Source: Endomicrobiales bacterium (GTDB taxonomy: Bacteria > Elusimicrobiota > Endomicrobiia > Endomicrobiales > CAWCFT01). Taken from it: a stretch of 64,000 bases of DNA. The DNA lies in assembly GCA_963794945.1 (NCBI GenBank), contig CAWCFT010000001.1, forward strand, positions 192,001 to 256,000. The letters are read 5' to 3'. The position numbers were made by a program, and so were the translations under genes. Shown here piece after piece: positions 1 through 64,000 of the stretch (position 1 is the first letter of the stretch; each line of letters begins with the position of its first letter). Under the pieces are notes generated by a model, which had not been told where the DNA came from, searched no databases, and saw nothing but the letters and a program-made list of their open reading frames with translations.

Positions 1-534
1 AAGGTCTCCTACTCCGCCTCCACCCACGATACCCGCCATGCCAGAGTAGCCGATAAGGCTTATCGCGGTAACAGTAAAACCGCGTATTAAGCCAGGTAAA
101 GCCTCCACTAACAGCACTTGTGTAATTATTTGCGGTATGGAAGCCCCCATAGCTGTTGCGGCTTCAATAACTCCTTTGTCAACTTCTCTCAAAGACGCCT
201 CAGCTATCCTTGCGTAAAACACAACCGCGGCCACAAACAAAGATACTGATGCCGCCAAAGGCCCGATAGTCGTTTTAACTATCTTCTGCGTTAAAGGCAG
301 CAATATCACAAGAAGTATGACAAATGGGATCGAACGTATGATATTTACTAAAACCCCGCCTACAGCATTAAATATCTTATTTTCCAGGAAAAGCCCCTTG
401 TCCGTTACAAAAAGTAAAAGGCCCAGCGGAACACCGAGGATCAAAGCCAAGGAAAGGGAGATACCAACCATTTGAAATGTCTCCCAGAAAGCCTTACCCA
501 GGTCAGGAAGCAGGCTTAATATCTGTTTGCTCAT
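1..534 (-). CDS. metI: Methionine ABC transporter permease (truncated by window edge)
   Basis: Not in ORF track. My translation from ATG at 534: MSKQILSLLPDLGKAFWETFQMVGISL...IIRSIPFVILLV...EVDKGVIEAATAMGAS...GYSAMAGIVGGGGVGDL, with an EAA loop; follows metN. Confidence 0.93.
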   Translation of the reverse strand, partial: MSKQILSLLPDLGKAFWETFQMVGISLSLALILGVPLGLLLFVTDKGLFLENKIFNAVGGVLVNIIRSIPFVILLVILLPLTQKIVKTTIGPLAASVSLFVAAVVFYARIAEASLREVDKGVIEAATAMGASIPQIITQVLLVEALPGLIRGFTVTAISLIGYSGMAGIVGGGGVGDL

Positions 535-1534
535 AAATAACCTCCGTGCTGGCTGTGTTCTCTTTTAAGTGTTTAACTAACTTTGTGACTTCTGAATTCT
601 CTCCCTTAAGATTAACAAGAAGAATACCTATAGGATGACCGTTTATATATTCTATCCGTCCGTGCAATATATTTATATCGACTGGGAACGTACGAATAGC
701 GTTTGAAATGACAGGATTAAGCGCCGAAGGCCCGCGGTAAAGTACTTTTACAAGGCTTCCTTTGACAGCGCCTAGTATCCCATCAGGTATTTCAAGATTT
801 AGTGAATTTCTGACCAACTGTTTTGTTATCTCATGCTGCGGATTCGAGAATATACTGTAGACATCATTTAACTCCACAACTTCTCCTCCTCTCATTACAG
901 CCACCCGGCTGCATATACTTTTTATCACATCCATCTCATGAGAGATCAGAAGAACCGTTATTCCATACCTTCGATTAATATCGCGTAGAAGCTCCAAGAT
1001 CGATCTTGTTGTCTCAAGGTCTAAAGCCGATGTAGGCTCATCGCAAAGAAGAAGATGCGGGTCGTTGGCAAGCGCACGCGCTATTCCAACGCGCTGTTTC
1101 TGCCCTCCGGAAAGCTGGCCAGGATACGCGTGGGCCTTGTCTGACAAAGCGACTATTTCAAGCAGTTCCGGGACTTTTTTTGATATTTCCTTCGCGCTTT
1201 TACCGGATATTTTCATGGGAAAAGCAATATTATCGTAAACCGTTTTCGTATGTACCAGGTTATAATGCTGGAATATCATGCCAATCTTCTGCCGCGCTCC
1301 TCTTAAAGACTTTTTGTCAAGAGAAGTTATATCGATCCCTTCAACATTCACCTTTCCGCTGCCCGGCTTTTCAAGCAGGTTTACCGTGCGCAGGAGAGTG
1401 CTTTTGCCGGCGCCGCTTGTGCCGACTATGCCGAATATTTCACCCTTATTAACATCGAAAGAAACATTTCTTACGGCATGAACCTCGGCATCTTTTGTAT
1501 TGAAAGTGATAGATACATTCTCAAATTTGATCAT
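503..1534 (-). CDS. metN: Methionine ABC transporter ATP-binding protein
   Basis: Walker A GTSGAGKS, LSGGQKQR signature, CDEPTSALD, C-terminal NIL-like domain. Confidence 0.95.
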   Translation of the reverse strand: MIKFENVSITFNTKDAEVHAVRNVSFDVNKGEIFGIVGTSGAGKSTLLRTVNLLEKPGSGKVNVEGIDITSLDKKSLRGARQKIGMIFQHYNLVHTKTVYDNIAFPMKISGKSAKEISKKVPELLEIVALSDKAHAYPGQLSGGQKQRVGIARALANDPHLLLCDEPTSALDLETTRSILELLRDINRRYGITVLLISHEMDVIKSICSRVAVMRGGEVVELNDVYSIFSNPQHEITKQLVRNSLNLEIPDGILGAVKGSLVKVLYRGPSALNPVISNAIRTFPVDINILHGRIEYINGHPIGILLVNLKGENSEVTKLVKHLKENTASTEVIYEQTDIKPAS

Positions 1535-1553
1535 ATGTCCTTGTACACTGCGT

Positions 1554-1589
1554 GCTGCAGGGAGGCAGGGTAATATACCTCCCTGCAGC
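1554..1589. repeat. Intercistronic 12-bp hairpin between metQ and metN
   Basis: gctgcagggagg (1554-1565) / cctccctgcagc (1578-1589); no U-tract after it on the coding strand, so more likely mRNA-stabilising than terminating. Confidence 0.6.
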
Positions 1590-1605
1590 TTACGTTGTGC
1601 CTTTT

Positions 1606-2427
1606 TTATTTACCGTGTTTATCTTTAAGCCATTGAGGTATGGCAAAATCCTTGAAAACGTTTTTTGGGTCATAAATAACGTTTTCAAATTCCTTTGACT
1701 CAATCGCTTTCTTGATATCCTTTGTGAACTTGCTATCCAGGTCTTCGGTACGCACTGCGATGACAATAAGATACTTCTCTTCCAATGTCTCCCTTGCTAT
1801 GGCCGTCGGATATATTCCGGCGGAAATCGCGTAATTGCCGTTTACAACCGCGAAATCCACACTGTCAACCGTCCTGGGTATTTGGGCGGCTTCAACAGGC
1901 TGTATTTTCAGGTTTTTCGGATTTCCGACAACGTCCTTCTCAGATGCCTTTGTCGCATCAATAGATGGATTGATCGTTATTAATCCCAATGCCTGAAGAT
2001 ACCTCAAAGCCCTTGCAAGGTTCGAAGGGTCATTTGCGATAGTCACAGTAGAACCATCCGTAATTTCAGCGATTGACTTGAATTTCTTCGAGTAAATACC
2101 AAGCGCCGCCGTTGGTATTGATATCACGGGAGATATTTTAAGCTTCCTGTCTGCCGCGAATTTATCAAGATACACCTTGTGCTGGAAGGCATTTACATCA
2201 ATTGATTTATTGTCAAGCGCAATATTTGGCTGGACATAGTCGCTGAACTCTTTGACCTCAACTTTATACCCTTTCTTTTCAAGAGCCGGTATAACGCCGA
2301 GTTTTACAATATCACCGTATGGCCCGGGAGCTACGCCGAATACTATTTCTTTCTTTGGTTCGGCGAAGGCTCCCGATATGAATACTACCGTTGACAATAA
2401 TAACGCTGTCAGTATTTTAATCTTCAT
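1606..2427 (-). CDS. metQ: MetQ/NlpA family methionine-binding protein
   Basis: EFSDYVQPN, DVNAFQH, IANDPSNLARAL, VVNGNYA motifs; signal peptide. Confidence 0.93.
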   Translation of the reverse strand: MKIKILTALLLSTVVFISGAFAEPKKEIVFGVAPGPYGDIVKLGVIPALEKKGYKVEVKEFSDYVQPNIALDNKSIDVNAFQHKVYLDKFAADRKLKISPVISIPTAALGIYSKKFKSIAEITDGSTVTIANDPSNLARALRYLQALGLITINPSIDATKASEKDVVGNPKNLKIQPVEAAQIPRTVDSVDFAVVNGNYAISAGIYPTAIARETLEEKYLIVIAVRTEDLDSKFTKDIKKAIESKEFENVIYDPKNVFKDFAIPQWLKDKHGK

Positions 2428-2455
2428 TTAGTACTCTCCTTTTAATCAATTTAGG

Positions 2456-3619
2456 TTAAAACTTATATATCACCGAAGCCTGGTAAATCTCGCCGTTCGA
2501 GGTTATTGAACCCTTGTATCCTGTGCTTGTGCTTGAATACTCAAAAGCTACAGTCGCGGCTGAGGTCAACTTATAGAACAATGATCCAAATGCCCTTCTG
2601 TTAAATGTCCTTCCGCCGGCGTTCAGGTTATCGCTGTTGGGATCATCCTCTCCATACCCGAAGTTTACATTAACTGCAGGCGTTATATTAGTAACAACCT
2701 GGCCCCATCCTCCTTTAGCTTCTATTGACTGTTTAAGGGTTGTATTAACACCCTGGTAAACACCTCCGTAAAATGCCGCCAAATCAGCTCCCTGCCAAAC
2801 CGTTCCTTGAAGGGAAACTATATTCGTAACGGGAAGTATGATACCGCCTATGAGAGACCGCGTATCGTAGTCTTGAAGGACTGGATTTGCGGCGGTAATG
2901 ATATTTGATTCAGTACCTGAATGCCCCGAAACACTTAGTCTTGCCGGTTTGCTGGTCCATAATTTCGCATCAGCAAACAAAGCTCCTTCTAATGTAGGTT
3001 GTCCGGAATCCGTGCCGCCATCCTGAACTCCGCCGGCATCAATTACCTGGCCTATTGTGCGGCCGGCTAACCTTCCGGTGACTGTAACACCACCTTCTTT
3101 GACGACTTGTGTTACGCGGACCTGAGGCCTACGGTTGTAAAGATTGCCGGTTGAACCTAAAAACGCGCCGTCAACCGTTATTGGGTTTACAGTGACGAAC
3201 GCGTCCCAATCCTGGCCGGCGCGGAGTGAAAACCCGCTGGGGTTTGCAAAATCCACATAAGCCAGCCGTATACGCGGCGCGACTGCATTTTCATTAGTTC
3301 CTCCAAAAGCAGATGTGTAAAAATCCAGTTCTAATTTTCCTGTCGTTTTCCAGTCATCACTTGACGGCCCGCTAAGATCAATGCCAAACCTTGATTCCCT
3401 TGCCGTAATATCCAGTGAACCCTGCGTTTGGCCGGCAACTGTGGGTAAATTATAGAAATTCAGGTCTCCGACAAATGTACGCTGGGTAGCCTCGATAACA
3501 TCCAGTTTTACATAACCATACAGCTTAGCCGTGACCGGTGCGGCATCTTCAGCAAAAACTGCATAAGGTACTGCTAAAAGCGCAACAAGCGTAGTTACTT
3601 TTACAATAATCTTCTTCAT
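2456..3619 (-). CDS. Outer-membrane porin (DcaP-like)
   Basis: Signal peptide, LYGYVKLD, ARESRFG, GKLELDF, RIRLAY, AGQDW; C-terminal YKF. Confidence 0.75.
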   Translation of the reverse strand: MKKIIVKVTTLVALLAVPYAVFAEDAAPVTAKLYGYVKLDVIEATQRTFVGDLNFYNLPTVAGQTQGSLDITARESRFGIDLSGPSSDDWKTTGKLELDFYTSAFGGTNENAVAPRIRLAYVDFANPSGFSLRAGQDWDAFVTVNPITVDGAFLGSTGNLYNRRPQVRVTQVVKEGGVTVTGRLAGRTIGQVIDAGGVQDGGTDSGQPTLEGALFADAKLWTSKPARLSVSGHSGTESNIITAANPVLQDYDTRSLIGGIILPVTNIVSLQGTVWQGADLAAFYGGVYQGVNTTLKQSIEAKGGWGQVVTNITPAVNVNFGYGEDDPNSDNLNAGGRTFNRRAFGSLFYKLTSAATVAFEYSSTSTGYKGSITSNGEIYQASVIYKF

Positions 3620-3754
3620 TTTTCTAACTCCTTAATTTATATTTTGCCAGTTGTTCGGATATATATTTTTAATAACTGCGGTTATCCGCCAGTTTACACG
3701 TCATCCATTTATAGGCATCACCTCCGGTGATAGATTTGCGAAGTATTTAACAAC

Positions 3755-3823
3755 AAAAAACCAGCCAACTGTAAATGTAAATCAAGGTTTTCCTGCCCTT
3801 GACACATCTTCCAGTTGGCTGGT
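3755..3823 (-). terminator. Long hairpin plus U-tract between yezD and the porin/metQNI genes (candidate attenuator)
   Basis: ccagccaactg 3761-3771 pairs with cagttggctgg 3812-3822; inner tcaagg/ccttga; followed on the minus strand by TTTTTT. Confidence 0.7.
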
Positions 3824-3900
3824 CAGATTATCGTTTGGTCTGCTTTAGTCTTTGATCTTAATTATTTTTCTGCGGTTATCCGCTTTATTGGACGTTTACT

Positions 3901-4086
3901 TTATATACCTTCTCCTACTCCTATAATTTCGCGGTCAAACCGTGTTTTTTCGATCCGATCGATCTGCACAATTTTTAAATTATGCACGGTAACCGTCACC
4001 GATCCATACCGCAGCCCTTTTAACGCTTCAATAATTTTTTTGATCGTTATTTCATCGACAGTGTTCTGAGTTTTATTAGTGCTCAT
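3901..4086 (-). CDS. YezD/DUF2292 family small protein (OscA-like), 61 aa
   Basis: IIEALKGLRYGSVTVTVHNLKIVQIDRIEKTRF pattern; RBS aaggag before ATG at 4086; sulfur operon context. Confidence 0.88.
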   Translation of the reverse strand: MSTNKTQNTVDEITIKKIIEALKGLRYGSVTVTVHNLKIVQIDRIEKTRFDREIIGVGEGI

Positions 4087-4145
4087 TGTTTTCTCCTTGT
4101 TAATTAGCCGAATAAACGGCACCCATTACCATACTTCTCTACGCT

Positions 4146-4190
4146 TTAACAAGATAACCCATGAACACAACACATTCGTAATATTCTCAT
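4146..4190 (-). CDS. Candidate leader peptide MRILRMCCVHGLSC
   Basis: ATG at 4190, TAA at 4146; 2 Met and 3 Cys in 14 aa; purine-rich upstream sequence; lies between cysK and yezD. Confidence 0.45.
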   Translation of the reverse strand: MRILRMCCVHGLSC

Positions 4191-4224
4191 AACACTCGCC
4201 TTTTCATCTCCATTAGTTCTGATA

Positions 4225-5157
4225 TTATATCTGTTCCTGGAAAAGCCAGGTTGATAGGTACCTCTCGCCAGTATCGGGAAGAAGTACGACGATGGTCTTA
4301 CCTTTATTCTCCGGCCTTTTTGCGACTTCAAGTGCCGCCCAAAAAGCCGCGCCGCTCGAAATGCCGACAAGTATTCCTTCTTCTTTGGCAAGTTTTCTGG
4401 AGGTCGACCCTGCGTCTTCATTGGCGACCTGTATTATCTCATCAACGATCTTGGAGTTAAACACTCCAGGCACGAAGCCCGCTCCAATGCCCTGTATCTT
4501 GTGAGGGCCGGGTTTTCCTCCTGAGAGCACCGGCGAATCCTTGGGCTCTACGGCGATTATCTTAACACGGGGATTGCGCTTCTTCAGTACTTCCCCGACA
4601 CCGGTTATCGTCCCGCCGGTTCCAACGCCGCCGATGAATATATCGACTTTGCCGTCGGTATCGTTCCATATCTCTTCGGCCGTCGTTTTGCGGTGTATCT
4701 CCGGGTTAGCCGGGTTGTTGAACTGCTGAGGGATAAAACTGTTGGGCGTGGTTTTCGCGAGTTCTTCCGCCTTTGCCACGGCTCCGCTCATCCCCTTGGC
4801 GCCTTCGGTCAGGACTAGTTCGGCTCCGAGTATTTTCAGGAGCTGCCGGCGCTCAATGCTCATGGTCTCAGGCATGGTCAAGATCAGCTTGTAACCTTTA
4901 GCGGCGGCAACGAACGCGAGCGCGATGCCGGTATTGCCGCTGGTCGGCTCAATTATAACCGAATCATTTTTAAGCACGCCTCTCTTTTCAGCATCTTCGA
5001 TAAGAGCCACGCCGAGCCTGTCCTTGACGCTTGAAAGCGGGTTGAACGATTCAAGCTTCGCAAGAATCACCGCTCCAACCCCCTTCGTTAACTTGTTTAT
5101 TTGGACAAGCGGTGTATTGCCGATCGTCTTTGTTATATCTTTATAGATTTTTGACAT
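4225..5157 (-). CDS. cysK: Cysteine synthase A (O-acetylserine sulfhydrylase)
   Basis: SVKDR PLP lysine, [30 protein letters not shown]. Confidence 0.97.
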
Positions 5158-5204
5158 TTTATTGACTCCTTTACATTTTCTTTGGCTTTACTTGCCAGCC
5201 ATGA

Positions 5205-6535
<1,331 letters not shown>

Positions 6536-6597
6536 TCACTGTCAGCAAATAATTTACATCATTTTATTATTTATACTGGTTGAGCTGCTTGGTGGAT

Positions 6598-6627
6598 TCA
6601 ACATCGCATTCGTTTAAAATTATTCAT
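6598..6627 (-). CDS. Candidate leader peptide MNNFKRMRC
   Basis: GGAG RBS 6 nt before ATG at 6627; TGA at 6598-6600; sits upstream of metY. Confidence 0.5.
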   Translation of the reverse strand: MNNFKRMRC

Positions 6628-6644
6628 TTTCTTCTCCGTTTAAG

Positions 6645-6929
6645 TCAAATTCCCGACCCGTTCGTAAAATAACTCGACAGCTTACCAATAACTTCTTTTG
6701 CGTCCGCACCTTCCGCTTTAATGGTTAAGGAATCACCATTTGCGGCCGTCAGCATCAAAATGCTGAGTATCGAACACCCATCGGCCTCGGGGCAGTCCCC
6801 GCATGTTAAAGATACTTTTGACTTGTGTTTTTGGCATATCTGCACAACCTGCGAAGCTACCCGCAGGTGCAGGCCTTCAGGCTTGTCTATTTTAACCGTT
6901 TTTGTTTCGACTGTTGATGTATTATTCAT
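6645..6929 (-). CDS. HPr family phosphocarrier protein, Cys-rich, with C-terminal GSGI tail
   Basis: GLHLR (His15 equivalent), SILSILML (Ser46 equivalent), LTIKAEGADA. Start placed at ATG 6929 because the longer ORF overlaps the promoter. Confidence 0.88.
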   Translation of the reverse strand: MNNTSTVETKTVKIDKPEGLHLRVASQVVQICQKHKSKVSLTCGDCPEADGCSILSILMLTAANGDSLTIKAEGADAKEVIGKLSSYFTNGSGI

Positions 6930-6967
6930 TTTAGTTTTTCTCTCTTTTTCGGAGTCGACACCTTGTT

Positions 6968-7016
6968 TGTCTATTATGTTTATAGACATTATAGTATAAC
7001 AATATTTTGTTGTCAA
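6968..7016 (-). promoter_or_regulatory. Consensus sigma70 promoter with overlapping palindromic operator
   Basis: TTGACA (7016-7011), 17 nt, TATAAT (6993-6988); TGTCTAT-N7-ATAGACA at 6968-6988. Confidence 0.85.
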
Positions 7017-7204
7017 GTGTTTTCATTAAATATTTGAAAATATTTTTTCTGTGTTTGGACCAATGTTTTATCGTAGGTAAATAAAAATATACTTTAAGTG
7101 CGGCCGTTTTTACAAAAATATATTTATTTTTCAAACACTGGAAATACCGCGTAATATTTTGTATTATTATGCCTGTTGGATATCATTCAAAAGGAGCGTT
7201 AACA

Positions 7205-7801
7205 ATGAGAAGATTTTCAGTTCTTTTGTGCGCCTGCGTCATTCTTTCGTGTTTCACAAATTACAGCTTCGCGTATGATCTCTTTGGAAAACCTCCCGCG
7301 GGCACAGTTTCAATTATAGATTACGGCGTTCACGGAATGAAGCTCGGCCTGTTCGGAGGTGTTTGCGCCGGATACGTAAGGTACGAGAATGAAAACGACA
7401 AAGGCGGAGCGATAGCCTTAAGCGGCGCCTATGGCGTCCTTCTAGGAGCCGGCCTCGGGATCGTCCTTGGCGGCGTGGACGCGTCCAATGGGTCAATGGG
7501 TATCGGCGCGCTGATAATAAGAGATATGGACATGGGTGGCAATTTGGGCGCGCTTCTGGGAACCATATTGGGCGGGATCAAAGCTTTAAATAACAACGAT
7601 TCAAGATGGGTGGGAGACGGCACAGCCTGGGGATACCTGGGGGGCGCGGTACTTGGCGCCGGCCTCGCTTTCATTGAAGAGCCTAGATCATCTTCTTCCG
7701 CTAAAGCCGACACGAACAACGGCGTTGTCCCATCTGTAGTGTTCCTACAGGACTCGAGGCGCAACACTTACCCGGCCCTGGCAGCGACATATAATTTCTA
7801 A
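7205..7801 (+). CDS. Exported/membrane glycine-rich hypothetical protein
   Basis: aaggag RBS, signal peptide, repeated GxxxG hydrophobic segments, C-terminal YNF. Confidence 0.7.
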   Translation: MRRFSVLLCACVILSCFTNYSFAYDLFGKPPAGTVSIIDYGVHGMKLGLFGGVCAGYVRYENENDKGGAIALSGAYGVLLGAGLGIVLGGVDASNGSMGIGALIIRDMDMGGNLGALLGTILGGIKALNNNDSRWVGDGTAWGYLGGAVLGAGLAFIEEPRSSSSAKADTNNGVVPSVVFLQDSRRNTYPALAATYNF

Positions 7802-7815
7802 GAACTGTAAACTAT

Positions 7816-7866
7816 AAAAACACGGGTGTTCACATATATAATATATGTGTGCGCCCGTGTTTTTTT
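7816..7866. terminator. Bidirectional intrinsic terminator
   Basis: aaaaacacggg...cacatatat/atatatgtg...cccgtgtttttt between convergent genes. Confidence 0.8.
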
Positions 7867-7870
7867 GTTA

Positions 7871-10783
7871 TCAATATATAACAAATGCCGACCAGTAGAA
7901 CGGGTGTTCCCAGCCGTCGCGCCTCATTTTGTCTTTCGCGGCCTTCAGCGCCAGTTTCGGCTCCATTCCGCCCTTAAGGTTCTTAAGCATCTCGGTGGTC
8001 AGCACAACGGTCGCGTCTTCGTTGACCAACCACAGGCTCATAACTGTGTTTCCGCACCCCGCGAACTGGAACGCCCGCCCGAGGCCCATCACGCCTTCCC
8101 CGCTCACGCTCTCGCCTATGCCTGTCCTACAGGCAAGCAGAAGCGCCAGTTTTGCCGGTATCTTCATGCCCATTATCTCGCTCATGGTGAGAAAACCGTC
8201 ATAGGGAGGCTTGTTGCCCACTTGGCTTAGCACAAGCGCGGGCTCTCTTATCCACGGCACGGTGTTGTCGAGAATCCCGTGCGTCGCGAATATAATGTAG
8301 CTAAACCCCGTGAGGTTCATCTGCGATATTTTTTCTTGGGACGCGTCCAGCCCGCTCAGGGCTGTAGTATTATCTCCGCCAAAAAGCGCGCACGCTGTAT
8401 CGTTGAGCGCCGCAGGTTTTTTCCAGCCTCGGGAACATTTCCTCCGGGCTGACAACTTTCATGCCGCCCTTATCCTTTGTGCCGGAAACCCCCATTGCAC
8501 CCCATTCCATAAGAGCTCCCATCTTTTTGAGGCCCATATCACTTTCAGCGTCTTTTACCTGCTGCGACAGGCCGCCTTGCCAGCCCTGGGATCGGAACTG
8601 GAAAACACCGGGTCGCACACGAGCAGAACGGAATCTTTGCCTCCGCTAGATGAACGCCTCGCCTGCCGCATAGCAAGCGTCGTCGCGGACTGCGCGTAGC
8701 TTATAATGTATTTATCCGCGAGGTATTTCACGCCCAGCGGGAACGGGCCGCGCGGCCCTTCACCCATTTTTTTGCCCGAACCCGTTTCAACGGTAAGCGA
8801 TTCTATGGGTATGGTCCCCAGGAACTCATCCGGCACTATTATAAGTTCTGCTCCGTCAGGAACATTCTTCAGGGCGCCTGAGAGCAAAATATCATAAAGC
8901 CTGTTGGAGAGCTTCACGTTGAAATCGGCGAGGTTGTTATAATTCTTCATGTTCTCGAACGAGTCGCGATACTCCCCCACAAGTTTCCTCAGCTCGTCCC
9001 TGGTTATATTTATCTCCCTCATCTTAAGCGACTTCTTGTACAGCGTGAACACGTACGTCTTGTCCCCGCATACTTCGAACTCAACCAGCGCCTCGTTCGG
9101 CTGAAGCTTTATCTCCTGCGGCTTTACCGGCTGGGGATAGACAAGCGAGGCGTATTCCGGGAATCTCCCCCTCAAGTCGCTTACAAAATCCGCCCTCGAC
9201 GACAGCGTGCTCTTTAGCTGTTCCTCAAGCGCCTTGCATATCTCGATTTCGTTAGAGGCCACCGCGGACTTCATAACTTTTCTTATGGCGTGCAGTTCTA
9301 TCGCGATTTTTATCTCGTGTGTACGGTACTCGCCGGGGATAGAAGCGTTTATGTTGTCCGCCTTGGACGCCAGGGCCTCGGAAAGTATCCTCGCCTTCTG
9401 GCTCTCGGAGAACGTGAAAGCCTCATCCTTATCGCCGGTATCGTAAAGCAGCTCAATAATGCCTTCATACGGCTCGGTGCGGTAGAAACCGTTAACACTG
9501 TCGGCGAAGAATCTGAGCCTCTCCTGCTCGCTCAGTGTTTCCCTCTGTTCCTCGTTGTACATTATGGCCTTTTCGAAGCTCTCCCTCGCATCGGCGTAAT
9601 CTTTCACGCTCCTGCCGTAATAGGCCCAACCCTTGCCGCAGTAAACTGCGAAGAGGAACATGGGGTCCCTCGAGCCCGCGTTAACCTTCAGGGCCGAATC
9701 GAAATAATTGAGCGCGGTGGAAAAGTTCTTCCGTGCGAGCTCAAGCCGCCCCAACCGCACGGGGTCGCCAAGCTTCTCGTATATCTTCTGGGCGTCGCCG
9801 TATTTCGCGAGGTCAAAATAAGCGTCGCCTATCTTCGCTTCTATCTGGTCCGGCGGCGCGCCCATCTCCGAAAGCATTTTGTAGGCTTTCTGGTATTCGG
9901 CCAGCGCGCTCTCGTATTTTTTCTGCCGCTCGAACACAGAGCCTATGTTCATCACCGCGTCGGCTATGCCCTTTTTCTCTTTGAGTTCGGTTTTAATTTT
10001 GAGGCAGCTGTCTAAGTAGCGCAGCGCCCCGCCATAGTCGCCGAGGTTGGAGTAAGCCGAGCCGAGGTTAAGGTAAACGTCGCTGGTGCCCGCCTTGTCG
10101 CAAAGCTCATCGTATTTTTTTAAGGCATCCTCGTAGTTCTTAAGGGCCATGTGGTAGTCGCCCATCCTGCTGTAGGCAATGCCCAGGTTTACAAGCATGT
10201 TCGCCGCGGCGGCCTTGTCTTTTATTTCACCGGCCGTCTTTATCGACTCCTTGAAATACGCGACAGCCTTCATGTGGTCGCCGAGCTTGTCGTAAATTAT
10301 GCCGAGGTTGCCGACGTTGTTGATTATGCCTTTTTGGTCGCTTGTCTTGCGGAATATAGCGAGGGCCGAGCGGTAGGAGTCGGCGGCCCTTTCCAGGTTT
10401 CCCGTAAGGTCGTATATCCCGCCGAGGTCAGTGTAGATCATGGCTTCGTTCTTTTCATCTTTCTGGTCTTTGGCGAGCTTCAACGCGCTTTGGTAGAGGA
10501 ACAGCACCTTCTGGTAGTTGCCAAGCTCCTTATAGATAACCCCGAGGTTGGCCTCGAACACGTAGAAATATTTAATGTCCTTCTTTTGTGTAGAGAGCTC
10601 CAGCCCGCGCTCGAACTTCTCCGCCGCGCCGGTAAAATCGGATTTGTTGTAAAGCGCCATGCCCTGGTCGTAGCACTGCTGTATCTGGGGATCGGTGCCG
10701 GCAGGTGAAACACCCGCAAAGGCAAGAAGGGCTAACAAGGTAAGGAATAGGACATTGAAGGTTATTCCGTGTTTAATTGCCAT
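7871..10783 (-). CDS. Exported TPR + CHAT (caspase-like) domain protein with two compensating frameshifts (about 8583 and 8416)
   Basis: Signal peptide, TPR repeats (NLG..Y..LG), LIIVPDEFL, FPRL in the middle frame, catalytic FATHG and LACRTG, HPFYWSAF end. Confidence 0.85.
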
Positions 10784-10853
10784 CGGGCGTGCCTTTGGAG
10801 CCGGCGGCCTGGAAAGCCCTGCCGCTATACTTTAAACTATACTCTGCGTAGAT

Positions 10854-12407
10854 TCAATCGTTTTTCCGCGGGACGTACACCTCTATGGGCATTATCCTGC
10901 CCATCCAGCAGTTCGCGGGCAGTGTTGCCGTCAGCGTGTAGTTTTTCTTTATCCCCGCCATCATGTCGTCCGGAAAAGGGTCAAGGCCTGTTGTTATCAT
11001 GCCGAAATATTTGTTGTCAAGCTTTTGTAAAAAAGCGGTTTTGTCTATACGGTAGTTGACCGGCCAGGCGGCAAGGCCGAAAGTGGCGTACTCGTATTCA
11101 GAAATACCGCCGTTGACAACGAACACGCCTATTGTGCGCCCCCCGAAGAAATGTTTGTTTGCCGACCCGGCGTACATTTTACCCAACGTGGAATAATAGT
11201 TTTCCATAACGTAGCGCGCGGGCTCAAGCCTGTTGTTGAGTTTTTTTAATACCGGCGCTATAGCCTCTGCGGCCGATGTGCCGTACAACATCATACAGCT
11301 AAGGAGTACCACGGCGCTTGCTTTGGTTATCATCCCGTGTTCAGTCTTGCCTGTTTCCTGCTCGATAAGCCCCATTATGAACTGCCCGCAAGAAACTATC
11401 ATCGCTATCCATAGCGTGAACACGTAGTTGAGCCCGCCGAAGTTGTTTCCCAGCATATAACCTAGCAGTGGAACGCTTACTATTACGAACACATTCCACG
11501 AGGATATTTTTCTTTTTATGAAGATGTTGTAGGCCAGCGCGAGCGCGGTTATTATGGTTATTACCCACTCAGCCTTTAGAAAACTTGTCAGCCGTGCCTT
11601 CCCGAAACCGAAATTTGTTGGTATTACATCCCTTAAATAGAAAACAGTGGAATTTAAAAAACTGAAGTTGTTAGTAATTTCCAGGTATAAACACATGACT
11701 CCCGACAAAACACCAAAGACGAGGGCATACCTGAGCAAATATTTAAAGTCCCGTTCAGTGATAATCAGCGCGGCAAACACACTGACAGCCGCTATAACCG
11801 CCTGCTGTTTGGTAAACAGGGCAAGGAACGTCATAACGGCGCTTAGATCAAGATAAACTGTTTTCCGTTCGTCAATGAACATCTGCATGAAATATATGCT
11901 AAGCGCTGTAAACAACGCGAACAACGCGTTCACGCTGAAATGCATCTCTTCTACCAGTATGCCGTCCTTCATTAAAACCAGCGACAACGTCAGCGCCAAA
12001 GCGGCGAACACGCCCGTCTTGCTTTTCCCCGCCCGAAATGACAAGAACACCACAACAAATACCCCAATTAACGAAATCAGCGACACCCGCCGCCCCAGCG
12101 CCATATTAAAGCCGAGGATATTTGACAATAACGCCGCCGCGTAATAAAATACCGGCGTATAAATGTTAATGATGCTCCCTTTGTTCCAGTCCGAATAAAG
12201 GGGCAGATGATGGATAACGCGGGCAACAAGGCTAAGCTCGTCACCATCGGTAGGTTCCCAGTCAAACGGAAAATTGCAAACGTGGACGGCGTACGTTATA
12301 AAATAGTAAAAAACAAGCAAACACAAGCCTATCAGCATGGCCGTGACTGCGTTTATCAACACGTCGTACATCGTGATTTTATTGTTCATTAAATGTTTCA
12401 ACTCCAC
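10854..12407 (-). CDS. Polytopic membrane protein, GT-C/ArnT-like glycosyltransferase
   Basis: Many TM helices; acidic motif after TM1 (DWEPTDGDE), IYTP, FTKQ. Confidence 0.6.
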   Translation of the reverse strand: MELKHLMNNKITMYDVLINAVTAMLIGLCLLVFYYFITYAVHVCNFPFDWEPTDGDELSLVARVIHHLPLYSDWNKGSIINIYTPVFYYAAALLSNILGFNMALGRRVSLISLIGVFVVVFLSFRAGKSKTGVFAALALTLSLVLMKDGILVEEMHFSVNALFALFTALSIYFMQMFIDERKTVYLDLSAVMTFLALFTKQQAVIAAVSVFAALIITERDFKYLLRYALVFGVLSGVMCLYLEITNNFSFLNSTVFYLRDVIPTNFGFGKARLTSFLKAEWVITIITALALAYNIFIKRKISSWNVFVIVSVPLLGYMLGNNFGGLNYVFTLWIAMIVSCGQFIMGLIEQETGKTEHGMITKASAVVLLSCMMLYGTSAAEAIAPVLKKLNNRLEPARYVMENYYSTLGKMYAGSANKHFFGGRTIGVFVVNGGISEYEYATFGLAAWPVNYRIDKTAFLQKLDNKYFGMITTGLDPFPDDMMAGIKKNYTLTATLPANCWMGRIMPIEVYVPRKND

Positions 12408-12454
12408 CTGAATGGCGAAACCCCCGGTGGAATGTTGAACAAACGCAGATTATT

Positions 12455-12730
12455 TTATTTCTTGTTTTTGTTTGCGTCGATTGCGGCCATTTTGAGCTCC
12501 TGGTTGACCTGGTCAAGCAGCTCTTTTGCTCTTTGAGCATGCCCACCCATGTCAAACTCGTTGGCGACCTGCGCCGCGGAAATTCTATTGTAAGCCTGGT
12601 CAACGAGCCTCTGGGCCGCGGCAAGATTCGGATGCTTTTTCCCGCTGATATTTCTTACCGGCTCCGCAAAAGACACGCCAACTGCCATTAAAAATATACC
12701 GACAATTGTTAAGACGATGGTTTTTTTCAT
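12455..12730 (-). CDS. Small secreted helical protein
   Basis: ggagg RBS, signal peptide, HPNLAAAQ...MGGHAQRAKELL. Confidence 0.75.
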   Translation of the reverse strand: MKKTIVLTIVGIFLMAVGVSFAEPVRNISGKKHPNLAAAQRLVDQAYNRISAAQVANEFDMGGHAQRAKELLDQVNQELKMAAIDANKNKK

Positions 12731-12893
12731 TTTTTTGCCTCCTGAGATTTTATGTAACTTTTACGGCTAAAAATATTTGCTATCCTTGTTTCCTGCCTTC
12801 TAGTGCTCACCTCCTTTAAGCCCACATTTCGCAACGTATTTTACTAAATATAGAATATGTCAAAATAGATTAGAACCGTCACCATTTATAGAA

Positions 12894-13547
12894 TTATTTT
12901 TCTAACAATATCGTGCGATTAGTGTTAGTGTTATTGTTATTGATGAACTCTCCATATTTCCTAATGACAATATCCGTGATTTTGCCATTTATGTATATAA
13001 AAAATGGTACCGCGATAAGAAAAACGAGTATTTCAATTGTTTTAAAAATGATCTCACCGCCATCGATTTTTGCGAAGAAAGGAACAAGGATAGCAAGAAT
13101 TATTCCAATTACCATAGCCGGCGCTATTGTAATCAAAGCTGTTCGCCACAATATTGTCCAGCCAATAAATCTTTTTATTGCAAGCCTGTATATCTTGCGC
13201 CCCGCGTATTTGGCCACATGATCAGTTACAATAACAAGTAAAATGACACTTAACAACCTTAATAAATTTAATAGAAGAAATGTAATTGTATTTAGATGTA
13301 TTGGCACAAATATTAATGCAAACATTGCCATTAATGGAACTGAAGCAACAGTTTGTCTCCAAAGCACAAACCAACTAAGAGCAAAAATGTGTTTGTCCGC
13401 AAACTCTTTGAATGTGCGCGGCAAAATATTATCTGTCGATTTGTTGTCGGGTTCAAGAAAAATGGTATTATAACCTACTTTTTGTCCGCACAAATCACAG
13501 TAAATACTATCGTCTTTGATGTTTTGTTTGCATTTAGGGCAAATCAT
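12894..13547 (-). CDS. Zinc-ribbon membrane protein
   Basis: N-terminal CPKC...CDLC and four TM segments; AT-rich. Confidence 0.7.
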   Translation of the reverse strand: MICPKCKQNIKDDSIYCDLCGQKVGYNTIFLEPDNKSTDNILPRTFKEFADKHIFALSWFVLWRQTVASVPLMAMFALIFVPIHLNTITFLLLNLLRLLSVILLVIVTDHVAKYAGRKIYRLAIKRFIGWTILWRTALITIAPAMVIGIILAILVPFFAKIDGGEIIFKTIEILVFLIAVPFFIYINGKITDIVIRKYGEFINNNNTNTNRTILLEK

Positions 13548-13621
13548 TTCAAGCTCCTTGCGTCAATTTGTATCTTTGTCTTACCCACTTTTCTTACAAA
13601 CTCTCAACTTTGCATGAGAAT

Positions 13622-13870
13622 TTACAGCACCATTTTTACTGCCGGGTGCTTGCCAAGCGCTGCAGACAAATTAACCCGTTCATCATCGCAGGTTACTTTT
13701 GCTTTGACATTCAACGAAATGTATTTCCCGGCTTTGCTCTTTTTTGAGAATTCAACACTGTGTTCTTTGCCGCTGCAGCACTCCGCCACGGCGCTGCGCA
13801 GCAGGGCCTCGTCCGCGCCGATAACGGTGTAATCCCATTCGCAGGGGTACGTTATTTTGGGTTTATCCAT
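13622..13870 (-). CDS. DUF493/YbeD family protein
   Basis: ITYPCEWDYTVIG, SKAGKYISL, HPAVKMVL. Confidence 0.85.
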   Translation of the reverse strand: MDKPKITYPCEWDYTVIGADEALLRSAVAECCSGKEHSVEFSKKSKAGKYISLNVKAKVTCDDERVNLSAALGKHPAVKMVL

Positions 13871-14082
13871 AATTTATCTCCTATAGCAATAAGCTAGCCG
13901 GATTATATTTACTTACCCGCCTCTTCGGTGGGTCAATTTTGCCTGCAAAATTGAAAAAGCCACACCACGCCCGGGGCGCTATGCGGCTCACTGTTTAAAA
14001 TATATTTTCCTTTTAATGTTTTGGCTAGCCACACGATATTTCCCTCGATACGTGCAGGACTTTGACGGTTAACAGACACTTC

Positions 14083-15075
14083 TCATTTATGCCAGAACCA
14101 GGTTTCGTAGACGAAATCGCCCTCGGCCTGGAGCTTCTTTTTTACTTCCTTGATATCCGATGCGCGCTTGATCGTTATCTTTGAGGGATCTCTTTTGTCT
14201 TTTAGCTTAGCGACGCCCATTTTCTTTATTAGCATTATGTCATCTAGCCCGGATTTAGTGAAGTTAACCGCGGACGGGCCCTCGAGCTCCTTGATGGGCT
14301 CGCGGCAGGCGAAAACGTATACGTATTCTTTTCCGGTGATCTCGTCCATCTCGTAGAGTTTCTTTTCGTTGGGCAGCCAGGCGCCAACAGCGGGCACAAC
14401 GGGGTTGTTAGCTGTTTCGTATTCCGCGTTAGGGAAAAGCCGGAACGACTTGCCAAGCGAGTCTATCTGGTACACATATATGTAGCAGGGGTCGCTGGGG
14501 TTTATGTACAGCGAGTAGCCGTCGCCCGAAGTAAGGACGCTGTTCTCGTCCATCAACTGCATCTTTCCTTTTGCGTCTTCGTAATAGAACAGTATGTCCG
14601 CGGAAAGCTTTATGTTGTTCTCTTTGGAAATCCTGTCGAACTCCTCTTTAGGGATCTTTAGCAGTACGAACGCCTTAACTGAACCGCCCGACCTGTCAAA
14701 ATACCAGTCCTGAGGGATGGAACCCGTGACAAAAGCGTTGGCCCTTATAAGGCTGCCCGCGCGCAGGTCGGAAGACTGGCTGGTTTTGCCGTTGACCTTG
14801 GAGTAAAGCTCTATGCTCCTGTCGAAAGACTGCACGTCCACGCGGCAGTATTTTACAAAGGCCTCGGTGGCGTCAGAGAGGGCTAATTTTTTCGCCTCGT
14901 CTTTGGTCTTGCAGGGGTTGGAGCGGCCGACTGAATAAATGAAATCCCCGTCTTTGTATATGTTTTTGTCCAGCCAGGATGGAGAAGAAGATTCGCTTGC
15001 TGCAGACGAGTAAAGCGGTTGAAAGGAAGTTGCAAGCAACAGGAAAGGAACAAACAGCAGGAGACATTTTTTCAC
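14083..15075 (-). CDS. Exported protein with LPP20-like N-terminus and DUF4384 domain
   Basis: PSW...YSVGRS...AKKLAL N-terminal pattern; CYIYVYQIDSLG...LFPN...GKEYVYVFA. Confidence 0.7.
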   Translation of the reverse strand: MKKCLLLFVPFLLLATSFQPLYSSAASESSSPSWLDKNIYKDGDFIYSVGRSNPCKTKDEAKKLALSDATEAFVKYCRVDVQSFDRSIELYSKVNGKTSQSSDLRAGSLIRANAFVTGSIPQDWYFDRSGGSVKAFVLLKIPKEEFDRISKENNIKLSADILFYYEDAKGKMQLMDENSVLTSGDGYSLYINPSDPCYIYVYQIDSLGKSFRLFPNAEYETANNPVVPAVGAWLPNEKKLYEMDEITGKEYVYVFACREPIKELEGPSAVNFTKSGLDDIMLIKKMGVAKLKDKRDPSKITIKRASDIKEVKKKLQAEGDFVYETWFWHK

Positions 15076-15197
15076 CGGCCCGCCTCCAGTTGAGATCGTT
15101 TATCCCGCAAGGCGGGATTGATTTCACAGATTTTTACAGAGATTTCACAAATTAAAGCTGGTCGATGTATCTGTGTAATCAGGGCCTACTGCAGGTC

Positions 15198-15508
15198 CTA
15201 TTTAACGTATTTTTCCGGGTTAGCCTTGAACTGCGCCGCGCACGACGGGCAGCACATATAATATACCTTGCCATTGTATTTGAAGGCCTTGGTGTCTTTT
15301 CCCACGACTACTTTTTCTCCCATGACGGGGCACTGTGTCACCGTGCCGTAATTGCCAGTGTCGGGCAGGAAATCTTCGACTACACCGGCCGGCTGCGCTG
15401 GACAACCGGGGCCGGAGGCTGAACTGTCGCCTGAGGCGCGGTTTTCTTCCCGCAGGCCGCAATAGAAAACACGGCTATCATTGAGGCTAACACAAAATAT
15501 TTATTCAT
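15198..15508 (-). CDS. YHS-domain lipoprotein (frameshift near 15400; missed by ORF track)
   Basis: ggagg RBS; MNKYFVLASMIAVFSIAAC lipobox; after a 1-nt shift CPVMGEKVVVGKDTKAFKYNGKVYYMCCPSCAAQFKANPEKYVK*. Confidence 0.82.
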
Positions 15509-15596
15509 TTTATTCCTCCGTAGGTGCCGTCAGGAACGTATTCCCCGTTTTGACGTCATGTGAAGTGAAAAGCTCTGTTAGTGCAGTTTTTAAAAA

Positions 15597-15670
15597 CGCG
15601 CCCAAGAGGAGTTGAACCTCTAACCTTTTGATTCGTAGTCAAACGCTCTATCCAGTTGAGCTATGGGCGC
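15597..15670 (-). tRNA. tRNA-Arg (ACG)
   Basis: GCGCCCATAGCTCAACTGGATAGAGCG-TTTGA-CTACGAA-TCAAA-AGGTTAGAGGTTCAACTCCTCTTGGGCGCG cloverleaf; no encoded CCA. Confidence 0.96.
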
Positions 15671-15685
15671 AATATTATCTGGCTC

Positions 15686-15714
15686 ATTATAGCTAATATT
15701 ATATTACAAATCAA
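15686..15714 (-). promoter_or_regulatory. sigma70-like promoter of tRNA-Arg
   Basis: TTGATT-17-TATAAT. Confidence 0.7.
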
Positions 15715-15768
15715 TTATAGGATTGCGCGACTACAGGTGGTTTAATACATAGAGGGGTAAAGGTGCGT

Positions 15769-18700
15769 TTAACCGGCAGTAATGATGCCCATTATAGCGT
15801 CAAGCCTGATGTTGTTCCTATTCGCGACGTTGTACCGTTTCACGGGCGTGTCGCTGTCAACGATGTCCATGCATTCTATAAGCCCCGAAATAGAATACAC
15901 GCTGGGGCCGGACATCTCGCCGGCGTTGTAAGGAGCGTTGCCGCTATAAACCTCCGGCACTGTGCCTTCTTTCGCGACGAACAACAGGTTGTTCAAACGG
16001 CGCTTCAATTCTTCTTTCGCGGAAGAGTATGCACTGCCGCTTTTATTCCTGACAAGGCTGAGTTTGGCGTAAAAATATGATGAAAGGAAATACGGCCAGG
16101 CGGCGCCCTGGTAATCCGTGTATCTTTTTTCTTTCGCCGCAGTGGCCATTTCACCGGCTCCATAATAGTTCTCGTTATCCGGAGACAACGACCTCAGCCC
16201 GTACGGCGTGTATAACTGCTTTTCCACCGTATTGACTATCATATCTTTTCTCTCATCGCTTAGAAGGCCGTCGTTTTCACTGAGCGATATAAGCAGCAGT
16301 GCGTGCGGGCGCACGTCGTGTTTTACCGACGCGTTCCCGTCAAGCACGTCATAGGGGTATATTTCACCGTTACCGAAATACCGTTCGTTGATTGAGCGCC
16401 CTGTCTTGAGGCTTAACTCATCATACAGGTTTGACAAGCTGGGCTCACCGCCAACATTGTTCAGGTCGCGTGCCGCACACAAGGCGTTATAGAACAAAGC
16501 CTGTATCTCAACCGGTTTGCCGCCGCGCGGCACAGTTAGACGACCGCCGTACTGAGTATCCATCTGTGTTGAATAGTCCGGCACAACGACAAGGTGGTCG
16601 TTCTTATCCATGTGAACCGCACCGGCCTCTTTCATGTAGCACTGCATTATCCTGTTAACGACCGGAAGCTTTTCCCTGATATATTCGTTCTTGGCAGCAT
16701 CATGGGCCGTGCAGTAGTACCGGTTGAGGACTTCAATGAACCAGAGCGGCGCGTCAGAAGACGTGTAATCGCCGGATCCATCCTGCCGGATCATGCCGGG
16801 TATCATCCCGTCGGCATTCTGCAGGCCGGCCAGATAAGTGAGTATCTTTTTTACTTCCTCATACCTTCCGGTAGAAAGCAGGGCGCCCGAAAGCCCCATG
16901 AGTTTAGCCCGCATATCGCCGAGGCCGTTTTCCGCGTACTCCACGGTGAGGTGAGCGCTGTCCTTCCCGTCCCGCAGAAGGTAGGTGTCTTCTTCGGCTA
17001 GAAGTTTTTTCAGGATATCCGAATCCTGGCTAATGTGCCCGCCTGTGCTTTTGACGTAATTTTTATAATACGCGTTCTCGACATATCCTTTTATGTAGCC
17101 GCATAGTTCGTTGTTGGCGCGCAGAACATCCTTTGTATCGTGATACGAGTTCGCTCTCCGCTGCATTGATTTTATGTCGTTCCATAGGGCCGGGGCATCC
17201 TTTTCGGTCAAACCTATTCTATTGAGCGCCAGATATATCTCGGAAAATACGCCTTTTTTTGATACCTGGTACTCAAGCGCTTTTGACAGCTGCCAGCCGT
17301 TGTCGACAAGCGCCGACGCCTCGGACTCCTTTAGCGGCATGGCGCAGCCCCTTGAGTACCCGTCGGCAAAAGCCCGCGCTTCATTGTACGATGAAGGCCC
17401 CATTATCGAGGCCTTTAATGACTCCATGAACGAGATAAGATTGAATTTCCCCGGGACGGATACGTTAATTATGTCCTCTGAACGAACTCTAAAACTGACA
17501 TACGAATCGACACCCGAACCGCCCATCTTGTTTAAGGAATCCACCAAAAGGTTTTGGATCTGATTTTGGCTTATGTCGCCGGTCAACCTGACCCACAGCC
17601 TGCCTTTATTGCCGGCCTCATTACTGACTATCTGTGGGGAGATATCGTTTTCCGATGATACATTAAGCGTTGCATAAATATTTTTAGCCCGCCGCACGTG
17701 CGCGCTCGCGGTGTATCCCGTGTAGGGCTCTACGATGATGAGCGCCGAATGGTTTATGCCGCGTATCGTGTCGGCCAGCTCTGACAACAATATATCAGGC
17801 GTAAAGCCTGTTTCCTTGACAGTGCTGTACGCGTCCATGCCGCTAAGCCTGCCTCCGTCGAAACCGAAGCCTTTGAACCAGAATTCCAGGTTATCCTTAA
17901 ACGGCTTGAACTTAAGAGATTCCATCGCGTGCCAGTTATTAAGGACGGTTTCAGTTCTTACCTGCCCGTTCACGAAGGGCGAAACAAGGTTCCCGGCGTT
18001 GTCCTTAAAATGCTCCGGGTGGAATACCACATCGCACGAATCCCTGCCGGCGAGCACTGTGTAATCCATCAGCACTTTCATGCCTTCTATTTTCTTGTGC
18101 ACTGTGCCGACAGCGGCCTTCAACTGCAGGTAAGCAACGTAATTCATGTATTCATACACGGCACGGTAGTTATCGTATTTAATTTTTGCCGCGTCGTCGA
18201 TGTGCGATTCCCAATATTCCAGTGTTGCCCTGCTGCTCAGCTTCTGGTCAGTTATCCTCTGGTACGCGAGATACCGTGAATAATCCCTTATCTCGTTCCA
18301 CCAGGGCGCATGGCGCTCGAACGCCTGGAATTTCTTCTGGCTGCTCTTGTCGCGCGCAAGCATCTGATACAGCTCGATGCCTGCGTAGAACTGGTTTTCG
18401 AACAAACCGTCGGCGTCTTTAGACCCTTCCGGCCTTTCATTAGGCAATATATTTTTTATTCTGCCGGCCTCGGCCGTTCCCATGCCCAGCCGGTCTGCCT
18501 CCTGCGCCCAATCAATGCGCGAGAGGTCAAAACCATAACTGCTGAAAGAACTATACAGCTGGCTGTCAACCTGCTTGGCTGGAAAGCACGGGTCAAGGAT
18601 CATTGTGTTGATGCCGGCTTTCGAGAGGCGTTCCGCTATTTCGGGGATATCGCTAAAGGTATTTATCGTCACGGCAGGGGCCAGCAGCGACGCGTCCTTC

Positions 18701-19365
18701 ATATCGGCGTAGTTCCTGTCGTTTAGAAGATCGAATTCCAGCGACATCTTTTGGAAGTACTCTTCCTGCCACAGGTCATATATGTAATTATTGAGCACAG
18801 CGCCCGTGTTGCCGTCGTAATTATTACGTCCGATAGAATTTATAGCGCCTTTAAATTCGGGATAAACGCCGCTGTCAGGGTCAGGGTTGTCGCTATCCGA
18901 TATAACCAGCACATTATCTGCGCTCAGCAGCGCCACCTTCATCATGTCAAGGCTGTTGTTACCTTCATTAACGACCGAATATTTTGTCAATTCAGGATTA
19001 AGGTCATTTTTAAGCTCATCCGAAACGGGCGTGACTCCGGCCGCGAACGTGTCAGTAAAGAACGGGTAAACCAGAGAATTCAGGAATTTGTCATTTGAAT
19101 ATTCGTCCTTAAGTATCCGCGGGCAGGCGTAAGCCGTTTCTATGTTGTTCATCAGTACTACAAACGGCTCCAGCGCCTGTGCATTGAACCCGGCGGACTC
19201 AAGCGACTGCCTGAATTCCCTTTTCCCTTCCCTAAGCTCTTTGAGGACGGCCAGCGTCCCGCGGCCTAGAATAAGCATAGAGCTTTGTTTTATCATTGGC
19301 TGAGCGGGGTTATCCGGCTGGCGGACAAGATCCGCTATCGCCTGAGCTTTAGGTGTAGTTTGCAC
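15769..19365 (-). CDS. Degenerate 4-alpha-glucanotransferase (GH77)-like + glycogen debranching (amylo-alpha-1,6-glucosidase)-like ORF; probably the C-terminus of the giant protein
   Basis: KVLMDYTVLAGRDSCDVVFHPEHF and FDGGRL (GH77-like); SSDAPLWF, RGGKPVEIQALFYNAL, LYTPYGLRSLSP (GDE C-terminal); frame stays open upstream across the giant ORF's stop codon. Confidence 0.75.
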   Translation of the reverse strand: MQTTPKAQAIADLVRQPDNPAQPMIKQSSMLILGRGTLAVLKELREGKREFRQSLESAGFNAQALEPFVVLMNNIETAYACPRILKDEYSNDKFLNSLVYPFFTDTFAAGVTPVSDELKNDLNPELTKYSVVNEGNNSLDMMKVALLSADNVLVISDSDNPDPDSGVYPEFKGAINSIGRNNYDGNTGAVLNNYIYDLWQEEYFQKMSLEFDLLNDRNYADMKDASLLAPAVTINTFSDIPEIAERLSKAGINTMILDPCFPAKQVDSQLYSSFSSYGFDLSRIDWAQEADRLGMGTAEAGRIKNILPNERPEGSKDADGLFENQFYAGIELYQMLARDKSSQKKFQAFERHAPWWNEIRDYSRYLAYQRITDQKLSSRATLEYWESHIDDAAKIKYDNYRAVYEYMNYVAYLQLKAAVGTVHKKIEGMKVLMDYTVLAGRDSCDVVFHPEHFKDNAGNLVSPFVNGQVRTETVLNNWHAMESLKFKPFKDNLEFWFKGFGFDGGRLSGMDAYSTVKETGFTPDILLSELADTIRGINHSALIIVEPYTGYTASAHVRRAKNIYATLNVSSENDISPQIVSNEAGNKGRLWVRLTGDISQNQIQNLLVDSLNKMGGSGVDSYVSFRVRSEDIINVSVPGKFNLISFMESLKASIMGPSSYNEARAFADGYSRGCAMPLKESEASALVDNGWQLSKALEYQVSKKGVFSEIYLALNRIGLTEKDAPALWNDIKSMQRRANSYHDTKDVLRANNELCGYIKGYVENAYYKNYVKSTGGHISQDSDILKKLLAEEDTYLLRDGKDSAHLTVEYAENGLGDMRAKLMGLSGALLSTGRYEEVKKILTYLAGLQNADGMIPGMIRQDGSGDYTSSDAPLWFIEVLNRYYCTAHDAAKNEYIREKLPVVNRIMQCYMKEAGAVHMDKNDHLVVVPDYSTQMDTQYGGRLTVPRGGKPVEIQALFYNALCAARDLNNVGGEPSLSNLYDELSLKTGRSINERYFGNGEIYPYDVLDGNASVKHDVRPHALLLISLSENDGLLSDERKDMIVNTVEKQLYTPYGLRSLSPDNENYYGAGEMATAAKEKRYTDYQGAAWPYFLSSYFYAKLSLVRNKSGSAYSSAKEELKRRLNNLLFVAKEGTVPEVYSGNAPYNAGEMSGPSVYSISGLIECMDIVDSDTPVKRYNVANRNNIRLDAIMGIITAG

Positions 19366-19478
19366 GTCATCAACAGCAATGGAAAGTATACCGGTTCTTT
19401 TTGTTATGCCGGCTTTGAACTTCTCTGCGTAGACAGTCGCGTTGACGCATGTATTGTTTACGTTAATTACTATATTGC

Positions 19479-22400
19479 CTACACTGAAAATGCCTTTGCG
19501 CTCGTATTGGCTGCCTCTTTTAAGAGAGTGATGCCCAACCCGCCCTTGTTTAGCGCGGCAAGCTCCATTATCTGCTTTTTGAAGGTCCCAGTCACTTCGT
19601 AAGAAACCGGCATGACACCTTTGTAATACATCCTGTTCTGTATTTCCTGACGCGTCAACGGAGTTACTATTCTCCCAATTTCCTTGACCGCCGCAAACGG
19701 GCTGGTGACACTACGAAGGGCTCTAATCTCGTTTTTGACAATATCATACCGGTCTTTAACCGGCGCCACCCGGGATAGCGGCGCCCTCGCAGCAACTATC
19801 TGCACCTGAGGCTTAACAACTTCCCAGTTCTTTTTTATGCGGTCGATCATATTTATATCCGCCAGGCTTGTTATCTGGCCGACAATATTTTCCCCAAAGC
19901 CCGACCTGTCAACCAATTCGTGAGCCTGTTGCAGGCTCATATTCTTTTGTGAGACAAAATATTCTTCGAGAAATTCATGCAGGGCAACCACAAGAGCCAG
20001 TGTCTCTCTCTCAATTCCTGGATAAGCGCCGAAAAATTTCTCGTGTATCAAGACATGCAGAACACCGGCTTGATCCCTGTTATATGTAACTAACCTGCCT
20101 AGATCGTAAAACTCGCCGGCCTTTCCACTGCCGTTAAATATTTTATTCTGCGGCAGCCCGCGAACGATATCGATCTGGACTTTATCCAGATAGCCGTTGA
20201 GCCATTTCTGCCCTGTAATATACTTTTTCAGGCTTTCGTCGTTTTGTACCGACATACCGGCCCCGTTGAATATTTCCAGGGCGGTTTCATGCGCCATTGT
20301 GAACCCTTTAGCTGGCACGTCCTCTGCGCGTTTCACGACTTCCTTATCGCCTTCAACCGCCTCGGGCACTGAGCTGATTTTAGCTTTTATCTTTGACTCT
20401 AATCCCAGAGCCATAATCCACGGTGTCCAGTCGAAAAAACCATAAAATGAAGCTGTATGTATATCATCAGCGTCCTTAGCGGGCGTTTCATGTACGCTAC
20501 CGCGCGTGATATATGTTTCTTGAGGGTGCGCCATATAAACCCAGAAATCAAAAGGCATGGAGTTCCCGTTGTCATAACGTTTATTATAATTATCGAACAG
20601 TTTGAGCATAGGGTCGCGGTTTAATTTATTTGGGAACACGTTGCGGGAAATGAGAGACTTGTACATTTTGTTGAAGCCCTCGTGTTTGAGCAGGATGAGC
20701 GGGTTAAATACGTCCTTGGTCATACTGAAACCCCTAGGCTCTTCGCTCAATAGATCCGTAAATTCGTCTTCGTTCTCTTCTTTATCAAAACTGAAAAGCG
20801 TTATGCCGCTCAGAACAGGCATCTGCCGTTTCTTGGAGTTGGTTCTATCATATACTCCTGTCAACATATGGCGTTCCAGCTTATCATTTATCTCTTCAAG
20901 CTTGAAATCATGGTAAAGCTTTTTTATACGTCCGTCGAAGGATTCAAGCACAAGTTTTAGCTTCTGGTCTTCTACCTGGTTAAAATTTGCCCAAGACCCC
21001 ACCAGTGTTATCTCCCCGCTGCGCTTTACCGGGCCCGTGTATTGAAGTTCAACGTCAATAAATATCTTGCCGCCGCGCTTTTCTTCCGCAAGCATACGGG
21101 AGGCTTTATAGCCGTTCATAAGCTGATATTCTATGTTCTTAATATCATTGCCGCTAGGCAACTTTATTTTCTTCGTGCCTGGTATAGATACGGCGCTGGT
21201 AATACTGTGCCACTCGTTTGCGCCCGTGACAAGTATAATAGCGCGGCCGTTCTTCTTAACAGCGGGATAATTCTCAGCCAGGTAACGGTACGCTTCAGCA
21301 TACGCCGCGCCGTCATTTCCTTCATACGGTATTACCTTAAACGGCACATCATTCCTGATAAACCTGTCGCTGCCAGCTGAAAACAGTTGCTCATATTTAT
21401 TGACGTTCTCACTAACTGCCATTATAAGAACAATATCAGCGCTGGGTTTTTCCGATGCCATCTCCTGTTCCCAGGACTTTATAGTGTCTTCATACTCAAT
21501 CCTACGGAACCGTTGCGTGTAGTCTCCCGTAACAAACCCCTCGGTCGCATTATCGATCCCTTTTAATTTGAGCTCATAATGTGTATCGAGGCCTTTAAGG
21601 ATGCAATACCACGAGATACCGAGCGACATAAAACCGAACACGATCAGCGAGATAATAAAGCTGGTAGGAATGCCCGTGTGAAGCAAAGCAATATCCAAAA
21701 TCGAGTACAGGAACACCAGCAGGCCCAATATTCTCGGCAGCGCCCTTCTCAAAGGCCAGCGTTTTCCTATACCTATGGCATTAGATTTATCTGCATGTTC
21801 AATCGAGTCGGCATACTTGTCCGCTTCCTGGATTGTCTGTTCAGGAATATCATATAGTCCGGGGTCTATTGCGTTGCCTATTCCGACAATTTTTCGCACA
21901 CGGTCCTTTGCCCCGAAAGAAGACGATGCCAACCCAAACGAGAAACCGAACCAGAACCTCATAAAACTCATTAAACCGGATGTTTCCAGAAATTTTCCAT
22001 GAGGCATGAAATAGCCTGACATCACGCCAATATTATCAAGCGATGATACCGCACCCATATAATTAACCGCATATTTTGATATTGAATTAAATTCTGCTAT
22101 TATAAGGCCGATCTTCTCCTTTTTTTTCACGTCATTTTCGGGAATTATTTTATACGTTTTTTTTAAAGAATCGATCGTTTCCATTGAACGCTTTTCTAGC
22201 TTGTCGTAAATCCAGTAAAGATTAGCAAGGTTACTCTTAGCTTTCTCCATTTTGAAAGGCGTTAGATTCATGATCAGTTTTACTTTATTTCTGGCCATGA
22301 CAGCGTCATCTTCAGTAAAATTATCCTTTTTTGCCTGCGTGAGACAGTCCAATTCATCGAGATATTTTTCAGCATTTTCGTACGGGGTCATAAGCTCATC

Positions 22401-25400
22401 GTGGCTTGGAGATCCGCCATCAACATTTTCAGGCCTCTTAGGATTCGCCTTATCAACATTATCGACAGGCGTATTGTGCAGGGCTCTGCCGTTTGTAATG
22501 TATGTCTCATGAAGATGAGGCATGTACAGCCAAAACTCGAACGGCACTGAGTTGTCTTTAGCATACAGATTATCATAGGTATCGAGAAGCTTCAGCATTG
22601 GATCGCGCTGTTCTTTATTAGCAAAAATATTCCTTGAGATCAGTGACTTGTACATTTCCTTGGAACCTTCGCGTTTAAGGAGTATCAACGGGTTTACTAT
22701 GTCATTTGTGAGACTGAAATCTTTCGGTTCGTATCTAAGCAGTTCAATAAATTCCTGTTCTTTTTTATGTGTGTCGAAACTGAAAAGCGTTATACCGCTT
22801 AAAACAGGCATCTGCCGTTTTTTTATGTTCGACTTATCGTAAACCCCGGTCAGCATATGGCGTTCTAACTTATCGTTTATATCTTCAAGCTTGAAATCCT
22901 GGTAGAGTTTGCGTACATGTCCATCATTCATACCTAGCACGAGCTTTAAGTTCTGGTCTTCTACCTGCTTATAATCCGCCCAGGACCCGACCATCGTAAT
23001 TTCGTCGCGGCGCCTTATAGGGCCTACATAGTGAAGCGCCGCGTCAACGAATATTTTTCCTCCGCGCCCTTCATCTGCAAGCGCCTTTGCCGCCCTGTAT
23101 CCGTTCATCAGCTGAAACTCTATATTATTGATATCTTCCTTATCGGGCAGTGTTAGATCGTCTATTCCCGGCAATGATACAGTGTTAGTAACACTGTCCC
23201 AGTCATCTTTCCCTGTAATCAGGATTATTGAACGGCCAAATTCATTTGAACCTGGATATGCATCGGAAAGATAGCTGAAAGCCTCACAGTATGCCGCGCC
23301 ATCATTGCCGTTGTACGGGACAACCTTGAACTTGGTATCTTTTCTCACGAATTTGTGACTTTTTTCTTTAAATAGCTCCTCATATTTTCCAACCATACTC
23401 TGTTCTGCCATGACAAGAACTATATCCGCGTTTGGTTTTTCAGAATCCATTTCCTTTTTCCATGTTCTTATGGCGGTCTTGTATTCCATGTCCCTGAATT
23501 TGTCTTCGTGATTATCCGTCATGTAACGTTTCAGGTTCTTATCGATGTTTATTTTTTGATGCTCAGAATATTCATCCACCAGGCCTCTCCAGACCAGGAA
23601 CAATGAAGCACCCGCCGATATACCTATGCCGCAGATGAGGCCCCTGACAAGGTCTAACGTTATCTCTGAGCTTATGAACGCGAAAGAGAAAACAGAAAAA
23701 AGCAGAGTCAATACTCCGATTATCCTGGGCACCGCCCTTCTAAATTTCCAGTACTGCTTGATACCGAAAGATGGGACTTTTTCCTGTTGCACGATCGAAT
23801 CCGCATAATTATCGGTGTCCCGTATAGTATTCTCCTGGTCATCGTAGAGTTCGGGGTCTATTGCATTACCCAGCTTTACAAGTTTTCGCACACTGCTTTT
23901 CATTCGCCCAGATGACACTCTTATGCCTAACCAGAAACCATAAACAATCCTTACAACCGTCATAACAGATATTTTTAATAAGGGCAGCCTTTTTTCAAAT
24001 ATATTATCCTTGTTCATCACGTAATTCGACATCAAGTTCAAATTATCCTGTGATGAGGCTATGTCAGCGTAATTAGAGGCATACTGCGCTATATCGCCGA
24101 ACTCCGAAAGAACAAGATTTAATTCTTCTTTCTTTTCCTCATCGTTGTCAGGTATCTTGCTCTCAGTGAGCTTAAGGATACGCATCGTTTCCAACGACAG
24201 TTTGTACATGTTTCCGTAATTCTTATGCAGCCCTAAAAGGTTCTTATTGGCTTTTTTTACCTCAAACGGCGTAAGATTTATTATCTTCATCGCTTTATTC
24301 AACAAATCGTCAATATCCTGTCCGGAGAAACCGGTGGTTCTGCGTATATTAAGCATGGCTTCCCATTCATCAAGAAGTTTTTCAGATTTCTCTATAGGCG
24401 TAAGTATATCTCCGTTCAGCCCTTCGTTTACAAGACTATTTCCGTTACCATTCGATGCTCCATTGCCGCTTTCGTTGGTTACTTGCGCTTTGTCATCGTT
24501 AGCTTTTTCAGAACCCTGGTAATCAATAGTGCCGCTTGCTTGTTGCTGTGTTGTTGCATTAGATTTGTACAAAGCATCGTTTTTCTTTTTGCGGTACAGC
24601 TTTATGAATACAGACGGCAAAACGAAAGCTGCTGACAGGACAGAAAGTATCAAGGCCCACGAAAGAGCAGGTGTTGTGTAATACTTCGGCAGTACATCTT
24701 TGCCTTCCCTAAGGGACCGGTATATCATCATTAATTCAGGAGGGCCTTTTTTATAAGTAAAAGAACCTGTATTCTTATCTATGATTATATCCTTTGCATG
24801 ATATATCATCGCCAATATGGCATCATACGCCCTGAGAAAAATCCTGTCTTTATGCGGGAGCGGATAATATTCCTGGACCTCATCCCTTTTTAGCTCATTT
24901 TGCCCCTGGAAAATAGGCGCCCGGTTAATATCAACAAGATCATTTTTCCACGGCCCTGTAAGTTTAAAATAGACCGGATAATCAACCCCGTGGTTTACAG
25001 CTCCAAGCTTTCCTGTTGTACCGCGTGTATACCCGTGTTCTACGGTTTGGCCGTTATTTAATTCATACTTGATATTGATCTTTCTTTCTGTTGTAACAGC
25101 ATTTATATCCTCCGACGCGACCAAACGCAGCCCGGCAATGTCGTTGAGGTACAATGACATCCCTAGATATTTCTCCGGAATGATATTGCCGCTTCTATCA
25201 CTGGATGTTTCATACACCATACCGACAAACAGGTTCTCGGCCGGTATTACAATATCGGGTACAGCATTGTCTTTACTGTTCGTTTTGACTAGCCTAGCTA
25301 TCTCATCGCGGACCCTTTCTACTTCTTTTATTATACCTTGCTCACCCTGGCTAATATGTTTACTGTTCTTTAACTCATTGTAATTGAACATCCTTTCAGT

Positions 25401-28400
25401 TTTTGTTCTCAGTGTAACAGGCGCGCCTGTGGGATTAATATAGTCCGCGGTGTTCTCAAGGGGAAGGCCTGTCTTTTTTTCGTCGTACGCAAATGAGGTT
25501 TTCAGCAGGCCGTATGCCGGTTGCATCCATTTTTGATATCTCAACTCCTGGGACACCGGTTTCCATGCTCCAAGGATATTCTTCAGCTGCTGTTTGCTGT
25601 CAAAATAAGGCATTCTGATGCCGTTATCGGTACGATAAACTGTTTCAGTCCTGTAGACATAATTAGGCTGGGGATAATCAATATCAACTTTATATGTAAC
25701 TGTCTCCTTGTTACTAGGCACCCTGGTCCCGTCATACTTATAACGGTATTCTCTAATTGTCGCCGTATTAGCCCCTTCCGCGGGCGGGCCGTTCATAAAC
25801 AACAGTGTGTAATCCTCTGCACGTATTTCAGCAGTTAGATCATGCTCGCCGTAATAGTGCGACACCTGGTGCAATTTATTGTCACTGCTGTTGAAACCGG
25901 ATTCCGTGAGACTAACTCTCACTTTTGATTTGTTCCCTGAAAAATTTCCCTTTGAAAGATCGCCTGCTGAGAACACCTCGTCTTTGACTATGGGCCCGTC
26001 ACGCCAGAGAAAGTCCTTATTTTCGAAATGTTTGCTGTTCGAATTGGGATATATAAGCTCCAGGCCCCAGGATCTATTTTTTTCATCGAACCTAACGGTT
26101 CCGGTTGTCTTCACGGTATTTCGCGATGGACTTGACCACGTTGTCATAGTTTCCACCGGCCCGCCGCGGTATTTCAGCGCCTGTTCGGACACATCTCCGT
26201 TCGCGTATGTATAGGTATTCTTATTGCCGTTATTCTGCATTGAATAAATATTGACACCACTAATGTCCGAGGCTTTGATCTCTGCTGGAATATCACCCGG
26301 ATAAGCCATAGTGTGGATCTCGGATACTCCGTTATAGTAATCCAGCTTATATTCGGTCCCGGAAGCATTGAGCCTTGTTTTGTTCACTATTACAAAATCG
26401 TCCGGCCCGGTTTCTCTTGATTCATTCAACACACCGCCGTAAAATTCATATTGCTCGGCTCTGTTGTTTTTTGTTTTAGGATACTCAGATACCATTATAG
26501 CGGTCCCATCATCATTTATATAAAGATGCTCTTTACATTTAATATCGCGCGTACTGTTTAGATCGTTGGCTGAAGGCGTGAATGTTGTTTTCTCGTTTAT
26601 CGGCCCGCCTATGTAAAGCGCGTGCTGGTCCATAAGCTCTTTTGTGTCGTAATTAAACCCGTTGAACGTTATACCATCGTTAGAGTTCAGAACAGTGACC
26701 GGCTCTTTTGTTGTTTTGTTTCTGGTCTCGATCCATTGCGTGTAGCCGTCCCTGTGAGCGCCCCTGCTCTCTTCTGTTTCAGTGCCAAGTTTGTCGTTAA
26801 CCGTTAATACTGAGAAATACACTTCCCCGCTCTTGTTATTTTTAAAACCATAATCTGTTCTTGAGGTTCTTTTATCATTAAAATATTTTTCTTTCGATAC
26901 CACGGAACCGCAGAATCCGTTCAGGTATTCAACAGCGGTTTCCCCGTCTGCCTCCTCTACACGGTTGCAAATGGTGCCGTCAGCAGACCGTGCGTTTAAA
27001 GCTTTTTTCTCAACGAATGTTCCGTTATTGCTGGTTGTTACAGATTCATGCGGGGTCATATCAGTATTAAGAGTAATGTTTTCTTTTTGGCCCAACAGTT
27101 TATACTCGACGGTTTTGTAATAATCCCCAGCGGAATTAATCAACGGCTTATTATTCTCCGCTAAACCGGTAGTTACTGACAAAGTTCTTCCGTCAGCTAG
27201 CGTTTTTGTGAAATTTCCAGCATTAAACAGGGGATTGATAAATCCATTCTCTATCCATTCAACAAACCTGTTTTCCCTGCCTTCGGCATCTTCCCTGTAT
27301 TTAACCGTGCTGACAGTATTTCTCATGCTTGTATAATCTATGTCGGATATTTCCGTCATATATAGCGGGTATTTATAAGCCTTATCGTAGGCTGAGTATG
27401 CTCTTGATAAATCAGCTCCCGTAACTATATCTCTTTCACCTCTTGTGTTTATTTGTTCAGTAATATCTCTGCGCAGATACGACTGTTTTAATGACAGGCC
27501 TTCCACGGCCCCATAAGAGGTCACAATGATAGGCCTGTTTTTTTGGTCGTATATTGTAAGTTCGTTTTCCTTAGTCCGCTGGTTTATCCAACCGCCTTCA
27601 TTCGGACGTTTGTCGTCATACTCCCTTACAAACGAGCGAAGATAAGTATTATCCCCGGGCGCGTATGTTTCCGAATATATCCTGTTGCTCTTGAAATCGT
27701 ACTTATTCGCCTGTTCATTCCCCGTGATGATATTCATGGTTTTAATGTCTTTATTACCATTCATATTATCTTTTGTTTCTGTACGGGTATTACTGTAACG
27801 CGCCTGCTCTGTTATAATTGTGGCGATCAATGCGCCCGCCGGCCCGGTGATTTTGCCTTCAAATTTAATATTATCCGGATTAGGGCTTACATCGTTCCAT
27901 TCCTCATGAAGGCCAGTTACTTTATTGTCTTTTGTCGAAATGATGCGGTCGTAATATCTCGAATCGTAGATATAGGTGTTCTCAAAAACAGGGTTTTGCC
28001 CCCGGTTCCCGGTCTTTTCGTCCCAGAGATACATTTTGCTTTCCATATTGTCCCGGCCTTCAAAGACCTCTATAAGCGGCGCTCCATAATCAGTTGAATA
28101 GAATATTTTGCTTACCGGCATTTCGTCTTCGAGGCGCCACAGGTACGTTTCTGTTCTGTCGATCAAGCCAGCTTTATAGTAATATTTCGTATATGTGTCA
28201 TCCTCATTTTCTCTCTTTACGAATGTTTCTTCAAAATTTTTGTCTTTGTCGGTATGTTGATATACTTCTCCGTAACGTATCTCCCTGTGCCCCGGCAGGA
28301 ATTTCGTGCCTTTAACATCGATCCATCTCATCGAATCTCCGGGGCGTTCGATCCTGTATGTTTTTTCTCCTACTATCCTGCCTATGGATCCCGGCTTTAA

Positions 28401-31400
28401 GCCGTCAATTGAAGATTTTGAAATAGCCGCATCCGTAAACTCATACAGGAGCGCGTGGGCTGTGCCGTCCTTTTGCGAATAATCATATATTTCTATATTC
28501 GGAATTATGTTGTCATTAATGACCCTAAACAGCCTCGAACCGTTCACCGATGTAGCTATAAGTTCCAGTATTTTGCCTTCGCTGTCACGCTTAGTTTCTA
28601 CAGCGTAAACATCTTTCCCGATACTTGACCCGAATTGTTTCACAGAATTGTCGGCTAATTCGTTCTGGCGGATCTTCTCCCAGTCAATAATACCGTCTTC
28701 ACGGTATTTAATCGTAGCGGTGGTTTTCTTCATCGAATTATAATCCATGGCGGATATTTCAGTTTTATAAAGCGGCTTACTTTTGGATTCATCGGAGATC
28801 GAATACGTTACAAACACATCCGCGCCGGTAAGAACATTTGTTTCTCCGTATGTCCTGGTCCCTTCTGTAACATTTTCCCGCGTATACGCTTGTTTCATAG
28901 TCTGGCCGTTAACCGCTCCGAGTGAAGTTTTTAAAATGTTATTCTTCTTGTCGTAGGTTAACTGTTCCGATTCTATTGTACGGAGATTTATAAGCCCTGT
29001 TTCGCTGGGACGCTTATCGGCATACTCCCTGACCAACGTGCGAATATAGGTATTATCCCCGAACCCGCCTGTCTCTGTATATATCCTGTTGCCCCTGAAA
29101 TCGTACCGTTTTAAGATATCTTTTCCTGTCTCTAAATTTACGGTCTTTATATCCTTTGTCGCGGCAAGAAGGTCTTCGTTGGTATCAGTGCGCTCTTCGC
29201 TGTAACGCGCCTGGGTTGAAGTTTTTACAGCTACTGCCTTACCGTCAGCCGACGTTATCTTTCCTCTATATTTAAAGACTGACCCGTCAGGGCTAACGTC
29301 ATTCCAATCCTCATGAAGGCCGGTGGCGTTATTGTCCCTTGTTTTCAGTATACGGTTATATAACCCCGAATCGTAAGTGTAAGTGTTCACATAAACAGGA
29401 TCCTCTCCGCGCCTTCCCGCGGCTTCGTTCCAAAGATATACTTTGCTCTGCATGCCGTTTTGGCCTTCAAATATTTCCACAAGAGGAACACCGAACTCAG
29501 AATAGTGGAATATAGTGCTGAGCGGCATATCCGCTTCAAGCTGCCACAGGTATGTCTCTTCTCTATCCGCTATGCCGTCTTTTATAAAAGATTTCGTATA
29601 AGACCCGTCATTGTTCTCTTTCCTCGTGAACGTCTCTTCAAATTTTTTATCTCCCTCAGTCTGCAAATATGCGTCTCCATACCGTATCTCCCTGTGGCCT
29701 GGCAGGAACTTTGTGCCTTCAACATCTACCCACCTCATCCAGTTGCCGCGTCGTTCAATAGTGTATGTTTTATCGCCCACTATCCTTCCTATCAGGTCAG
29801 GTTTCATTGATCCTGACTTGCCAATTATCCATGACCCCAACGCCGCGTCATCGCACTTGAACTCATAAACAATGGAATGCGCCGTATTTTCTCCGCTGCC
29901 GTGCGGGAAATCAAATATTTCCAAAGTCGGCATTACGTTATCATTTGATATTTTAAATACTTTTGAGCCTTCATGCGATATGCCTGTAAGCTCCAGTATT
30001 CTGCCTTGTTTGTCTCTCAATGTTTCTACTTCATACACATCTTTGCCCAGGCTTGCACCAAACTTTTTTACCGCGCCGCAAACTTCATCGCTAACGCGGT
30101 AGGTATAATCGGATACGCATTTTCCAAGCCTCAACTCGTCCCAAGCGGACCGCATTATATTGTCCCATACAGTTTTACTGTCAGATCCGGGTGAGCGCCC
30201 CAGGGCCTCTTTGTACCGCGCCACAAGCTGCCGGGCATAATAGGTTACTTTCCAATCCGAATAATTATACTTGAACTCTTCCCTGAAATTATCCCTTAAC
30301 ACCTCGGTTGCAGCCCCGTTCTCGAACCGTTTCTGTTCCAGGAATTGTATAAACATACTTTCAAAAGCTTCCGTGCCTTCCTGCGGCGGCCTGAGCTCGG
30401 CTTGAAGCTCGGGGCTGCTTTCCAATATCCGTTTCACTTCTATTTTTGCGTCCAACAGCTGGGCTATGTCTTTATCCGTGTAACCGGCCGCAATGAGAGC
30501 CGAATAAGAATTTATTTCTTTTGTATCCATATCGCCCGTTCCTAGGAGCCGGCCCCTGTACCTTTCTATTTTTGCTTTTAGCGTTTCTGCTTCAGTTTTC
30601 GCTACTGAGAACTGGTCCAGGCTTTGATACTCCGCCAGATAGCCTGGTTTGTTCTGCAGAGACCTCTTAAGGACCGAAATTATCTCGTCTCTGCGGGTTT
30701 TATCCGATATTTCTTTTGATGCGTTTATTACATCTTTTACGTATTCCCTTTCAGTTTTGTTCACGATCTCTTTTTTTGTTTTCATTTCCGCCTGCGCTTG
30801 GACGGCATTGAAATAGCCGGAGTTATCATTTATTGTTTTCGCGAGCGTGTAGAGGTTTTTTTCTATGTTCTGCATATAAGGGCTTGCGCTGCCGAACTTG
30901 AAGTCCGGCGGTATGCAAAGTAGCTGTTGCATGAGGTTATCCTGGCTGAGCAGCTGGGCTTTGCGCGCCACGTCCGGCGTGACGTCAGCTTGCATGCTCA
31001 AGTCCATAGGATTCATCACCCTGCCCGTCTCTATTGCTGTGCCGTTTCCCGTGTTCTTTTCCTTGATGATATGGAATAATACACCAAGAGATACTCCCCA
31101 GGTATGCGAATTGCCGATACTGACGCCGTTCGGGTCAGCCTTCATCTGCAAAGAGTAATCTCCCAGATTCTTGCCGGGATGGTTATATTCAGCGCCCGAA
31201 CTCACGGTGCCCTGTTTGCCATCTTTGACCCCGCCACCTAAAGAAAGCGCGATATTCTTGCTGGGATTAACAAAAACCTCGCCATTAGCGGTATATTTGT
31301 TGGCTCCTGAAAAACTATTTATATTCTGAGTGTATTTTAGGCCTATATTATTTACCATGGCGCCTGCCCAAACTTGTCCCTGGCCGGCTGCTTTCACGCT

Positions 31401-34400
31401 CATATCAGTCCCGAAATTAACCGCTTTAAGCGCTTCTGAGGCAGCAGGCATATAAAGCGCATAATCGAGTTTGAGCCGCTGGTCCGCGTCAAAGTACGAG
31501 AATATCAGATCGCCTTTGTTCGGCCCGATACCTATAAGTTTACTGTCCTTCATATTGACATAGTATTCGCGCGCAGTGTTCAAACTAACCGTATTTAGAG
31601 TACTCGCGTTAGTCGGGTTCAAGAAATTGTAATCTGGCGGAACGTTCGCGTCACCGGGATTTAACCTGGACGCAACGAGGTTCTTAGCGCCTACGGTTAT
31701 GTCACCCCAGCCTTCCCGGAATTGCATAAAGTACTTGATATTGTCATTAGCTATCTCGGTTTTTCCTGGGGTAGTCTTCATGGCTAAACTCGTTGTAAAA
31801 TCATACAATCTTGCGACAAGCCCGTAATTGCCTGTAAATGAGTCTTTAGCCTGATTTCCAGCGGGCAGGAGCGCCCAGTCAGCCCACGGGGCCATGACCA
31901 AATTGTTGCTCATAGTGATTCTCTGGCTTGAAGAAAGAGTATATTTAGAGTTGGCATTAAACGCGTTATACGCGCCGAAGTTTATATCGGTACCTGTATT
32001 AGTGTCGCTAAACTTAAGCGTTGTTTTCGGCATGAATTTCAGCGTGGTAACATCCATTGGTGTGCCGTTCGCAGAATACTGTTCATTTTTGTATGAATAT
32101 ATGTCGGTATTATAAGTTAACCTGTCTCCTAAAAAGCTGCCCCTGGCGCTTATTTTTGACGTGGTAAATCCGCTTCCGGGCTGATTCTGCTGGTCAAAAG
32201 TAGAAGACTGAATAAAATGCCTGTTACCTAGAGCATCGGACTGCCCAGTCATATTCGTAGTTATCTGTTGCTCTAATAAATTATTATTGTTATTCCAATG
32301 AAATGTGCTGTTCTTATCCATTACATCGGAAGCCGCATAACCTGCCAGACTTGGTGTTACCTGGTTTGTTCCATTAAAACTGCCGTCTAAATTCGGCAGG
32401 GTTCCGGAATCGGAAGATAAATGATCATGCAGCGGGTTAAGCTGGAGTGCAGGGTACAAAACATTCAGCATATTTACACTTAGATTAGCGCTGCCATTGA
32501 CAACTTTAAGCATTTCTGACGCGCCGGGCATGTATAGCTTAAGGTCTGATTTGCCGGAAGGCGGGCCGGTATTCTGATATGTGAAAATAAAGTTCCCATT
32601 GGAAATTCCGGCGCTTTTCAGCTTGATATTATTTTCCGGTTCATTCTCTCCTTTCTCGCGCTTGGCCACGTTCGCCATAAGCACGTCCCTGGCATCGGTT
32701 TTTTGTTTGATCATAAGATTTATTTCTTCTATTTTTTTGTTCATCTCTTTGCGCACTTTTTCCGTACCGTGAGGATGGAGTACGTCTTTCATTTTACCGC
32801 TAAGCGACATAAAATCCATAAATCCCGCATAAAACAAGCTTGCCGGGTTTACTCCCGCAGGCACCACTATCTTTGTGCCTTCGCTTATCTTGCCGGATTT
32901 TTCCGCGGGCAAGAGTATTTGATCTCTTATCTCGGTTAAATACGTAATTTCACTTTCAAGGTTCTTAATATTTGACGATTCTTTTGAAGCGTTCGATTCC
33001 TGCGGCTGGTTGTCAACTAACTTTCCCGGCTCTTCACCCTGAAAGAAGGCCAGCTTTAGGCTTACACTGTTCGATTCAGAAGTTCCAGCATCAGTAAGCC
33101 TTTTAAGGTCATTTTTAGCAAGAGCAATATTTAGCTGATAATCCAGGCTGCTCTTATCCGCCAAGTAGGCGTTTTTCAGGTTCCGTATAGAGTGCAATAG
33201 GTCGGCCCTCAAAATATCCGCGGCAAGTTTCTGCTTCTGCTCTTCGATCTTCTGATTAAGCTCCGCGCCATACTTGGTGAGCAGTTTATCGGCATTACCC
33301 TTGATAATGAAGGTTACAGCCTGCATATTCGGCAGCGATACTTCCAACTTCACTTGAAGGCCTGATTTCGCTTTTGTTATCTGGGAAGTTATCAGCTTGT
33401 CCGCGAGTTCGTTCCTCTGGTTGTTAAGCGTATGCTTAAGGCTTTCATCAACAAAAGCAGAAATGCTCGCCTCTTCGTCTTCCGGTTTTGCCGCTGATGT
33501 AATGTTTATATCTATATTTTTGACCACATTGTCGGTTATTCCTTTTTCACGTATGTATCCCTGTATGATCTCTCTTTGCTTAAGCGCCTGCTTGTAAAGC
33601 GCCTGCATGTCCGCATTATCCTGCATGGCTTTCACGTCAAGTTTTTCTATTTCGGAGATTATCGTATTGATGTCATTAAAATGATGGATTAGGTCAAGTG
33701 AATTCTCTTTCAAGTTCAGTTCCATCAAGTCTTTGGTAAGCAGCGCGATATTCCTGTTCTCCCTTCTTTCCGGATTATACAGGTCGGCTTCAACGGCAAG
33801 CCCCAGCGAAGGTTTTAAACCCTGGTGGCTGTACAAGAAATTCGGCCCGAAGGACAATGAAGAGATTGGCAGGCGCGACACAAGCCCGCCGGATTTCTTT
33901 ATAACTGGTTCCATGTTCCCATCGTATTTGACACCGTTCTTATCGAATATTTTCTTCATCGCAAAACCGATTTCTTCGTGTTTGATTGCGTCATTTAGAG
34001 AATAAAACGCTTCTTTTAGTTCAGCCATAACTTTTTGCGAGGTTTTTTCATCAGTATTCGCCATATTCAATAACATCATGGTCCTTGAGAGCTCGTATTC
34101 CTTAAAGTTCAACATCTCCAGGCTTCCGCGAATGCCGTCCATGCGCGTTTCCAATTCATTATTGAACCATTTTCCGATGTCTTCCGGGCCTTCATATTCT
34201 TCTGCCGGAATAGAGTTTTTTGATCCGCTTCTGTATATTTTATTGTTATCTTGAACCTTCCCTGAAGGCATAAACTCCTTATGGCTGCCGTCTATCTGCC
34301 TGTTATCTTCCGGTACAAGCATCTGCTTCTGAGGCTGGTTATTGTTCTGTTCTTGAACCTGAATTTCTTTCTGTTCTTGAATTCTGGTATTTTTCTGGTT

Positions 34401-37400
34401 TTGCAATGTTAATAGCGCTGCGCTAAACCAGTGCGCGCGCTCATCGTCACTCAACAATTTATTTTTTTGCGCTTTATATTCCCTGTAAAGCATGTCGACA
34501 GTATCTTTATTGAGTGTCACAAGCGTTATCAGGCAGCTGTCAGGTAATCCCGGGAACCTTGAACGCTCTCCTTCAACCCTTTGCCTGAATTCTTCACTGT
34601 TCTTCATCTGCTGTTTGGCAATTTCTTTGGCTATCTTAATGGAATCAATTAAATTACCCGGGATAACCTTGATCTTTTGGCCGGTAACAGAATCCGTCTT
34701 GTAATACCCGTTGGAATTGACGTGAAGAACGTTCGGCACATTGGTAGCGGCAAAACAAATGTCTCCAGCGACCGGTATATTGTAAGTGGCCTGGCTAAAA
34801 TCCCTGACCATGCTGCCGAACGCGCCGAGCATGCCGCCGAACCCGCCCTGATCGGGCGAAACGGCGAACCTGCCCAGCAGGTCATTCGGCCCATAGAGGC
34901 GTATGCCGTCGCCGGCTATGGGGTGGTCGGGGTTCGCGCCTTCGATCAGTTGCCCCAGCTGCTCAAAGACATGTATATTTACCTTGTGGAACAAAGAAAC
35001 GACCCAGGAAATAGCTTTGTCAAAAAAGCCTAACTGCATCAATACTATAGATATTTCCGTGTTTACGAACCACATGCTGAACCAGCCGGAGGGAAGCCTT
35101 TTCCAGAATTGTGAATTCCCGAATACATCTTTTCGGGAGGCGAGCCTCGCATCTTTTATGGACTGGTCAATGTCTGTCGGTGTTATTATCGGAGGTGTGT
35201 TCTGGTCAATATTGCCGAGAAGGGTTCTGATCTGTTGCTTCTGCACGACACTTGCCTGTATAAACCTGTTTGACTGCCACCGTTTTTTTCCGTCGTGCTC
35301 CATTATGGCGTTAATAATGCCGATAGCCTGAGGGCTGACATTTCCCCTTGCTTTCTGCGCTTCAAGGTAAGCGATTATAGTTGCACCGTCCCACGACCAC
35401 GGCACGAAATTATCGTTGATATCGGAAAACCCATGGGCCGTCCGCAGATTTCTGCTTTCAACTTCCTGCTGCGTCACGGAAGCAGCCGGGATATAATTAA
35501 TGGCCGTTTCTTTGCCATTTTTAACAACCTCCATGTAGCGCTCTTCAAGAGGCAGGTTAAAGAATTCACTATTAAGCAGATTAGCCTTAGCGCTGCGAGT
35601 AGCCCGCGAAAAGCTTCTGACAAAAACAGTTATCAGCGGGCTTAGTATCGCTTGAACTGCAAACCCTTTATAAAGAGTTGACAAAATCGGAATCATCTGC
35701 ATTTTCGCTGCAAGGCCCGGTATAACACCAAGGATATTCATCCCCATCATGGGAACACCAAGATACATCGAAAGCAGATATAGCCCAAGAAGAACAGCCG
35801 GTATCACGGCCATCCTGAAAATATGCCATCCGCGGGCGGTTAGCAAGCCCTGTTTTTCTCCCTTATCGGGCGCCCATTTTACCGCCGCGTAGATATATAC
35901 TGCCGCAAGAATCGGTATGAAGAACAAAGGATTAGACGCAACCAGCGCCAGTATGCTACCTGTTATAAAGGTTGTCACAACAAAGAGATTCGCCCTTTCT
36001 TTAAAGAACCTGAAATGCGCTGCGATAAGCGTTATTTCAAGCACGGGCCTGAGCGTTTCAGCTATCTGCCGCGCGAACATTTTAATTCTGCCTGAAAATG
36101 TTGTTCTTAACTGCTCCTGCTCGCGAAGCTGGTCTACGATAGTCCTGGATATCTCCTGCTGGGAAAGGTAAACTTCCTTGTTCCTGCCCAGCCAGTGGTA
36201 CCTCAAAGCGCTGTCGAGATGTCTTAGGTAAAAACCTCTGAAAAGATGTAAAGCGAACCTTCCTGATACCATGTAAAGCACAGCCGCGCCTGATGATTTT
36301 ATATTAAGCCTGCCCTTATGTATCAAGTCATTCTTTATATTTCTCCACATATCCCCAAAATTCATTTTTTCAATTTCTTCACCGTAATTTTTTTTGGTGT
36401 AGTATGCCTGGTTAAGCTGTTCCAGCCTCTGGTAAACAAGCCACCAGTTTGTTCCGTTTTTACCTCCGGCAAGAAGTTTATCTGCATCGCCGCCCTGAGT
36501 TTGAATAGATTGTCTTACATATTCCTCTCCGCCATATTTCCTGAAAACACGTTCTTTTATTGTTTCGTTTAAAGCTGTTTTCCCGGATATTATTTCATCG
36601 GCCTGGCTTTCCTGCTTGGGTGAGTTAACAGCGCCCCCTCCGGCCGAAGCAGGGGGATTCAAGGCCGAAGTGTTAAACCATGATCCTATCTTTTCAATTA
36701 GTTTTCCTGCCTTATAATCTATCCTGCCGGAATGCCGCAGTTCGGGCATTGCTGACAATGCCGTATTGTAGCCCTTGTTAAATTGTAAAAGCGCGGCGAC
36801 GGAATCCTTTGCGGAACCTGGGTCCACAACGAAAGATTCCGCATAATCGAGGCCATTATCAGGATAGATCCTTTTCAATATTTCCTGAAGTTGAACACGT
36901 TCACGCACTTCAGATTTTAAATAGCAATCTACCGCGGTGCCTGGAAATCCAAGAAATATGCCTAGAATGGAATCACTGATATTTTCGTATTTGTCTGTTC
37001 TTGCTTTACCTGTTGCGAATAGATTGTTAAGCTCGTCAATCTCAAACCCGATTATGTACTGAGAAATAAGCCCGTCTATCTGCTGTTTGTTCATAAAACC
37101 GGACCCCAAACCAAATGGCGCAGTCATTCCCGCTTGCCTGAATTGATCAGCTAGAAAATCTCTATTTTCAGTGAAAACCTTGTTTATTGATTCGATATTG
37201 TAAATATACAGCTCATATTTCCCGGAATAATTGCCGCTCTTTCTTTCCGAAATACATACACCTACCCCAAGTTTTTCAAAAAGTATTTTTGCGTCTTCAC
37301 TTTCATATAGTTTTTTAACGGCCTTCGTTATGATGCCGTAATATCCGGGCTTACCTCCGCCAAATACTGATGCACGAGCCGCACGGCCTTTTACATAATT

Positions 37401-39674
37401 CAGTCCTGAAACATTTAACGTTTTTGCGGTGATCAATTCTTCAAGAAGGGATAAAGATCTAGTATCGAGGCTCCTCAATCTTGCGGCCCTTTCCGCGTCT
37501 TCCGTGTTTTTTCCCCTACCTATCATGGACTTTAATTCCTGTATGCCACGTTCGCCGAGAGCGGCAAGAACTTTGTTTACATTTCCTTCTACGGCCACCC
37601 TTTTTGTCTTACCACTGCTCCAGTTTTCCCTAGCCTTTTTACGCAGCCACCTTACAAACCCGTACGCAACAGCCGCCGCTCCTGCCGTGATCAATACTAT
37701 AACTCCGGCGCTCATCATGCCGTAAGATTGTTGCTGCATAATTGCCGCTGTGCCGGCGTGGGCAAGCATAGGCGAAAGGAATATCAGCCCTAAAGACATG
37801 AATAATCTTAATATGCCGGGCATTTTACTATTCCGTGTAAAATCGTAAGAAATACTAGTTTTATTTATATCTATCGTGTAAATATTTTTACCCGTAGACA
37901 CATTGTAAATACCAGGCTCTTTTGTGGTCACTATCTCCACGCGGCCCGAAATGTTATTCGCCTTCATCCAGGCATTGATCTCTTCCTCGATATCTCGTAT
38001 TGAAAGCTTTTGAGCAGCAGCCCGCCTGGCCCACGCGCCTATCATAATATCTACTGCATCCCGCGGCATCCCGACGTCCAGAAGCACTGGAGCGAAGAAT
38101 GAGTTAACGAACCTGTTCACATTAAGCGTTCCGCTGAAAGTCTCACGGTAAATGCTGTTATCGTATGCAGTGGTTATCGCGGGCATCAAAGTGATGTTAG
38201 AAATAGCTTCTCTATCGAAATACTGAGTAACATCCGAATGGAAACCTCCAGTTACCATGATAATGATATTCTTGTATTGCGCGAGCTTGTCAGCGCTGCA
38301 AAGCTGGTCGGGAGGCTGCTGGGGTAAAGGCCCGGTGTAAGTTTTACCGATATATTCTCTTGCAGCGTTATAAAATATTGAGTTTCTTTCCTTATTTGCA
38401 TCATAAAAACCAAATAATTCATTTTCATGTTCTGTGAGGTAAGATAAAACATCGTTTAATTCGGTGTCATCAATATATTTCTTTAATGTCGCCTTGAATT
38501 TAGAATTATTGCATTTTAAGTACTCGTAATCCTGTGACCCAAGTTTGAGCTGACAGAAATCACCCAGATATTCGTCCATTTCCGACAAAAATAGCATTTC
38601 TTTGTCCAGCAAAGTATCTGCGTGCTTTTCAAGCGCCCTCCGCAGGAAAGCCTTTTCTTCATACAGAAAAGATACTGGATTGATAGAATTTGTTAAACGG
38701 ATATAATCGAGAAATTTGTCAAGGTTCGGGTACGCACGCATGTATGGAGTGTACAACCTGGAAAGTTCTGAAAGTGCCAGATAGTATTCATTTTTGTGCT
38801 CTTTATTTCCTGACAGGGCCACGAGCTTTTCATATGCCCCGAAAGGAGCCTGAGTCTTCAATTCCTCCACATATGCCCTGTGTTCCATGTCAAGCTTGTA
38901 ATAGTTGATAGTTTCATTTACCTGCCTCAGCCTTAGGTACCTTTCGAGGTGCGGGTAACTATGCAGTGAAATGCCGCTTTCGTAGCTCAGCCGTTCAATT
39001 TCCCTATAGTAGGACTGAGGAGCGCCTTCTCTGCTGTTATCAATATATCTTTCATATTTTTTGATCTTCCCGGAAAGATAGTTCTCTTTGAGCTCCCCAA
39101 CCCATTTATGGATCTTCCCGACTTGCCTGCCGTATTCATCCTGAGATGAAAGTATTGAGTTGATCCTCTTTAGATTCTCGTTATATATGTCCCATTTTTC
39201 AAGCCCGAAAAGAATATTATTATTTCGCGTAACGGCGTAGTATTCGGCCCCGGAGATCAGCCCGTTATGGAGCAATCCGTCAAGCAGATATTTCTTCGTG
39301 CCGTTTCCGGGCAATGAGGAAAGAAAGCTTGTATCAACATGGCCCTGCGGTGCTCCTTCTGTAAGTATCGCGGAGACTTTATAGTGGTTGTCTAAATACT
39401 CAATAATGCCGAAGATGTTTTTCTGTACTTCGGGATCGCAGTGCAGGTCTTGAACACAAACTACCAGCGTGTCAGTGTGATACAGCTGTGAATCGATGAC
39501 TTTACCTAATTCATTAGGCACAGGAGATCGGTCTATCACACGTGAAAGCCGGGACGCTGCGGTGTTGTTATCAAGCAGTATCTCCACGCCTTTTAGCGGC
39601 TCGCAAAGCACAAATGAAAAAGCAAACGCGCTAAGTGTTATAAGTGTGACATAGTATTGAATTTTTTTGATCAT
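19479..39674 (-). CDS. Giant multi-domain envelope protein (about 6730 aa as sequenced; about 7970 aa if joined with 15769-19365)
   Basis: 20-kb uninterrupted ORF; N-terminal signal/TM segment, QDLHC..EG..SGAEY..GGFHS domain, TM clusters, beta-rich region, YD-like repeats, internal duplications. Confidence 0.9.
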   Translation of the reverse strand: MIKKIQYYVTLITLSAFAFSFVLCEPLKGVEILLDNNTAASRLSRVIDRSPVPNELGKVIDSQLYHTDTLVVCVQDLHCDPEVQKNIFGIIEYLDNHYKVSAILTEGAPQGHVDTSFLSSLPGNGTKKYLLDGLLHNGLISGAEYYAVTRNNNILFGLEKWDIYNENLKRINSILSSQDEYGRQVGKIHKWVGELKENYLSGKIKKYERYIDNSREGAPQSYYREIERLSYESGISLHSYPHLERYLRLRQVNETINYYKLDMEHRAYVEELKTQAPFGAYEKLVALSGNKEHKNEYYLALSELSRLYTPYMRAYPNLDKFLDYIRLTNSINPVSFLYEEKAFLRRALEKHADTLLDKEMLFLSEMDEYLGDFCQLKLGSQDYEYLKCNNSKFKATLKKYIDDTELNDVLSYLTEHENELFGFYDANKERNSIFYNAAREYIGKTYTGPLPQQPPDQLCSADKLAQYKNIIIMVTGGFHSDVTQYFDREAISNITLMPAITTAYDNSIYRETFSGTLNVNRFVNSFFAPVLLDVGMPRDAVDIMIGAWARRAAAQKLSIRDIEEEINAWMKANNISGRVEIVTTKEPGIYNVSTGKNIYTIDINKTSISYDFTRNSKMPGILRLFMSLGLIFLSPMLAHAGTAAIMQQQSYGMMSAGVIVLITAGAAAVAYGFVRWLRKKARENWSSGKTKRVAVEGNVNKVLAALGERGIQELKSMIGRGKNTEDAERAARLRSLDTRSLSLLEELITAKTLNVSGLNYVKGRAARASVFGGGKPGYYGIITKAVKKLYESEDAKILFEKLGVGVCISERKSGNYSGKYELYIYNIESINKVFTENRDFLADQFRQAGMTAPFGLGSGFMNKQQIDGLISQYIIGFEIDELNNLFATGKARTDKYENISDSILGIFLGFPGTAVDCYLKSEVRERVQLQEILKRIYPDNGLDYAESFVVDPGSAKDSVAALLQFNKGYNTALSAMPELRHSGRIDYKAGKLIEKIGSWFNTSALNPPASAGGGAVNSPKQESQADEIISGKTALNETIKERVFRKYGGEEYVRQSIQTQGGDADKLLAGGKNGTNWWLVYQRLEQLNQAYYTKKNYGEEIEKMNFGDMWRNIKNDLIHKGRLNIKSSGAAVLYMVSGRFALHLFRGFYLRHLDSALRYHWLGRNKEVYLSQQEISRTIVDQLREQEQLRTTFSGRIKMFARQIAETLRPVLEITLIAAHFRFFKERANLFVVTTFITGSILALVASNPLFFIPILAAVYIYAAVKWAPDKGEKQGLLTARGWHIFRMAVIPAVLLGLYLLSMYLGVPMMGMNILGVIPGLAAKMQMIPILSTLYKGFAVQAILSPLITVFVRSFSRATRSAKANLLNSEFFNLPLEERYMEVVKNGKETAINYIPAASVTQQEVESRNLRTAHGFSDINDNFVPWSWDGATIIAYLEAQKARGNVSPQAIGIINAIMEHDGKKRWQSNRFIQASVVQKQQIRTLLGNIDQNTPPIITPTDIDQSIKDARLASRKDVFGNSQFWKRLPSGWFSMWFVNTEISIVLMQLGFFDKAISWVVSLFHKVNIHVFEQLGQLIEGANPDHPIAGDGIRLYGPNDLLGRFAVSPDQGGFGGMLGAFGSMVRDFSQATYNIPVAGDICFAATNVPNVLHVNSNGYYKTDSVTGQKIKVIPGNLIDSIKIAKEIAKQQMKNSEEFRQRVEGERSRFPGLPDSCLITLVTLNKDTVDMLYREYKAQKNKLLSDDERAHWFSAALLTLQNQKNTRIQEQKEIQVQEQNNNQPQKQMLVPEDNRQIDGSHKEFMPSGKVQDNNKIYRSGSKNSIPAEEYEGPEDIGKWFNNELETRMDGIRGSLEMLNFKEYELSRTMMLLNMANTDEKTSQKVMAELKEAFYSLNDAIKHEEIGFAMKKIFDKNGVKYDGNMEPVIKKSGGLVSRLPISSLSFGPNFLYSHQGLKPSLGLAVEADLYNPERRENRNIALLTKDLMELNLKENSLDLIHHFNDINTIISEIEKLDVKAMQDNADMQALYKQALKQREIIQGYIREKGITDNVVKNIDINITSAAKPEDEEASISAFVDESLKHTLNNQRNELADKLITSQITKAKSGLQVKLEVSLPNMQAVTFIIKGNADKLLTKYGAELNQKIEEQKQKLAADILRADLLHSIRNLKNAYLADKSSLDYQLNIALAKNDLKRLTDAGTSESNSVSLKLAFFQGEEPGKLVDNQPQESNASKESSNIKNLESEITYLTEIRDQILLPAEKSGKISEGTKIVVPAGVNPASLFYAGFMDFMSLSGKMKDVLHPHGTEKVRKEMNKKIEEINLMIKQKTDARDVLMANVAKREKGENEPENNIKLKSAGISNGNFIFTYQNTGPPSGKSDLKLYMPGASEMLKVVNGSANLSVNMLNVLYPALQLNPLHDHLSSDSGTLPNLDGSFNGTNQVTPSLAGYAASDVMDKNSTFHWNNNNNLLEQQITTNMTGQSDALGNRHFIQSSTFDQQNQPGSGFTTSKISARGSFLGDRLTYNTDIYSYKNEQYSANGTPMDVTTLKFMPKTTLKFSDTNTGTDINFGAYNAFNANSKYTLSSSQRITMSNNLVMAPWADWALLPAGNQAKDSFTGNYGLVARLYDFTTSLAMKTTPGKTEIANDNIKYFMQFREGWGDITVGAKNLVASRLNPGDANVPPDYNFLNPTNASTLNTVSLNTAREYYVNMKDSKLIGIGPNKGDLIFSYFDADQRLKLDYALYMPAASEALKAVNFGTDMSVKAAGQGQVWAGAMVNNIGLKYTQNINSFSGANKYTANGEVFVNPSKNIALSLGGGVKDGKQGTVSSGAEYNHPGKNLGDYSLQMKADPNGVSIGNSHTWGVSLGVLFHIIKEKNTGNGTAIETGRVMNPMDLSMQADVTPDVARKAQLLSQDNLMQQLLCIPPDFKFGSASPYMQNIEKNLYTLAKTINDNSGYFNAVQAQAEMKTKKEIVNKTEREYVKDVINASKEISDKTRRDEIISVLKRSLQNKPGYLAEYQSLDQFSVAKTEAETLKAKIERYRGRLLGTGDMDTKEINSYSALIAAGYTDKDIAQLLDAKIEVKRILESSPELQAELRPPQEGTEAFESMFIQFLEQKRFENGAATEVLRDNFREEFKYNYSDWKVTYYARQLVARYKEALGRSPGSDSKTVWDNIMRSAWDELRLGKCVSDYTYRVSDEVCGAVKKFGASLGKDVYEVETLRDKQGRILELTGISHEGSKVFKISNDNVMPTLEIFDFPHGSGENTAHSIVYEFKCDDAALGSWIIGKSGSMKPDLIGRIVGDKTYTIERRGNWMRWVDVEGTKFLPGHREIRYGDAYLQTEGDKKFEETFTRKENNDGSYTKSFIKDGIADREETYLWQLEADMPLSTIFHYSEFGVPLVEIFEGQNGMQSKVYLWNEAAGRRGEDPVYVNTYTYDSGLYNRILKTRDNNATGLHEDWNDVSPDGSVFKYRGKITSADGKAVAVKTSTQARYSEERTDTNEDLLAATKDIKTVNLETGKDILKRYDFRGNRIYTETGGFGDNTYIRTLVREYADKRPSETGLINLRTIESEQLTYDKKNNILKTSLGAVNGQTMKQAYTRENVTEGTRTYGETNVLTGADVFVTYSISDESKSKPLYKTEISAMDYNSMKKTTATIKYREDGIIDWEKIRQNELADNSVKQFGSSIGKDVYAVETKRDSEGKILELIATSVNGSRLFRVINDNIIPNIEIYDYSQKDGTAHALLYEFTDAAISKSSIDGLKPGSIGRIVGEKTYRIERPGDSMRWIDVKGTKFLPGHREIRYGEVYQHTDKDKNFEETFVKRENEDDTYTKYYYKAGLIDRTETYLWRLEDEMPVSKIFYSTDYGAPLIEVFEGRDNMESKMYLWDEKTGNRGQNPVFENTYIYDSRYYDRIISTKDNKVTGLHEEWNDVSPNPDNIKFEGKITGPAGALIATIITEQARYSNTRTETKDNMNGNKDIKTMNIITGNEQANKYDFKSNRIYSETYAPGDNTYLRSFVREYDDKRPNEGGWINQRTKENELTIYDQKNRPIIVTSYGAVEGLSLKQSYLRRDITEQINTRGERDIVTGADLSRAYSAYDKAYKYPLYMTEISDIDYTSMRNTVSTVKYREDAEGRENRFVEWIENGFINPLFNAGNFTKTLADGRTLSVTTGLAENNKPLINSAGDYYKTVEYKLLGQKENITLNTDMTPHESVTTSNNGTFVEKKALNARSADGTICNRVEEADGETAVEYLNGFCGSVVSKEKYFNDKRTSRTDYGFKNNKSGEVYFSVLTVNDKLGTETEESRGAHRDGYTQWIETRNKTTKEPVTVLNSNDGITFNGFNYDTKELMDQHALYIGGPINEKTTFTPSANDLNSTRDIKCKEHLYINDDGTAIMVSEYPKTKNNRAEQYEFYGGVLNESRETGPDDFVIVNKTRLNASGTEYKLDYYNGVSEIHTMAYPGDIPAEIKASDISGVNIYSMQNNGNKNTYTYANGDVSEQALKYRGGPVETMTTWSSPSRNTVKTTGTVRFDEKNRSWGLELIYPNSNSKHFENKDFLWRDGPIVKDEVFSAGDLSKGNFSGNKSKVRVSLTESGFNSSDNKLHQVSHYYGEHDLTAEIRAEDYTLLFMNGPPAEGANTATIREYRYKYDGTRVPSNKETVTYKVDIDYPQPNYVYRTETVYRTDNGIRMPYFDSKQQLKNILGAWKPVSQELRYQKWMQPAYGLLKTSFAYDEKKTGLPLENTADYINPTGAPVTLRTKTERMFNYNELKNSKHISQGEQGIIKEVERVRDEIARLVKTNSKDNAVPDIVIPAENLFVGMVYETSSDRSGNIIPEKYLGMSLYLNDIAGLRLVASEDINAVTTERKINIKYELNNGQTVEHGYTRGTTGKLGAVNHGVDYPVYFKLTGPWKNDLVDINRAPIFQGQNELKRDEVQEYYPLPHKDRIFLRAYDAILAMIYHAKDIIIDKNTGSFTYKKGPPELMMIYRSLREGKDVLPKYYTTPALSWALILSVLSAAFVLPSVFIKLYRKKKNDALYKSNATTQQQASGTIDYQGSEKANDDKAQVTNESGNGASNGNGNSLVNEGLNGDILTPIEKSEKLLDEWEAMLNIRRTTGFSGQDIDDLLNKAMKIINLTPFEVKKANKNLLGLHKNYGNMYKLSLETMRILKLTESKIPDNDEEKKEELNLVLSEFGDIAQYASNYADIASSQDNLNLMSNYVMNKDNIFEKRLPLLKISVMTVVRIVYGFWLGIRVSSGRMKSSVRKLVKLGNAIDPELYDDQENTIRDTDNYADSIVQQEKVPSFGIKQYWKFRRAVPRIIGVLTLLFSVFSFAFISSEITLDLVRGLICGIGISAGASLFLVWRGLVDEYSEHQKINIDKNLKRYMTDNHEDKFRDMEYKTAIRTWKKEMDSEKPNADIVLVMAEQSMVGKYEELFKEKSHKFVRKDTKFKVVPYNGNDGAAYCEAFSYLSDAYPGSNEFGRSIILITGKDDWDSVTNTVSLPGIDDLTLPDKEDINNIEFQLMNGYRAAKALADEGRGGKIFVDAALHYVGPIRRRDEITMVGSWADYKQVEDQNLKLVLGMNDGHVRKLYQDFKLEDINDKLERHMLTGVYDKSNIKKRQMPVLSGITLFSFDTHKKEQEFIELLRYEPKDFSLTNDIVNPLILLKREGSKEMYKSLISRNIFANKEQRDPMLKLLDTYDNLYAKDNSVPFEFWLYMPHLHETYITNGRALHNTPVDNVDKANPKRPENVDGGSPSHDELMTPYENAEKYLDELDCLTQAKKDNFTEDDAVMARNKVKLIMNLTPFKMEKAKSNLANLYWIYDKLEKRSMETIDSLKKTYKIIPENDVKKKEKIGLIIAEFNSISKYAVNYMGAVSSLDNIGVMSGYFMPHGKFLETSGLMSFMRFWFGFSFGLASSSFGAKDRVRKIVGIGNAIDPGLYDIPEQTIQEADKYADSIEHADKSNAIGIGKRWPLRRALPRILGLLVFLYSILDIALLHTGIPTSFIISLIVFGFMSLGISWYCILKGLDTHYELKLKGIDNATEGFVTGDYTQRFRRIEYEDTIKSWEQEMASEKPSADIVLIMAVSENVNKYEQLFSAGSDRFIRNDVPFKVIPYEGNDGAAYAEAYRYLAENYPAVKKNGRAIILVTGANEWHSITSAVSIPGTKKIKLPSGNDIKNIEYQLMNGYKASRMLAEEKRGGKIFIDVELQYTGPVKRSGEITLVGSWANFNQVEDQKLKLVLESFDGRIKKLYHDFKLEEINDKLERHMLTGVYDRTNSKKRQMPVLSGITLFSFDKEENEDEFTDLLSEEPRGFSMTKDVFNPLILLKHEGFNKMYKSLISRNVFPNKLNRDPMLKLFDNYNKRYDNGNSMPFDFWVYMAHPQETYITRGSVHETPAKDADDIHTASFYGFFDWTPWIMALGLESKIKAKISSVPEAVEGDKEVVKRAEDVPAKGFTMAHETALEIFNGAGMSVQNDESLKKYITGQKWLNGYLDKVQIDIVRGLPQNKIFNGSGKAGEFYDLGRLVTYNRDQAGVLHVLIHEKFFGAYPGIERETLALVVALHEFLEEYFVSQKNMSLQQAHELVDRSGFGENIVGQITSLADINMIDRIKKNWEVVKPQVQIVAARAPLSRVAPVKDRYDIVKNEIRALRSVTSPFAAVKEIGRIVTPLTRQEIQNRMYYKGVMPVSYEVTGTFKKQIMELAALNKGGLGITLLKEAANTSAKAFSV
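20505..24410 (-). repeat. Tandem intragenic duplication B (2 x about 660 aa)
   Basis: NLTPF, GNAIDP.LYD, GNDGAAY, INDKLERHMLTGVYD, KRQMPVLSGITLFSFD and ETYIT each present twice. Confidence 0.92.
27285..30075 (-). repeat. Tandem intragenic duplication A (2 x about 470 aa)
   Basis: VKKFGASLGKDVYEVET / VKQFGSSIGKDVYAVET; GTKFLPGHREIRYG and TGLHE.WNDVSP in both copies; each ends KYRED. Confidence 0.92.
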
Positions 39675-39907
39675 AAATTGCCGTCTTTGGATACTATATG
39701 CCTTGATTTTCACGGGGTGGCTGCGGTCTCTATTATTGCCGTTTCTTACCTGTACTGACCGATCTTATAACGGCAAACACTTCTGGTATGCGTTTCCTGC
39801 GGCGTCTTGAGAAAATGCCGGTTCTCTTTAGATAGTTGCCAATAATCGTCAGCATCTGGCAATACATAATATTTTTAATCATTAATACACCTCTCATGCT
39901 CAATAAG

Positions 39908-39961
39908 AATATACCCAAAATCGATTAAGCGTATATAAAGATAATGTTAATATTCCGTTAA
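39908..39961 (-). promoter_or_regulatory. Pho-box-like array and -10 element facing the giant gene
   Basis: TTAACG, TTAACA, TTTATA, TTAATC starting at 39961, 39950, 39939, 39928 (11-bp period); TATATT at 39913. Confidence 0.7.
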
Positions 39962-39979
39962 TTCAGCCGACGGAATAAC

Positions 39980-40033
39980 TTTACCAAGATTTAACAAAAC
40001 ATTAATACCATATTAATTAAAAAACTATACTAT
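39980..40033 (+). promoter_or_regulatory. Pho-box-like array and -10 element facing olsB
   Basis: TTTACC, TTAACA, TTAATA, TTAATT at 39980, 39991, 40002, 40013; TACTAT at 40028. Confidence 0.7.
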
Positions 40034-40076
40034 GTACCCAAGAACATGCGGAGTATCTATAAGGAGAAGAACAAAC

Positions 40077-41060
40077 ATGACAAATTCAGTGCTCATCAAA
40101 CAGCAGCCTTTCCCAAAGTTTCCCGATGCTTTCAACACCGGCCCAGTTCTTACAAAACCATATAGGCTGGCGTTCAATGTTTTTCATCCCAAGATCCGGC
40201 TCTGCCTCCACAAAGGTAGATATACAGTCAAGACGGTTTCTGAGCCCGCTGAACTGGAAAAAGTCCTTCAACTCCGCCACGAAGTATTTTGCATAGAAAA
40301 GGCTGGAAGAACACCCTACATAGGCATCGATTGGGACCGGTTTGATCTTATCTGCGACCATCTTATGGTGATCGACAGGCTTTCATCTAAAATAGTGGGG
40401 ACCTATCGTCTAAACTCATCTCTATTTACAAAAAACTTTTACTCCGCTAAGGAATTTAATATCGATAACATAATCAAACTGCCAGGCACAAAACTCGAAC
40501 TCGGGAGAGCGTGCATTCACAAGGAATTCAGGAATGGCATTATGATCGCTCTGTTGTGGCGAGGTATCTGCGAATACATGAAAATGACCGGCACAAAATA
40601 CCTTTTTGGTTGTTCCAGTGTTGACACAACTGACCATGAAGAGATCAACAATATCTATAACTATTTCCTTGTAAATCACTATAGCCAGGACAACCTGAGA
40701 GTATTTCCTAAAATTAAATATACGGCTATAAACCGGAACCTTATGCGTGGTCACATTCTTTCAAATGACGGGACTATCAACCGGGTGCATCAATATTCCA
40801 CAGATATACACAATAGCCTTGAACACCTGAAAAACAATGCCGGTAAAGGATGTTCAACAAAAGACCGTGAACAAAGTAATTCGGCTTCATCTTCTTCCAA
40901 TAACGACATAGCTATCCCGCCTCTTATAAAGGCGTATTTAAGGGCTGGAGCCGTTATTTGCGGCGAACCGGCGCTCGACAGTTATTTCCGCTGCACTGAT
41001 TTCTTTACGTTTCTGGATGTTGAACTCATGAATAAATCGATTGAGAGGAGGTTCTCATGA
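40077..41060 (+). CDS. olsB: GNAT-family amino-lipid N-acyltransferase (OlsB-like)
   Basis: LRHEVF, DRFD..CDHL, IVGTYRL, FYSAKEF, LELGRACIH..FR, YLFGCSS, IPPLIKAYLRAGA, DFF. Confidence 0.82.
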   Translation: MTNSVLIKQQPFPKFPDAFNTGPVLTKPYRLAFNVFHPKIRLCLHKGRYTVKTVSEPAELEKVLQLRHEVFCIEKAGRTPYIGIDWDRFDLICDHLMVIDRLSSKIVGTYRLNSSLFTKNFYSAKEFNIDNIIKLPGTKLELGRACIHKEFRNGIMIALLWRGICEYMKMTGTKYLFGCSSVDTTDHEEINNIYNYFLVNHYSQDNLRVFPKIKYTAINRNLMRGHILSNDGTINRVHQYSTDIHNSLEHLKNNAGKGCSTKDREQSNSASSSSNNDIAIPPLIKAYLRAGAVICGEPALDSYFRCTDFFTFLDVELMNKSIERRFS

Positions 41061-41881
41061 TGCGTATTGCGAAGATGCTTTTTGCGGGCTTGCTAATTGT
41101 TACCTACAGCCTTATTTCACTTATAGGGTCCGCGTTTCTGTTCAACAACCGCGCCCGCACGGTATTTTTAACAAAAACAACTTCATTTTTCTGCAATACG
41201 CTTTTAGCAGTGCTTGACATCACCGCTGTAGCATTGCACTCGCCTTTATGGCGGCAGGACAAGCCGTATCTGGTAGTGTCCAATCACTTATCTTATCTTG
41301 ATATTATTGCCATAGCGTCCACAATGCCGGCCGTTTTTGTGTCCAGCATGGAAATACGCGCGGCGGCCTTCCTGGGTTTCATCGCACGCTGCGGCGGAAC
41401 GATATTCATTGAGAGAAGAAAGAAAATGAAGAATTTGAAACGGGAGATCAGAACAATAACTGAAACACTGAAGCAAGGGCTTAATGTCGTGATATTTCCC
41501 GAAGGGACTTCTTCTAACGGTACAGGAGTTCTTCCTTTTAAGAGATCTCTAATGGAAACTGCGTTTCAATCCAACAGCGACGTTCTGCCTGTCTGCCTTA
41601 TGTATTCCCATGATAGCGAGAAGTTGTCCGGCCCGAGCAAAGAGTCCGTGTTCTGGTACGGAGATATGAAATTTTTTTCTCATTTTTTCAATCTTTTTAA
41701 ACAATCAAAGCTGGTAATAACACTGCAGATCATGGAACCGCTCAGGATTGACGCTTACGCTGACAGGAATTCTCTCACGGAAGACGCCTATCTTTCAATA
41801 GCGGCCGCTTACAACTGGCAGAAACCTTATGCTTACGAAAATGACCTGATAAACCCTATGGACCTGTCATTCGAAAGATAG
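41057..41881 (+). CDS. Lysolipid O-acyltransferase (PlsC/OlsA family)
   Basis: NHLSYLD, FIER, FPEGT motifs; overlaps the olsB stop codon. Confidence 0.88.
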   Translation: MMRIAKMLFAGLLIVTYSLISLIGSAFLFNNRARTVFLTKTTSFFCNTLLAVLDITAVALHSPLWRQDKPYLVVSNHLSYLDIIAIASTMPAVFVSSMEIRAAAFLGFIARCGGTIFIERRKKMKNLKREIRTITETLKQGLNVVIFPEGTSSNGTGVLPFKRSLMETAFQSNSDVLPVCLMYSHDSEKLSGPSKESVFWYGDMKFFSHFFNLFKQSKLVITLQIMEPLRIDAYADRNSLTEDAYLSIAAAYNWQKPYAYENDLINPMDLSFER

Positions 41882-41900
41882 ATCTATATCCGGCAAATAC

Positions 41901-41954
41901 TTAACAGATAATTAACATAATATTTATCCAGCCTTAATCTGGAATATGTATTAT
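41901..41954 (+). promoter_or_regulatory. Pho-box-like array and -10 element facing the GT21 gene
   Basis: TTAACA, TTAACA, TTTATC, TTAATC at 41901, 41912, 41923, 41934; TATTAT at 41949. Confidence 0.72.
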
Positions 41955-41955
41955 T

Positions 41956-43140
41956 TTGTTCAAATCTGCCTTAAGGAGCAGCGCATTGTTATATGTTTGC
42001 GAAACAGCAATGGGGTTCTCACTATTTGTCTACCTGGTCTATTTGTTTTTTACCACATATTTTAAAAACCCCGTAAAACACGTTGTGTATACTGACAAGA
42101 GTTACCCCAAAGTCAGCATTCTGAAACCATTGAAATATATCGACAATGATTTTGAAGATAATCTCCTGAGTTTCATCACACTTGATTATCCGGACTACGA
42201 GATACTACTTGGAATGGACAATTGCAGTATTGAAACAATAGATAAACTAAAACTTATATGTTCTAAATATCCAAACAATATTGTTAAGCTCATCGCAAAG
42301 AAGGGCTTCTCAAGAAGTAATCCAAAAATAGAAACTCTATCCGTCCTCGAAAGTTATGCCTCCGGAAGCCTTTACTGGGTGTCCGATTCCAACACAAGGG
42401 TCGGCAAAGATACACTCAAAATGCTGGTAAACGAATACCTTACAAATAAGTCAAAACTCATTTACTCCCCCATCTTCGGCACGGGCAGCAAAACCGCTGC
42501 CAGCGTCATGGAAAACTCTTACCTGAACCTTTTTGTTTCGGGAAGCATATTAACCGGCAATATTACAGCTAAACAGCATATAATAGTCGGCAAGTCCATG
42601 CTTATTGAAAGGAATGCTCTTGAAAAATTCGGCGGGTTCTCTTATTTTGGAAAGTATTTGGCTGAGGACTTCATGATAGGCAAGGAATTTTTGGAGAGAG
42701 GCATGTCAGTGTCAAGTAATTTTACTTGGATCACGAACTATGTTTCAAACTCTTCAATACCGAGTTTTGCGGCAAGGATGGCAAGATGGGCCAAGTTGCG
42801 GTTCCATCTCAACCCGCTAATTTACTGTTTAGAAATACTTACCAACCCCATAGGGCTGGGACTGATCTCTATTATGATGCTTGGCAAGGAAGCTCTACCA
42901 GCTGCATTATGCACAGCGTGCGCAAAAATTTTGATCGAGTACGCCAGCATGCTGATAATGAATCCGGCTGACGCCAGGAAACTCTGGATACTCTTATCTT
43001 TTCCTTTCGTTATATTGTTTAGAGATGCTATCTTGTTCTTCTATGTATACTTTATTCCCTTCATTTCGTATACAGTGTCCTGGGGAAACAGAACTATGAC
43101 CATTGGAAAGTACAGCATAATTAACGAAGCACGAGCTTAA
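41956..43140 (+). CDS. Ceramide glucosyltransferase-like GT21/HpnI family glycosyltransferase (start may be ATG 42010)
   Basis: PKVSILKPL, NPK, SDSN, LAEDF, RMARWAKLR motifs; N- and C-terminal TM helices. Confidence 0.82.
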   Translation: MFKSALRSSALLYVCETAMGFSLFVYLVYLFFTTYFKNPVKHVVYTDKSYPKVSILKPLKYIDNDFEDNLLSFITLDYPDYEILLGMDNCSIETIDKLKLICSKYPNNIVKLIAKKGFSRSNPKIETLSVLESYASGSLYWVSDSNTRVGKDTLKMLVNEYLTNKSKLIYSPIFGTGSKTAASVMENSYLNLFVSGSILTGNITAKQHIIVGKSMLIERNALEKFGGFSYFGKYLAEDFMIGKEFLERGMSVSSNFTWITNYVSNSSIPSFAARMARWAKLRFHLNPLIYCLEILTNPIGLGLISIMMLGKEALPAALCTACAKILIEYASMLIMNPADARKLWILLSFPFVILFRDAILFFYVYFIPFISYTVSWGNRTMTIGKYSIINEARA

Positions 43141-43153
43141 CAATCGCAGTAAT

Positions 43154-43672
43154 CTACAAATTCATCCAGTTCCAGGTTTTTGATTCTTCTTCCTCAAGCC
43201 AGTCCCCCGTGCCTGTCAGGTAGGAATAAACGTTTGCAATTGCCGAGATATGTTCGCTTTCCTGTTTAAGTATCCACTTAAAGAACGACTTTTCCGCTTC
43301 CGTTTTTGCGTTCTTGAGGAAGTTGTCGTAGGTCTCATAGCCCTTCCGCTCCATGTCCATCGCCAGCTCGTAGCCTTCGATACCCTCTTTGTTCTCTTTG
43401 AGTTTAGCCTTGCCAAGCTTTTTAAAGAAATCCTTCAACACCGTTTCGATCGAAGGAGCGTCAATGGGCTTTAGTGTGAAATCCTCTTTAGAACCAAATC
43501 CGCTGTACGTCTCGTCGGCCTTTCTCGCATGCTCTATCTCCTCGCCACCCAGCGAATAGAACAACTTTTTGCCGAGCGGGTTGTCCGTTTTAGCGGCAAG
43601 CTCCATGTACATGTCCACGCCCTTTTTCTCAAAATCCAGCACGAATTTCAACGCGTCGTTTTTCTTTTCCAT
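43154..43672 (-). CDS. Rubrerythrin/ferritin-like protein
   Basis: FEKKG..Y, EEIEH, MERKG..Y, QESEH di-iron pattern. Confidence 0.85.
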   Translation of the reverse strand: MEKKNDALKFVLDFEKKGVDMYMELAAKTDNPLGKKLFYSLGGEEIEHARKADETYSGFGSKEDFTLKPIDAPSIETVLKDFFKKLGKAKLKENKEGIEGYELAMDMERKGYETYDNFLKNAKTEAEKSFFKWILKQESEHISAIANVYSYLTGTGDWLEEEESKTWNWMNL

Positions 43673-43736
43673 GACAACCTCCTAGACTAATTCAAAATTG
43701 AAAATTATAATATTATAAAATTCAACCCTCAAATCT

Positions 43737-46700
43737 TCAATCTTTAATCTTTAGATCTTCCAATTTATCTTGTTTCTTCTTCCACAAAAAATATACCGCG
43801 GGATAGACCAGCAGTTCCATAAGGAATGACGTAAATATCCCGCCAACCATCGGCGCTGCAATGCGTTTCATGACATCCGCGCCTATCTCGTGCGACTGCG
43901 CCCACATGATCGGCAGAAGCCCGATGAAGAGTACTGCCGCTGTCATAAGTTTTGGGCGTATCCTTTTTACGGCCCCGTGCCACACGGCGGCCTTAAGGTC
44001 GTCAATGGTCCTTAGAAGGCCGTTCTTTGCCGCCTCGTCGTGCGATAGGTCAAGGTATAACAGCATAAAAATACCCGTCTCAGCGTCAACACCGAGCAGC
44101 GCTATGATACCCGACCACACGCCTATCGAAAGGTTATAGCCAAGAAGCAGAAGTATCCACACCGCGCCTATGAGCGAGAACGGCACCGCCAACAGTATGA
44201 TAAAGGTTTTCGTATAAGACCTTGTGCTTAAGTAAAGCAGTATGAATATAATGAACAGCGTCAGCGGCACTACCACCTTCATGCGCTCTTTGACACGTTC
44301 CATGAACTCGAACTGGCCGCTGAACTCAATGGAATAACCGGGTGGAAGCGCGACCTCTTTTGATATCATTTTTTTCGCGTCCTCAACATAACTGCCAAGG
44401 TCCCTGCCCGCGACATCGACGTAGACATAGCCCGTTAGCCTGCCGTTCTCGTCCCTTATCATGCCGGGTCCTGTCTCGGTTTTGATATCCGCGATCTCGT
44501 AAAGCGGTATCTGAGCGCCTGACGGTGTAGCTATGTATACCCTCTTTATCTTTTCTATGTCGTTCCTAAGTTCTCTTGGATAGCGGACGTTGACCGGGAA
44601 CCGTTCCCTGCCCTCGACGGTCTGGGTAACGTTCTCTCCTCCGATGGCCGCCATTATGTTATTGCCCACGTCTTCTACGGACAACCCGTACCTCGCTATA
44701 GCTTCCCTGTTGAGGTTAAAATTGACGAAGTAGCCTCCGGCGGTACGCTCGGCGAACGCGCTCCTTGTGCCTTTTACCATCGAGAGATGAGACTCGATCT
44801 CTTTGCCTATTTTTTCAACCACAGCAAGGTCGTCACCATATATCTTTATACCGACCGGGGTCCTGATACCGGTCGAGAGCATGTCTATCCTGCCTTTTAT
44901 CGGCATGGTCCATGCGTTAACTACACCCGGCAGCTTGAGCTTGGCGTCCATTTCGGAAATGAGCTCGTCCCAGCTTATCCTGTCCGGCCAGAACATTTCT
45001 CAGTGGGCCTGACATGAAATCAGGCATAAAGCTGTACCACCTGTCCTTCCGGCGCCACTCGTTCTGCGGCTTAAGAACTATCGTCGTCTCCATCATTGAC
45101 AGCGGCGCGGGATCGGTCGACGTTTCCGCCCTTCCCGCTTTTCCAAATACTGTCAGCACCTCAGGGAACGACTTTAGCAGTTTGTCCTGCGCCGTAAGCA
45201 GTTCCTGGGCCTGTGAGATGGAAATTCCCGGCAGTGTCGTGGGCATGTAAAGTATTGAGCCCTCGTTAAGCGGCGGCATGAACTCTTTGCCCAGCATAAA
45301 AAAAGCTGGAATAGTAAGGATGAAAGCGAGGATCGCCACCGCTATGACCTTATAAGGATGCTTCAGTACCGCATCTACAACAGGCCCGTATATCTTGAAA
45401 AGGAAGCTCGATATCGGGTGTTTGTCTTCCGAATGTATCTTGCCCACTAGTATAATGTTCGTAATCGAGGCTAGCCACTTTGGCTTGAAATCGTAATTTT
45501 TGAGGCGCGTAAAAAGCATCCTTATGGCCGGATCGAGCGTTATGGCGAGCCCCGCCGCAAAGAGCATTGCGAAATTTTTAGTGAATGCCAGCGGTTTGAA
45601 AAGCCTGCCTTCTATCCCCTCGAGCGAGAATATAGGTATGAACGCTACGGCTATAACTATAAGCGAAAAGAACGAAGGCCTTGCGACTTCCTTTATGGCT
45701 TTCAGGAGGATTTCTTTGTAGTCGCCTTTCTGGCCGCTCTCCTGCCAGAGCGCAAGCTCCTTATGCGCGTTTTCAACAACAACGATCGCGGCGTCCACCA
45801 TAGCGCCTATAGCGATGGCTATGCCTCCAAGCGACATAACGTTAGACGTTAGTTTCATGTAATACATAGGTATAAAAGCGAAAAGAACCGCGATGGGAAG
45901 GGTAATTATGGGTATAACTGCCGAAGGAAAATGCAGGAGGAATATGAGTATGACAAGTGAAACGACCAGCATTTCTTCAATAAGTTTTTTGCGGAGCGTG
46001 GCGATAGCCCTGTTTATGAGTTCGGAACGGTCGTAAACAGTAACTACCTTGACCCCGTCAGGCAGTTTTACTTGAGCTAGCCTTTCCTTTACACGTTCAA
46101 TAGTGTTCAAGGCGTTTTCGTTATAGCGCATTACCACTATCCCGCCAACCACTTCCCCGTTGCCGTTGAGTTCGGACACCCCCCTTCTTATATCCGGCCC
46201 AAGCTCTACCGCGGCGACATTCTTTACCTTAACCGGGACGCCGTTAACTACTTTAAGCACAGCCTGCTCTATGTCTTCCTTTTTATTGATGTAGCCCTTC
46301 ACCGTAAGCATATACTCGGTGCCGGAAAACTCTATAACCCTCGCGCCCACCTCCTGGTTAGAGCTCTTTACCGCGCTAACCACCGCCGAGATCGGTATCT
46401 TATACTGCTGGAGGGCCACGGGGTTAACAATAACCTGGTACTGTTTGATGTAGCCCCCTATAGAAGCTACCTCGGCCACGCCTTTGACCAACTGTAGGGC
46501 GTATTTCAGGTGCCAGTCCTGGAACGTGCGGAGCTCGTCAAGTGTGTGCTTGCCCGACTGGTCAACAAGTGCGTATTGGTATATCCAGCCGACGCCTGTC
46601 GCGTCCGGGCCCAGTTCTACTTTTGCGTCCTGCGGCATCTGCTGGTTGACCTTAGAAAGGTATTCAATCACCCGGGAGCGGGCCCAGTAAACGTCAGTGC

Positions 46701-46995
46701 CGTCCTCAAAAATAACGTAGACGTATGAGAAACCATAATCCGAAAAGGCTCGTATGTCTTTTACTTTCGGAGCGCCAAGGAGCGCGGAAACGATAGGATA
46801 TGTTACCTGATCCTCGATAACCCGCGGAGGCCGGTCCCACTTGGTATAGATGATAACCTGAGTGTCGGTAAGGTCGGGTATAGCATCAAGCGGTATATTC
46901 TTTATAGCCCAGACCAACCAGGCGATCATAGCCGCGACGCCCAGGAACACGAACGCCTTATTCTTAGCCGACCATTCAATGATTTTTTCGATCAT
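43737..46995 (-). CDS. cusA: CusA/CzcA heavy-metal RND permease (frameshift near 44992)
   Basis: LDAIPDLTDTQV, GPDATGVGW, AIGAMVDAAIVVVEN, EFMPPLNEG; second part WTMPIKGRIDMLSTG, RIRPKLMT. Confidence 0.93.
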
Positions 46996-47031
46996 TTTGT
47001 TAACCTAATTCTTCTGTGTTATTGCTGAAAA

Positions 47032-48271
47032 CTATTTTTTACCACCCATATCCATACCTTTCATGCCGTTCATTGCGCCACTACCCTGATTTTCCGGGGC
47101 AGCGAAGCTGGCTCTCCGAATCCAGCATAAAATTGCCTTCAGTCACTACAAGGTCGCCCTTCTTTAAACCGCTTGTTATCTCAACATAATCGTCGCCTGC
47201 AAAACCTGTCTTGACATCACGCGGTTCATATTCTCCGTTGCCGTAGTCAATGTACACTACCTTTCTTAATCCAGTGTCGATGACCGCTGTTTTAGGCACC
47301 GCAAGGGCCGAGCCATGCGAGGTTTTTAAATCGATATTCGCGAACATTTCAATTTTCAAAAGGTTACCAGTGTTATCCGCAAGTATCCTTGCCCTGGCCG
47401 AACGCGTCTCCGGGTTTATCGCCGGCTCGATGTAAATTACTTTGCCGTGGAACTTTACGTTTGGAAAGGCATCTACCACCGCAGTTACTTTTTTGCCGGG
47501 CTTGATAGACTCCAGGTCACCCTCGTAAATATCAGCGAACATCCAGGCTTTGTCTCCGGGGTATAGCAAAGTATTGTCAGGTTTACCCTGCTGCTCCAGT
47601 TCTTTAATAGCGTTATCGGTGTATCCGAGAAGCGAGAGGCGGAATTTCGTGGCATCAATTATCCTGCTTATCGAGCTTGAGTTCTTGTAGCTGAGAAGGT
47701 ATTCCTGCTGGGCAACGTAAAGGTCGTTGTCGTAAGCCACTTTCGCAGGCAGGCGGACAGTTTTGTTTATTTGTTCAAAGCGCGCGGGCTGGCTTTTGAG
47801 CCCGAGCAGTTTAACCTTGGCCGGTTCAACCGTTATCCTGCCGCTTTCTTTTTTGTAAACTGGCACAAGGTCCATACTGCATATCGGGCACTTGCCCGGG
47901 CCGTTCTCTTTTACCTGCGGGTGCATGGGGCAGGTCCAATAAGCAATTTCTTTACCGCCGGCATTTTTCCCCATGCCATTCATTTCCGGCGCTGGGCTGA
48001 TAGCGTTGTTCCCGGCAAGCAAACCGAGCTTCTTTTTGAAGTCGACAGAGCATTCCGGACAGCAAAGAAAATAGGTTTTACCCTTGTAATCCACGGCCTT
48101 TGTATCCTTGCTTACGTTGAACACATTGTTAGTGACCGGGCATATCGCCTGCATGCCTATTTCTGTTGCCCTGGCGGGGCGCAGTTTATATTCTCCTGAC
48201 TTGGAACAGGCTGCTGAAACCAGAAAGAGAATAACTCCGAAAATTATTGCCTTGGAATAATAGCGTCCCAT
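47032..48271 (-). CDS. cusB: CusB-like RND adaptor with N-terminal YHS and heavy-metal-binding domains
   Basis: Lipobox, CPV...CCPEC, WTCPMHP...CPICSMDL, AVIDTG. ORF track ends at 47081; a Met-rich tail (GAMNGMKGMDMGGKK*) continues in another frame to 47032. Confidence 0.88.
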
Positions 48272-48301
48272 TTATTTCTCCAGTTTTTTCTTTTTTATAT
48301 T

Positions 48302-48562
48302 CTAACGCATTGATTTAATAAGTTCAAATAGCTGCGGCCCTTTTATTACCGCGATCACGGCGAGCACTATTATATACAATGACCCTAGAGCTATCGCCGC
48401 ATAAGCTAAATTCCTGCCTCCGGTCTGCCTTTCTTCTATCTCCCTTAAGGCAAGCGAACCGAACACTATGGCTATTACGGCTTTTTCGAGGCCAAACAGC
48501 TGAACAAACGAGCAAACCCCTACCGTGAATGCCGCGACTGCCAATCTTGATCTTGTGTTCAT
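48302..48562 (-). CDS. Small membrane protein (DUF4190-like)
   Basis: AIVFGSLALREI...GRNLAYAAIALG; ATG adjacent to the anti-sigma stop codon. Confidence 0.65.
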   Translation of the reverse strand: MNTRSRLAVAAFTVGVCSFVQLFGLEKAVIAIVFGSLALREIEERQTGGRNLAYAAIALGSLYIIVLAVIAVIKGPQLFELIKSMR

Positions 48563-48563
48563 T

Positions 48564-49070
48564 TTATTTCCTCTCTTTGCAGTTGCATTGCGCGCCGGGC
48601 TTGTCCTTACAACACTCGCAAAGCCTGTTCGCGCACCTATCACAGAATTTTGAGAAATTAGCCGGGCCGAATAGTCCGTCTTTCGTATAACCGGCAAGGG
48701 TACTTTTTGCTATTTCTGATATGCTGGCGCCATAAATGGCCGGCGATACCAGCGAGAACAAAGAGAATATAACCAGTAAAAAAGAAATACCGATCGGCAC
48801 AGGCGTCCATTTAAATACCGGCAAGAAAGGCCTCTGTTCCTGGGTATCGTAAGTTCTTGCCTTTGCCCAAAATTCCGCTCGGAACCTGGGTGATATCCTT
48901 ATAAATATTGATTGTTTTTTCAACAGGTTGTGCTGTTCAGTAAGCGCAGAGAGTTGTTCCCTGCAACCCGGACACTTATCCAGATGCTCTTCCAGGGTCG
49001 CATTTTCCCCAGGCGTCAACTCTGAGTCCATATAAGCGGAAAGCTTTTTCGATACGGTATTGCAGTTCAT
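48564..49070 (-). CDS. zf-HC2 anti-sigma factor with Cys-rich C-terminus
   Basis: LSAYMD.EL...HLDKCPGC, one TM helix, CDRC...CECC...CNC. Confidence 0.85.
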   Translation of the reverse strand: MNCNTVSKKLSAYMDSELTPGENATLEEHLDKCPGCREQLSALTEQHNLLKKQSIFIRISPRFRAEFWAKARTYDTQEQRPFLPVFKWTPVPIGISFLLVIFSLFSLVSPAIYGASISEIAKSTLAGYTKDGLFGPANFSKFCDRCANRLCECCKDKPGAQCNCKERK

Positions 49071-49245
49071 GTTTCACCTCTACTATATTAAACGACAAAA
49101 GGCAGGAAAACTTGCGGTGTGTTCACTGTTATATTACAAATGCCTATCGATATCTTATACAAATATCGTGCTATTTTTACAACTATATACTTCGGCTGAC
49201 GGCTGGCTTATTTCTACCGGAAAGTGGTTGTGGAAGGCTGGCCAG

Positions 49246-49386
49246 TTAAAATAGGATTCCCCTGCATCCGCCGCAATGCACACAATTGGCGCACCTGATC
49301 CTTTTTACGGGCTTTACGAAGTCATATTTACTGTTCCGTTTGAACGCTTTTTTAGGTATTTTTTTTGATGTTTTTTTCTTTTTCAT
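49246..49386 (-). CDS. Unannotated 46-aa basic protein with CxxCxxCxxC
   Basis: MKKKKTSKKIPKKAFKRNSKYDFVKPVKRIRCANCVHCGGCRGILF*; GGAG RBS in the end of the sigma gene. Confidence 0.62.
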   Translation of the reverse strand: MKKKKTSKKIPKKAFKRNSKYDFVKPVKRIRCANCVHCGGCRGILF

Positions 49387-49387
49387 T

Positions 49388-49972
49388 TCACACTCCGGAT
49401 TTAAGTGTTTTGGCAAGATTTTGCCTCGCCCGAAATATCAGAGACTCGACGGATGCTAAGGAACAGCCGAGTATTTCAGCTATTTCTGCATACGACTTGT
49501 CTTCATACACTTTCAAAGTTATAGCGAGCCGCTGGTTGTCCGGCAGTTTTGAAAGCCCAGCATTCACAAGTTCTTTTTCCGCAGAGCTTTCAGCCGCCGT
49601 CTCCGGGGCTACCGAATGTACGTCTTCAACTTCAATATTTTTACCCTCGCCGTCATTTTCACGGGCACTAACGGGTTTTGCGCCCCATATAGCGTTGTGT
49701 TTTCTTTTCTTTAGATGATCGAGCGAAAGGTTTGAGGCTATTCGGTACAGCCATGTAGAGAACTTAGCGGATGGGACGTACGATTTAGCCGACTTATAAA
49801 CCCTTAAGAATACTTCCTGCGCGACATCTTCGGCTTCCCGTGCATCGTGAGTGAAGCGGTAAACATAATTGATAATTGGGCCTTCATATTTTGCAAGCAG
49901 GGCATTAAAAGCGTTTTCATCGCCGTTTTTAAAGGCTGCCATCATCTCCGCGTTTGCATCTTTTGGTATCAT
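49388..49972 (-). CDS. ECF sigma factor
   Basis: AEDVAQEVF, FSTWLYRIA, SYAEIAEILG, VESLIFRAR. Confidence 0.94.
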   Translation of the reverse strand: MIPKDANAEMMAAFKNGDENAFNALLAKYEGPIINYVYRFTHDAREAEDVAQEVFLRVYKSAKSYVPSAKFSTWLYRIASNLSLDHLKKRKHNAIWGAKPVSARENDGEGKNIEVEDVHSVAPETAAESSAEKELVNAGLSKLPDNQRLAITLKVYEDKSYAEIAEILGCSLASVESLIFRARQNLAKTLKSGV

Positions 49973-51727
49973 CTATGCCTTAGTGTGTTTTTCTATCAAT
50001 ATGTAATACGGCCCGAATGGGCATTCCACATCATAGTTTTGCCGTATGAATTCGTCAAGAACTCTGACCCCTGAGCTTACGGAACTCTCGTTTGGCTCGC
50101 TTATGAGCGGGTTCTCCTTGAGCACGATCTTTGTATCTTTTTGTTGCTGCAGCTCCCTGATTATCTCCGATTGCGCTTCCAGAGTCGTGACTACGCCGGG
50201 ATGCAGTTCGTGATATCTTGTCGCGCAGTTATACCCGGCGAAGAAGTAGATCAATACGTTATTAACGCTTAAGATGTCGTGCCGCATACTTCCGATAAAT
50301 AGCTTTTGGGTTTTAGGCGTTTGGCTCTCCAGATAATTAACTGTTAAGTACATATTTTTTTCCGCTCCGAACGGGACCACTATACCTTTTGCCTGAGGAA
50401 ACAGAGATCCACAAAAACCTTCTGGCGTCCCGAATGTCGGAAGCAAGGAGCTTGTTTTTATATTAAAAGCGCACAGCGTGACTACGACCAATACAGCCGG
50501 CACAATCCATATATAGGGAATACTTTTCTTCCCTTGCCAGGACACCCTGACAGCCATTATTAGAGCGGTAATGAACAAAATGAAAATCGGGACATTAAAA
50601 AATGGCCTATAAAACCCTTCCGCCCCGTATTTTAAGAACGATATTCCTAATGTTACGTTAGCGATAAGTATCAAAACAGCCGCACATTGTAAGAATATGT
50701 CCGGCTCTTCTAATGCCGAGGCTGAAAGGAAAACTGAAAGAATAACGCAAACCGCCACCGTCAAGAACATATGGGCATTATCTGCCCTTGTCTTTGATTC
50801 TAAAAACAACATCATGCCCAAAGCCATGAACATAAGCGATATTTTATCAGTTGAAGAAATATTTTTTAACCTGTCCCTCAACGCTTTCCGCGACTGTACA
50901 ACTACCGTCAATATGAATACCAACACTGGATAATAGAACGGGAATGCGTCAAACGAGATATTAAAAGCAGGGAAAGGTAGTCGCCTGAAGTCCGGGAATA
51001 TTTCTAGAGGAAAACGCACAAATTGATCAAGCAATTCTTTTATCGGTACGTTCCACATAAAATACAGCCCGGCCGGCAATACAAAACATATCATACCAAG
51101 AATATATATTTTGTTCCTGCTTAGGCCATTTTTAGGATCTTCTATAAACAGATAGGCTATTGTCGCGATAGCTGCTGCCAGCCCAAACTCATGTTTAAAC
51201 AAGATAGTGCACCCGGCTAAAATTCCGGCAACGAACAGATTATTCTTGCGAATGACAAACCCGGGGCCAATGATAACATTAACTGATAATAGATAGAACA
51301 ATCCTGCTGTCGTGAACGCCATTCCGTACACCGGCCCGCAGAACCCGAATGACAAAGCGATGAGCGCCGCCACAGCAAGCGCGTACTGCCACTTCATAAC
51401 TTTTTTTGTCAAGAACCAGACTATTAAAGGGAACAGGAACACGACAACTCCGCCATAGACCCTTTGCACCAGTAGATTTTCACCGAATGCCCTGAACAAC
51501 AGGGCCTCGAGATAGAAATTCCCCGGAGCGTAGCATGTCCAGAAATCCCTGTAGGGCATCTCGCCATGGAGCACCCTGCTTGCACCGAACGCGGCGATAC
51601 CGTCGTCGTAAATATTATAGCCTATATTATAATTGGAATAGATAAAACACAAGTTGAAGATTAGAAAGGACGATATCAGGATAGTTTTAGTATTGAATAG
51701 TGTTAGAAGACCTCTAAATCTTTCCAC
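49973..51727 (-). CDS. Polytopic GT-C/ArnT-like membrane glycosyltransferase
   Basis: YDDG after TM1, PYRDFW..YAPG, FKHE, many TM helices. Confidence 0.65.
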   Translation of the reverse strand: MERFRGLLTLFNTKTILISSFLIFNLCFIYSNYNIGYNIYDDGIAAFGASRVLHGEMPYRDFWTCYAPGNFYLEALLFRAFGENLLVQRVYGGVVVFLFPLIVWFLTKKVMKWQYALAVAALIALSFGFCGPVYGMAFTTAGLFYLLSVNVIIGPGFVIRKNNLFVAGILAGCTILFKHEFGLAAAIATIAYLFIEDPKNGLSRNKIYILGMICFVLPAGLYFMWNVPIKELLDQFVRFPLEIFPDFRRLPFPAFNISFDAFPFYYPVLVFILTVVVQSRKALRDRLKNISSTDKISLMFMALGMMLFLESKTRADNAHMFLTVAVCVILSVFLSASALEEPDIFLQCAAVLILIANVTLGISFLKYGAEGFYRPFFNVPIFILFITALIMAVRVSWQGKKSIPYIWIVPAVLVVVTLCAFNIKTSSLLPTFGTPEGFCGSLFPQAKGIVVPFGAEKNMYLTVNYLESQTPKTQKLFIGSMRHDILSVNNVLIYFFAGYNCATRYHELHPGVVTTLEAQSEIIRELQQQKDTKIVLKENPLISEPNESSVSSGVRVLDEFIRQNYDVECPFGPYYILIEKHTKA

Positions 51728-51748
51728 GGCACCTCACGGCCAGGTTTG

Positions 51749-52706
51749 TCATAACCCAATCTCGGAAATGATCTTACTTAATGCGTCTGCGGATTTTTTC
51801 AACGACTGTTCTTCTTTCTCGTTGAGACCTATCTTCATTACTTCCCGGATGCCTTTACTGTTTACAACAGCGGGAAGACTGAGATATATATCGTTTATGC
51901 CTAAATAGTCCTTTACAAGAGACGAAACGGGAAGAATGGCGTTCTCATCATGCAGTATCGCCTGTGTTATTCTAGCCGCCGCGAGTCCGATCCCGTAAGA
52001 GGTCTCGCCCTTCAATTCTATTATCTTGTATGCCGAATCCCTCACGTTAGTAAATATACTTTCCAGTATAGGCCCGTGCTCACAGCCGTTCCTGTTCTTG
52101 CACACTAGACAGTAGTCGCTAAACAGCACACCGCCTATCATAGCCCGGCTCCACACCGGAAACTCGCTGTCGCCGTGCTCGCCGAGTATGTAAGCGTGGA
52201 TGTTGTGCGGGTCTATCATGCAGTGATTTGCAAGCTCATGGCGGAACCTGGCGGAATCAAGCACGGTTCCGGAACCGATAACTTCGCTGGCTGGCTTACC
52301 GGATAATTTATAGGCGACATAGGTCAGAATATCAACAGGGTTAGAAACAACAAGAAGAATGGCCTCAGGCGCGTATTTAACTATGTTCTGGAATTATCTT
52401 CTTGAATATCGCCGCGTTATCCTTAACTAGATCAACCCTCGACTGCCCGGGTTTCTGTTTCGATCCGGCCGTGATAACAACTATATCAGAACCAGCGGTA
52501 TCGGCGTAACCGCCGGCGAATATTTCAACCGGTGAAACAAAAGGAGCGCCGTGAGCTAGGTCCATAGCTTCGCCCTCGGCTTTATTCGTGTCCCTGTCGA
52601 TCAACACTATCTGCCTGGCTAGCCCTCTTATCACAAGTGCATAGGCATAGCGCATTCCTACATTACCGCAGCCTATTATAGATATTTTAGGTTTTAGATT
52701 TTGCAT
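51749..52706 (-). CDS. ldh: L-lactate dehydrogenase (frameshift near 52387)
   Basis: IIGCGNVG, ITAG.KQKPGQSR, SNPVD, GTVLDSAR, GEHGDSE. Confidence 0.92.
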
Positions 52707-52770
52707 AAATGTCCTTGTATGCCTTTATTATTTTACGGTGGGATTGCAAACGGGATAGTCGCGGGTCAGG

Positions 52771-53962
52771 TCAGATAATGAATTTTCCCATCTCTTCTTT
52801 GAGCATGCCGGCTTTACCTTCCAGCGTTCTCGCCCCGGAAGCTATCTCTGTGATCGACGAAAGCTGTTCTTCTGAACCAGCGGTGATCTCTTCAGCCGAC
52901 GCGGCGGTTTCTTCTGATATCGCGGCTATCTGTTCTACTTCACGGTGTATGCCTTTTATGGCAGTTACTATATCCGAGTAACCGCTGCTTAATTTTTCTG
53001 TAAGGTTAACTACTAACCTTGCTTCTTTAAGTGAATTCTCGGAAGAATCAGAAACATTGGCTGTATCTGATTGTATTTCCTTGATGATATTAGTGATCTT
53101 ACCAACAGAAACCCCGGATGATTCGGCAAGTTTCCTTACCTCGTCTGCCACAACAGCGAAACCGCGCCCCGCCTCGCCTGCTCTAGCAGCCTCGATCGCG
53201 GCATTGAGTGCCAGCAGGTTTGTTCTGGTCGGCTATTTTAGAAATAAGGTTCAGTATCTCAGTTATTTCCAAAGATCTTGTATTGAGTTTTGAAACCGAA
53301 TGCCCCGTAATTTCCATGGTTTTCTGTACGGCGCTGAATTTCTCCATCACCTGAACTATGTTAGCAGTAGCTGAATCCGCTACTGAACTCGCGTTCTGCA
53401 CAAGGCTGGATATTCCTGAGGCGCTCTTTGCGATTTGATTCGTAGCCGACGCTATCTGCTGAATAGAATTCTGCACTTGCGTCATGGTTTCTCTAACCTG
53501 CTTTGTGTTGTCAGCCATCTGGCTGGCCGCGTCGCTTGTAGTTCCGGAAAGATTATTAACATTCCCTATGAGGCTTTTTAAATTATTCGCCATTTTAATA
53601 AATGCGTTCACAAGCAGGTCGTTCTCACTTCTGGCGGTAAGCTTTATCGATAGATTGCCCGATGCGATCTTGTCAGCTGTTTCAGAGAGGTTACGCATGC
53701 TGTTTATCAGATCGTTGGTTATCTTGCCCAGCTGGTCAAGCAGGTCATCACCTGTAACTTCATTGGCGTAGGTTTTAAGGTCTCCTAGGCTGATCTGTTT
53801 TAGAAGATTAAAATGTTCAGTGAGGGCCAACGCCATCATCATCGTGCTGTTGTGCAGTGAATCATTGGTTTCTTCTATAGCCTTTAATTTATCTTCTAGT
53901 TCTCTTACTTTTTTAGCAGATGAAAATATGTTCGTAATTTTTTCAAGGATTTGTTTTAGCAA
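52771..53962 (-). CDS. Soluble methyl-accepting chemotaxis protein with HAMP-like region (frameshift near 53224)
   Basis: [38 protein letters not shown] spans the break; no clear TM helix. Confidence 0.88.
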
Positions 53963-53989
53963 TTTTATTTCTCCTTGTAATATTAAGCA

Positions 53990-54214
53990 TCAAAACTGTA
54001 TTTGAGCGCGAAATTTACCGCCGCCTTCGTCACGGCAGAAAAGAAGTGTTTTTTTCGTGCGGTCGCACCACATCTGTACATCTTTCGAGAACGTTGTGCA
54101 ATCGGCAAGAACTTCCAGTACGTCTCCGGGTTTAAGCTGGGGGGCTGTTGAAGTGATCTTAAGAATAGGTTGAGGGCACTTGAGCCCGTTTGCGTTGAGC
54201 GTGACGGTTGCCAT
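53990..54214 (-). CDS. tusA: TusA-family sulfur carrier
   Basis: LNANGLKCPQP, GDVLEVLAD. Confidence 0.88.
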   Translation of the reverse strand: MATVTLNANGLKCPQPILKITSTAPQLKPGDVLEVLADCTTFSKDVQMWCDRTKKTLLFCRDEGGGKFRAQIQF

Positions 54215-54298
54215 TTTTATTGCCTCCTGTAAAAAGAAACCTACGCTAGAATAAGTCTATCAATTTATATATATTTTTGCAAATATTACAAGTTGCTT

Positions 54299-54784
54299 TT
54301 ACCCCAAAACAAACAGTTTTTCTTCTTTTATAATATCCCGCGCTATCCCGGGTATTTTTTCGATTATTTCGAGGCTTACCGTTTCTCCAAATTCCACCTG
54401 GTTTTTTATTTCAACACCGTAAACTGATATTTCCTTAGGCATTTTCTGCCCTGCAAGTTCGGCGAATTCTATCGCCTCGAAAAGCCCCATGCCGTGAGTA
54501 GACTGTAAATGAGACTTAAAATTCTCCTGCCGTTCCACGCGGAAGCATTCCCCCTGCTTGAATTTTCCGGTCGTTATGCTGTCAACTATAACGACTTTAT
54601 CGAATCCATTCAGCAGATCTATCAGCCTCCATCCGCCGTAAGACGTTTCGGCAACGCTGATCTTTGCGCCAGAACCGCTGCTTGAGAACACGCTGTGTAT
54701 TTCCCTCGCGACGAGTACTCCAGCCGCGTCATCGCAAAGCACGGTGTTTCCCATACCGAGTATTAGTATTTTTTTGTCCGTAAT
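54299..54784 (-). CDS. Hydrogenase maturation protease
   Basis: KKILILGMGNTVLCDDAAG, IVDS, STHG; the frame begins at an ATT overlapping the mvhA stop. Confidence 0.88.
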   Translation of the reverse strand: MTDKKILILGMGNTVLCDDAAGVLVAREIHSVFSSSGSGAKISVAETSYGGWRLIDLLNGFDKVVIVDSITTGKFKQGECFRVERQENFKSHLQSTHGMGLFEAIEFAELAGQKMPKEISVYGVEIKNQVEFGETVSLEIIEKIPGIARDIIKEEKLFVLG

Positions 54785-56247
54785 TAATCCCTTCGTATAG
54801 TCCGCACGACCTCACCCTGCCGGGTCTTTACGCTCACTATAAGCGGCGTGCTGCCCGCAAGCGAGTGTGTCGCGCAGGACATACATGGGTCGTAAGCGCG
54901 AAAAGCCATTTCTACCATATTGAGAAGCCCGTTCGTTACTTTTCCGGCTTTTATAAACGCACCAGCCGCTTTCGCTATGGAAATATTCATTGCGGGGTTA
55001 TTGAAAACCGTCGCGACTATAAGGTTCGCCTTCTTTACTATACCGTTATTGTCAGTCTTGTAATGATGTATAAGAGTGCCTCTGGGGGCTTCGACTATCC
55101 CTACACCTTCTTCGGGAGTCTTATCAGGTATAACGCTCACCTTGTCAGAGGTTATCTCGGGGTCTAATGAAAGTTCCAGAAGGCGTTCGGACGCGTAAAG
55201 CAGCTCCACAAGCCTAGCCCAGTGGAACCCCAAGGTGTTATGTACCGGCTTTACGCCGAACGTTGAATACATTTTTTCGTACTCGGCCTGAGCGAGCGGC
55301 GTCGCCATGCCGTCCGCGGCATTAAGCCTCGCAAGCGGCGCGACCCTGACGTGGCTGCGCGAATTTTTCGGAGACAGCCCCTGCCATCCGTTTTTCTTGA
55401 GGTAAGGGAACTTCATGTAGCTCCAGGGTTCCACGTGTTCGGCGATATGGTTGAGGTAGTCTTTGGCCTGGAATTTTGCCGTTTCCTTGCCTTCCCAGTC
55501 AACCACCCGCAAATCACCGTCATAAAAATTAACTTTATTGTTGCTATCTACTGTTCCCATATAGCTGGTTTCGATAAAGTATTTATCTTTTGCCAGGATG
55601 AGTTCAAGATAGCTTTTGTTTTTAAGCACCAGGTCATCGAAAAGTTTGAGCGAAAATTTCGCGAACTCAACGCAGGACCGGGCCTTGTTCTCTATCTGTT
55701 TTCTCTCGTCCTCGTTTATTGACTTTGAGCACCCGCCGGGCAGTGCGCACACCGGGTATATCGCCCTTCCTCCGATCATGGCCTGTATATCTTGTGCATA
55801 GGCTCTGTGCTTGATAACCTCTTTGCCTATATCAAGACCGACTTTTGCAACGACTCCGAGTATATTCCGCTCCGAAGCCGGCGCGTCGGGCCCCATAACA
55901 AAATCTGGAGCTGCAAGCGCGTAAAAGTGGGCTATGTGCGAATGTATGATATGCGCATTGTAAAAGAGTTCCCTGAGTTTTTTTGCAGCCGGCGGAAGTA
56001 CAGCCTTGTATACTGCGTCCGCAGCCTTTGCCGAAGCGAGATGGTGCGCTTCCGGGCAAACGCCGCAGATCTTAGCCGTTATGCGTGGCAGCTCTTCGAC
56101 AGGCCTGCCCTCGCAGAATTTTTCGAAGCCGCGCAGTTCGGGTATCTGAAGATAGGCGTTCTGAACGTCGCCCGCGTCGTTGAGGAATATCTCGATCTTG
56201 CCGTGACCCTCCAGCCTGGTTATAGGGTCTATAGTTATTCGTTTCAT
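54784..56247 (-). CDS. mvhA: [NiFe] hydrogenase large subunit, group 3c-like
   Basis: TRLEGHG, ICGVC, EAPRG, DPCMSCATH with cleavable tail; neighbours mvhG, mvhD, hdrA. Confidence 0.92.
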   Translation of the reverse strand: MKRITIDPITRLEGHGKIEIFLNDAGDVQNAYLQIPELRGFEKFCEGRPVEELPRITAKICGVCPEAHHLASAKAADAVYKAVLPPAAKKLRELFYNAHIIHSHIAHFYALAAPDFVMGPDAPASERNILGVVAKVGLDIGKEVIKHRAYAQDIQAMIGGRAIYPVCALPGGCSKSINEDERKQIENKARSCVEFAKFSLKLFDDLVLKNKSYLELILAKDKYFIETSYMGTVDSNNKVNFYDGDLRVVDWEGKETAKFQAKDYLNHIAEHVEPWSYMKFPYLKKNGWQGLSPKNSRSHVRVAPLARLNAADGMATPLAQAEYEKMYSTFGVKPVHNTLGFHWARLVELLYASERLLELSLDPEITSDKVSVIPDKTPEEGVGIVEAPRGTLIHHYKTDNNGIVKKANLIVATVFNNPAMNISIAKAAGAFIKAGKVTNGLLNMVEMAFRAYDPCMSCATHSLAGSTPLIVSVKTRQGEVVRTIRRD

Positions 56248-57216
56248 TATTTGTCTTCCTTTGGTTTCGGGCTCATGAGGGATTTTCCAACGCTAAACTG
56301 GTAAAATGTTCCCGCCGGATCTTGTATGTCTCGAGATTATCTTCTCTATCTCGGCCTCATCGTTAGAATCTATCAGGGAGGCGGCCGCGCTTATCATCTT
56401 CGCTCCCTGGTCCCGCACGCCTGGAGGCGCGCCGTAACAACCTCGGCATGGGATATTAACTTCTATGCACTTTGCACGACACCCCGCCCTGGTAGCCGGG
56501 CCCTGACATATAACGCCCTGCTCCAGAAGACAATTTATCTTATCCGGAACGATCTCGTGCGGCCTGTAGAATTTCTTTATGCTTTTTTCGTTCTTCCTTA
56601 TCCTGGGGCACTCTTCACAAAGTATCTTTTCTTCGCCTATTACGGTTCCCACCGGAGGAAGTTCATCTTTAATTACCGCCATAACGGCTTTCTCGACCCA
56701 CTCGGAGGTAGGCGGACAACCGGGAAGATAATAATCTATTTTTATGATCTCGTCCAGCGGATAAACTTTGTTGAAAAGGCGAGGCAGCCCGATCATTCCT
56801 TCTGGCATTTCAGTTTCCGGTTCTGGCCGGACATTTCCTGGGTTAACAGTGGACTCGGTCGTTTCGTAAACCCGTTTCTTCAGGCTTTCCAGAGTGAACA
56901 TATTAGCGAGCCCAGGCACACCTCCGGTGCACGCACAGGCGCCGAAGGATACGACAACTTTTGATTTTGCCCTCAAAAGCTTCGCTATGTGTTCGGCTTC
57001 CGAGTTTCTTATGCCGCCATTGAAAAAGCAGGCGTCTATAGTGCCGTCGGCTAAAGCCTCTATGTCCTTATACTTGCCGTCGAGTACAAGCGGCCAGAGG
57101 AGTATATCTGCTGCTGCCGCTATATCAAGTATCTTCTCGTTCGTGTCGAGTACTGTCATCTCGCAGCCGCCGCAGGAGGCTCCCCAGTAAAACGCGAATT
57201 TTAGTTTATCTGCCAT
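56247..57216 (-). CDS. mvhG: [NiFe] hydrogenase small subunit (frameshift near 56332)
   Basis: SCGGC, FGACA, PGCPP, CQGPAT, PCRGC; the conserved DPAGTFYQFS tail continues in another frame to a TAA overlapping the mvhA ATG. Confidence 0.9.
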
Positions 57217-57631
57217 TATCAGATCCCTCTATTTTTACTGGCCCGAGTTTTCTGAGCCCTTCAACGAAATCAGTGGTAACTTTTGAGAATTTTTCCCCTT
57301 CGCTCGCAGAGACCCAGTCCAGTTTAAAACGTTCTTTTTCTATTCCGAACTGCGCGAGAAGTTTTTCGAACAACTTCATTCTGCGAAGAGCTTTATAGTT
57401 GCCTTCCTTATAGTGACAGTCGCCTGGATGACAGCCAAGGACCATTACTCCGTCAGCGCCTTCCCTGAAAGCCTTGAGCACGGACTGCGGGTCCACACGT
57501 CCGGAACACATAACTTTTACAACTGTGAGATTGGCAGGTACGTCTAGGTGCCTGCCTCCCGCAGAATCGGCTCCAGCGTAGCTGCACCAGTTACACAAGA
57601 AACTTATTACTTTAGGTTCAAAATCAGTCAT
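57206..57631 (-). CDS. mvhD: Hydrogenase iron-sulfur subunit delta
   Basis: FLCNWCSYAGAD, MCSGRVD, GCHPGDCHY, WVSASEG. Confidence 0.95.
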   Translation of the reverse strand: MTDFEPKVISFLCNWCSYAGADSAGGRHLDVPANLTVVKVMCSGRVDPQSVLKAFREGADGVMVLGCHPGDCHYKEGNYKALRRMKLFEKLLAQFGIEKERFKLDWVSASEGEKFSKVTTDFVEGLRKLGPVKIEGSDNGR

Positions 57632-59565
57632 TGAGAAGCCCCTCGATCTCGGCAAATATCTCTTCTTCGGTGAAATTCTTGTTTGATATCGCGCCCGCCG
57701 GACACGCCGCTACGCAGACCCCGCATCCCTTGCAGAGTATTTCGTTTATCGATGATGTTTTCTTGGCTTCGTCAAAAGATATCGCCTGGAACGGGCAAAG
57801 AGCAACACACGTTCTGCATGCCCCGCAGAGGTTTTCGTTCACTTTTGACGTCTCGGCCTCCAGCTCCATTTTCTCACCCGGCACTACTTTACTTAGGGCG
57901 TTGCCTGCCGCCGCTTGCGCCTGGAGGACCGACTGCGGTATATCTTTTGGCCCGGCGGCGCATCCGGCAATGTAGATGCCTTCGGTCAGGGTCTTTGCCG
58001 GCGCCATTCTATCGTGCTCTGCGATGAAGAAACCATTCGGGTCCCGCTTTATGCCCAGCACATTGGCCAGTTTAGCCGCGTCTTCTCCGGGAACTATAGC
58101 CGGGCAGAGTACCACCATCTCGGCGGAAAAAGCCCCACCAGCATGGACCATATAAACCCTGCCATTTCGCTCTTTAACGAGAAGCTCGTTGGGGTTCTTA
58201 ACCCTTATAACCTCTACGCTTTCTTGCATGACCTTGTCATGGAACTCCTGGTAGCCCTTGCCGCCCAGACACCAATCGGAAACTATGCTTGTCAGCTTTA
58301 CACCCATCCCAAGCTGCTTGCGAGCCAGGTATTCGAATTTTAAAGTATAGGCACAACAGAACACCACTGCAGTATTCTTTGTAGTTTTTGTCCCTGCTGC
58401 CGGCACAGTGCACAAAGATGATCGAGTCAGGAGCCTTCCCTTTTTTGGTAAGTATTTTTCCCTCTGTAGGGCCGCTTGAGCTTATCATCCTTTCGAACTG
58501 CTGGCTATCATAAATTTCGGTCGAATCGGCTGGGCATATCTTAAGTTTTGAAATATCGTATAGACCCGACCCGGTCGCGACAACTATCGCTCCCGCTTCA
58601 ACTCTCAACTGCTCGTCCTTTTGATCGTAGTCGACGGCATCAAACGGACACGCTTCCTTGCACTTGGTGCACTGTTCGCCCTTGAACCTCAGGCAATTAT
58701 CGCGATCGATCACCGGCACGTTCGGCAGCCGGCCCGCGTAAGCCGTATATACCGCATGCCTTTCTGATAGGCCCGCGTTGTGTTCATTCTTGACCTTTAT
58801 AGGGCATGCATCGTAACAGGCCCCGCAGCCAATGCATTTTTCAGAATCTATTAGTCTTGCTTTTTTTGATATCTGAACTTCAAAGTTCCCAAAAAACCCT
58901 TTGACGTTTTCAACTTCGCTGTTGGAAAAAAGTGTTATGTTCTCATGATGGAGCACCTCGTCCATCTTGGGTTCGAGCATGCAGGGAGCGCACTCGAGGT
59001 TAGGAAAAACGTCTTCATAGGAAACCACTTTCCCGCCTATCCAGGGAGACTTCTCAACAAGATAGACCCTACGGTTCTTCTGGGCTAGAAGAAGAGCCGC
59101 GGCCATGCCCGCGACGCCGGCGCCGATAACCGCAAAGTCTTTTTTGCATTCTATTTCGTTCTTGTTAAGCGGCTGCTGGAGTTTAACTCTTTTAATTGCG
59201 GCTGCAAGCTGGTAGAGGGCTTTCTTTGTGGCGAGATTTTTATCTTTAGTGACCCAGGCTATCTGTTCGCGGATGTTTGCTATTGAGAGAAGGTAGGGGT
59301 TTAGTCCGGAGGACTCAAGCACTTTTCGGAAAGTCTGCTCGTGCTGTTTTGGCGAGCACGCCGCTATAACAACACGAGTGATATTATTTTCTTTAATGGA
59401 TTTTTCAAGTTCTTTGCGTCCATCTTCCGAGCACCAGAGCTTGTGGATTTTTACTTCCACAATATCCGGGGTTTTCTGCGCGAGTTCTGAAAGCTTTGCG
59501 GTATCGACAACTTCCGATATGTTAGTGCCGCAGTCGCATATAAATACCCCAACCTTTTCAGCCAT
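57624..59565 (-). CDS. hdrA: Heterodisulfide reductase subunit A (frameshift near 58360)
   Basis: GVFICDCGTNI, ACSP, NIREQ, IGAGVAG, ferredoxin motifs, CAGSRD, GIYIAGC.GPKDIP. Confidence 0.92.
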
Positions 59566-59594
59566 TAGGCCTCCAGTAGCAACTAACCTGATGT

Positions 59595-59825
59595 TTATCT
59601 TATTCCAGAGATATTATCATCAGGCTTTTCAGGGATGATCACCCATCCCACCACATACGTAACGATTACCGGCACTAAGGCGGTAGCAAGACATAAAAAA
59701 ACAAGCATCAGCCTGATAAGCGTCGGATCGATATTCACAATCTCTCCGATACCACCGCAGATGCCTGCTATCTTTCTATCCGCCCGTGAGCGGTATATCT
59801 TCTTCACGCCTATAGTATACAACAT
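59595..59825 (-). CDS. pspC: PspC domain protein
   Basis: YRSRADRKIAGICGGIGE..NIDPTLIR, Y...W.IIP. Confidence 0.9.
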   Translation of the reverse strand: MLYTIGVKKIYRSRADRKIAGICGGIGEIVNIDPTLIRLMLVFLCLATALVPVIVTYVVGWVIIPEKPDDNISGIR

Positions 59826-59927
59826 TTTCGAAATTAATCAAATATATTTTAATAATTATATTACATGAAAAACCAATTCGTTTCCAACTTGGCAGATGCT
59901 GAGGCTTTACAGTTCTTTAAAACAAAC

Positions 59928-59984
59928 TTGTTTGCCAACCCACCCCGTTTCCGCAGCCGGAATAAGTGGTGGGTTGGCAAACAA
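59928..59984. repeat. 17-bp perfect inverted repeat
   Basis: ttgtttgccaacccacc (59928-59944) / ggtgggttggcaaacaa (59968-59984). Confidence 0.85.
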
Positions 59985-60011
59985 AAAACCCCCGACTAAT
60001 AATCAGGGGCT
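59983..60011 (-). terminator. Intrinsic terminator after csp gene
   Basis: Minus strand gcccctgattattagtcgggggtttttt. Confidence 0.75.
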
Positions 60012-60039
60012 CTTGTTAATTTCAACGACTATAAAGAAG

Positions 60040-60246
60040 TTACTTTACTTTCCTTATGTTGGCTGCTTTAGGTCCTTTGTCTGAATCGGTTACGTCGAAC
60101 TCGACGGCCTCACCTTCAGCCAAAGTTTTGAAGCCTTCCGACTGTATCGCTGAAAAATGAGCGAAAACGTCACCGCTGCCGTCATCCTTCGAGATAAAGC
60201 CATAGCCTTTCTGGTCATTGAACCATTTAACTTTGCCTGTTACCAT
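60040..60246 (-). CDS. cspA: Cold-shock protein
   Basis: [29 protein letters not shown]. Confidence 0.96.
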
Positions 60247-60337
60247 TACTTACTTCACCCGCCTTTTTTCTTCCGGCATTACTCTGTGTATTTGCCGGCA
60301 TGTCTTTCCCGCTCATAAAACCTACGAGCGGATTTTT

Positions 60338-60366
60338 AGTATACGTAATATGAACGCATTTGTCAA
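60338..60366 (-). promoter_or_regulatory. sigma70 promoter of csp gene
   Basis: TTGACA-17-TATACT. Confidence 0.8.
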
Positions 60367-60369
60367 GCA

Positions 60370-61749
<1,380 letters not shown>

Positions 61750-61765
<16 letters not shown>

Positions 61766-62592
61766 ATGCAATCCGCCTTATGTTTTTCCAGTGATGCCTT
61801 TTCTTCCTGTTTGAATAAATTGAGCCTGGCCATCAGTTCGTCCCAGTTGATCTGGTGAGCGTCAAATTCAGGGCCATCTACGCAGGCAAAGCGTGTCTTG
61901 CCGCCTATACTTACTCTGCACGCGCCGCACATTCCAGTTCCATCAACCATTATTGGGTTAAGCGAAACGACAGTTTTGATGCTATATTTTGCCGTAAGCG
62001 CCGCAACAGCCTTCATCATCGGCACCGGGCCTATGGCATATACCGCGTCTATATGGACCTGCCTGGAGATCAGCTCAGCCAGCGCGTCGGTCACGAACCC
62101 TTTTTTGCCATAAGAACCGTCATCGGTCATTACTATTACGTCATCACAAGCATTTTTCAATTCTTCTTCCAGAATAATAAGTTCTTTGCTCCTGGCGCCT
62201 ATAATACCCAGGACTTTGTTGCCGGCTTCTTTGAAACCTTTAGCTACCGGGATTATCTCCGCGGCCCCCACTCCGCCTGCGATCATGCATACTGTACCCA
62301 GCTTTTCAATTCTGGTCGGGTGGCCAAGGGGCCCAACCATATCGAGTATGCTTTCCCCGGCATTTAGCAGTGAGAGCGCCGATGTAGTCTTGCCTATTTC
62401 CTGGGCAATTATGGTGATTGTTCCGGAGCCAGCATCGAAATCAGCGACTGTAAGCGGTATCCTTTCGCCTTTTTCGTCGATCCTCAGGATAACGAACTGT
62501 CCTGGTTTGGCATTATTTGCAATTCTCGGAGCATTGACTACAAACCTTGTTATTCCCTTCGCAAGCTGATCTTTAGAGATTATCTTATACAT
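61750..62592 (-). CDS. nfnA: NfnA/SudB small subunit of electron-bifurcating transhydrogenase
   Basis: PGQFV, ERIPLT, GPLG, GPVPMM, MVDGTGMCGACR, CVDGPEF. Confidence 0.92.
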
Positions 62593-62629
62593 TGCGTTTC
62601 CTAGTATATATTATTTATTCGTGCCGGAA

Positions 62630-62724
62630 ATTATATCCCATAAAAGCATTTTTGTCAAGAATCCTTATCGATAAAACGGCAAGTAAATAAAATATTTGAA
62701 AAATGGCGATTAGTTTTGTATAAT
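62630..62724. promoter_or_regulatory. Divergent sigma70 promoters (nfnAB and tRNA)
   Basis: Minus: TTGACA 62658-62653, 17 nt, TATAAT 62635-62630. Plus: TTGAAA 62696, 17 nt, TATAAT 62719. Confidence 0.8.
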
Positions 62725-62769
62725 ACTGCTTCGGCAACAATTCCAAATACAGAAAGAGTCTTAAAAAAA

Positions 62770-62843
62770 GGGCCCGTAGCTCAGTTGGTTAGAGCAGTCG
62801 ACTCATAATCGACGGGTCGTAGGTTCAAGTCCTACCGGGCCCA
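62770..62843 (+). tRNA. tRNA with CAT anticodon, probably Ile2 (lysidine)
   Basis: GGGCCCGTAGCTCAGTTGGTTAGAGCA-GTCGA-CTCATAA-TCGAC...; paired 1:72 and no GGG:CCC anticodon stem, so not an initiator tRNA. Confidence 0.9.
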
Positions 62844-62966
62844 ATCTTCCTACCTGAAATAAAAAATCAAATCCTACTACTGATTATGCCGTGCCCTGTT
62901 TTTTATTTGATTGTCTAAAAAGGCGGGAAAGCTATTTTTTTGAAGTATGTTGTTGGCGCCGTTTCG

Positions 62967-64000
62967 CTATTTTGCCCAAAGCTCGTTTTTGTAAAGATAA
63001 TAGACTTTTCTCGGCTGGCGAACGAACGGCTACCTGTTCCGTCACCCTGTCCGCACATTCCCATCCATTCGTCCTGGAATGAACCATCGTTAGTCTGGCC
63101 GGGCCAAGCCCCAATATCGGTGTCGTGAACGTTCTGGAGCCCCGCAGAGCCACCACTTATCCAGCCAGCAAAATATCACCCCGCCCAGAGAGTTGCCAGC
63201 TCCAGGGCCGCCAAACGAATTTTTTTCAATATCTTTCCAGGCCCTCTTGTGGTAAAGCGCCTGAAAATCTTCATCCTCTTCCCTCTTTTTGAGGTTATAG
63301 GCGTCGCAACCGTATTCTGTGATCAGTACCGGCCTGTCAAAATAATATTTGATCCTGTTCCACAGGGTCCCGAACCCGAAAGGCCCGGCATAAGAGTTCA
63401 TTCCTATAATATCTATTTCCTGCGCGAATTTTTTGTAGTAGGGTATCATCTTCATTGACCCGTTACACACTGCTACCGGATGGTCCTTATCTATAGACTT
63501 TATCATCCTGCAGGCTTCTCCGATAAAAGAAGCGTAGGCTTCGGGATTTACACTGGCGTTAGTATTGTTGTAAGTTGAATTTTCGTAGTTGCCTATTACA
63601 TCGTTCTCGTTGCCCAGCATCCACATAAGCACGTAAGGTTCATCTTTAAAATCATTCACCATTTTTTTAAGCTCTTCGAACATATGTTTCCTCTGTTTCC
63701 TGTCTGCATAATTTGTGCCGGCCTTCCATTCCGCTCCGCTTCCGACGGCATAAGCCCCGATGAAATTTCCCATTATGACATATATTCCGTAATTCCTGTA
63801 TAGGTCCCTGAGCAATTGTTTGTTAACACCGGTCGGATGGTATATCCTGATGACATTGCAGCCCATCTCGTTTAATAGTTTAAAATCTCCCACGACTTTT
63901 TCATCTGGATCGCGGATGTTGTTCTTATTTGCATCTATGAACGAATCGTACGGCCCATCGATCTTTCCATTGTGGTTTATATCGCTTTCCATCCATTCAT
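62967..64000 (-). CDS. GH2-like TIM-barrel glycoside hydrolase (5' truncated; frameshifts near 63133 and 63027)
   Basis: MGCNVIRIY, WMLGNEN, LITEYGCD; the tail DEWMGMCGQGDG and YYLYKNELWAK* continue in other frames. Confidence 0.8.

What the first reader, a model, noticed from the sequence alone, without database searches (positions are those of the whole stretch)
15769..39674. About 8000-aa trans-envelope mega-protein ending in glucan-processing domains
Seen: a 20-kb ORF whose stop (19479) is overlapped by the open frame of the 1198-aa ORF. One added base near 19511 gives ...LLKEADQYERKGIFSVG... and a product of about 7970 aa. Order of regions: signal peptide and QDLHC/GGFHS domain, TM bundle, TolC-like region, beta-barrel-like region, YD-like repeats, TM helix, two TM-containing repeats, an HExxE motif, GH77-like and debranching domains. 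Inference: one polypeptide combines outer-membrane-like, periplasmic, inner-membrane and carbohydrate-enzyme modules. It may be a polyprotein or a conduit for glycan export or prey/substrate attack, in the style of giant proteins of Omnitrophota/Elusimicrobiota.
Basis: partly seen in the sequence, partly recalled or inferred. Interest (0 to 1): 0.85.

Follow-up and report, generated by a model that had tools for sequence, protein, structure and literature searches.

The report
Giant membrane enzyme gene, falsely split
This is one very long gene (about 7,970 codons) of an uncultivated Elusimicrobiota bacterium for a membrane-threaded protein that carries sugar-handling enzyme domains; its apparent split in two is most likely a one-base assembly error, and proteins of this general kind are already described.

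Summary
A 6,744-codon ORF (19479-39713, minus strand) is followed by a GH77-like/GDE_C ORF whose frame stays open 232 bases back over the giant's stop.

The two are almost certainly one gene of 7,968 codons.
- Four relatives read straight through the junction, three of them from head to tail in single frames of 3,676-4,514 aa.
- Homology switches frame at an A4 run (19518-19521).
- The downstream frame has no start codon in its first 115 codons, although conserved sequence begins at codon 47-58.
- The assembly holds many other frame breaks, so an indel artefact is the best reading. No reads covered the site.

Domain content found here:
- an N-terminal anchor plus a conserved head domain, with a borderline EreA/ChaN-like fold; the head marks a family of large Elusimicrobiota proteins;
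- TM segments;
- about 3,450 aa with no recognisable family;
- two tandem modules, each a TM hairpin plus an FKP-type NDP-sugar pyrophosphorylase fold;
- a tail with a GH77/GH13-like barrel (nucleophile apparently absent) and GDE_C.

The kind is already described in Omnitrophota: giant membrane-threaded multi-enzyme proteins. This scan flagged the same kind three times elsewhere in this genome.

The parts
15769..39674 (-). Whole gene as reconstructed: ATG 39674 to TAA 15769-15771, with one base missing near 19518-19521; 7,968 codons
39594..39650 (-). N-terminal hydrophobic helix (residues 22-40, GTG numbering), preceded by K/R-rich residues: a signal anchor or a signal peptide
   Evidence: the AF2 model shows one long helix over residues 2-47 counted from the ATG
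37818..39593 (-). Conserved head domain (QDLHC...EG...GGFH): an alpha/beta core with a roughly 280-aa helical insert. The fold is borderline EreA/ChaN-like
37653..37817 (-). Hydrophobic segments 633-651 and 669-687; the second is followed by RWLRKKAR
35619..35993 (-). TM cluster (4-5 hydrophobic segments, residues 1241-1365) inside the best-conserved block 1042-1663 (57% identity to the G011 ortholog)
24660..34997 (-). Central region of about 3,450 aa (residues 1573-5018) with no recognisable family. It is inferred to be extracytoplasmic. It includes the part 1664-2451, which the G011 ortholog lacks
27255..30098 (-). Tandem duplication of a 475-aa unit (residues 3206-3678 and 3682-4153, 50-57% identical); family unknown
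24603..24659 (-). Single TM helix 5019-5037, followed by KLYRKKKN
22446..24410 (-). Module copy 1 (residues 5102-5756): a helical domain with a TM hairpin, then an FKP-type NDP-sugar pyrophosphorylase fold (module residues about 316-650)
20466..22397 (-). Module copy 2 (residues 5773-6416), 38-65% identical to copy 1
19522..20465 (-). Poorly conserved linker holding the lone HExxE (residue 6579); much shorter in the G011 ortholog
19518..19521 (-). A4 run where the frame most likely breaks. One base is missing, and homology brackets the break between 19482 and 19572
18691..19539 (-). Conserved front part of the tail (downstream-frame codons 58-340), no known family. Codons 58-115 of it lie upstream of the first possible start codon
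17878..18684 (-). GH77/GH13-like TIM-barrel region. It is a partial Pfam match (profile 7-269 of 465), and the nucleophile position is Ser/Asn
15922..16911 (-). GDE_C (amylo-alpha-1,6-glucosidase type) domain

Best explanation
The two reading frames are one gene of about 23.9 kb for a protein of about 7,968 aa that passes the membrane many times. The source is an uncultivated Endomicrobia-type Elusimicrobiota bacterium. The break at 19518-19521 is a missing base in an A4 run, most likely an assembly or base-calling error in an assembly that holds many such errors.

The protein belongs to a lineage-specific family of large proteins that all begin with the same head domain and carry varied, mostly cytoplasm-type enzyme domains further along.

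Inferred layout:
- an N-terminal anchor and the head domain, probably outside the cytoplasm;
- a cytoplasmic stretch;
- a TM cluster;
- about 3,450 aa of unknown fold outside the cytoplasm;
- a TM helix at 5019-5037 that brings the chain back inside;
- two modules, each held at the membrane by a TM hairpin and carrying an FKP-type sugar-nucleotide pyrophosphorylase fold;
- a glycogen-debranching-type tail: a GH77/GH13-like barrel that probably lacks its nucleophile, followed by GDE_C.

Most likely mode of action (inference): a scaffold that tethers sugar-nucleotide and alpha-glucan-handling enzymes to the inner face of the membrane. This is the same principle as the 'multi-enzyme metabolic cluster' giant proteins of Omnitrophota.

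Shown: one gene, the domain folds and the family distribution. Inferred: the topology, the enzyme activities and the overall role.
For: One gene.
- Relatives of the same order hold head, modules and tail in single open frames: G003 3,676 aa, G007 4,376 aa and G004 4,514 aa.
- The G004 and G011 proteins align colinearly across the window's junction. They switch from the giant's frame to the downstream frame between 19572 and 19521.
- The downstream frame has no ATG, GTG or TTG in its first 115 codons and no SD-like sequence before the first candidates. Conserved sequence nevertheless starts at codon 47-58.
- The front part of the tail was found in 9 of 122 genomes of the class. Every non-self hit lies in an open frame of 870-4,514 aa.

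Artefact.
- In this window AcrB is cut into profile positions 2-629 and 634-1019, in overlapping ORFs of different frames.
- A GltD-like gene is cut between Fer4_20 and Pyr_redox_2.
- An LDH/MDH gene shows only its C-terminal domain, and a Cys/Met PLP enzyme starts at profile position 85.
- Two of the 7 head domains in the genome are split across frames.
- A paralog on contig C4 is a chain of 5 overlapping frames.
- The 1,250-codon tail has no stop codon, so it has not decayed.

Domains.
- Tail: GDE_C E 5.4e-57 and GH77 E 3.5e-10.
- Head: 217 related stretches in GTDB species genomes. In 55 of the 58 loci I checked the frame stays open to the end of the locus. In 11 of 47 relatives the next 1,000 aa carry enzyme domains such as UDPGP, starch synthase, GGDEF, HD and kinases.

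Known kind: Nielsen & Lui 2026, sections 8 and 9 read.
Against: - No read or independent contig covers 19500-19545, so the base itself is unverified.
- Not all breaks in the window lie at homopolymers. The AcrB overlap has no run of 4 or more.
- The source's own gene caller made a separate 1,175-aa protein of the tail.
- The topology rests only on a hydropathy scan and the positive-inside rule. It is ambiguous around residues 633-687 and 1241-1572.
- The pyrophosphorylase-like domains have no Pfam hit, and their catalytic residues were not checked.
- The GH77-like barrel seems to lack its nucleophile.
- The closest ortholog (G011) showed no match to the GDE_C part.
- About half of the protein (residues 688-5018) has no assigned fold.
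Confidence: 0.8

Rival explanations
1. The frameshift is a true mutation in the organism. The tail is cut off, and the giant protein ends at 19479 without its GH77-like/GDE_C part. This would be a recent pseudogenisation or gene split.
For: The sequence as given carries the stop. No reads were available to contradict it. Endomicrobia include symbionts with many pseudogenes (recalled, not checked here).
Against: The tail keeps 1,250 codons free of stops and is 28-38% identical to relatives along its length, so any such mutation would have to be very recent. Many unrelated, conserved genes in the same window and genome show the same kind of break. That fits assembly error better than simultaneous recent loss of AcrB, GltD-like, LDH and other genes.
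Confidence: 0.12
2. There are two separate genes: a 6,744-aa giant protein, and an independent enzyme of about 1,175-1,198 aa of the glycogen-debranching type that starts at GTG 19365 or ATG 19296.
For: A stop codon ends the giant frame. The source's gene call is a 1,175-aa protein with PF06202 and PF02446.
Against: Conserved, family-wide sequence (codons 47-115 of the downstream frame) lies upstream of every possible start. There is no SD-like sequence. Relatives are fused. No stand-alone relative was seen: the only hit among 8,000 scored candidates of 690-2,198 aa was the window's own protein. That search also missed known relatives, so it is weak. In 122 class genomes all non-self hits lie in frames of 870 aa or more.
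Confidence: 0.04
3. The cell uses programmed -1 ribosomal frameshifting, or transcriptional slippage, at the A4 run. It would then make both a short form without the tail and a long form with it.
For: The shift needed is -1, and it lies at C-TTA-AAA-G, where a Lys-tRNA on AAA can re-pair in the -1 frame (read directly from the sequence).
Against: The site is not a canonical X-XXY-YYZ heptamer. The 97 nt downstream fold no better than shuffled sequence (z -0.86; 39 of 200 shuffles fold at least as well). All four relatives are in frame here, so the feature is not conserved. The assembly has many other breaks.
Confidence: 0.03
4. This is the first reader's model: a trans-envelope conduit or polyprotein with TolC-like and outer-membrane beta-barrel parts, YD repeats and a metalloprotease motif, used for glycan export or prey attack.
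For: The protein has a long region that is probably extracytoplasmic (residues 1573-5018) between TM segments. The head fold is of a hydrolase type. Giant proteins of Omnitrophota have been proposed to act in prey attack (West-Roberts 2023, abstract).
Against: No OEP/TolC, RHS/YD or peptidase profile hit at E up to 5. There is one non-conserved HExxE and no HExxH. The supposed TolC-like part is missing from the closest ortholog. The sugar enzymes need cytoplasmic substrates and are predicted to be inside (inference).
Confidence: 0.05

Closest known systems
'Multi-enzyme metabolic cluster' giant proteins of Omnitrophota (Nielsen & Lui 2026, bioRxiv 10.64898/2026.06.07.730766; sections 8 and 9 read)
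   Same: Both are very long single polypeptides threaded through the inner membrane by scattered TM helices. Both carry several cytoplasm-type enzymes, with a sugar and alpha-glucan theme (there: starch synthase, GT1, PGM/PMM, hexokinase). Both contain internal repeats that are old duplications.
   Different: The phylum is different (Elusimicrobiota). At 7,968 aa this protein is below their 10,000-aa catalogue threshold. The domain set differs: FKP-like pyrophosphorylase fold in two copies, a GH77-like barrel and GDE_C. The conserved N-terminal head domain is not mentioned in the sections I read. Homology to any Omnitrophota protein was not tested.
Giant genes of PVC-group bacteria (West-Roberts et al. 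2023, bioRxiv 10.1101/2023.11.21.568195; abstract, outline and passages on Elusimicrobiota read)
   Same: That work reports numerous TM regions, large unannotated stretches that need structure prediction, and carbohydrate-active domains. It lists Elusimicrobiota among the phyla with very large genes.
   Different: No SecA DEAD-like or dockerin domain was found here. That paper gives only counts for Elusimicrobiota. Searches in it for 'debranching', 'glucanotransferase' and 'GH77' found nothing.
Eukaryote-type glycogen debranching enzyme (GDE/AGL; PDB 5d06, 7eim, 8zeq)
   Same: The tail has the same order of parts: a clan GH-H type barrel followed by a GDE_C (alpha/alpha)6 glucosidase domain. 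A profile of four tails hits these chains at E 5e-16 to 1e-12.
   Different: Only the GDE_C part matches by sequence. The barrel is GH77-like by Pfam, not the GH13-type transferase of GDE, and it seems to lack the nucleophile. Here the unit is the C-terminus of a giant membrane protein.
FKP / GDP-L-fucose pyrophosphorylase (PDB 9iis, 9iit)
   Different: Sequence identity is 10-12% and there is no Pfam hit. There is no kinase half. The domain is fused to a helical domain with a TM hairpin. Substrate and activity are unknown.
Erythromycin esterase / ChaN fold group (PDB 6xcq EreC, 2g5g ChaN; 2qgm, 2rad and 5t09 placed in this group from recall)
   Different: The scores are in the range that unrelated models also reach. 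Foldseek found nothing, and there was no Pfam or PDB sequence hit. The head carries a helical insert of about 280 aa.

Membership tests
GDE_C / amylo-alpha-1,6-glucosidase (PF06202) | Match to the family profile above the curated cut-off | tested here: met
   193.8 bits against a cut-off of 21, E 5.4e-57, profile 30-352 of 367. TIGR01561 gave E 6e-36 but scored below its equivalog cut-off. A profile of four tails hits eukaryotic GDE glucosidase domains.
GDE_C / amylo-alpha-1,6-glucosidase (PF06202) | Catalytic acid residues of the (alpha/alpha)6 barrel | not tested
   I had no reliable residue map. The motif TPRxGKPVEIQAL is conserved in 4 of 4 tails.
GH77 4-alpha-glucanotransferase (PF02446) | Match to the family profile above the curated cut-off | tested here: met
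   39.8 bits against a cut-off of 25, but only profile positions 7-269 of 465 are matched. The NCBIfam malQ-type models scored far below their cut-offs.
GH77 4-alpha-glucanotransferase (PF02446) | Catalytic nucleophile Asp on beta-strand 4 (the clan GH-H 'RxD' region; motif recalled) | tested here: inconclusive
   A weak alignment to TreZ (E 0.03-0.1) puts Ser at the nucleophile position. The 4 family members have S, N, S, S there, and only one keeps the Arg two positions before. This suggests an inactive barrel, but the alignment is weak.
FKP/FPGT-type NDP-sugar pyrophosphorylase | Nucleotidyltransferase fold closest to FKP | tested here: met
FKP/FPGT-type NDP-sugar pyrophosphorylase | Sequence-family match and nucleotide- and metal-binding residues | tested here: inconclusive
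   No Pfam hit at E up to 5. Residues were not mapped.
Erythromycin esterase / ChaN / Tiki-like fold group | Shared alpha/beta fold | tested here: inconclusive
Erythromycin esterase / ChaN / Tiki-like fold group | Sequence-family match | tested here: not met
   No such Pfam family at E up to 10 in 4 members. The PDB profile search gave only one chance-level hit.
TolC / outer membrane efflux protein (OEP) | Match to the OEP profile | tested here: not met
   No hit at E up to 5 in three chunks that cover the giant part. The fold was not tested.
RHS / YD-repeat proteins | Array of YD repeats matching the RHS_repeat profile | tested here: not met
   No Pfam hit. A loose YD pattern matched only 3 times in 6,744 aa.
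Zinc metalloprotease (HExxH, or HExxE as proposed) | Conserved metal-binding motif | tested here: not met
   HExxH occurs 0 times and HExxE once (residue 6579), in a linker that aligns poorly with G004 and is largely missing from G011.
Giant membrane-anchored multi-enzyme proteins (Omnitrophota type) | Single very long ORF, TM helices spread along it, several unrelated enzyme domains | tested here: met
   7,968 aa. There are 11-14 hydrophobic segments. The enzyme domains are two FKP-like folds, a GH77-like barrel and GDE_C. The length is below that catalogue's 10,000-aa threshold, and the phylum differs.
Programmed -1 frameshift site | Slippery heptamer X-XXY-YYZ, a downstream structure, and conservation | tested here: not met
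   The site reads C-TTA-AAA-G. The downstream fold has z -0.86. Relatives are in frame at this point.

The most novel reading that the evidence does not exclude
The head domain may define an Elusimicrobiota-specific system. In it, one polypeptide would physically couple three parts: an extracytoplasmic hydrolase-like head, a surface region of several thousand residues with an entirely new fold, and cytoplasmic sugar-nucleotide and alpha-glucan enzymes. That would make a single-chain machine linking events outside the cell (substrate or partner contact, or self-processing by the head) to glycan synthesis or breakdown at the inner face of the membrane. Each genome would carry several paralogs with different enzyme cargo.
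Probability: 0.12. Interest if true: 0.8.

Novelty: new member of a known kind. Interest (0 to 1): 0.45.

Why it matters
Elusimicrobiota are reported to be rich in proteins of more than 5,000 aa, none of which could be given a COG function (PMC11573180, passages read).

This case gives such a protein a partial anatomy:
- a conserved head domain that tags a family (217 related stretches in GTDB species genomes, 7 genes in this genome);
- a rare module with an FKP-like pyrophosphorylase fold, with only 150 representatives among 1.84 billion proteins;
- a glycogen-debranching-type tail.

It extends the idea of enzymes strung along a membrane-threaded giant protein from Omnitrophota to a second phylum.

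It also gives a practical warning. In error-prone long-read style assemblies such genes are cut into pieces, and the pieces are annotated as ordinary enzymes. Here the tail was called as a 1,175-aa 'debranching enzyme'.

Tried and rejected
Reads. The look-up of sequencing runs listed 3 DNA runs, each with 5-10% of the sampled words, and no RNA holder. When laid, their short contigs covered 19039-19189 and 19626-19800 but not 19500-19545, so there is no evidence on the base either way.

Profile searches of the giant part. Pfam at E 0.01 and E 5, and NCBIfam at E 0.1, gave nothing meaningful.

Head domain.
- Pfam at E up to 10 and a PDB sequence-profile search gave only chance-level rows.
- Foldseek against PDB gave no match at E up to 0.001.

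475-aa repeat unit. A profile against PDB and Pfam gave nothing.

ESM Atlas. Residues 2860-4900 and 1042-1663 gave no usable hit.

The search for homologous proteins.
- The middle region (640-5040) found only the two relatives already known, P0003 and P0004.
- The front of the tail found only the window's own protein in the 690-2,198 aa range. It missed known relatives, so this is weak evidence.

RNA fold downstream of the A4 run: unremarkable.

Ideas rejected: polyprotein processing, a TolC-like duct, YD repeats and a metalloprotease motif. The membership tests give the reasons.

Not done. My two structure jobs went to the head and to the module. Residues 688-5018 and the front of the tail remain unfolded, so 'beta-barrel-like' could not be tested.

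Literature. Four searches (and a find in West-Roberts) found no description of this family, its head domain or a GH77/GDE tail on a giant protein. bioRxiv supplements were not open to me and may list such architectures.
Full report
**1. What is in the sequence**

On the minus strand an ORF of 6,744 codons runs from GTG 39713 to a TAG at 19479-19481. A likelier start is the ATG at 39674. A second ORF runs from 19365 to 15769. Read from stop to stop, the second frame is open from 19710. It therefore overlaps the end of the giant ORF by 232 bases. The second frame lies one base behind the first, so one added base joins them into 7,968 codons counted from the ATG.

**2. One gene or two**

Searching 41 genomes of the same order with the downstream frame gave matches in 10 of them, the window's own genome included. 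In three relatives the match lies at the end of a very long single open frame:
- G003, 3,676 aa;
- G007, 4,376 aa;
- G004, 4,514 aa.

BLASTP shows that the G003 and G007 frames contain, in order:
- the N-terminal domain of the window's giant ORF (34-35% identity over about 600 residues);
- copies of its TM-containing repeat;
- the GH77-like/GDE_C tail.

The G004 frame starts further along. It aligns from window residue 2873 through the repeats to the tail.

The closest ortholog, in G011, has a 5,177-aa piece (P0004) that is 41-57% identical to the window. It is followed by an 870-aa piece that spans the window's junction without a break.

With tblastn, the G004 and G011 proteins follow the giant's frame as far as ...LAALNKGGLGITL. 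They then continue in the downstream frame from KRGSQYERKGIFSVGNIV... This puts the break between 19572 and 19521. An A4 run at 19518-19521 lies exactly there.

The downstream frame has no ATG, GTG or TTG in its first 115 codons. No SD-like sequence precedes the first candidates, at 19365, 19296 and 19278. Conserved sequence, however, begins at codon 47-58. An independent downstream gene would therefore lose a conserved part of its protein.

The front part of the tail (753 aa) was found in 9 of 122 genomes of the class. Every non-self hit lay in an open frame of 870 to 4,514 aa.

I conclude that this is one gene.

**3. Artefact, mutation or recoding**

No public reads decide the matter. Three runs held small parts of the stretch and none covers the site. 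The indirect evidence favours an assembly error.

In this window:
- AcrB is cut into overlapping ORFs of different frames, with Pfam profile positions 2-629 and 634-1019;
- a GltD-like gene is cut between Fer4_20 and Pyr_redox_2;
- an LDH/MDH gene shows only its C-terminal domain;
- a Cys/Met PLP enzyme starts at profile position 85.

In the genome:
- two of the seven head domains are themselves split across frames;
- a paralog on contig C4 is a chain of five overlapping open frames (3,053, 1,110, 1,531, 2,792 and 1,549 aa). The head lies at its start and a GH77/GDE match at its end.

Earlier notes of this scan on three other pieces of the same genome reached the same view. I checked that claim independently as described above.

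The tail has 1,250 codons without a stop, so it is not a decayed pseudogene.

Programmed frameshifting is unlikely for three reasons:
- C-TTA-AAA-G is not a canonical slippery heptamer;
- the downstream RNA folds no better than shuffled sequence (z -0.86);
- the relatives are in frame.

One point counts against a simple homopolymer-error picture: the AcrB break has no homopolymer of 4 or more.

**4. Organism and family**

A pattern and tblastn scan of GTDB species genomes with the head-domain alignment found 217 related stretches. Of the 79 loci kept, 77 have titles that name Elusimicrobia or Endomicrobia-type MAGs. This count includes Candidatus genera of rumen origin that I place there from recall. 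One title names a Nanoarchaeota MAG and one a Bacteroidota MAG.

I checked 58 of the 79 loci. In 55 of them the frame stays open from the head to the end of the locus, which is 1,000 aa or more where the full downstream flank was available. The head always sits near the start of the frame.

In 11 of 47 relatives the next 1,000 aa hold Pfam enzyme or signalling domains. These include UDPGP, starch synthase catalytic domain, NTP_transf_2, GGDEF, HD, Metallophos, cytidylate kinase, protein kinase, LMW phosphatase and LysM.

The head is thus the common N-terminus of a family of large proteins with varied cargo. This genome holds seven of them.

**5. Anatomy of this protein**

*(a) N-terminus.* Residues 22-40 are hydrophobic and follow a K/R-rich start.

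*(b) Head, residues about 41-632.*
- Forty sequences share invariant Q75 D76 L77 H78 C79, E106, E144, E339, R430 and G476 G477 F478 H479, numbered from the ATG.
- The AlphaFold model (pLDDT 85.0, pTM 0.76) is an alpha/beta core with a long helical insert.
- Foldseek found nothing at E up to 0.001.
- That is a consistent group, but the scores are at a level the tool says is common without true relationship. I call this a lead only.

*(c) Hydrophobic segments.* They lie at 633-651, 669-687, 1241-1365 (four or five segments), 1554-1572, 5019-5037, 5324-5363 (a pair) and 5988-6033 (a pair).

*(d) Residues 688-5018.*
- No Pfam, NCBIfam, PDB-sequence or Atlas match was found.
- The block 1042-1663 is the best conserved (57% identity to G011).
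- Residues 617-1041 and 1664-2451 are absent from that ortholog.
- Residues 3206-3678 and 3682-4153 are a tandem duplication of 50-57% identity.

*(e) Two modules, 5102-5756 and 5773-6416.*
- They are 38-65% identical to each other.
- A profile of seven copies found only 150 representatives at E up to 0.001 among 1.84 billion proteins. Most of these are proteins of more than 1,000 aa.
- The model (pLDDT 85.6, pTM 0.86) has a helical half that contains the TM hairpin.

*(f) Linker.* It is poorly conserved and holds the only HExxE.

*(g) Tail.*
- A conserved region of about 280 aa with no known family comes first.
- A GH77-like barrel follows (Pfam 39.8 bits, profile 7-269 of 465).
- In that barrel the position aligned to the TreZ nucleophile is Ser or Asn in 4 of 4 family members. 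The alignment is weak.
- A clear GDE_C domain ends the tail (E 5.4e-57). A profile of four tails hits the glucosidase domain of eukaryotic debranching enzymes.

**6. How it most likely works (inference)**

I applied the positive-inside rule to the hydrophobic segments. The rule is consistent with this course:
- the N-terminus is inside and the head is outside;
- the chain returns to the cytoplasm after 669-687;
- it passes a TM cluster and leaves again at about 1554-1572;
- it stays outside for about 3,450 residues;
- it re-enters at 5019-5037, which is followed by KLYRKKKN.

The two TM hairpins then keep the pyrophosphorylase-like domains and the tail in the cytoplasm but at the membrane. This suits enzymes that use nucleotide sugars and alpha-glucan.

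The topology is ambiguous at 633-687 and around the TM cluster, and no dedicated predictor was run.

The simplest functional reading is a membrane-tethered scaffold of sugar-nucleotide and alpha-glucan enzymes. Nielsen & Lui (2026; sections 8 and 9 read) describe the same kind of protein for 'multi-enzyme metabolic cluster' giant proteins of Omnitrophota. They found sugar-metabolism modules in 916 long proteins, 94% of which had TM helices or a signal peptide.

What the outer 3,450 residues and the head do is unknown.

**7.

Right:
- one polypeptide of about 7,970 aa;
- the site of the missing base, to within about ten bases;
- the conserved N-terminal domain;
- the TM segments and the two TM-containing repeats;
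- the glucan-enzyme tail;
- the guessed phylum.

Not supported:
- a TolC-like region;
- YD repeats;
- an HExxE catalytic motif;
- hence the picture of a conduit spanning both membranes.

The beta-barrel claim remains untested.

**8. Novelty**

Very large genes are reported for Elusimicrobiota only as counts (West-Roberts 2023, passages; PMC11573180, passages; PMC12057145, passages). In my searches I found no description of this head domain, of the FKP-like module, or of a GDE-type tail on a giant protein. I could not see the bioRxiv supplements.

The kind, a membrane-threaded giant multi-enzyme protein, is known. This scan has already met it three times in this very genome. I therefore rate it a new member of a known kind, of moderate interest. 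The main value is the partial anatomy and the family marker. The most novel reading still open is given in the section on the most novel reading.

Noticed in passing
window 43737-46995 (-): An AcrB/ACR_tran gene is cut into two overlapping ORFs of different frames (Pfam profile 2-629 and 634-1019). The 80-base overlap holds no homopolymer of 4 or more.
   Followed up: partly
window 60370-61771 (-): A GltD/SudA-like gene is split between its Fer4_20 part (61265-61771) and its Pyr_redox_2 part (60370-61350). The overlap holds a G4 run.
   Followed up: partly
window 51749-52264 (-), 5205-6206 (-), 52771-53151 (-): Further truncated genes. An LDH/MDH gene shows only its C-terminal domain. A Cys/Met PLP enzyme starts at profile position 85. 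An MCP signalling domain fragment covers profile 74-167. These are probably more frame breaks.
   Followed up: no
window 57624-59565 (-): HdrA-like FAD/4Fe-4S ORFs overlap by 179 bases (58237-58415). They stand next to an MvhD-like (FlpD) gene and NiFe-hydrogenase genes (54299-57655). This looks like a hydrogenase/heterodisulfide-reductase-type cluster, possibly also broken.
   Followed up: no
window 40032-43140 (+): An operon is transcribed divergently from the giant gene. It holds a GNAT Acetyltransf_5 gene (OlsB-like by recall), a PlsC-type acyltransferase and a GT21/GT2 glycosyltransferase. This may be a set for making an amino-lipid or glycolipid.
   Followed up: no
window 15596-15671 (-): tRNA-Arg(ACG) lies about 100 bases after the giant gene's stop, on the same strand.
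   Followed up: no
window 8555-10783 (-): A 742-aa TPR protein ends in a partial CHAT domain.
   Followed up: no
G000 contig C4 333228-363064 (-) (L095, L096): A second giant gene of the same head-to-GH77/GDE-tail design. It reads as five overlapping open frames (3,053, 1,110, 1,531, 2,792 and 1,549 aa), roughly 10,000 aa if joined. It may be one of the pieces the scan reported earlier.
   Followed up: partly
L011 1297-1299 (G004 contig C4): An in-frame TAA interrupts the G004 relative. The 432 codons before it and the 4,514 after it are colinear with window residues 2474-2908 and 2873 onward. This could be a nonsense change, an error or a gene boundary. A further head-domain gene starts directly after the 4,514-aa frame, so the giant genes stand in tandem.
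   Followed up: no
L014 9126-9179 (G011 contig C3): The G011 ortholog leaves and re-enters its frame within about 55 bases, which points to two compensating indels. Its tail showed no match to the GDE_C part.
   Followed up: no
L011 6616-10638: The second halves of the two module copies in G004 are identical in protein sequence. This is either a very recent duplication or an assembly collapse.
   Followed up: no

Follow-up and report, generated by a model that had tools for sequence, protein, structure and literature searches.

The window analysed here is a stretch of 64,000 nucleotides (C1:192001-256000) of the 2.9-Mb genome of an Endomicrobiales bacterium (G000), and its region 39908..41954 runs from the -10 hexamer of a giant gene on the minus strand to that of a GT21 membrane glycosyltransferase gene on the plus strand, with olsB- and olsA-like acyltransferase genes lying between (Table 1). 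As claimed in a preliminary description of this DNA, the promoters of the giant gene, olsB and GT21 each carry four TTWAY hexamers at an 11-bp period, with a -10 hexamer whose first base comes exactly 15 nt past that of the fourth repeat; all three -10 hexamers are of the TAnnnT type. The same description called the three architectures identical, which applies to the geometry and does not extend to the sequence, as the arrays agree pairwise at 18-22 of 24 hexamer positions and at 3-13 of 24 spacer positions. Since the spacers are unrelated while the hexamers agree, the arrays appear to be selected sites rather than duplications. Across the whole genome, runs of four TTWAY hexamers were found seven times at the 11-bp period, three of them inside the window, compared to no run at eight of nine control periods between 7 and 16 and one run at the ninth. 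A TTGACA-like -35 was absent at 16-18 nt in five promoters, the repeats occupying the -35 place, and a search of 39600-42100 against Rfam gave zero matches.

The PF13444 and PF01553 acyltransferase genes are adjacent, as in the OlsBA pathway. The OlsB-like protein scored 114.8 bits against equivalog cut-offs of 350 and 320 and the OlsA-like protein 112.8 bits against a cut-off of 300, OlsB and OlsA still being their best matches, while the GT21 protein reached 106.2 bits on PF13506 (gathering cut-off 21.7) and 145.8 bits on the HpnI equivalog (cut-off 310). The products of olsB/olsA and GT21, ornithine lipid included, are putative.

Table 1. Features of the giant gene, its promoter and the neighbouring lipid genes (window positions).
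Feature	Position	Strand	Remarks
GDE_C domain	about 15922-16911	-	in giant-gene continuation
Giant-gene continuation, other frame	15769..19710	-	one indel near 19570-19600; fused in G003, G007
GH77-like domain	about 17878-18684	-	in giant-gene continuation
Giant gene, first ORF	19479..39674	-	likely ATG 39674; 6744 aa from GTG 39713
X module copy 2	20454..21536	-	model pLDDT 78.9; sugar-1-phosphate nucleotidyltransferase fold, nearest GDP-fucose pyrophosphorylase of FKP
Y module copy 2	21552..22397	-	model pLDDT 88.5; no clear fold match
X module copy 1	22464..23516	-	sequence analysis
Y module copy 1	23544..24410	-	helical bundle + membrane hairpin; sequence analysis
Predicted extracytoplasmic segment, residues 1325-5018	24660..35741	-	hydropathy and positive-inside rule
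Possibly beta-barrel-like part, residues 2361-2910	30984-32633	-	atlas score 0.87
N-terminal QDLH domain	38124..39533	-	common to giant-protein family; 7 copies in G000
Predicted leader ORF	39733..39882	-	49 codons, RBS, cluster of basic residues (RRRR); after the promoter, ahead of the giant gene
-10 of giant-gene promoter	39908..39913	-	TATATT; sequence inspection
Pho-box array of giant gene (putative)	39923..39961	-	TTAACG-TTAACA-TTTATA-TTAATC (39961..39923); 38.5 bits, pst-only model
Pho-box array of olsB-olsA (putative)	39980..40018	+	TTTACC-TTAACA-TTAATA-TTAATT; 31.3 bits
-10 of olsB promoter	40028..40033	+	TACTAT; sequence inspection
OlsB-like N-acyltransferase	40077..41060	+	PF13444
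OlsA-like O-acyltransferase	41057..41881	+	PF01553
Pho-box array of GT21 (putative)	41901..41939	+	TTAACA-TTAACA-TTTATC-TTAATC; 43.3 bits, genome's best
-10 of GT21 promoter	41949..41954	+	TATTAT; sequence inspection
GT21 membrane glycosyltransferase (ceramide glucosyltransferase/HpnI-like)	41986..43140	+	PF13506

The repeat arrays and the pst operon

The preliminary description had likened the arrays to Pho boxes and named the pst genes as a place where they should recur, and arrays were found at the pst operon of G000 and of its relatives. One of the four other runs in G000 heads a porin-pstS-pstC-pstA-pstB-phoU operon; a phoB-phoR-like pair immediately precedes it, and the hexamer at +15 reads TATCAT. 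The four-repeat pattern had 37 matches in 19 of 31 genomes compared to 5 for a reversed control. We read 30 of the loci, 27 of them in other genomes; 24 of these 27 precede relevant genes, namely porin, pstS or pstC (20, a count that includes some overlapping matches to one promoter), a phoB-operon gene (1), giant genes (2) and a PHP-glycosyltransferase-olsB-olsA operon (1), and the remaining three precede nothing relevant.

To train a position weight matrix covering the four hexamers and the -10, we chose 17 pst-type promoters by hand; one is that of the G000 pst operon, the other 16 come from other genomes, and duplicates were omitted. Within this training set, TA starts at +15 in 17/17 promoters and the hexamer-final T is present in 16/17, although these positions were absent from the search pattern; the consensus is TTAACA-TTAACA-TTTATW-TTAAY. 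The scan of G000 with this model, which the preliminary description had proposed, placed all three window promoters, which had been kept out of training, in the top five, together with the pst promoter (42.4 bits, itself in training) and C17:110524 (39.6 bits). A second giant gene (26.0 bits) and an nrdR-side array (25.3 bits) scored lower, and five local shuffles of the genome gave maxima of 14.8-26.3 bits and, taken together, a single site above 25. Weaker sites lie at PHP-glycosyltransferase (19.4 bits) and ppx-ppk (14.2 bits) genes.

A PhoB-type regulator gene (C8:52721-53401) adjoins the pst operon of G000, and a pst-linked phoB/phoR pair is found in relatives too. Its best family is PhoB, at 237.8 bits on TIGR02154; since this is below the cut-off (296.2) and a paralog scores close to it, the name PhoB was given by synteny. 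The pstC, pstB and phoU products of G000 exceed curated cut-offs. Overall, the arrays are very probably Pho boxes through which the PhoB-type regulator next to pst would control phosphate uptake, phosphorus-free lipid synthesis and the giant gene; binding of PhoB to the arrays and induction at low phosphate are what we infer from the sequences. By analogy with known PhoB/PhoP promoters, phosphate shortage would cause the phosphorylated regulator to bind the four repeats as two tandem dimers over the -35 place and to activate a sigma-70 promoter with its -10 15 nt after the fourth repeat, turning on porin-pstSCAB-phoU, the olsBA-like and GT21 lipid synthesis genes, and the giant gene.

Anatomy of the giant protein

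The giant gene had been described as 24 kb long, a length that is reached (about 23.9 kb, about 7,970 codons) when it is read across one indel, the open reading frame as assembled being 20.2 kb (19479-39713). The second open reading frame was taken as its continuation on three grounds: the alignment with a homolog in G011 runs in one frame up to 19482 and resumes in another at 19572, no stop interrupts the downstream frame from 19710 on, and the two parts are fused in G003 and G007. The assembly of G000 has many such frame breaks. In G013, a 55-codon basic ORF lies in the same place as the predicted leader ORF of the window.

Hydropathy and the positive-inside rule predict a topology that alternates consistently from residue 633, with residues 1325-5018 outside and the Y, X and glucan domains inside. 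The outer segment has internal repeats and is largely common to the G011 homolog only. A beta-barrel reading of residues 2361-2910 was set aside, as the atlas score is below 0.9 with low recognition and a strand-alternation score did not pick the region out. Pfam and NCBIfam gave zero matches on the first 6,744-aa ORF, searched in four pieces and including HEAT, C39/S8 and wall-degrading families, of which divergent copies could escape; among glycosyltransferase, phosphatase and nuclease families of the same collections, none matches the window protein. Sequence searches of solved structures returned nothing for the X or N-terminal domain, 27 proteins with the N-terminal domain had no Pfam family in common, and a scan of the genome collection with one X domain as query gave no matches.

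Toward its C-terminal side the window protein carries two copies each of two modules, Y and X, which occur in no other G000 protein. For Y, the best fold candidates were designed helical proteins (Z 11.4), and Foldseek gave none with E below 0.001. The structural model of X has a fold like that of the GDP-fucose pyrophosphorylase of Bacteroides FKP (9iis, 9iit; Foldseek E 4.8e-7), with Z 15.9, rmsd 3.5 and 248 residues aligned against 9iis at 11% identity, the next unrelated entry reaching 10.9. Subunits of eIF2B, which use the nucleotidyltransferase fold non-catalytically, were also among the fold matches. A distant X relative, P0083, matches PF07959 (E 1.3e-14); a ChaN/Tiki reading, suggested by a weak match (E 0.005) in one distant protein, was not confirmed in a follow-up family search and is kept as a lead. 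Unlike FKP, X always follows a membrane-hairpin module and has no kinase domain. The catalytic residues of FKP are given as Arg80, Lys89, Asp136, His168, Lys187 and His272 in the accessible part of PMC11982464; by eye, from motif order only, an equivalent of Asp136 is common in X and equivalents of Arg80, Lys89 and His168 (also Arg79) were not recognised. As the catalytic residues are mostly unrecognisable in this way, X may be inactive.

Arrays across the giant-gene family and a second motif

Proteins with the N-terminal domain are present in 64 of the 104 genomes of the order, often in 10-15 or more copies each, and the nearest atlas clusters of this domain are from Omnitrophota and Elusimicrobiota. 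Proteins encoded in genomes of the order are labelled Elusimicrobia, Endomicrobium and Endomicrobiaceae, in keeping with Endomicrobiales. We examined 162 such loci and scored the 150 with at least 300 nt upstream; 6 promoters scored at least 25 bits and 11 at least 20, so most giant genes are without a Pho array. The array-led giant genes mostly share two Y and two X modules. In a tree of the N-terminal domain six array-linked genes were grouped with weak support (0.44) and other array-linked genes fell elsewhere; this domain was therefore dropped as the family marker and Y-X adopted. Defined by X alone, the family occurs in 29 of the 122 genomes that represent the class, and none of the 29 falls outside the order. 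Weak arrays at L103 in G003 (AT-rich, far upstream) and in G028 and G030 were treated as chance.

The association of giant gene and array drawn in the preliminary description is borne out across the X-module family, as arrays of at least 27 bits lead X-giants in 10 genomes of six families and are lost where phoB is lost. Besides the window, these promoters are those of G003 (31.3 bits), G013 (33.4), G024 (41.6), G072 (34.4), G073 (34.7), G075 (34.4), G085 (33.6), G011 (27.3, at the operon promoter before olsB-olsA) and G016 (31.3, where X lies on another contig and would be linked to it). Intermediate scores were obtained in G007 (21.4), G025 (20.7), G027 and G092 (20.2 each), G091 (17.1) and G022 (15.6); all of these except G007 (15.6-20.7 bits) receive similar scores from the TTCACA model described below, and the same is true of non-Pho sites in phoB-less genomes. 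One X-bearing giant of 11,894 aa in G003 has no array (-1.2 bits). Promoter scoring did not cover the X-giants of G004, G088, G089, G097 and G098, whose start lies outside the DNA examined, or those of G076, G103 and, weakly matched, G029. In five genomes of 97-100% completeness (G018, G019, G021, G094, G095) our query found no PhoB ortholog, only the paralog, and the array is absent from the X-giant promoters of all five (-5.4 to 9.0 bits); as these genomes represent one genus, this is a single loss event. In G092 (74% complete) no PhoB was found, yet the intermediate site is kept. The Y-X giants persist in the phoB-less genomes, so that their function is not strictly tied to phosphate starvation. 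A survey of pstC did not separate the genomes, with a match in 96/104.

The neighbourhoods are consistent with this link. The closest ortholog, that of G011, belongs to an array-olsB-olsA-giant operon which follows phoU immediately, within a phoB-phoR-porin-pst-phoU-olsB-olsA-giant-ppk island, and in G003 and G024 the ortholog has its own array among ppk/ppx/pst/phoBR genes. In G007 the giant gene faces glgC, GT21 and metallophosphoesterase genes under a 34.7-bit array. Beyond the order, an alignment of nine X representatives yielded 80 loci labelled mostly Omnitrophota, and an X profile found 128 representatives, nearly all of which are large and have Y immediately N-terminal to X. Of the 80 loci, 16 are X-bearing; pst/pho genes are found in 11 of these, the other five having no such neighbour, compared to 0/64 of the rest. 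The median promoter score is 10.7 for the 16 versus -4.6 for 59 others (five with short upstream DNA were dropped), with exceptions on both sides, since 2/16 lie at about 0 bits or below and 8/59 reach 8 bits; as these loci are kin and not independent, no P value is claimed. Several of the high-scoring others are contig-cut close relatives. The Omnitrophota boxes mix TTAACA and TTCACA. A scan of metagenomes contained only two Y-X loci among 80, with identical promoters of 20.7 bits, 76 of the 78 others being below 8, too few to weigh much.

The preliminary description had named another OmpR-family regulator as a possible reader of the arrays. G000 has three OmpR-type DNA-binding domains, those of PhoB, a KdpE-like protein and a PhoB-like paralog (C8:29951-30646), so that such a candidate exists, but the motif that it putatively reads can be told apart from the window arrays. 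In the DNA upstream of the 150 giant genes, the counts of TTCACA-type hexamers are highest at 48 and 37 nt before the -10 (31 and 21, compared to 0-13 elsewhere), which gives a motif with the same geometry as the Pho array and a different sequence. A TTCACA-seeded model fits 30/139 training promoters, a count that is circular; in G000, which was held out, three of its nine best sites are giant-gene promoters and another three lie in the island of the paralog. In four phoB-less genomes 7/55 held-out promoters exceed 15 bits under this model, compared to 0-1 in 20 shuffles; the persistence of these sites indicates that the motif does not need PhoB, and it is probably read by the paralog.

Reading of the window arrays themselves by this paralog, in response to another signal, is quite improbable. 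The paralog is nearly as PhoB-like as the regulator (218.8 bits on TIGR02154), a related motif of the same geometry is indeed present at giant genes, and both hexamers occur in Omnitrophota boxes; the window giant-gene promoter, however, scores 38.5 bits under the pst model and at best 6.1 under the TTCACA model, and in genomes that lack phoB and keep the paralog the TTAACA arrays are gone from the X-giant promoters while TTCACA sites remain. It is less probable still, to the point of being hardly credible, that the giant-gene array is an incidental product of AT-rich, partly palindromic DNA beside the olsB promoter. An AT-rich gap does contain both arrays, with 18 bp between them, and their TTAA cores are readable on both strands, but the giant-gene array is separate, has its own -10, and is kept far from olsB in G013, G003, G024, G072, G073, G075 and G085. 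Pho boxes read by the pst-linked regulator remain the preferred interpretation.

Known Pho systems and the possible role of the giant protein

In Bacillus subtilis, PhoP-activated promoters such as tuaA and pstS carry four TT(A/T/C)ACA repeats with an 11-bp period over the -35 region, and the arrays described here have the same hexamer type, repeat number, period and position; our literature search found no paper stating this four-repeat rule of B. subtilis. The regulon logic also appears to be the same, as PhoP induces teichuronic acid and phosphorus-rich envelope polymers are replaced (PMC6232261, available sections). The system differs from that of B. subtilis in its phylum, in having phoU and an outer-membrane porin, in the -10 fixed at +15 and in the giant membrane protein of the regulon. 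The E. coli PHO box, as described in the consulted part of PMC4415409, consists of direct repeats whose 11-nt units are bound in head-to-tail order, controls pstSCAB-phoU and has a species-variable consensus; tandem 11-nt repeats and pstSCAB-phoU control are thus in common, whereas TTAACA-TTAACA-TTTATW-TTAAY does not conform to the CTGTCAT consensus. PhoB controls ornithine-lipid and glycolipid synthesis, with OlsBA in S. meliloti and olsF in S. proteamaculans as examples, according to excerpts of a review (PMC12971839) in which Elusimicrobia are never mentioned. The window shares with S. meliloti an olsB-olsA-like pair under a Pho box, but its genes are far below curated cut-offs and known from sequence, and the amino acid used may differ.

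The giant protein resembles archaeovorin-type giants (10.1101/2023.11.21.568195, 10.64898/2026.06.07.730766), as far as the consulted text of these reports goes, in its more than 5,000 residues, several membrane helices and sugar-metabolism domains, and its N-terminal domain is common to Omnitrophota clusters. It differs from them in having no HEAT or C39 matches and in its defined regulator and Y-X core; the word promoter has 0 occurrences in the same text. In the openly accessible literature searched we found no report of Pho control of giant genes for Elusimicrobia, Endomicrobia or Omnitrophota, for which supplements and subscription papers could differ.

Given Pho control, the likeliest role of the giant protein would be envelope remodelling, an assignment that falls a little short of an even chance. 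The cytoplasm-facing Y-X units and the glucan-acting domains may take part in the synthesis or handling of a glycan or glycolipid free of phosphorus, which the lineage-specific outer parts may carry or display, much as Bacillus puts teichuronic acid in the place of teichoic acid. Remodelling is our first reading because olsBA, GT21, a PHP-GT4 enzyme and glgC are the co-regulated neighbours. Scavenging of phosphorus, with polymers, particles or prey as its source, is an unlikely alternative for this protein and fits better the second array-led giant of G000 (26.0 bits), whose pieces match PHP twice (near or below the cut-off), PLD and metallophosphoesterase domains. It would also suit an array-like site (22.8 bits) before a metallo-beta-lactamase-fold giant in G004, the predicted outer segment of 3,700 residues in the window protein, and the view, in the parts of the literature consulted, that giant proteins in related phyla serve predation or degradation. 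The window protein, however, matches no phosphatase or nuclease family, its conserved core is predicted to be cytoplasmic and the outer segment is missing in most orthologs, so that its anatomy favours remodelling over scavenging, both functions being hypotheses. Equally doubtful is a third role, in which Y-X would be a dead sensor or scaffold binding nucleotide-sugars or pyrophosphate and coupling phosphate status to glycogen turnover via GH77/GDE. The unrecognised catalytic residues of X, the eIF2B fold matches, the GH77/GDE parts fused in G000, G003 and G007 and the glgC gene in the G007 island speak for this, while many Y-X proteins are without a GH77/GDE part and Omnitrophota members carry export-like parts instead (HlyD- and OEP-like, mostly near or below Pfam cut-offs). 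Extending the remodelling reading, we propose tentatively, as something still rather doubtful, that Y-X is an undescribed membrane-bound synthase of a phosphorus-free envelope glycan or glycolipid, joined, differently from lineage to lineage, to export or display parts of its own in a single trans-envelope polypeptide and conserved in the Pho regulon of Elusimicrobiota and Omnitrophota, and that giant genes as a class are wired to two PhoB-like paralogs reading TTAACA and TTCACA.

These comparisons point to a familiar promoter switch whose target is new, conserved and out of the ordinary, the regulation being well supported by comparison of sequences. The promoter type itself is familiar; what is new is the extension to a second phylum, the marker that defines the family, the joint loss of array and phoB, and the TTCACA motif. 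With the putative Pho box of Endomicrobiales now defined, the regulon can be predicted from it, and the TTCACA motif predicts switching of other giant genes. The conserved Y-X core, of about 620 residues, is small enough to express and assay. The giant proteins of Elusimicrobiota and Omnitrophota are usually read as tools of predation or adhesion, a function that is hypothetical, and one family of them now gains a candidate regulator and a candidate condition, phosphate starvation, as a first clue to when such proteins may be made.

Further arrays in the source genome

Apart from the arrays heading the giant gene and lipid genes, an array also precedes two genes for secreted proteins, one of 337 aa and one of 505 aa with an M23-like part, for which Pho-box control is predicted; in genome G012 the homologs of these proteins lie directly upstream of phoB-phoR. 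A four-repeat array separates uvrA from an nrdR-led run that terminates in DUF47-like and Pit-like genes (named by eye), and the minus strand of this array has no -10 hexamer at +15. Another array is located between phoB and dnaE, 460 nt from the former and 280 nt from the latter.

The second array-led giant gene, whose reading frame is interrupted by indels, encodes PHP, HAD-like, PLD and metallophosphoesterase domains and is oriented divergently to a giant gene of metallo-beta-lactamase fold, the G004 ortholog of which has a 22.8-bit site. The CusA/AcrB-type transporter gene of the window is likewise found as two ORFs, and this split is probably a further assembly indel.

Leader ORFs, sigma factors and another upstream element

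A short basic leader ORF was observed between the array and the giant gene in the source genome and in G013, and ORFs of ~165 aa lie upstream of other giant genes in the source genome. In G003, G013 and G012 the pst island includes a gene for a small sigma-70 region 2/4 protein, and in G003 and G012 this gene has its own array upstream. In metagenome contigs, a recurrent element, AAAGCGCTTTC-like and then CTTACCTATA, heads a different large-protein family.

Features and their coordinates (G000, source genome; C, contig; L, fetched locus; bits, score under the Pho-box model)
Feature	Location	Remark
Array heading secreted-protein genes	G000:C17:107820-110524 (L222)	39.6 bits
Four-repeat array, uvrA/nrdR-led run	G000:C6:61560-61607	both strands readable
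Array, phoB/dnaE	G000:C8:53815-53873	both strands readable
Second array-led giant gene	G000:C6:147270-151613 (L219, L220)	26.0 bits
CusA/AcrB-type transporter	window 43737-46995 (-)	
Leader ORF	window 39733-39882 (-); G013, L066 ~18600-18770	
Sigma-70 region 2/4 protein	L063:14932-15476, L068:12709-13227, L071:7185-7709	
AAAGCGCTTTC/CTTACCTATA element	L439, L444, L454, L462, L463, L469, L510	
TTCACA-type sites, G000	C18:23656(+), C18:16044(-), C4:363719(-), C8:22089-23780	
TTCACA-type loci	L042, L091, L142, L144, L209, L358, L364, L387-L393	
PhoB paralog	G000:C8:29951-30646	

A second promoter motif and the PhoB paralog

Upstream of about one-fifth of the giant-family genes we found a second promoter motif, TTCACA-N5-TTYWCA, which has the same 48/37-nt geometry as the TTAACA-type arrays and is still present in genomes that lack phoB. 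One such site, on G016:C162 (L204), heads a giant gene with two copies of the Y membrane-hairpin module and no match to the X nucleotidyltransferase-fold module. The gene for the PhoB paralog is neighboured by a sigma factor gene and a 5,091-aa gene. Genomes G002, G008, G023, G031, G080 and G083 have PhoB and lack both the paralog and any giant-family match, the exceptions to this pattern being G086, G087, G032 and G065. The TTCACA-type motif is probably the site of the PhoB paralog.
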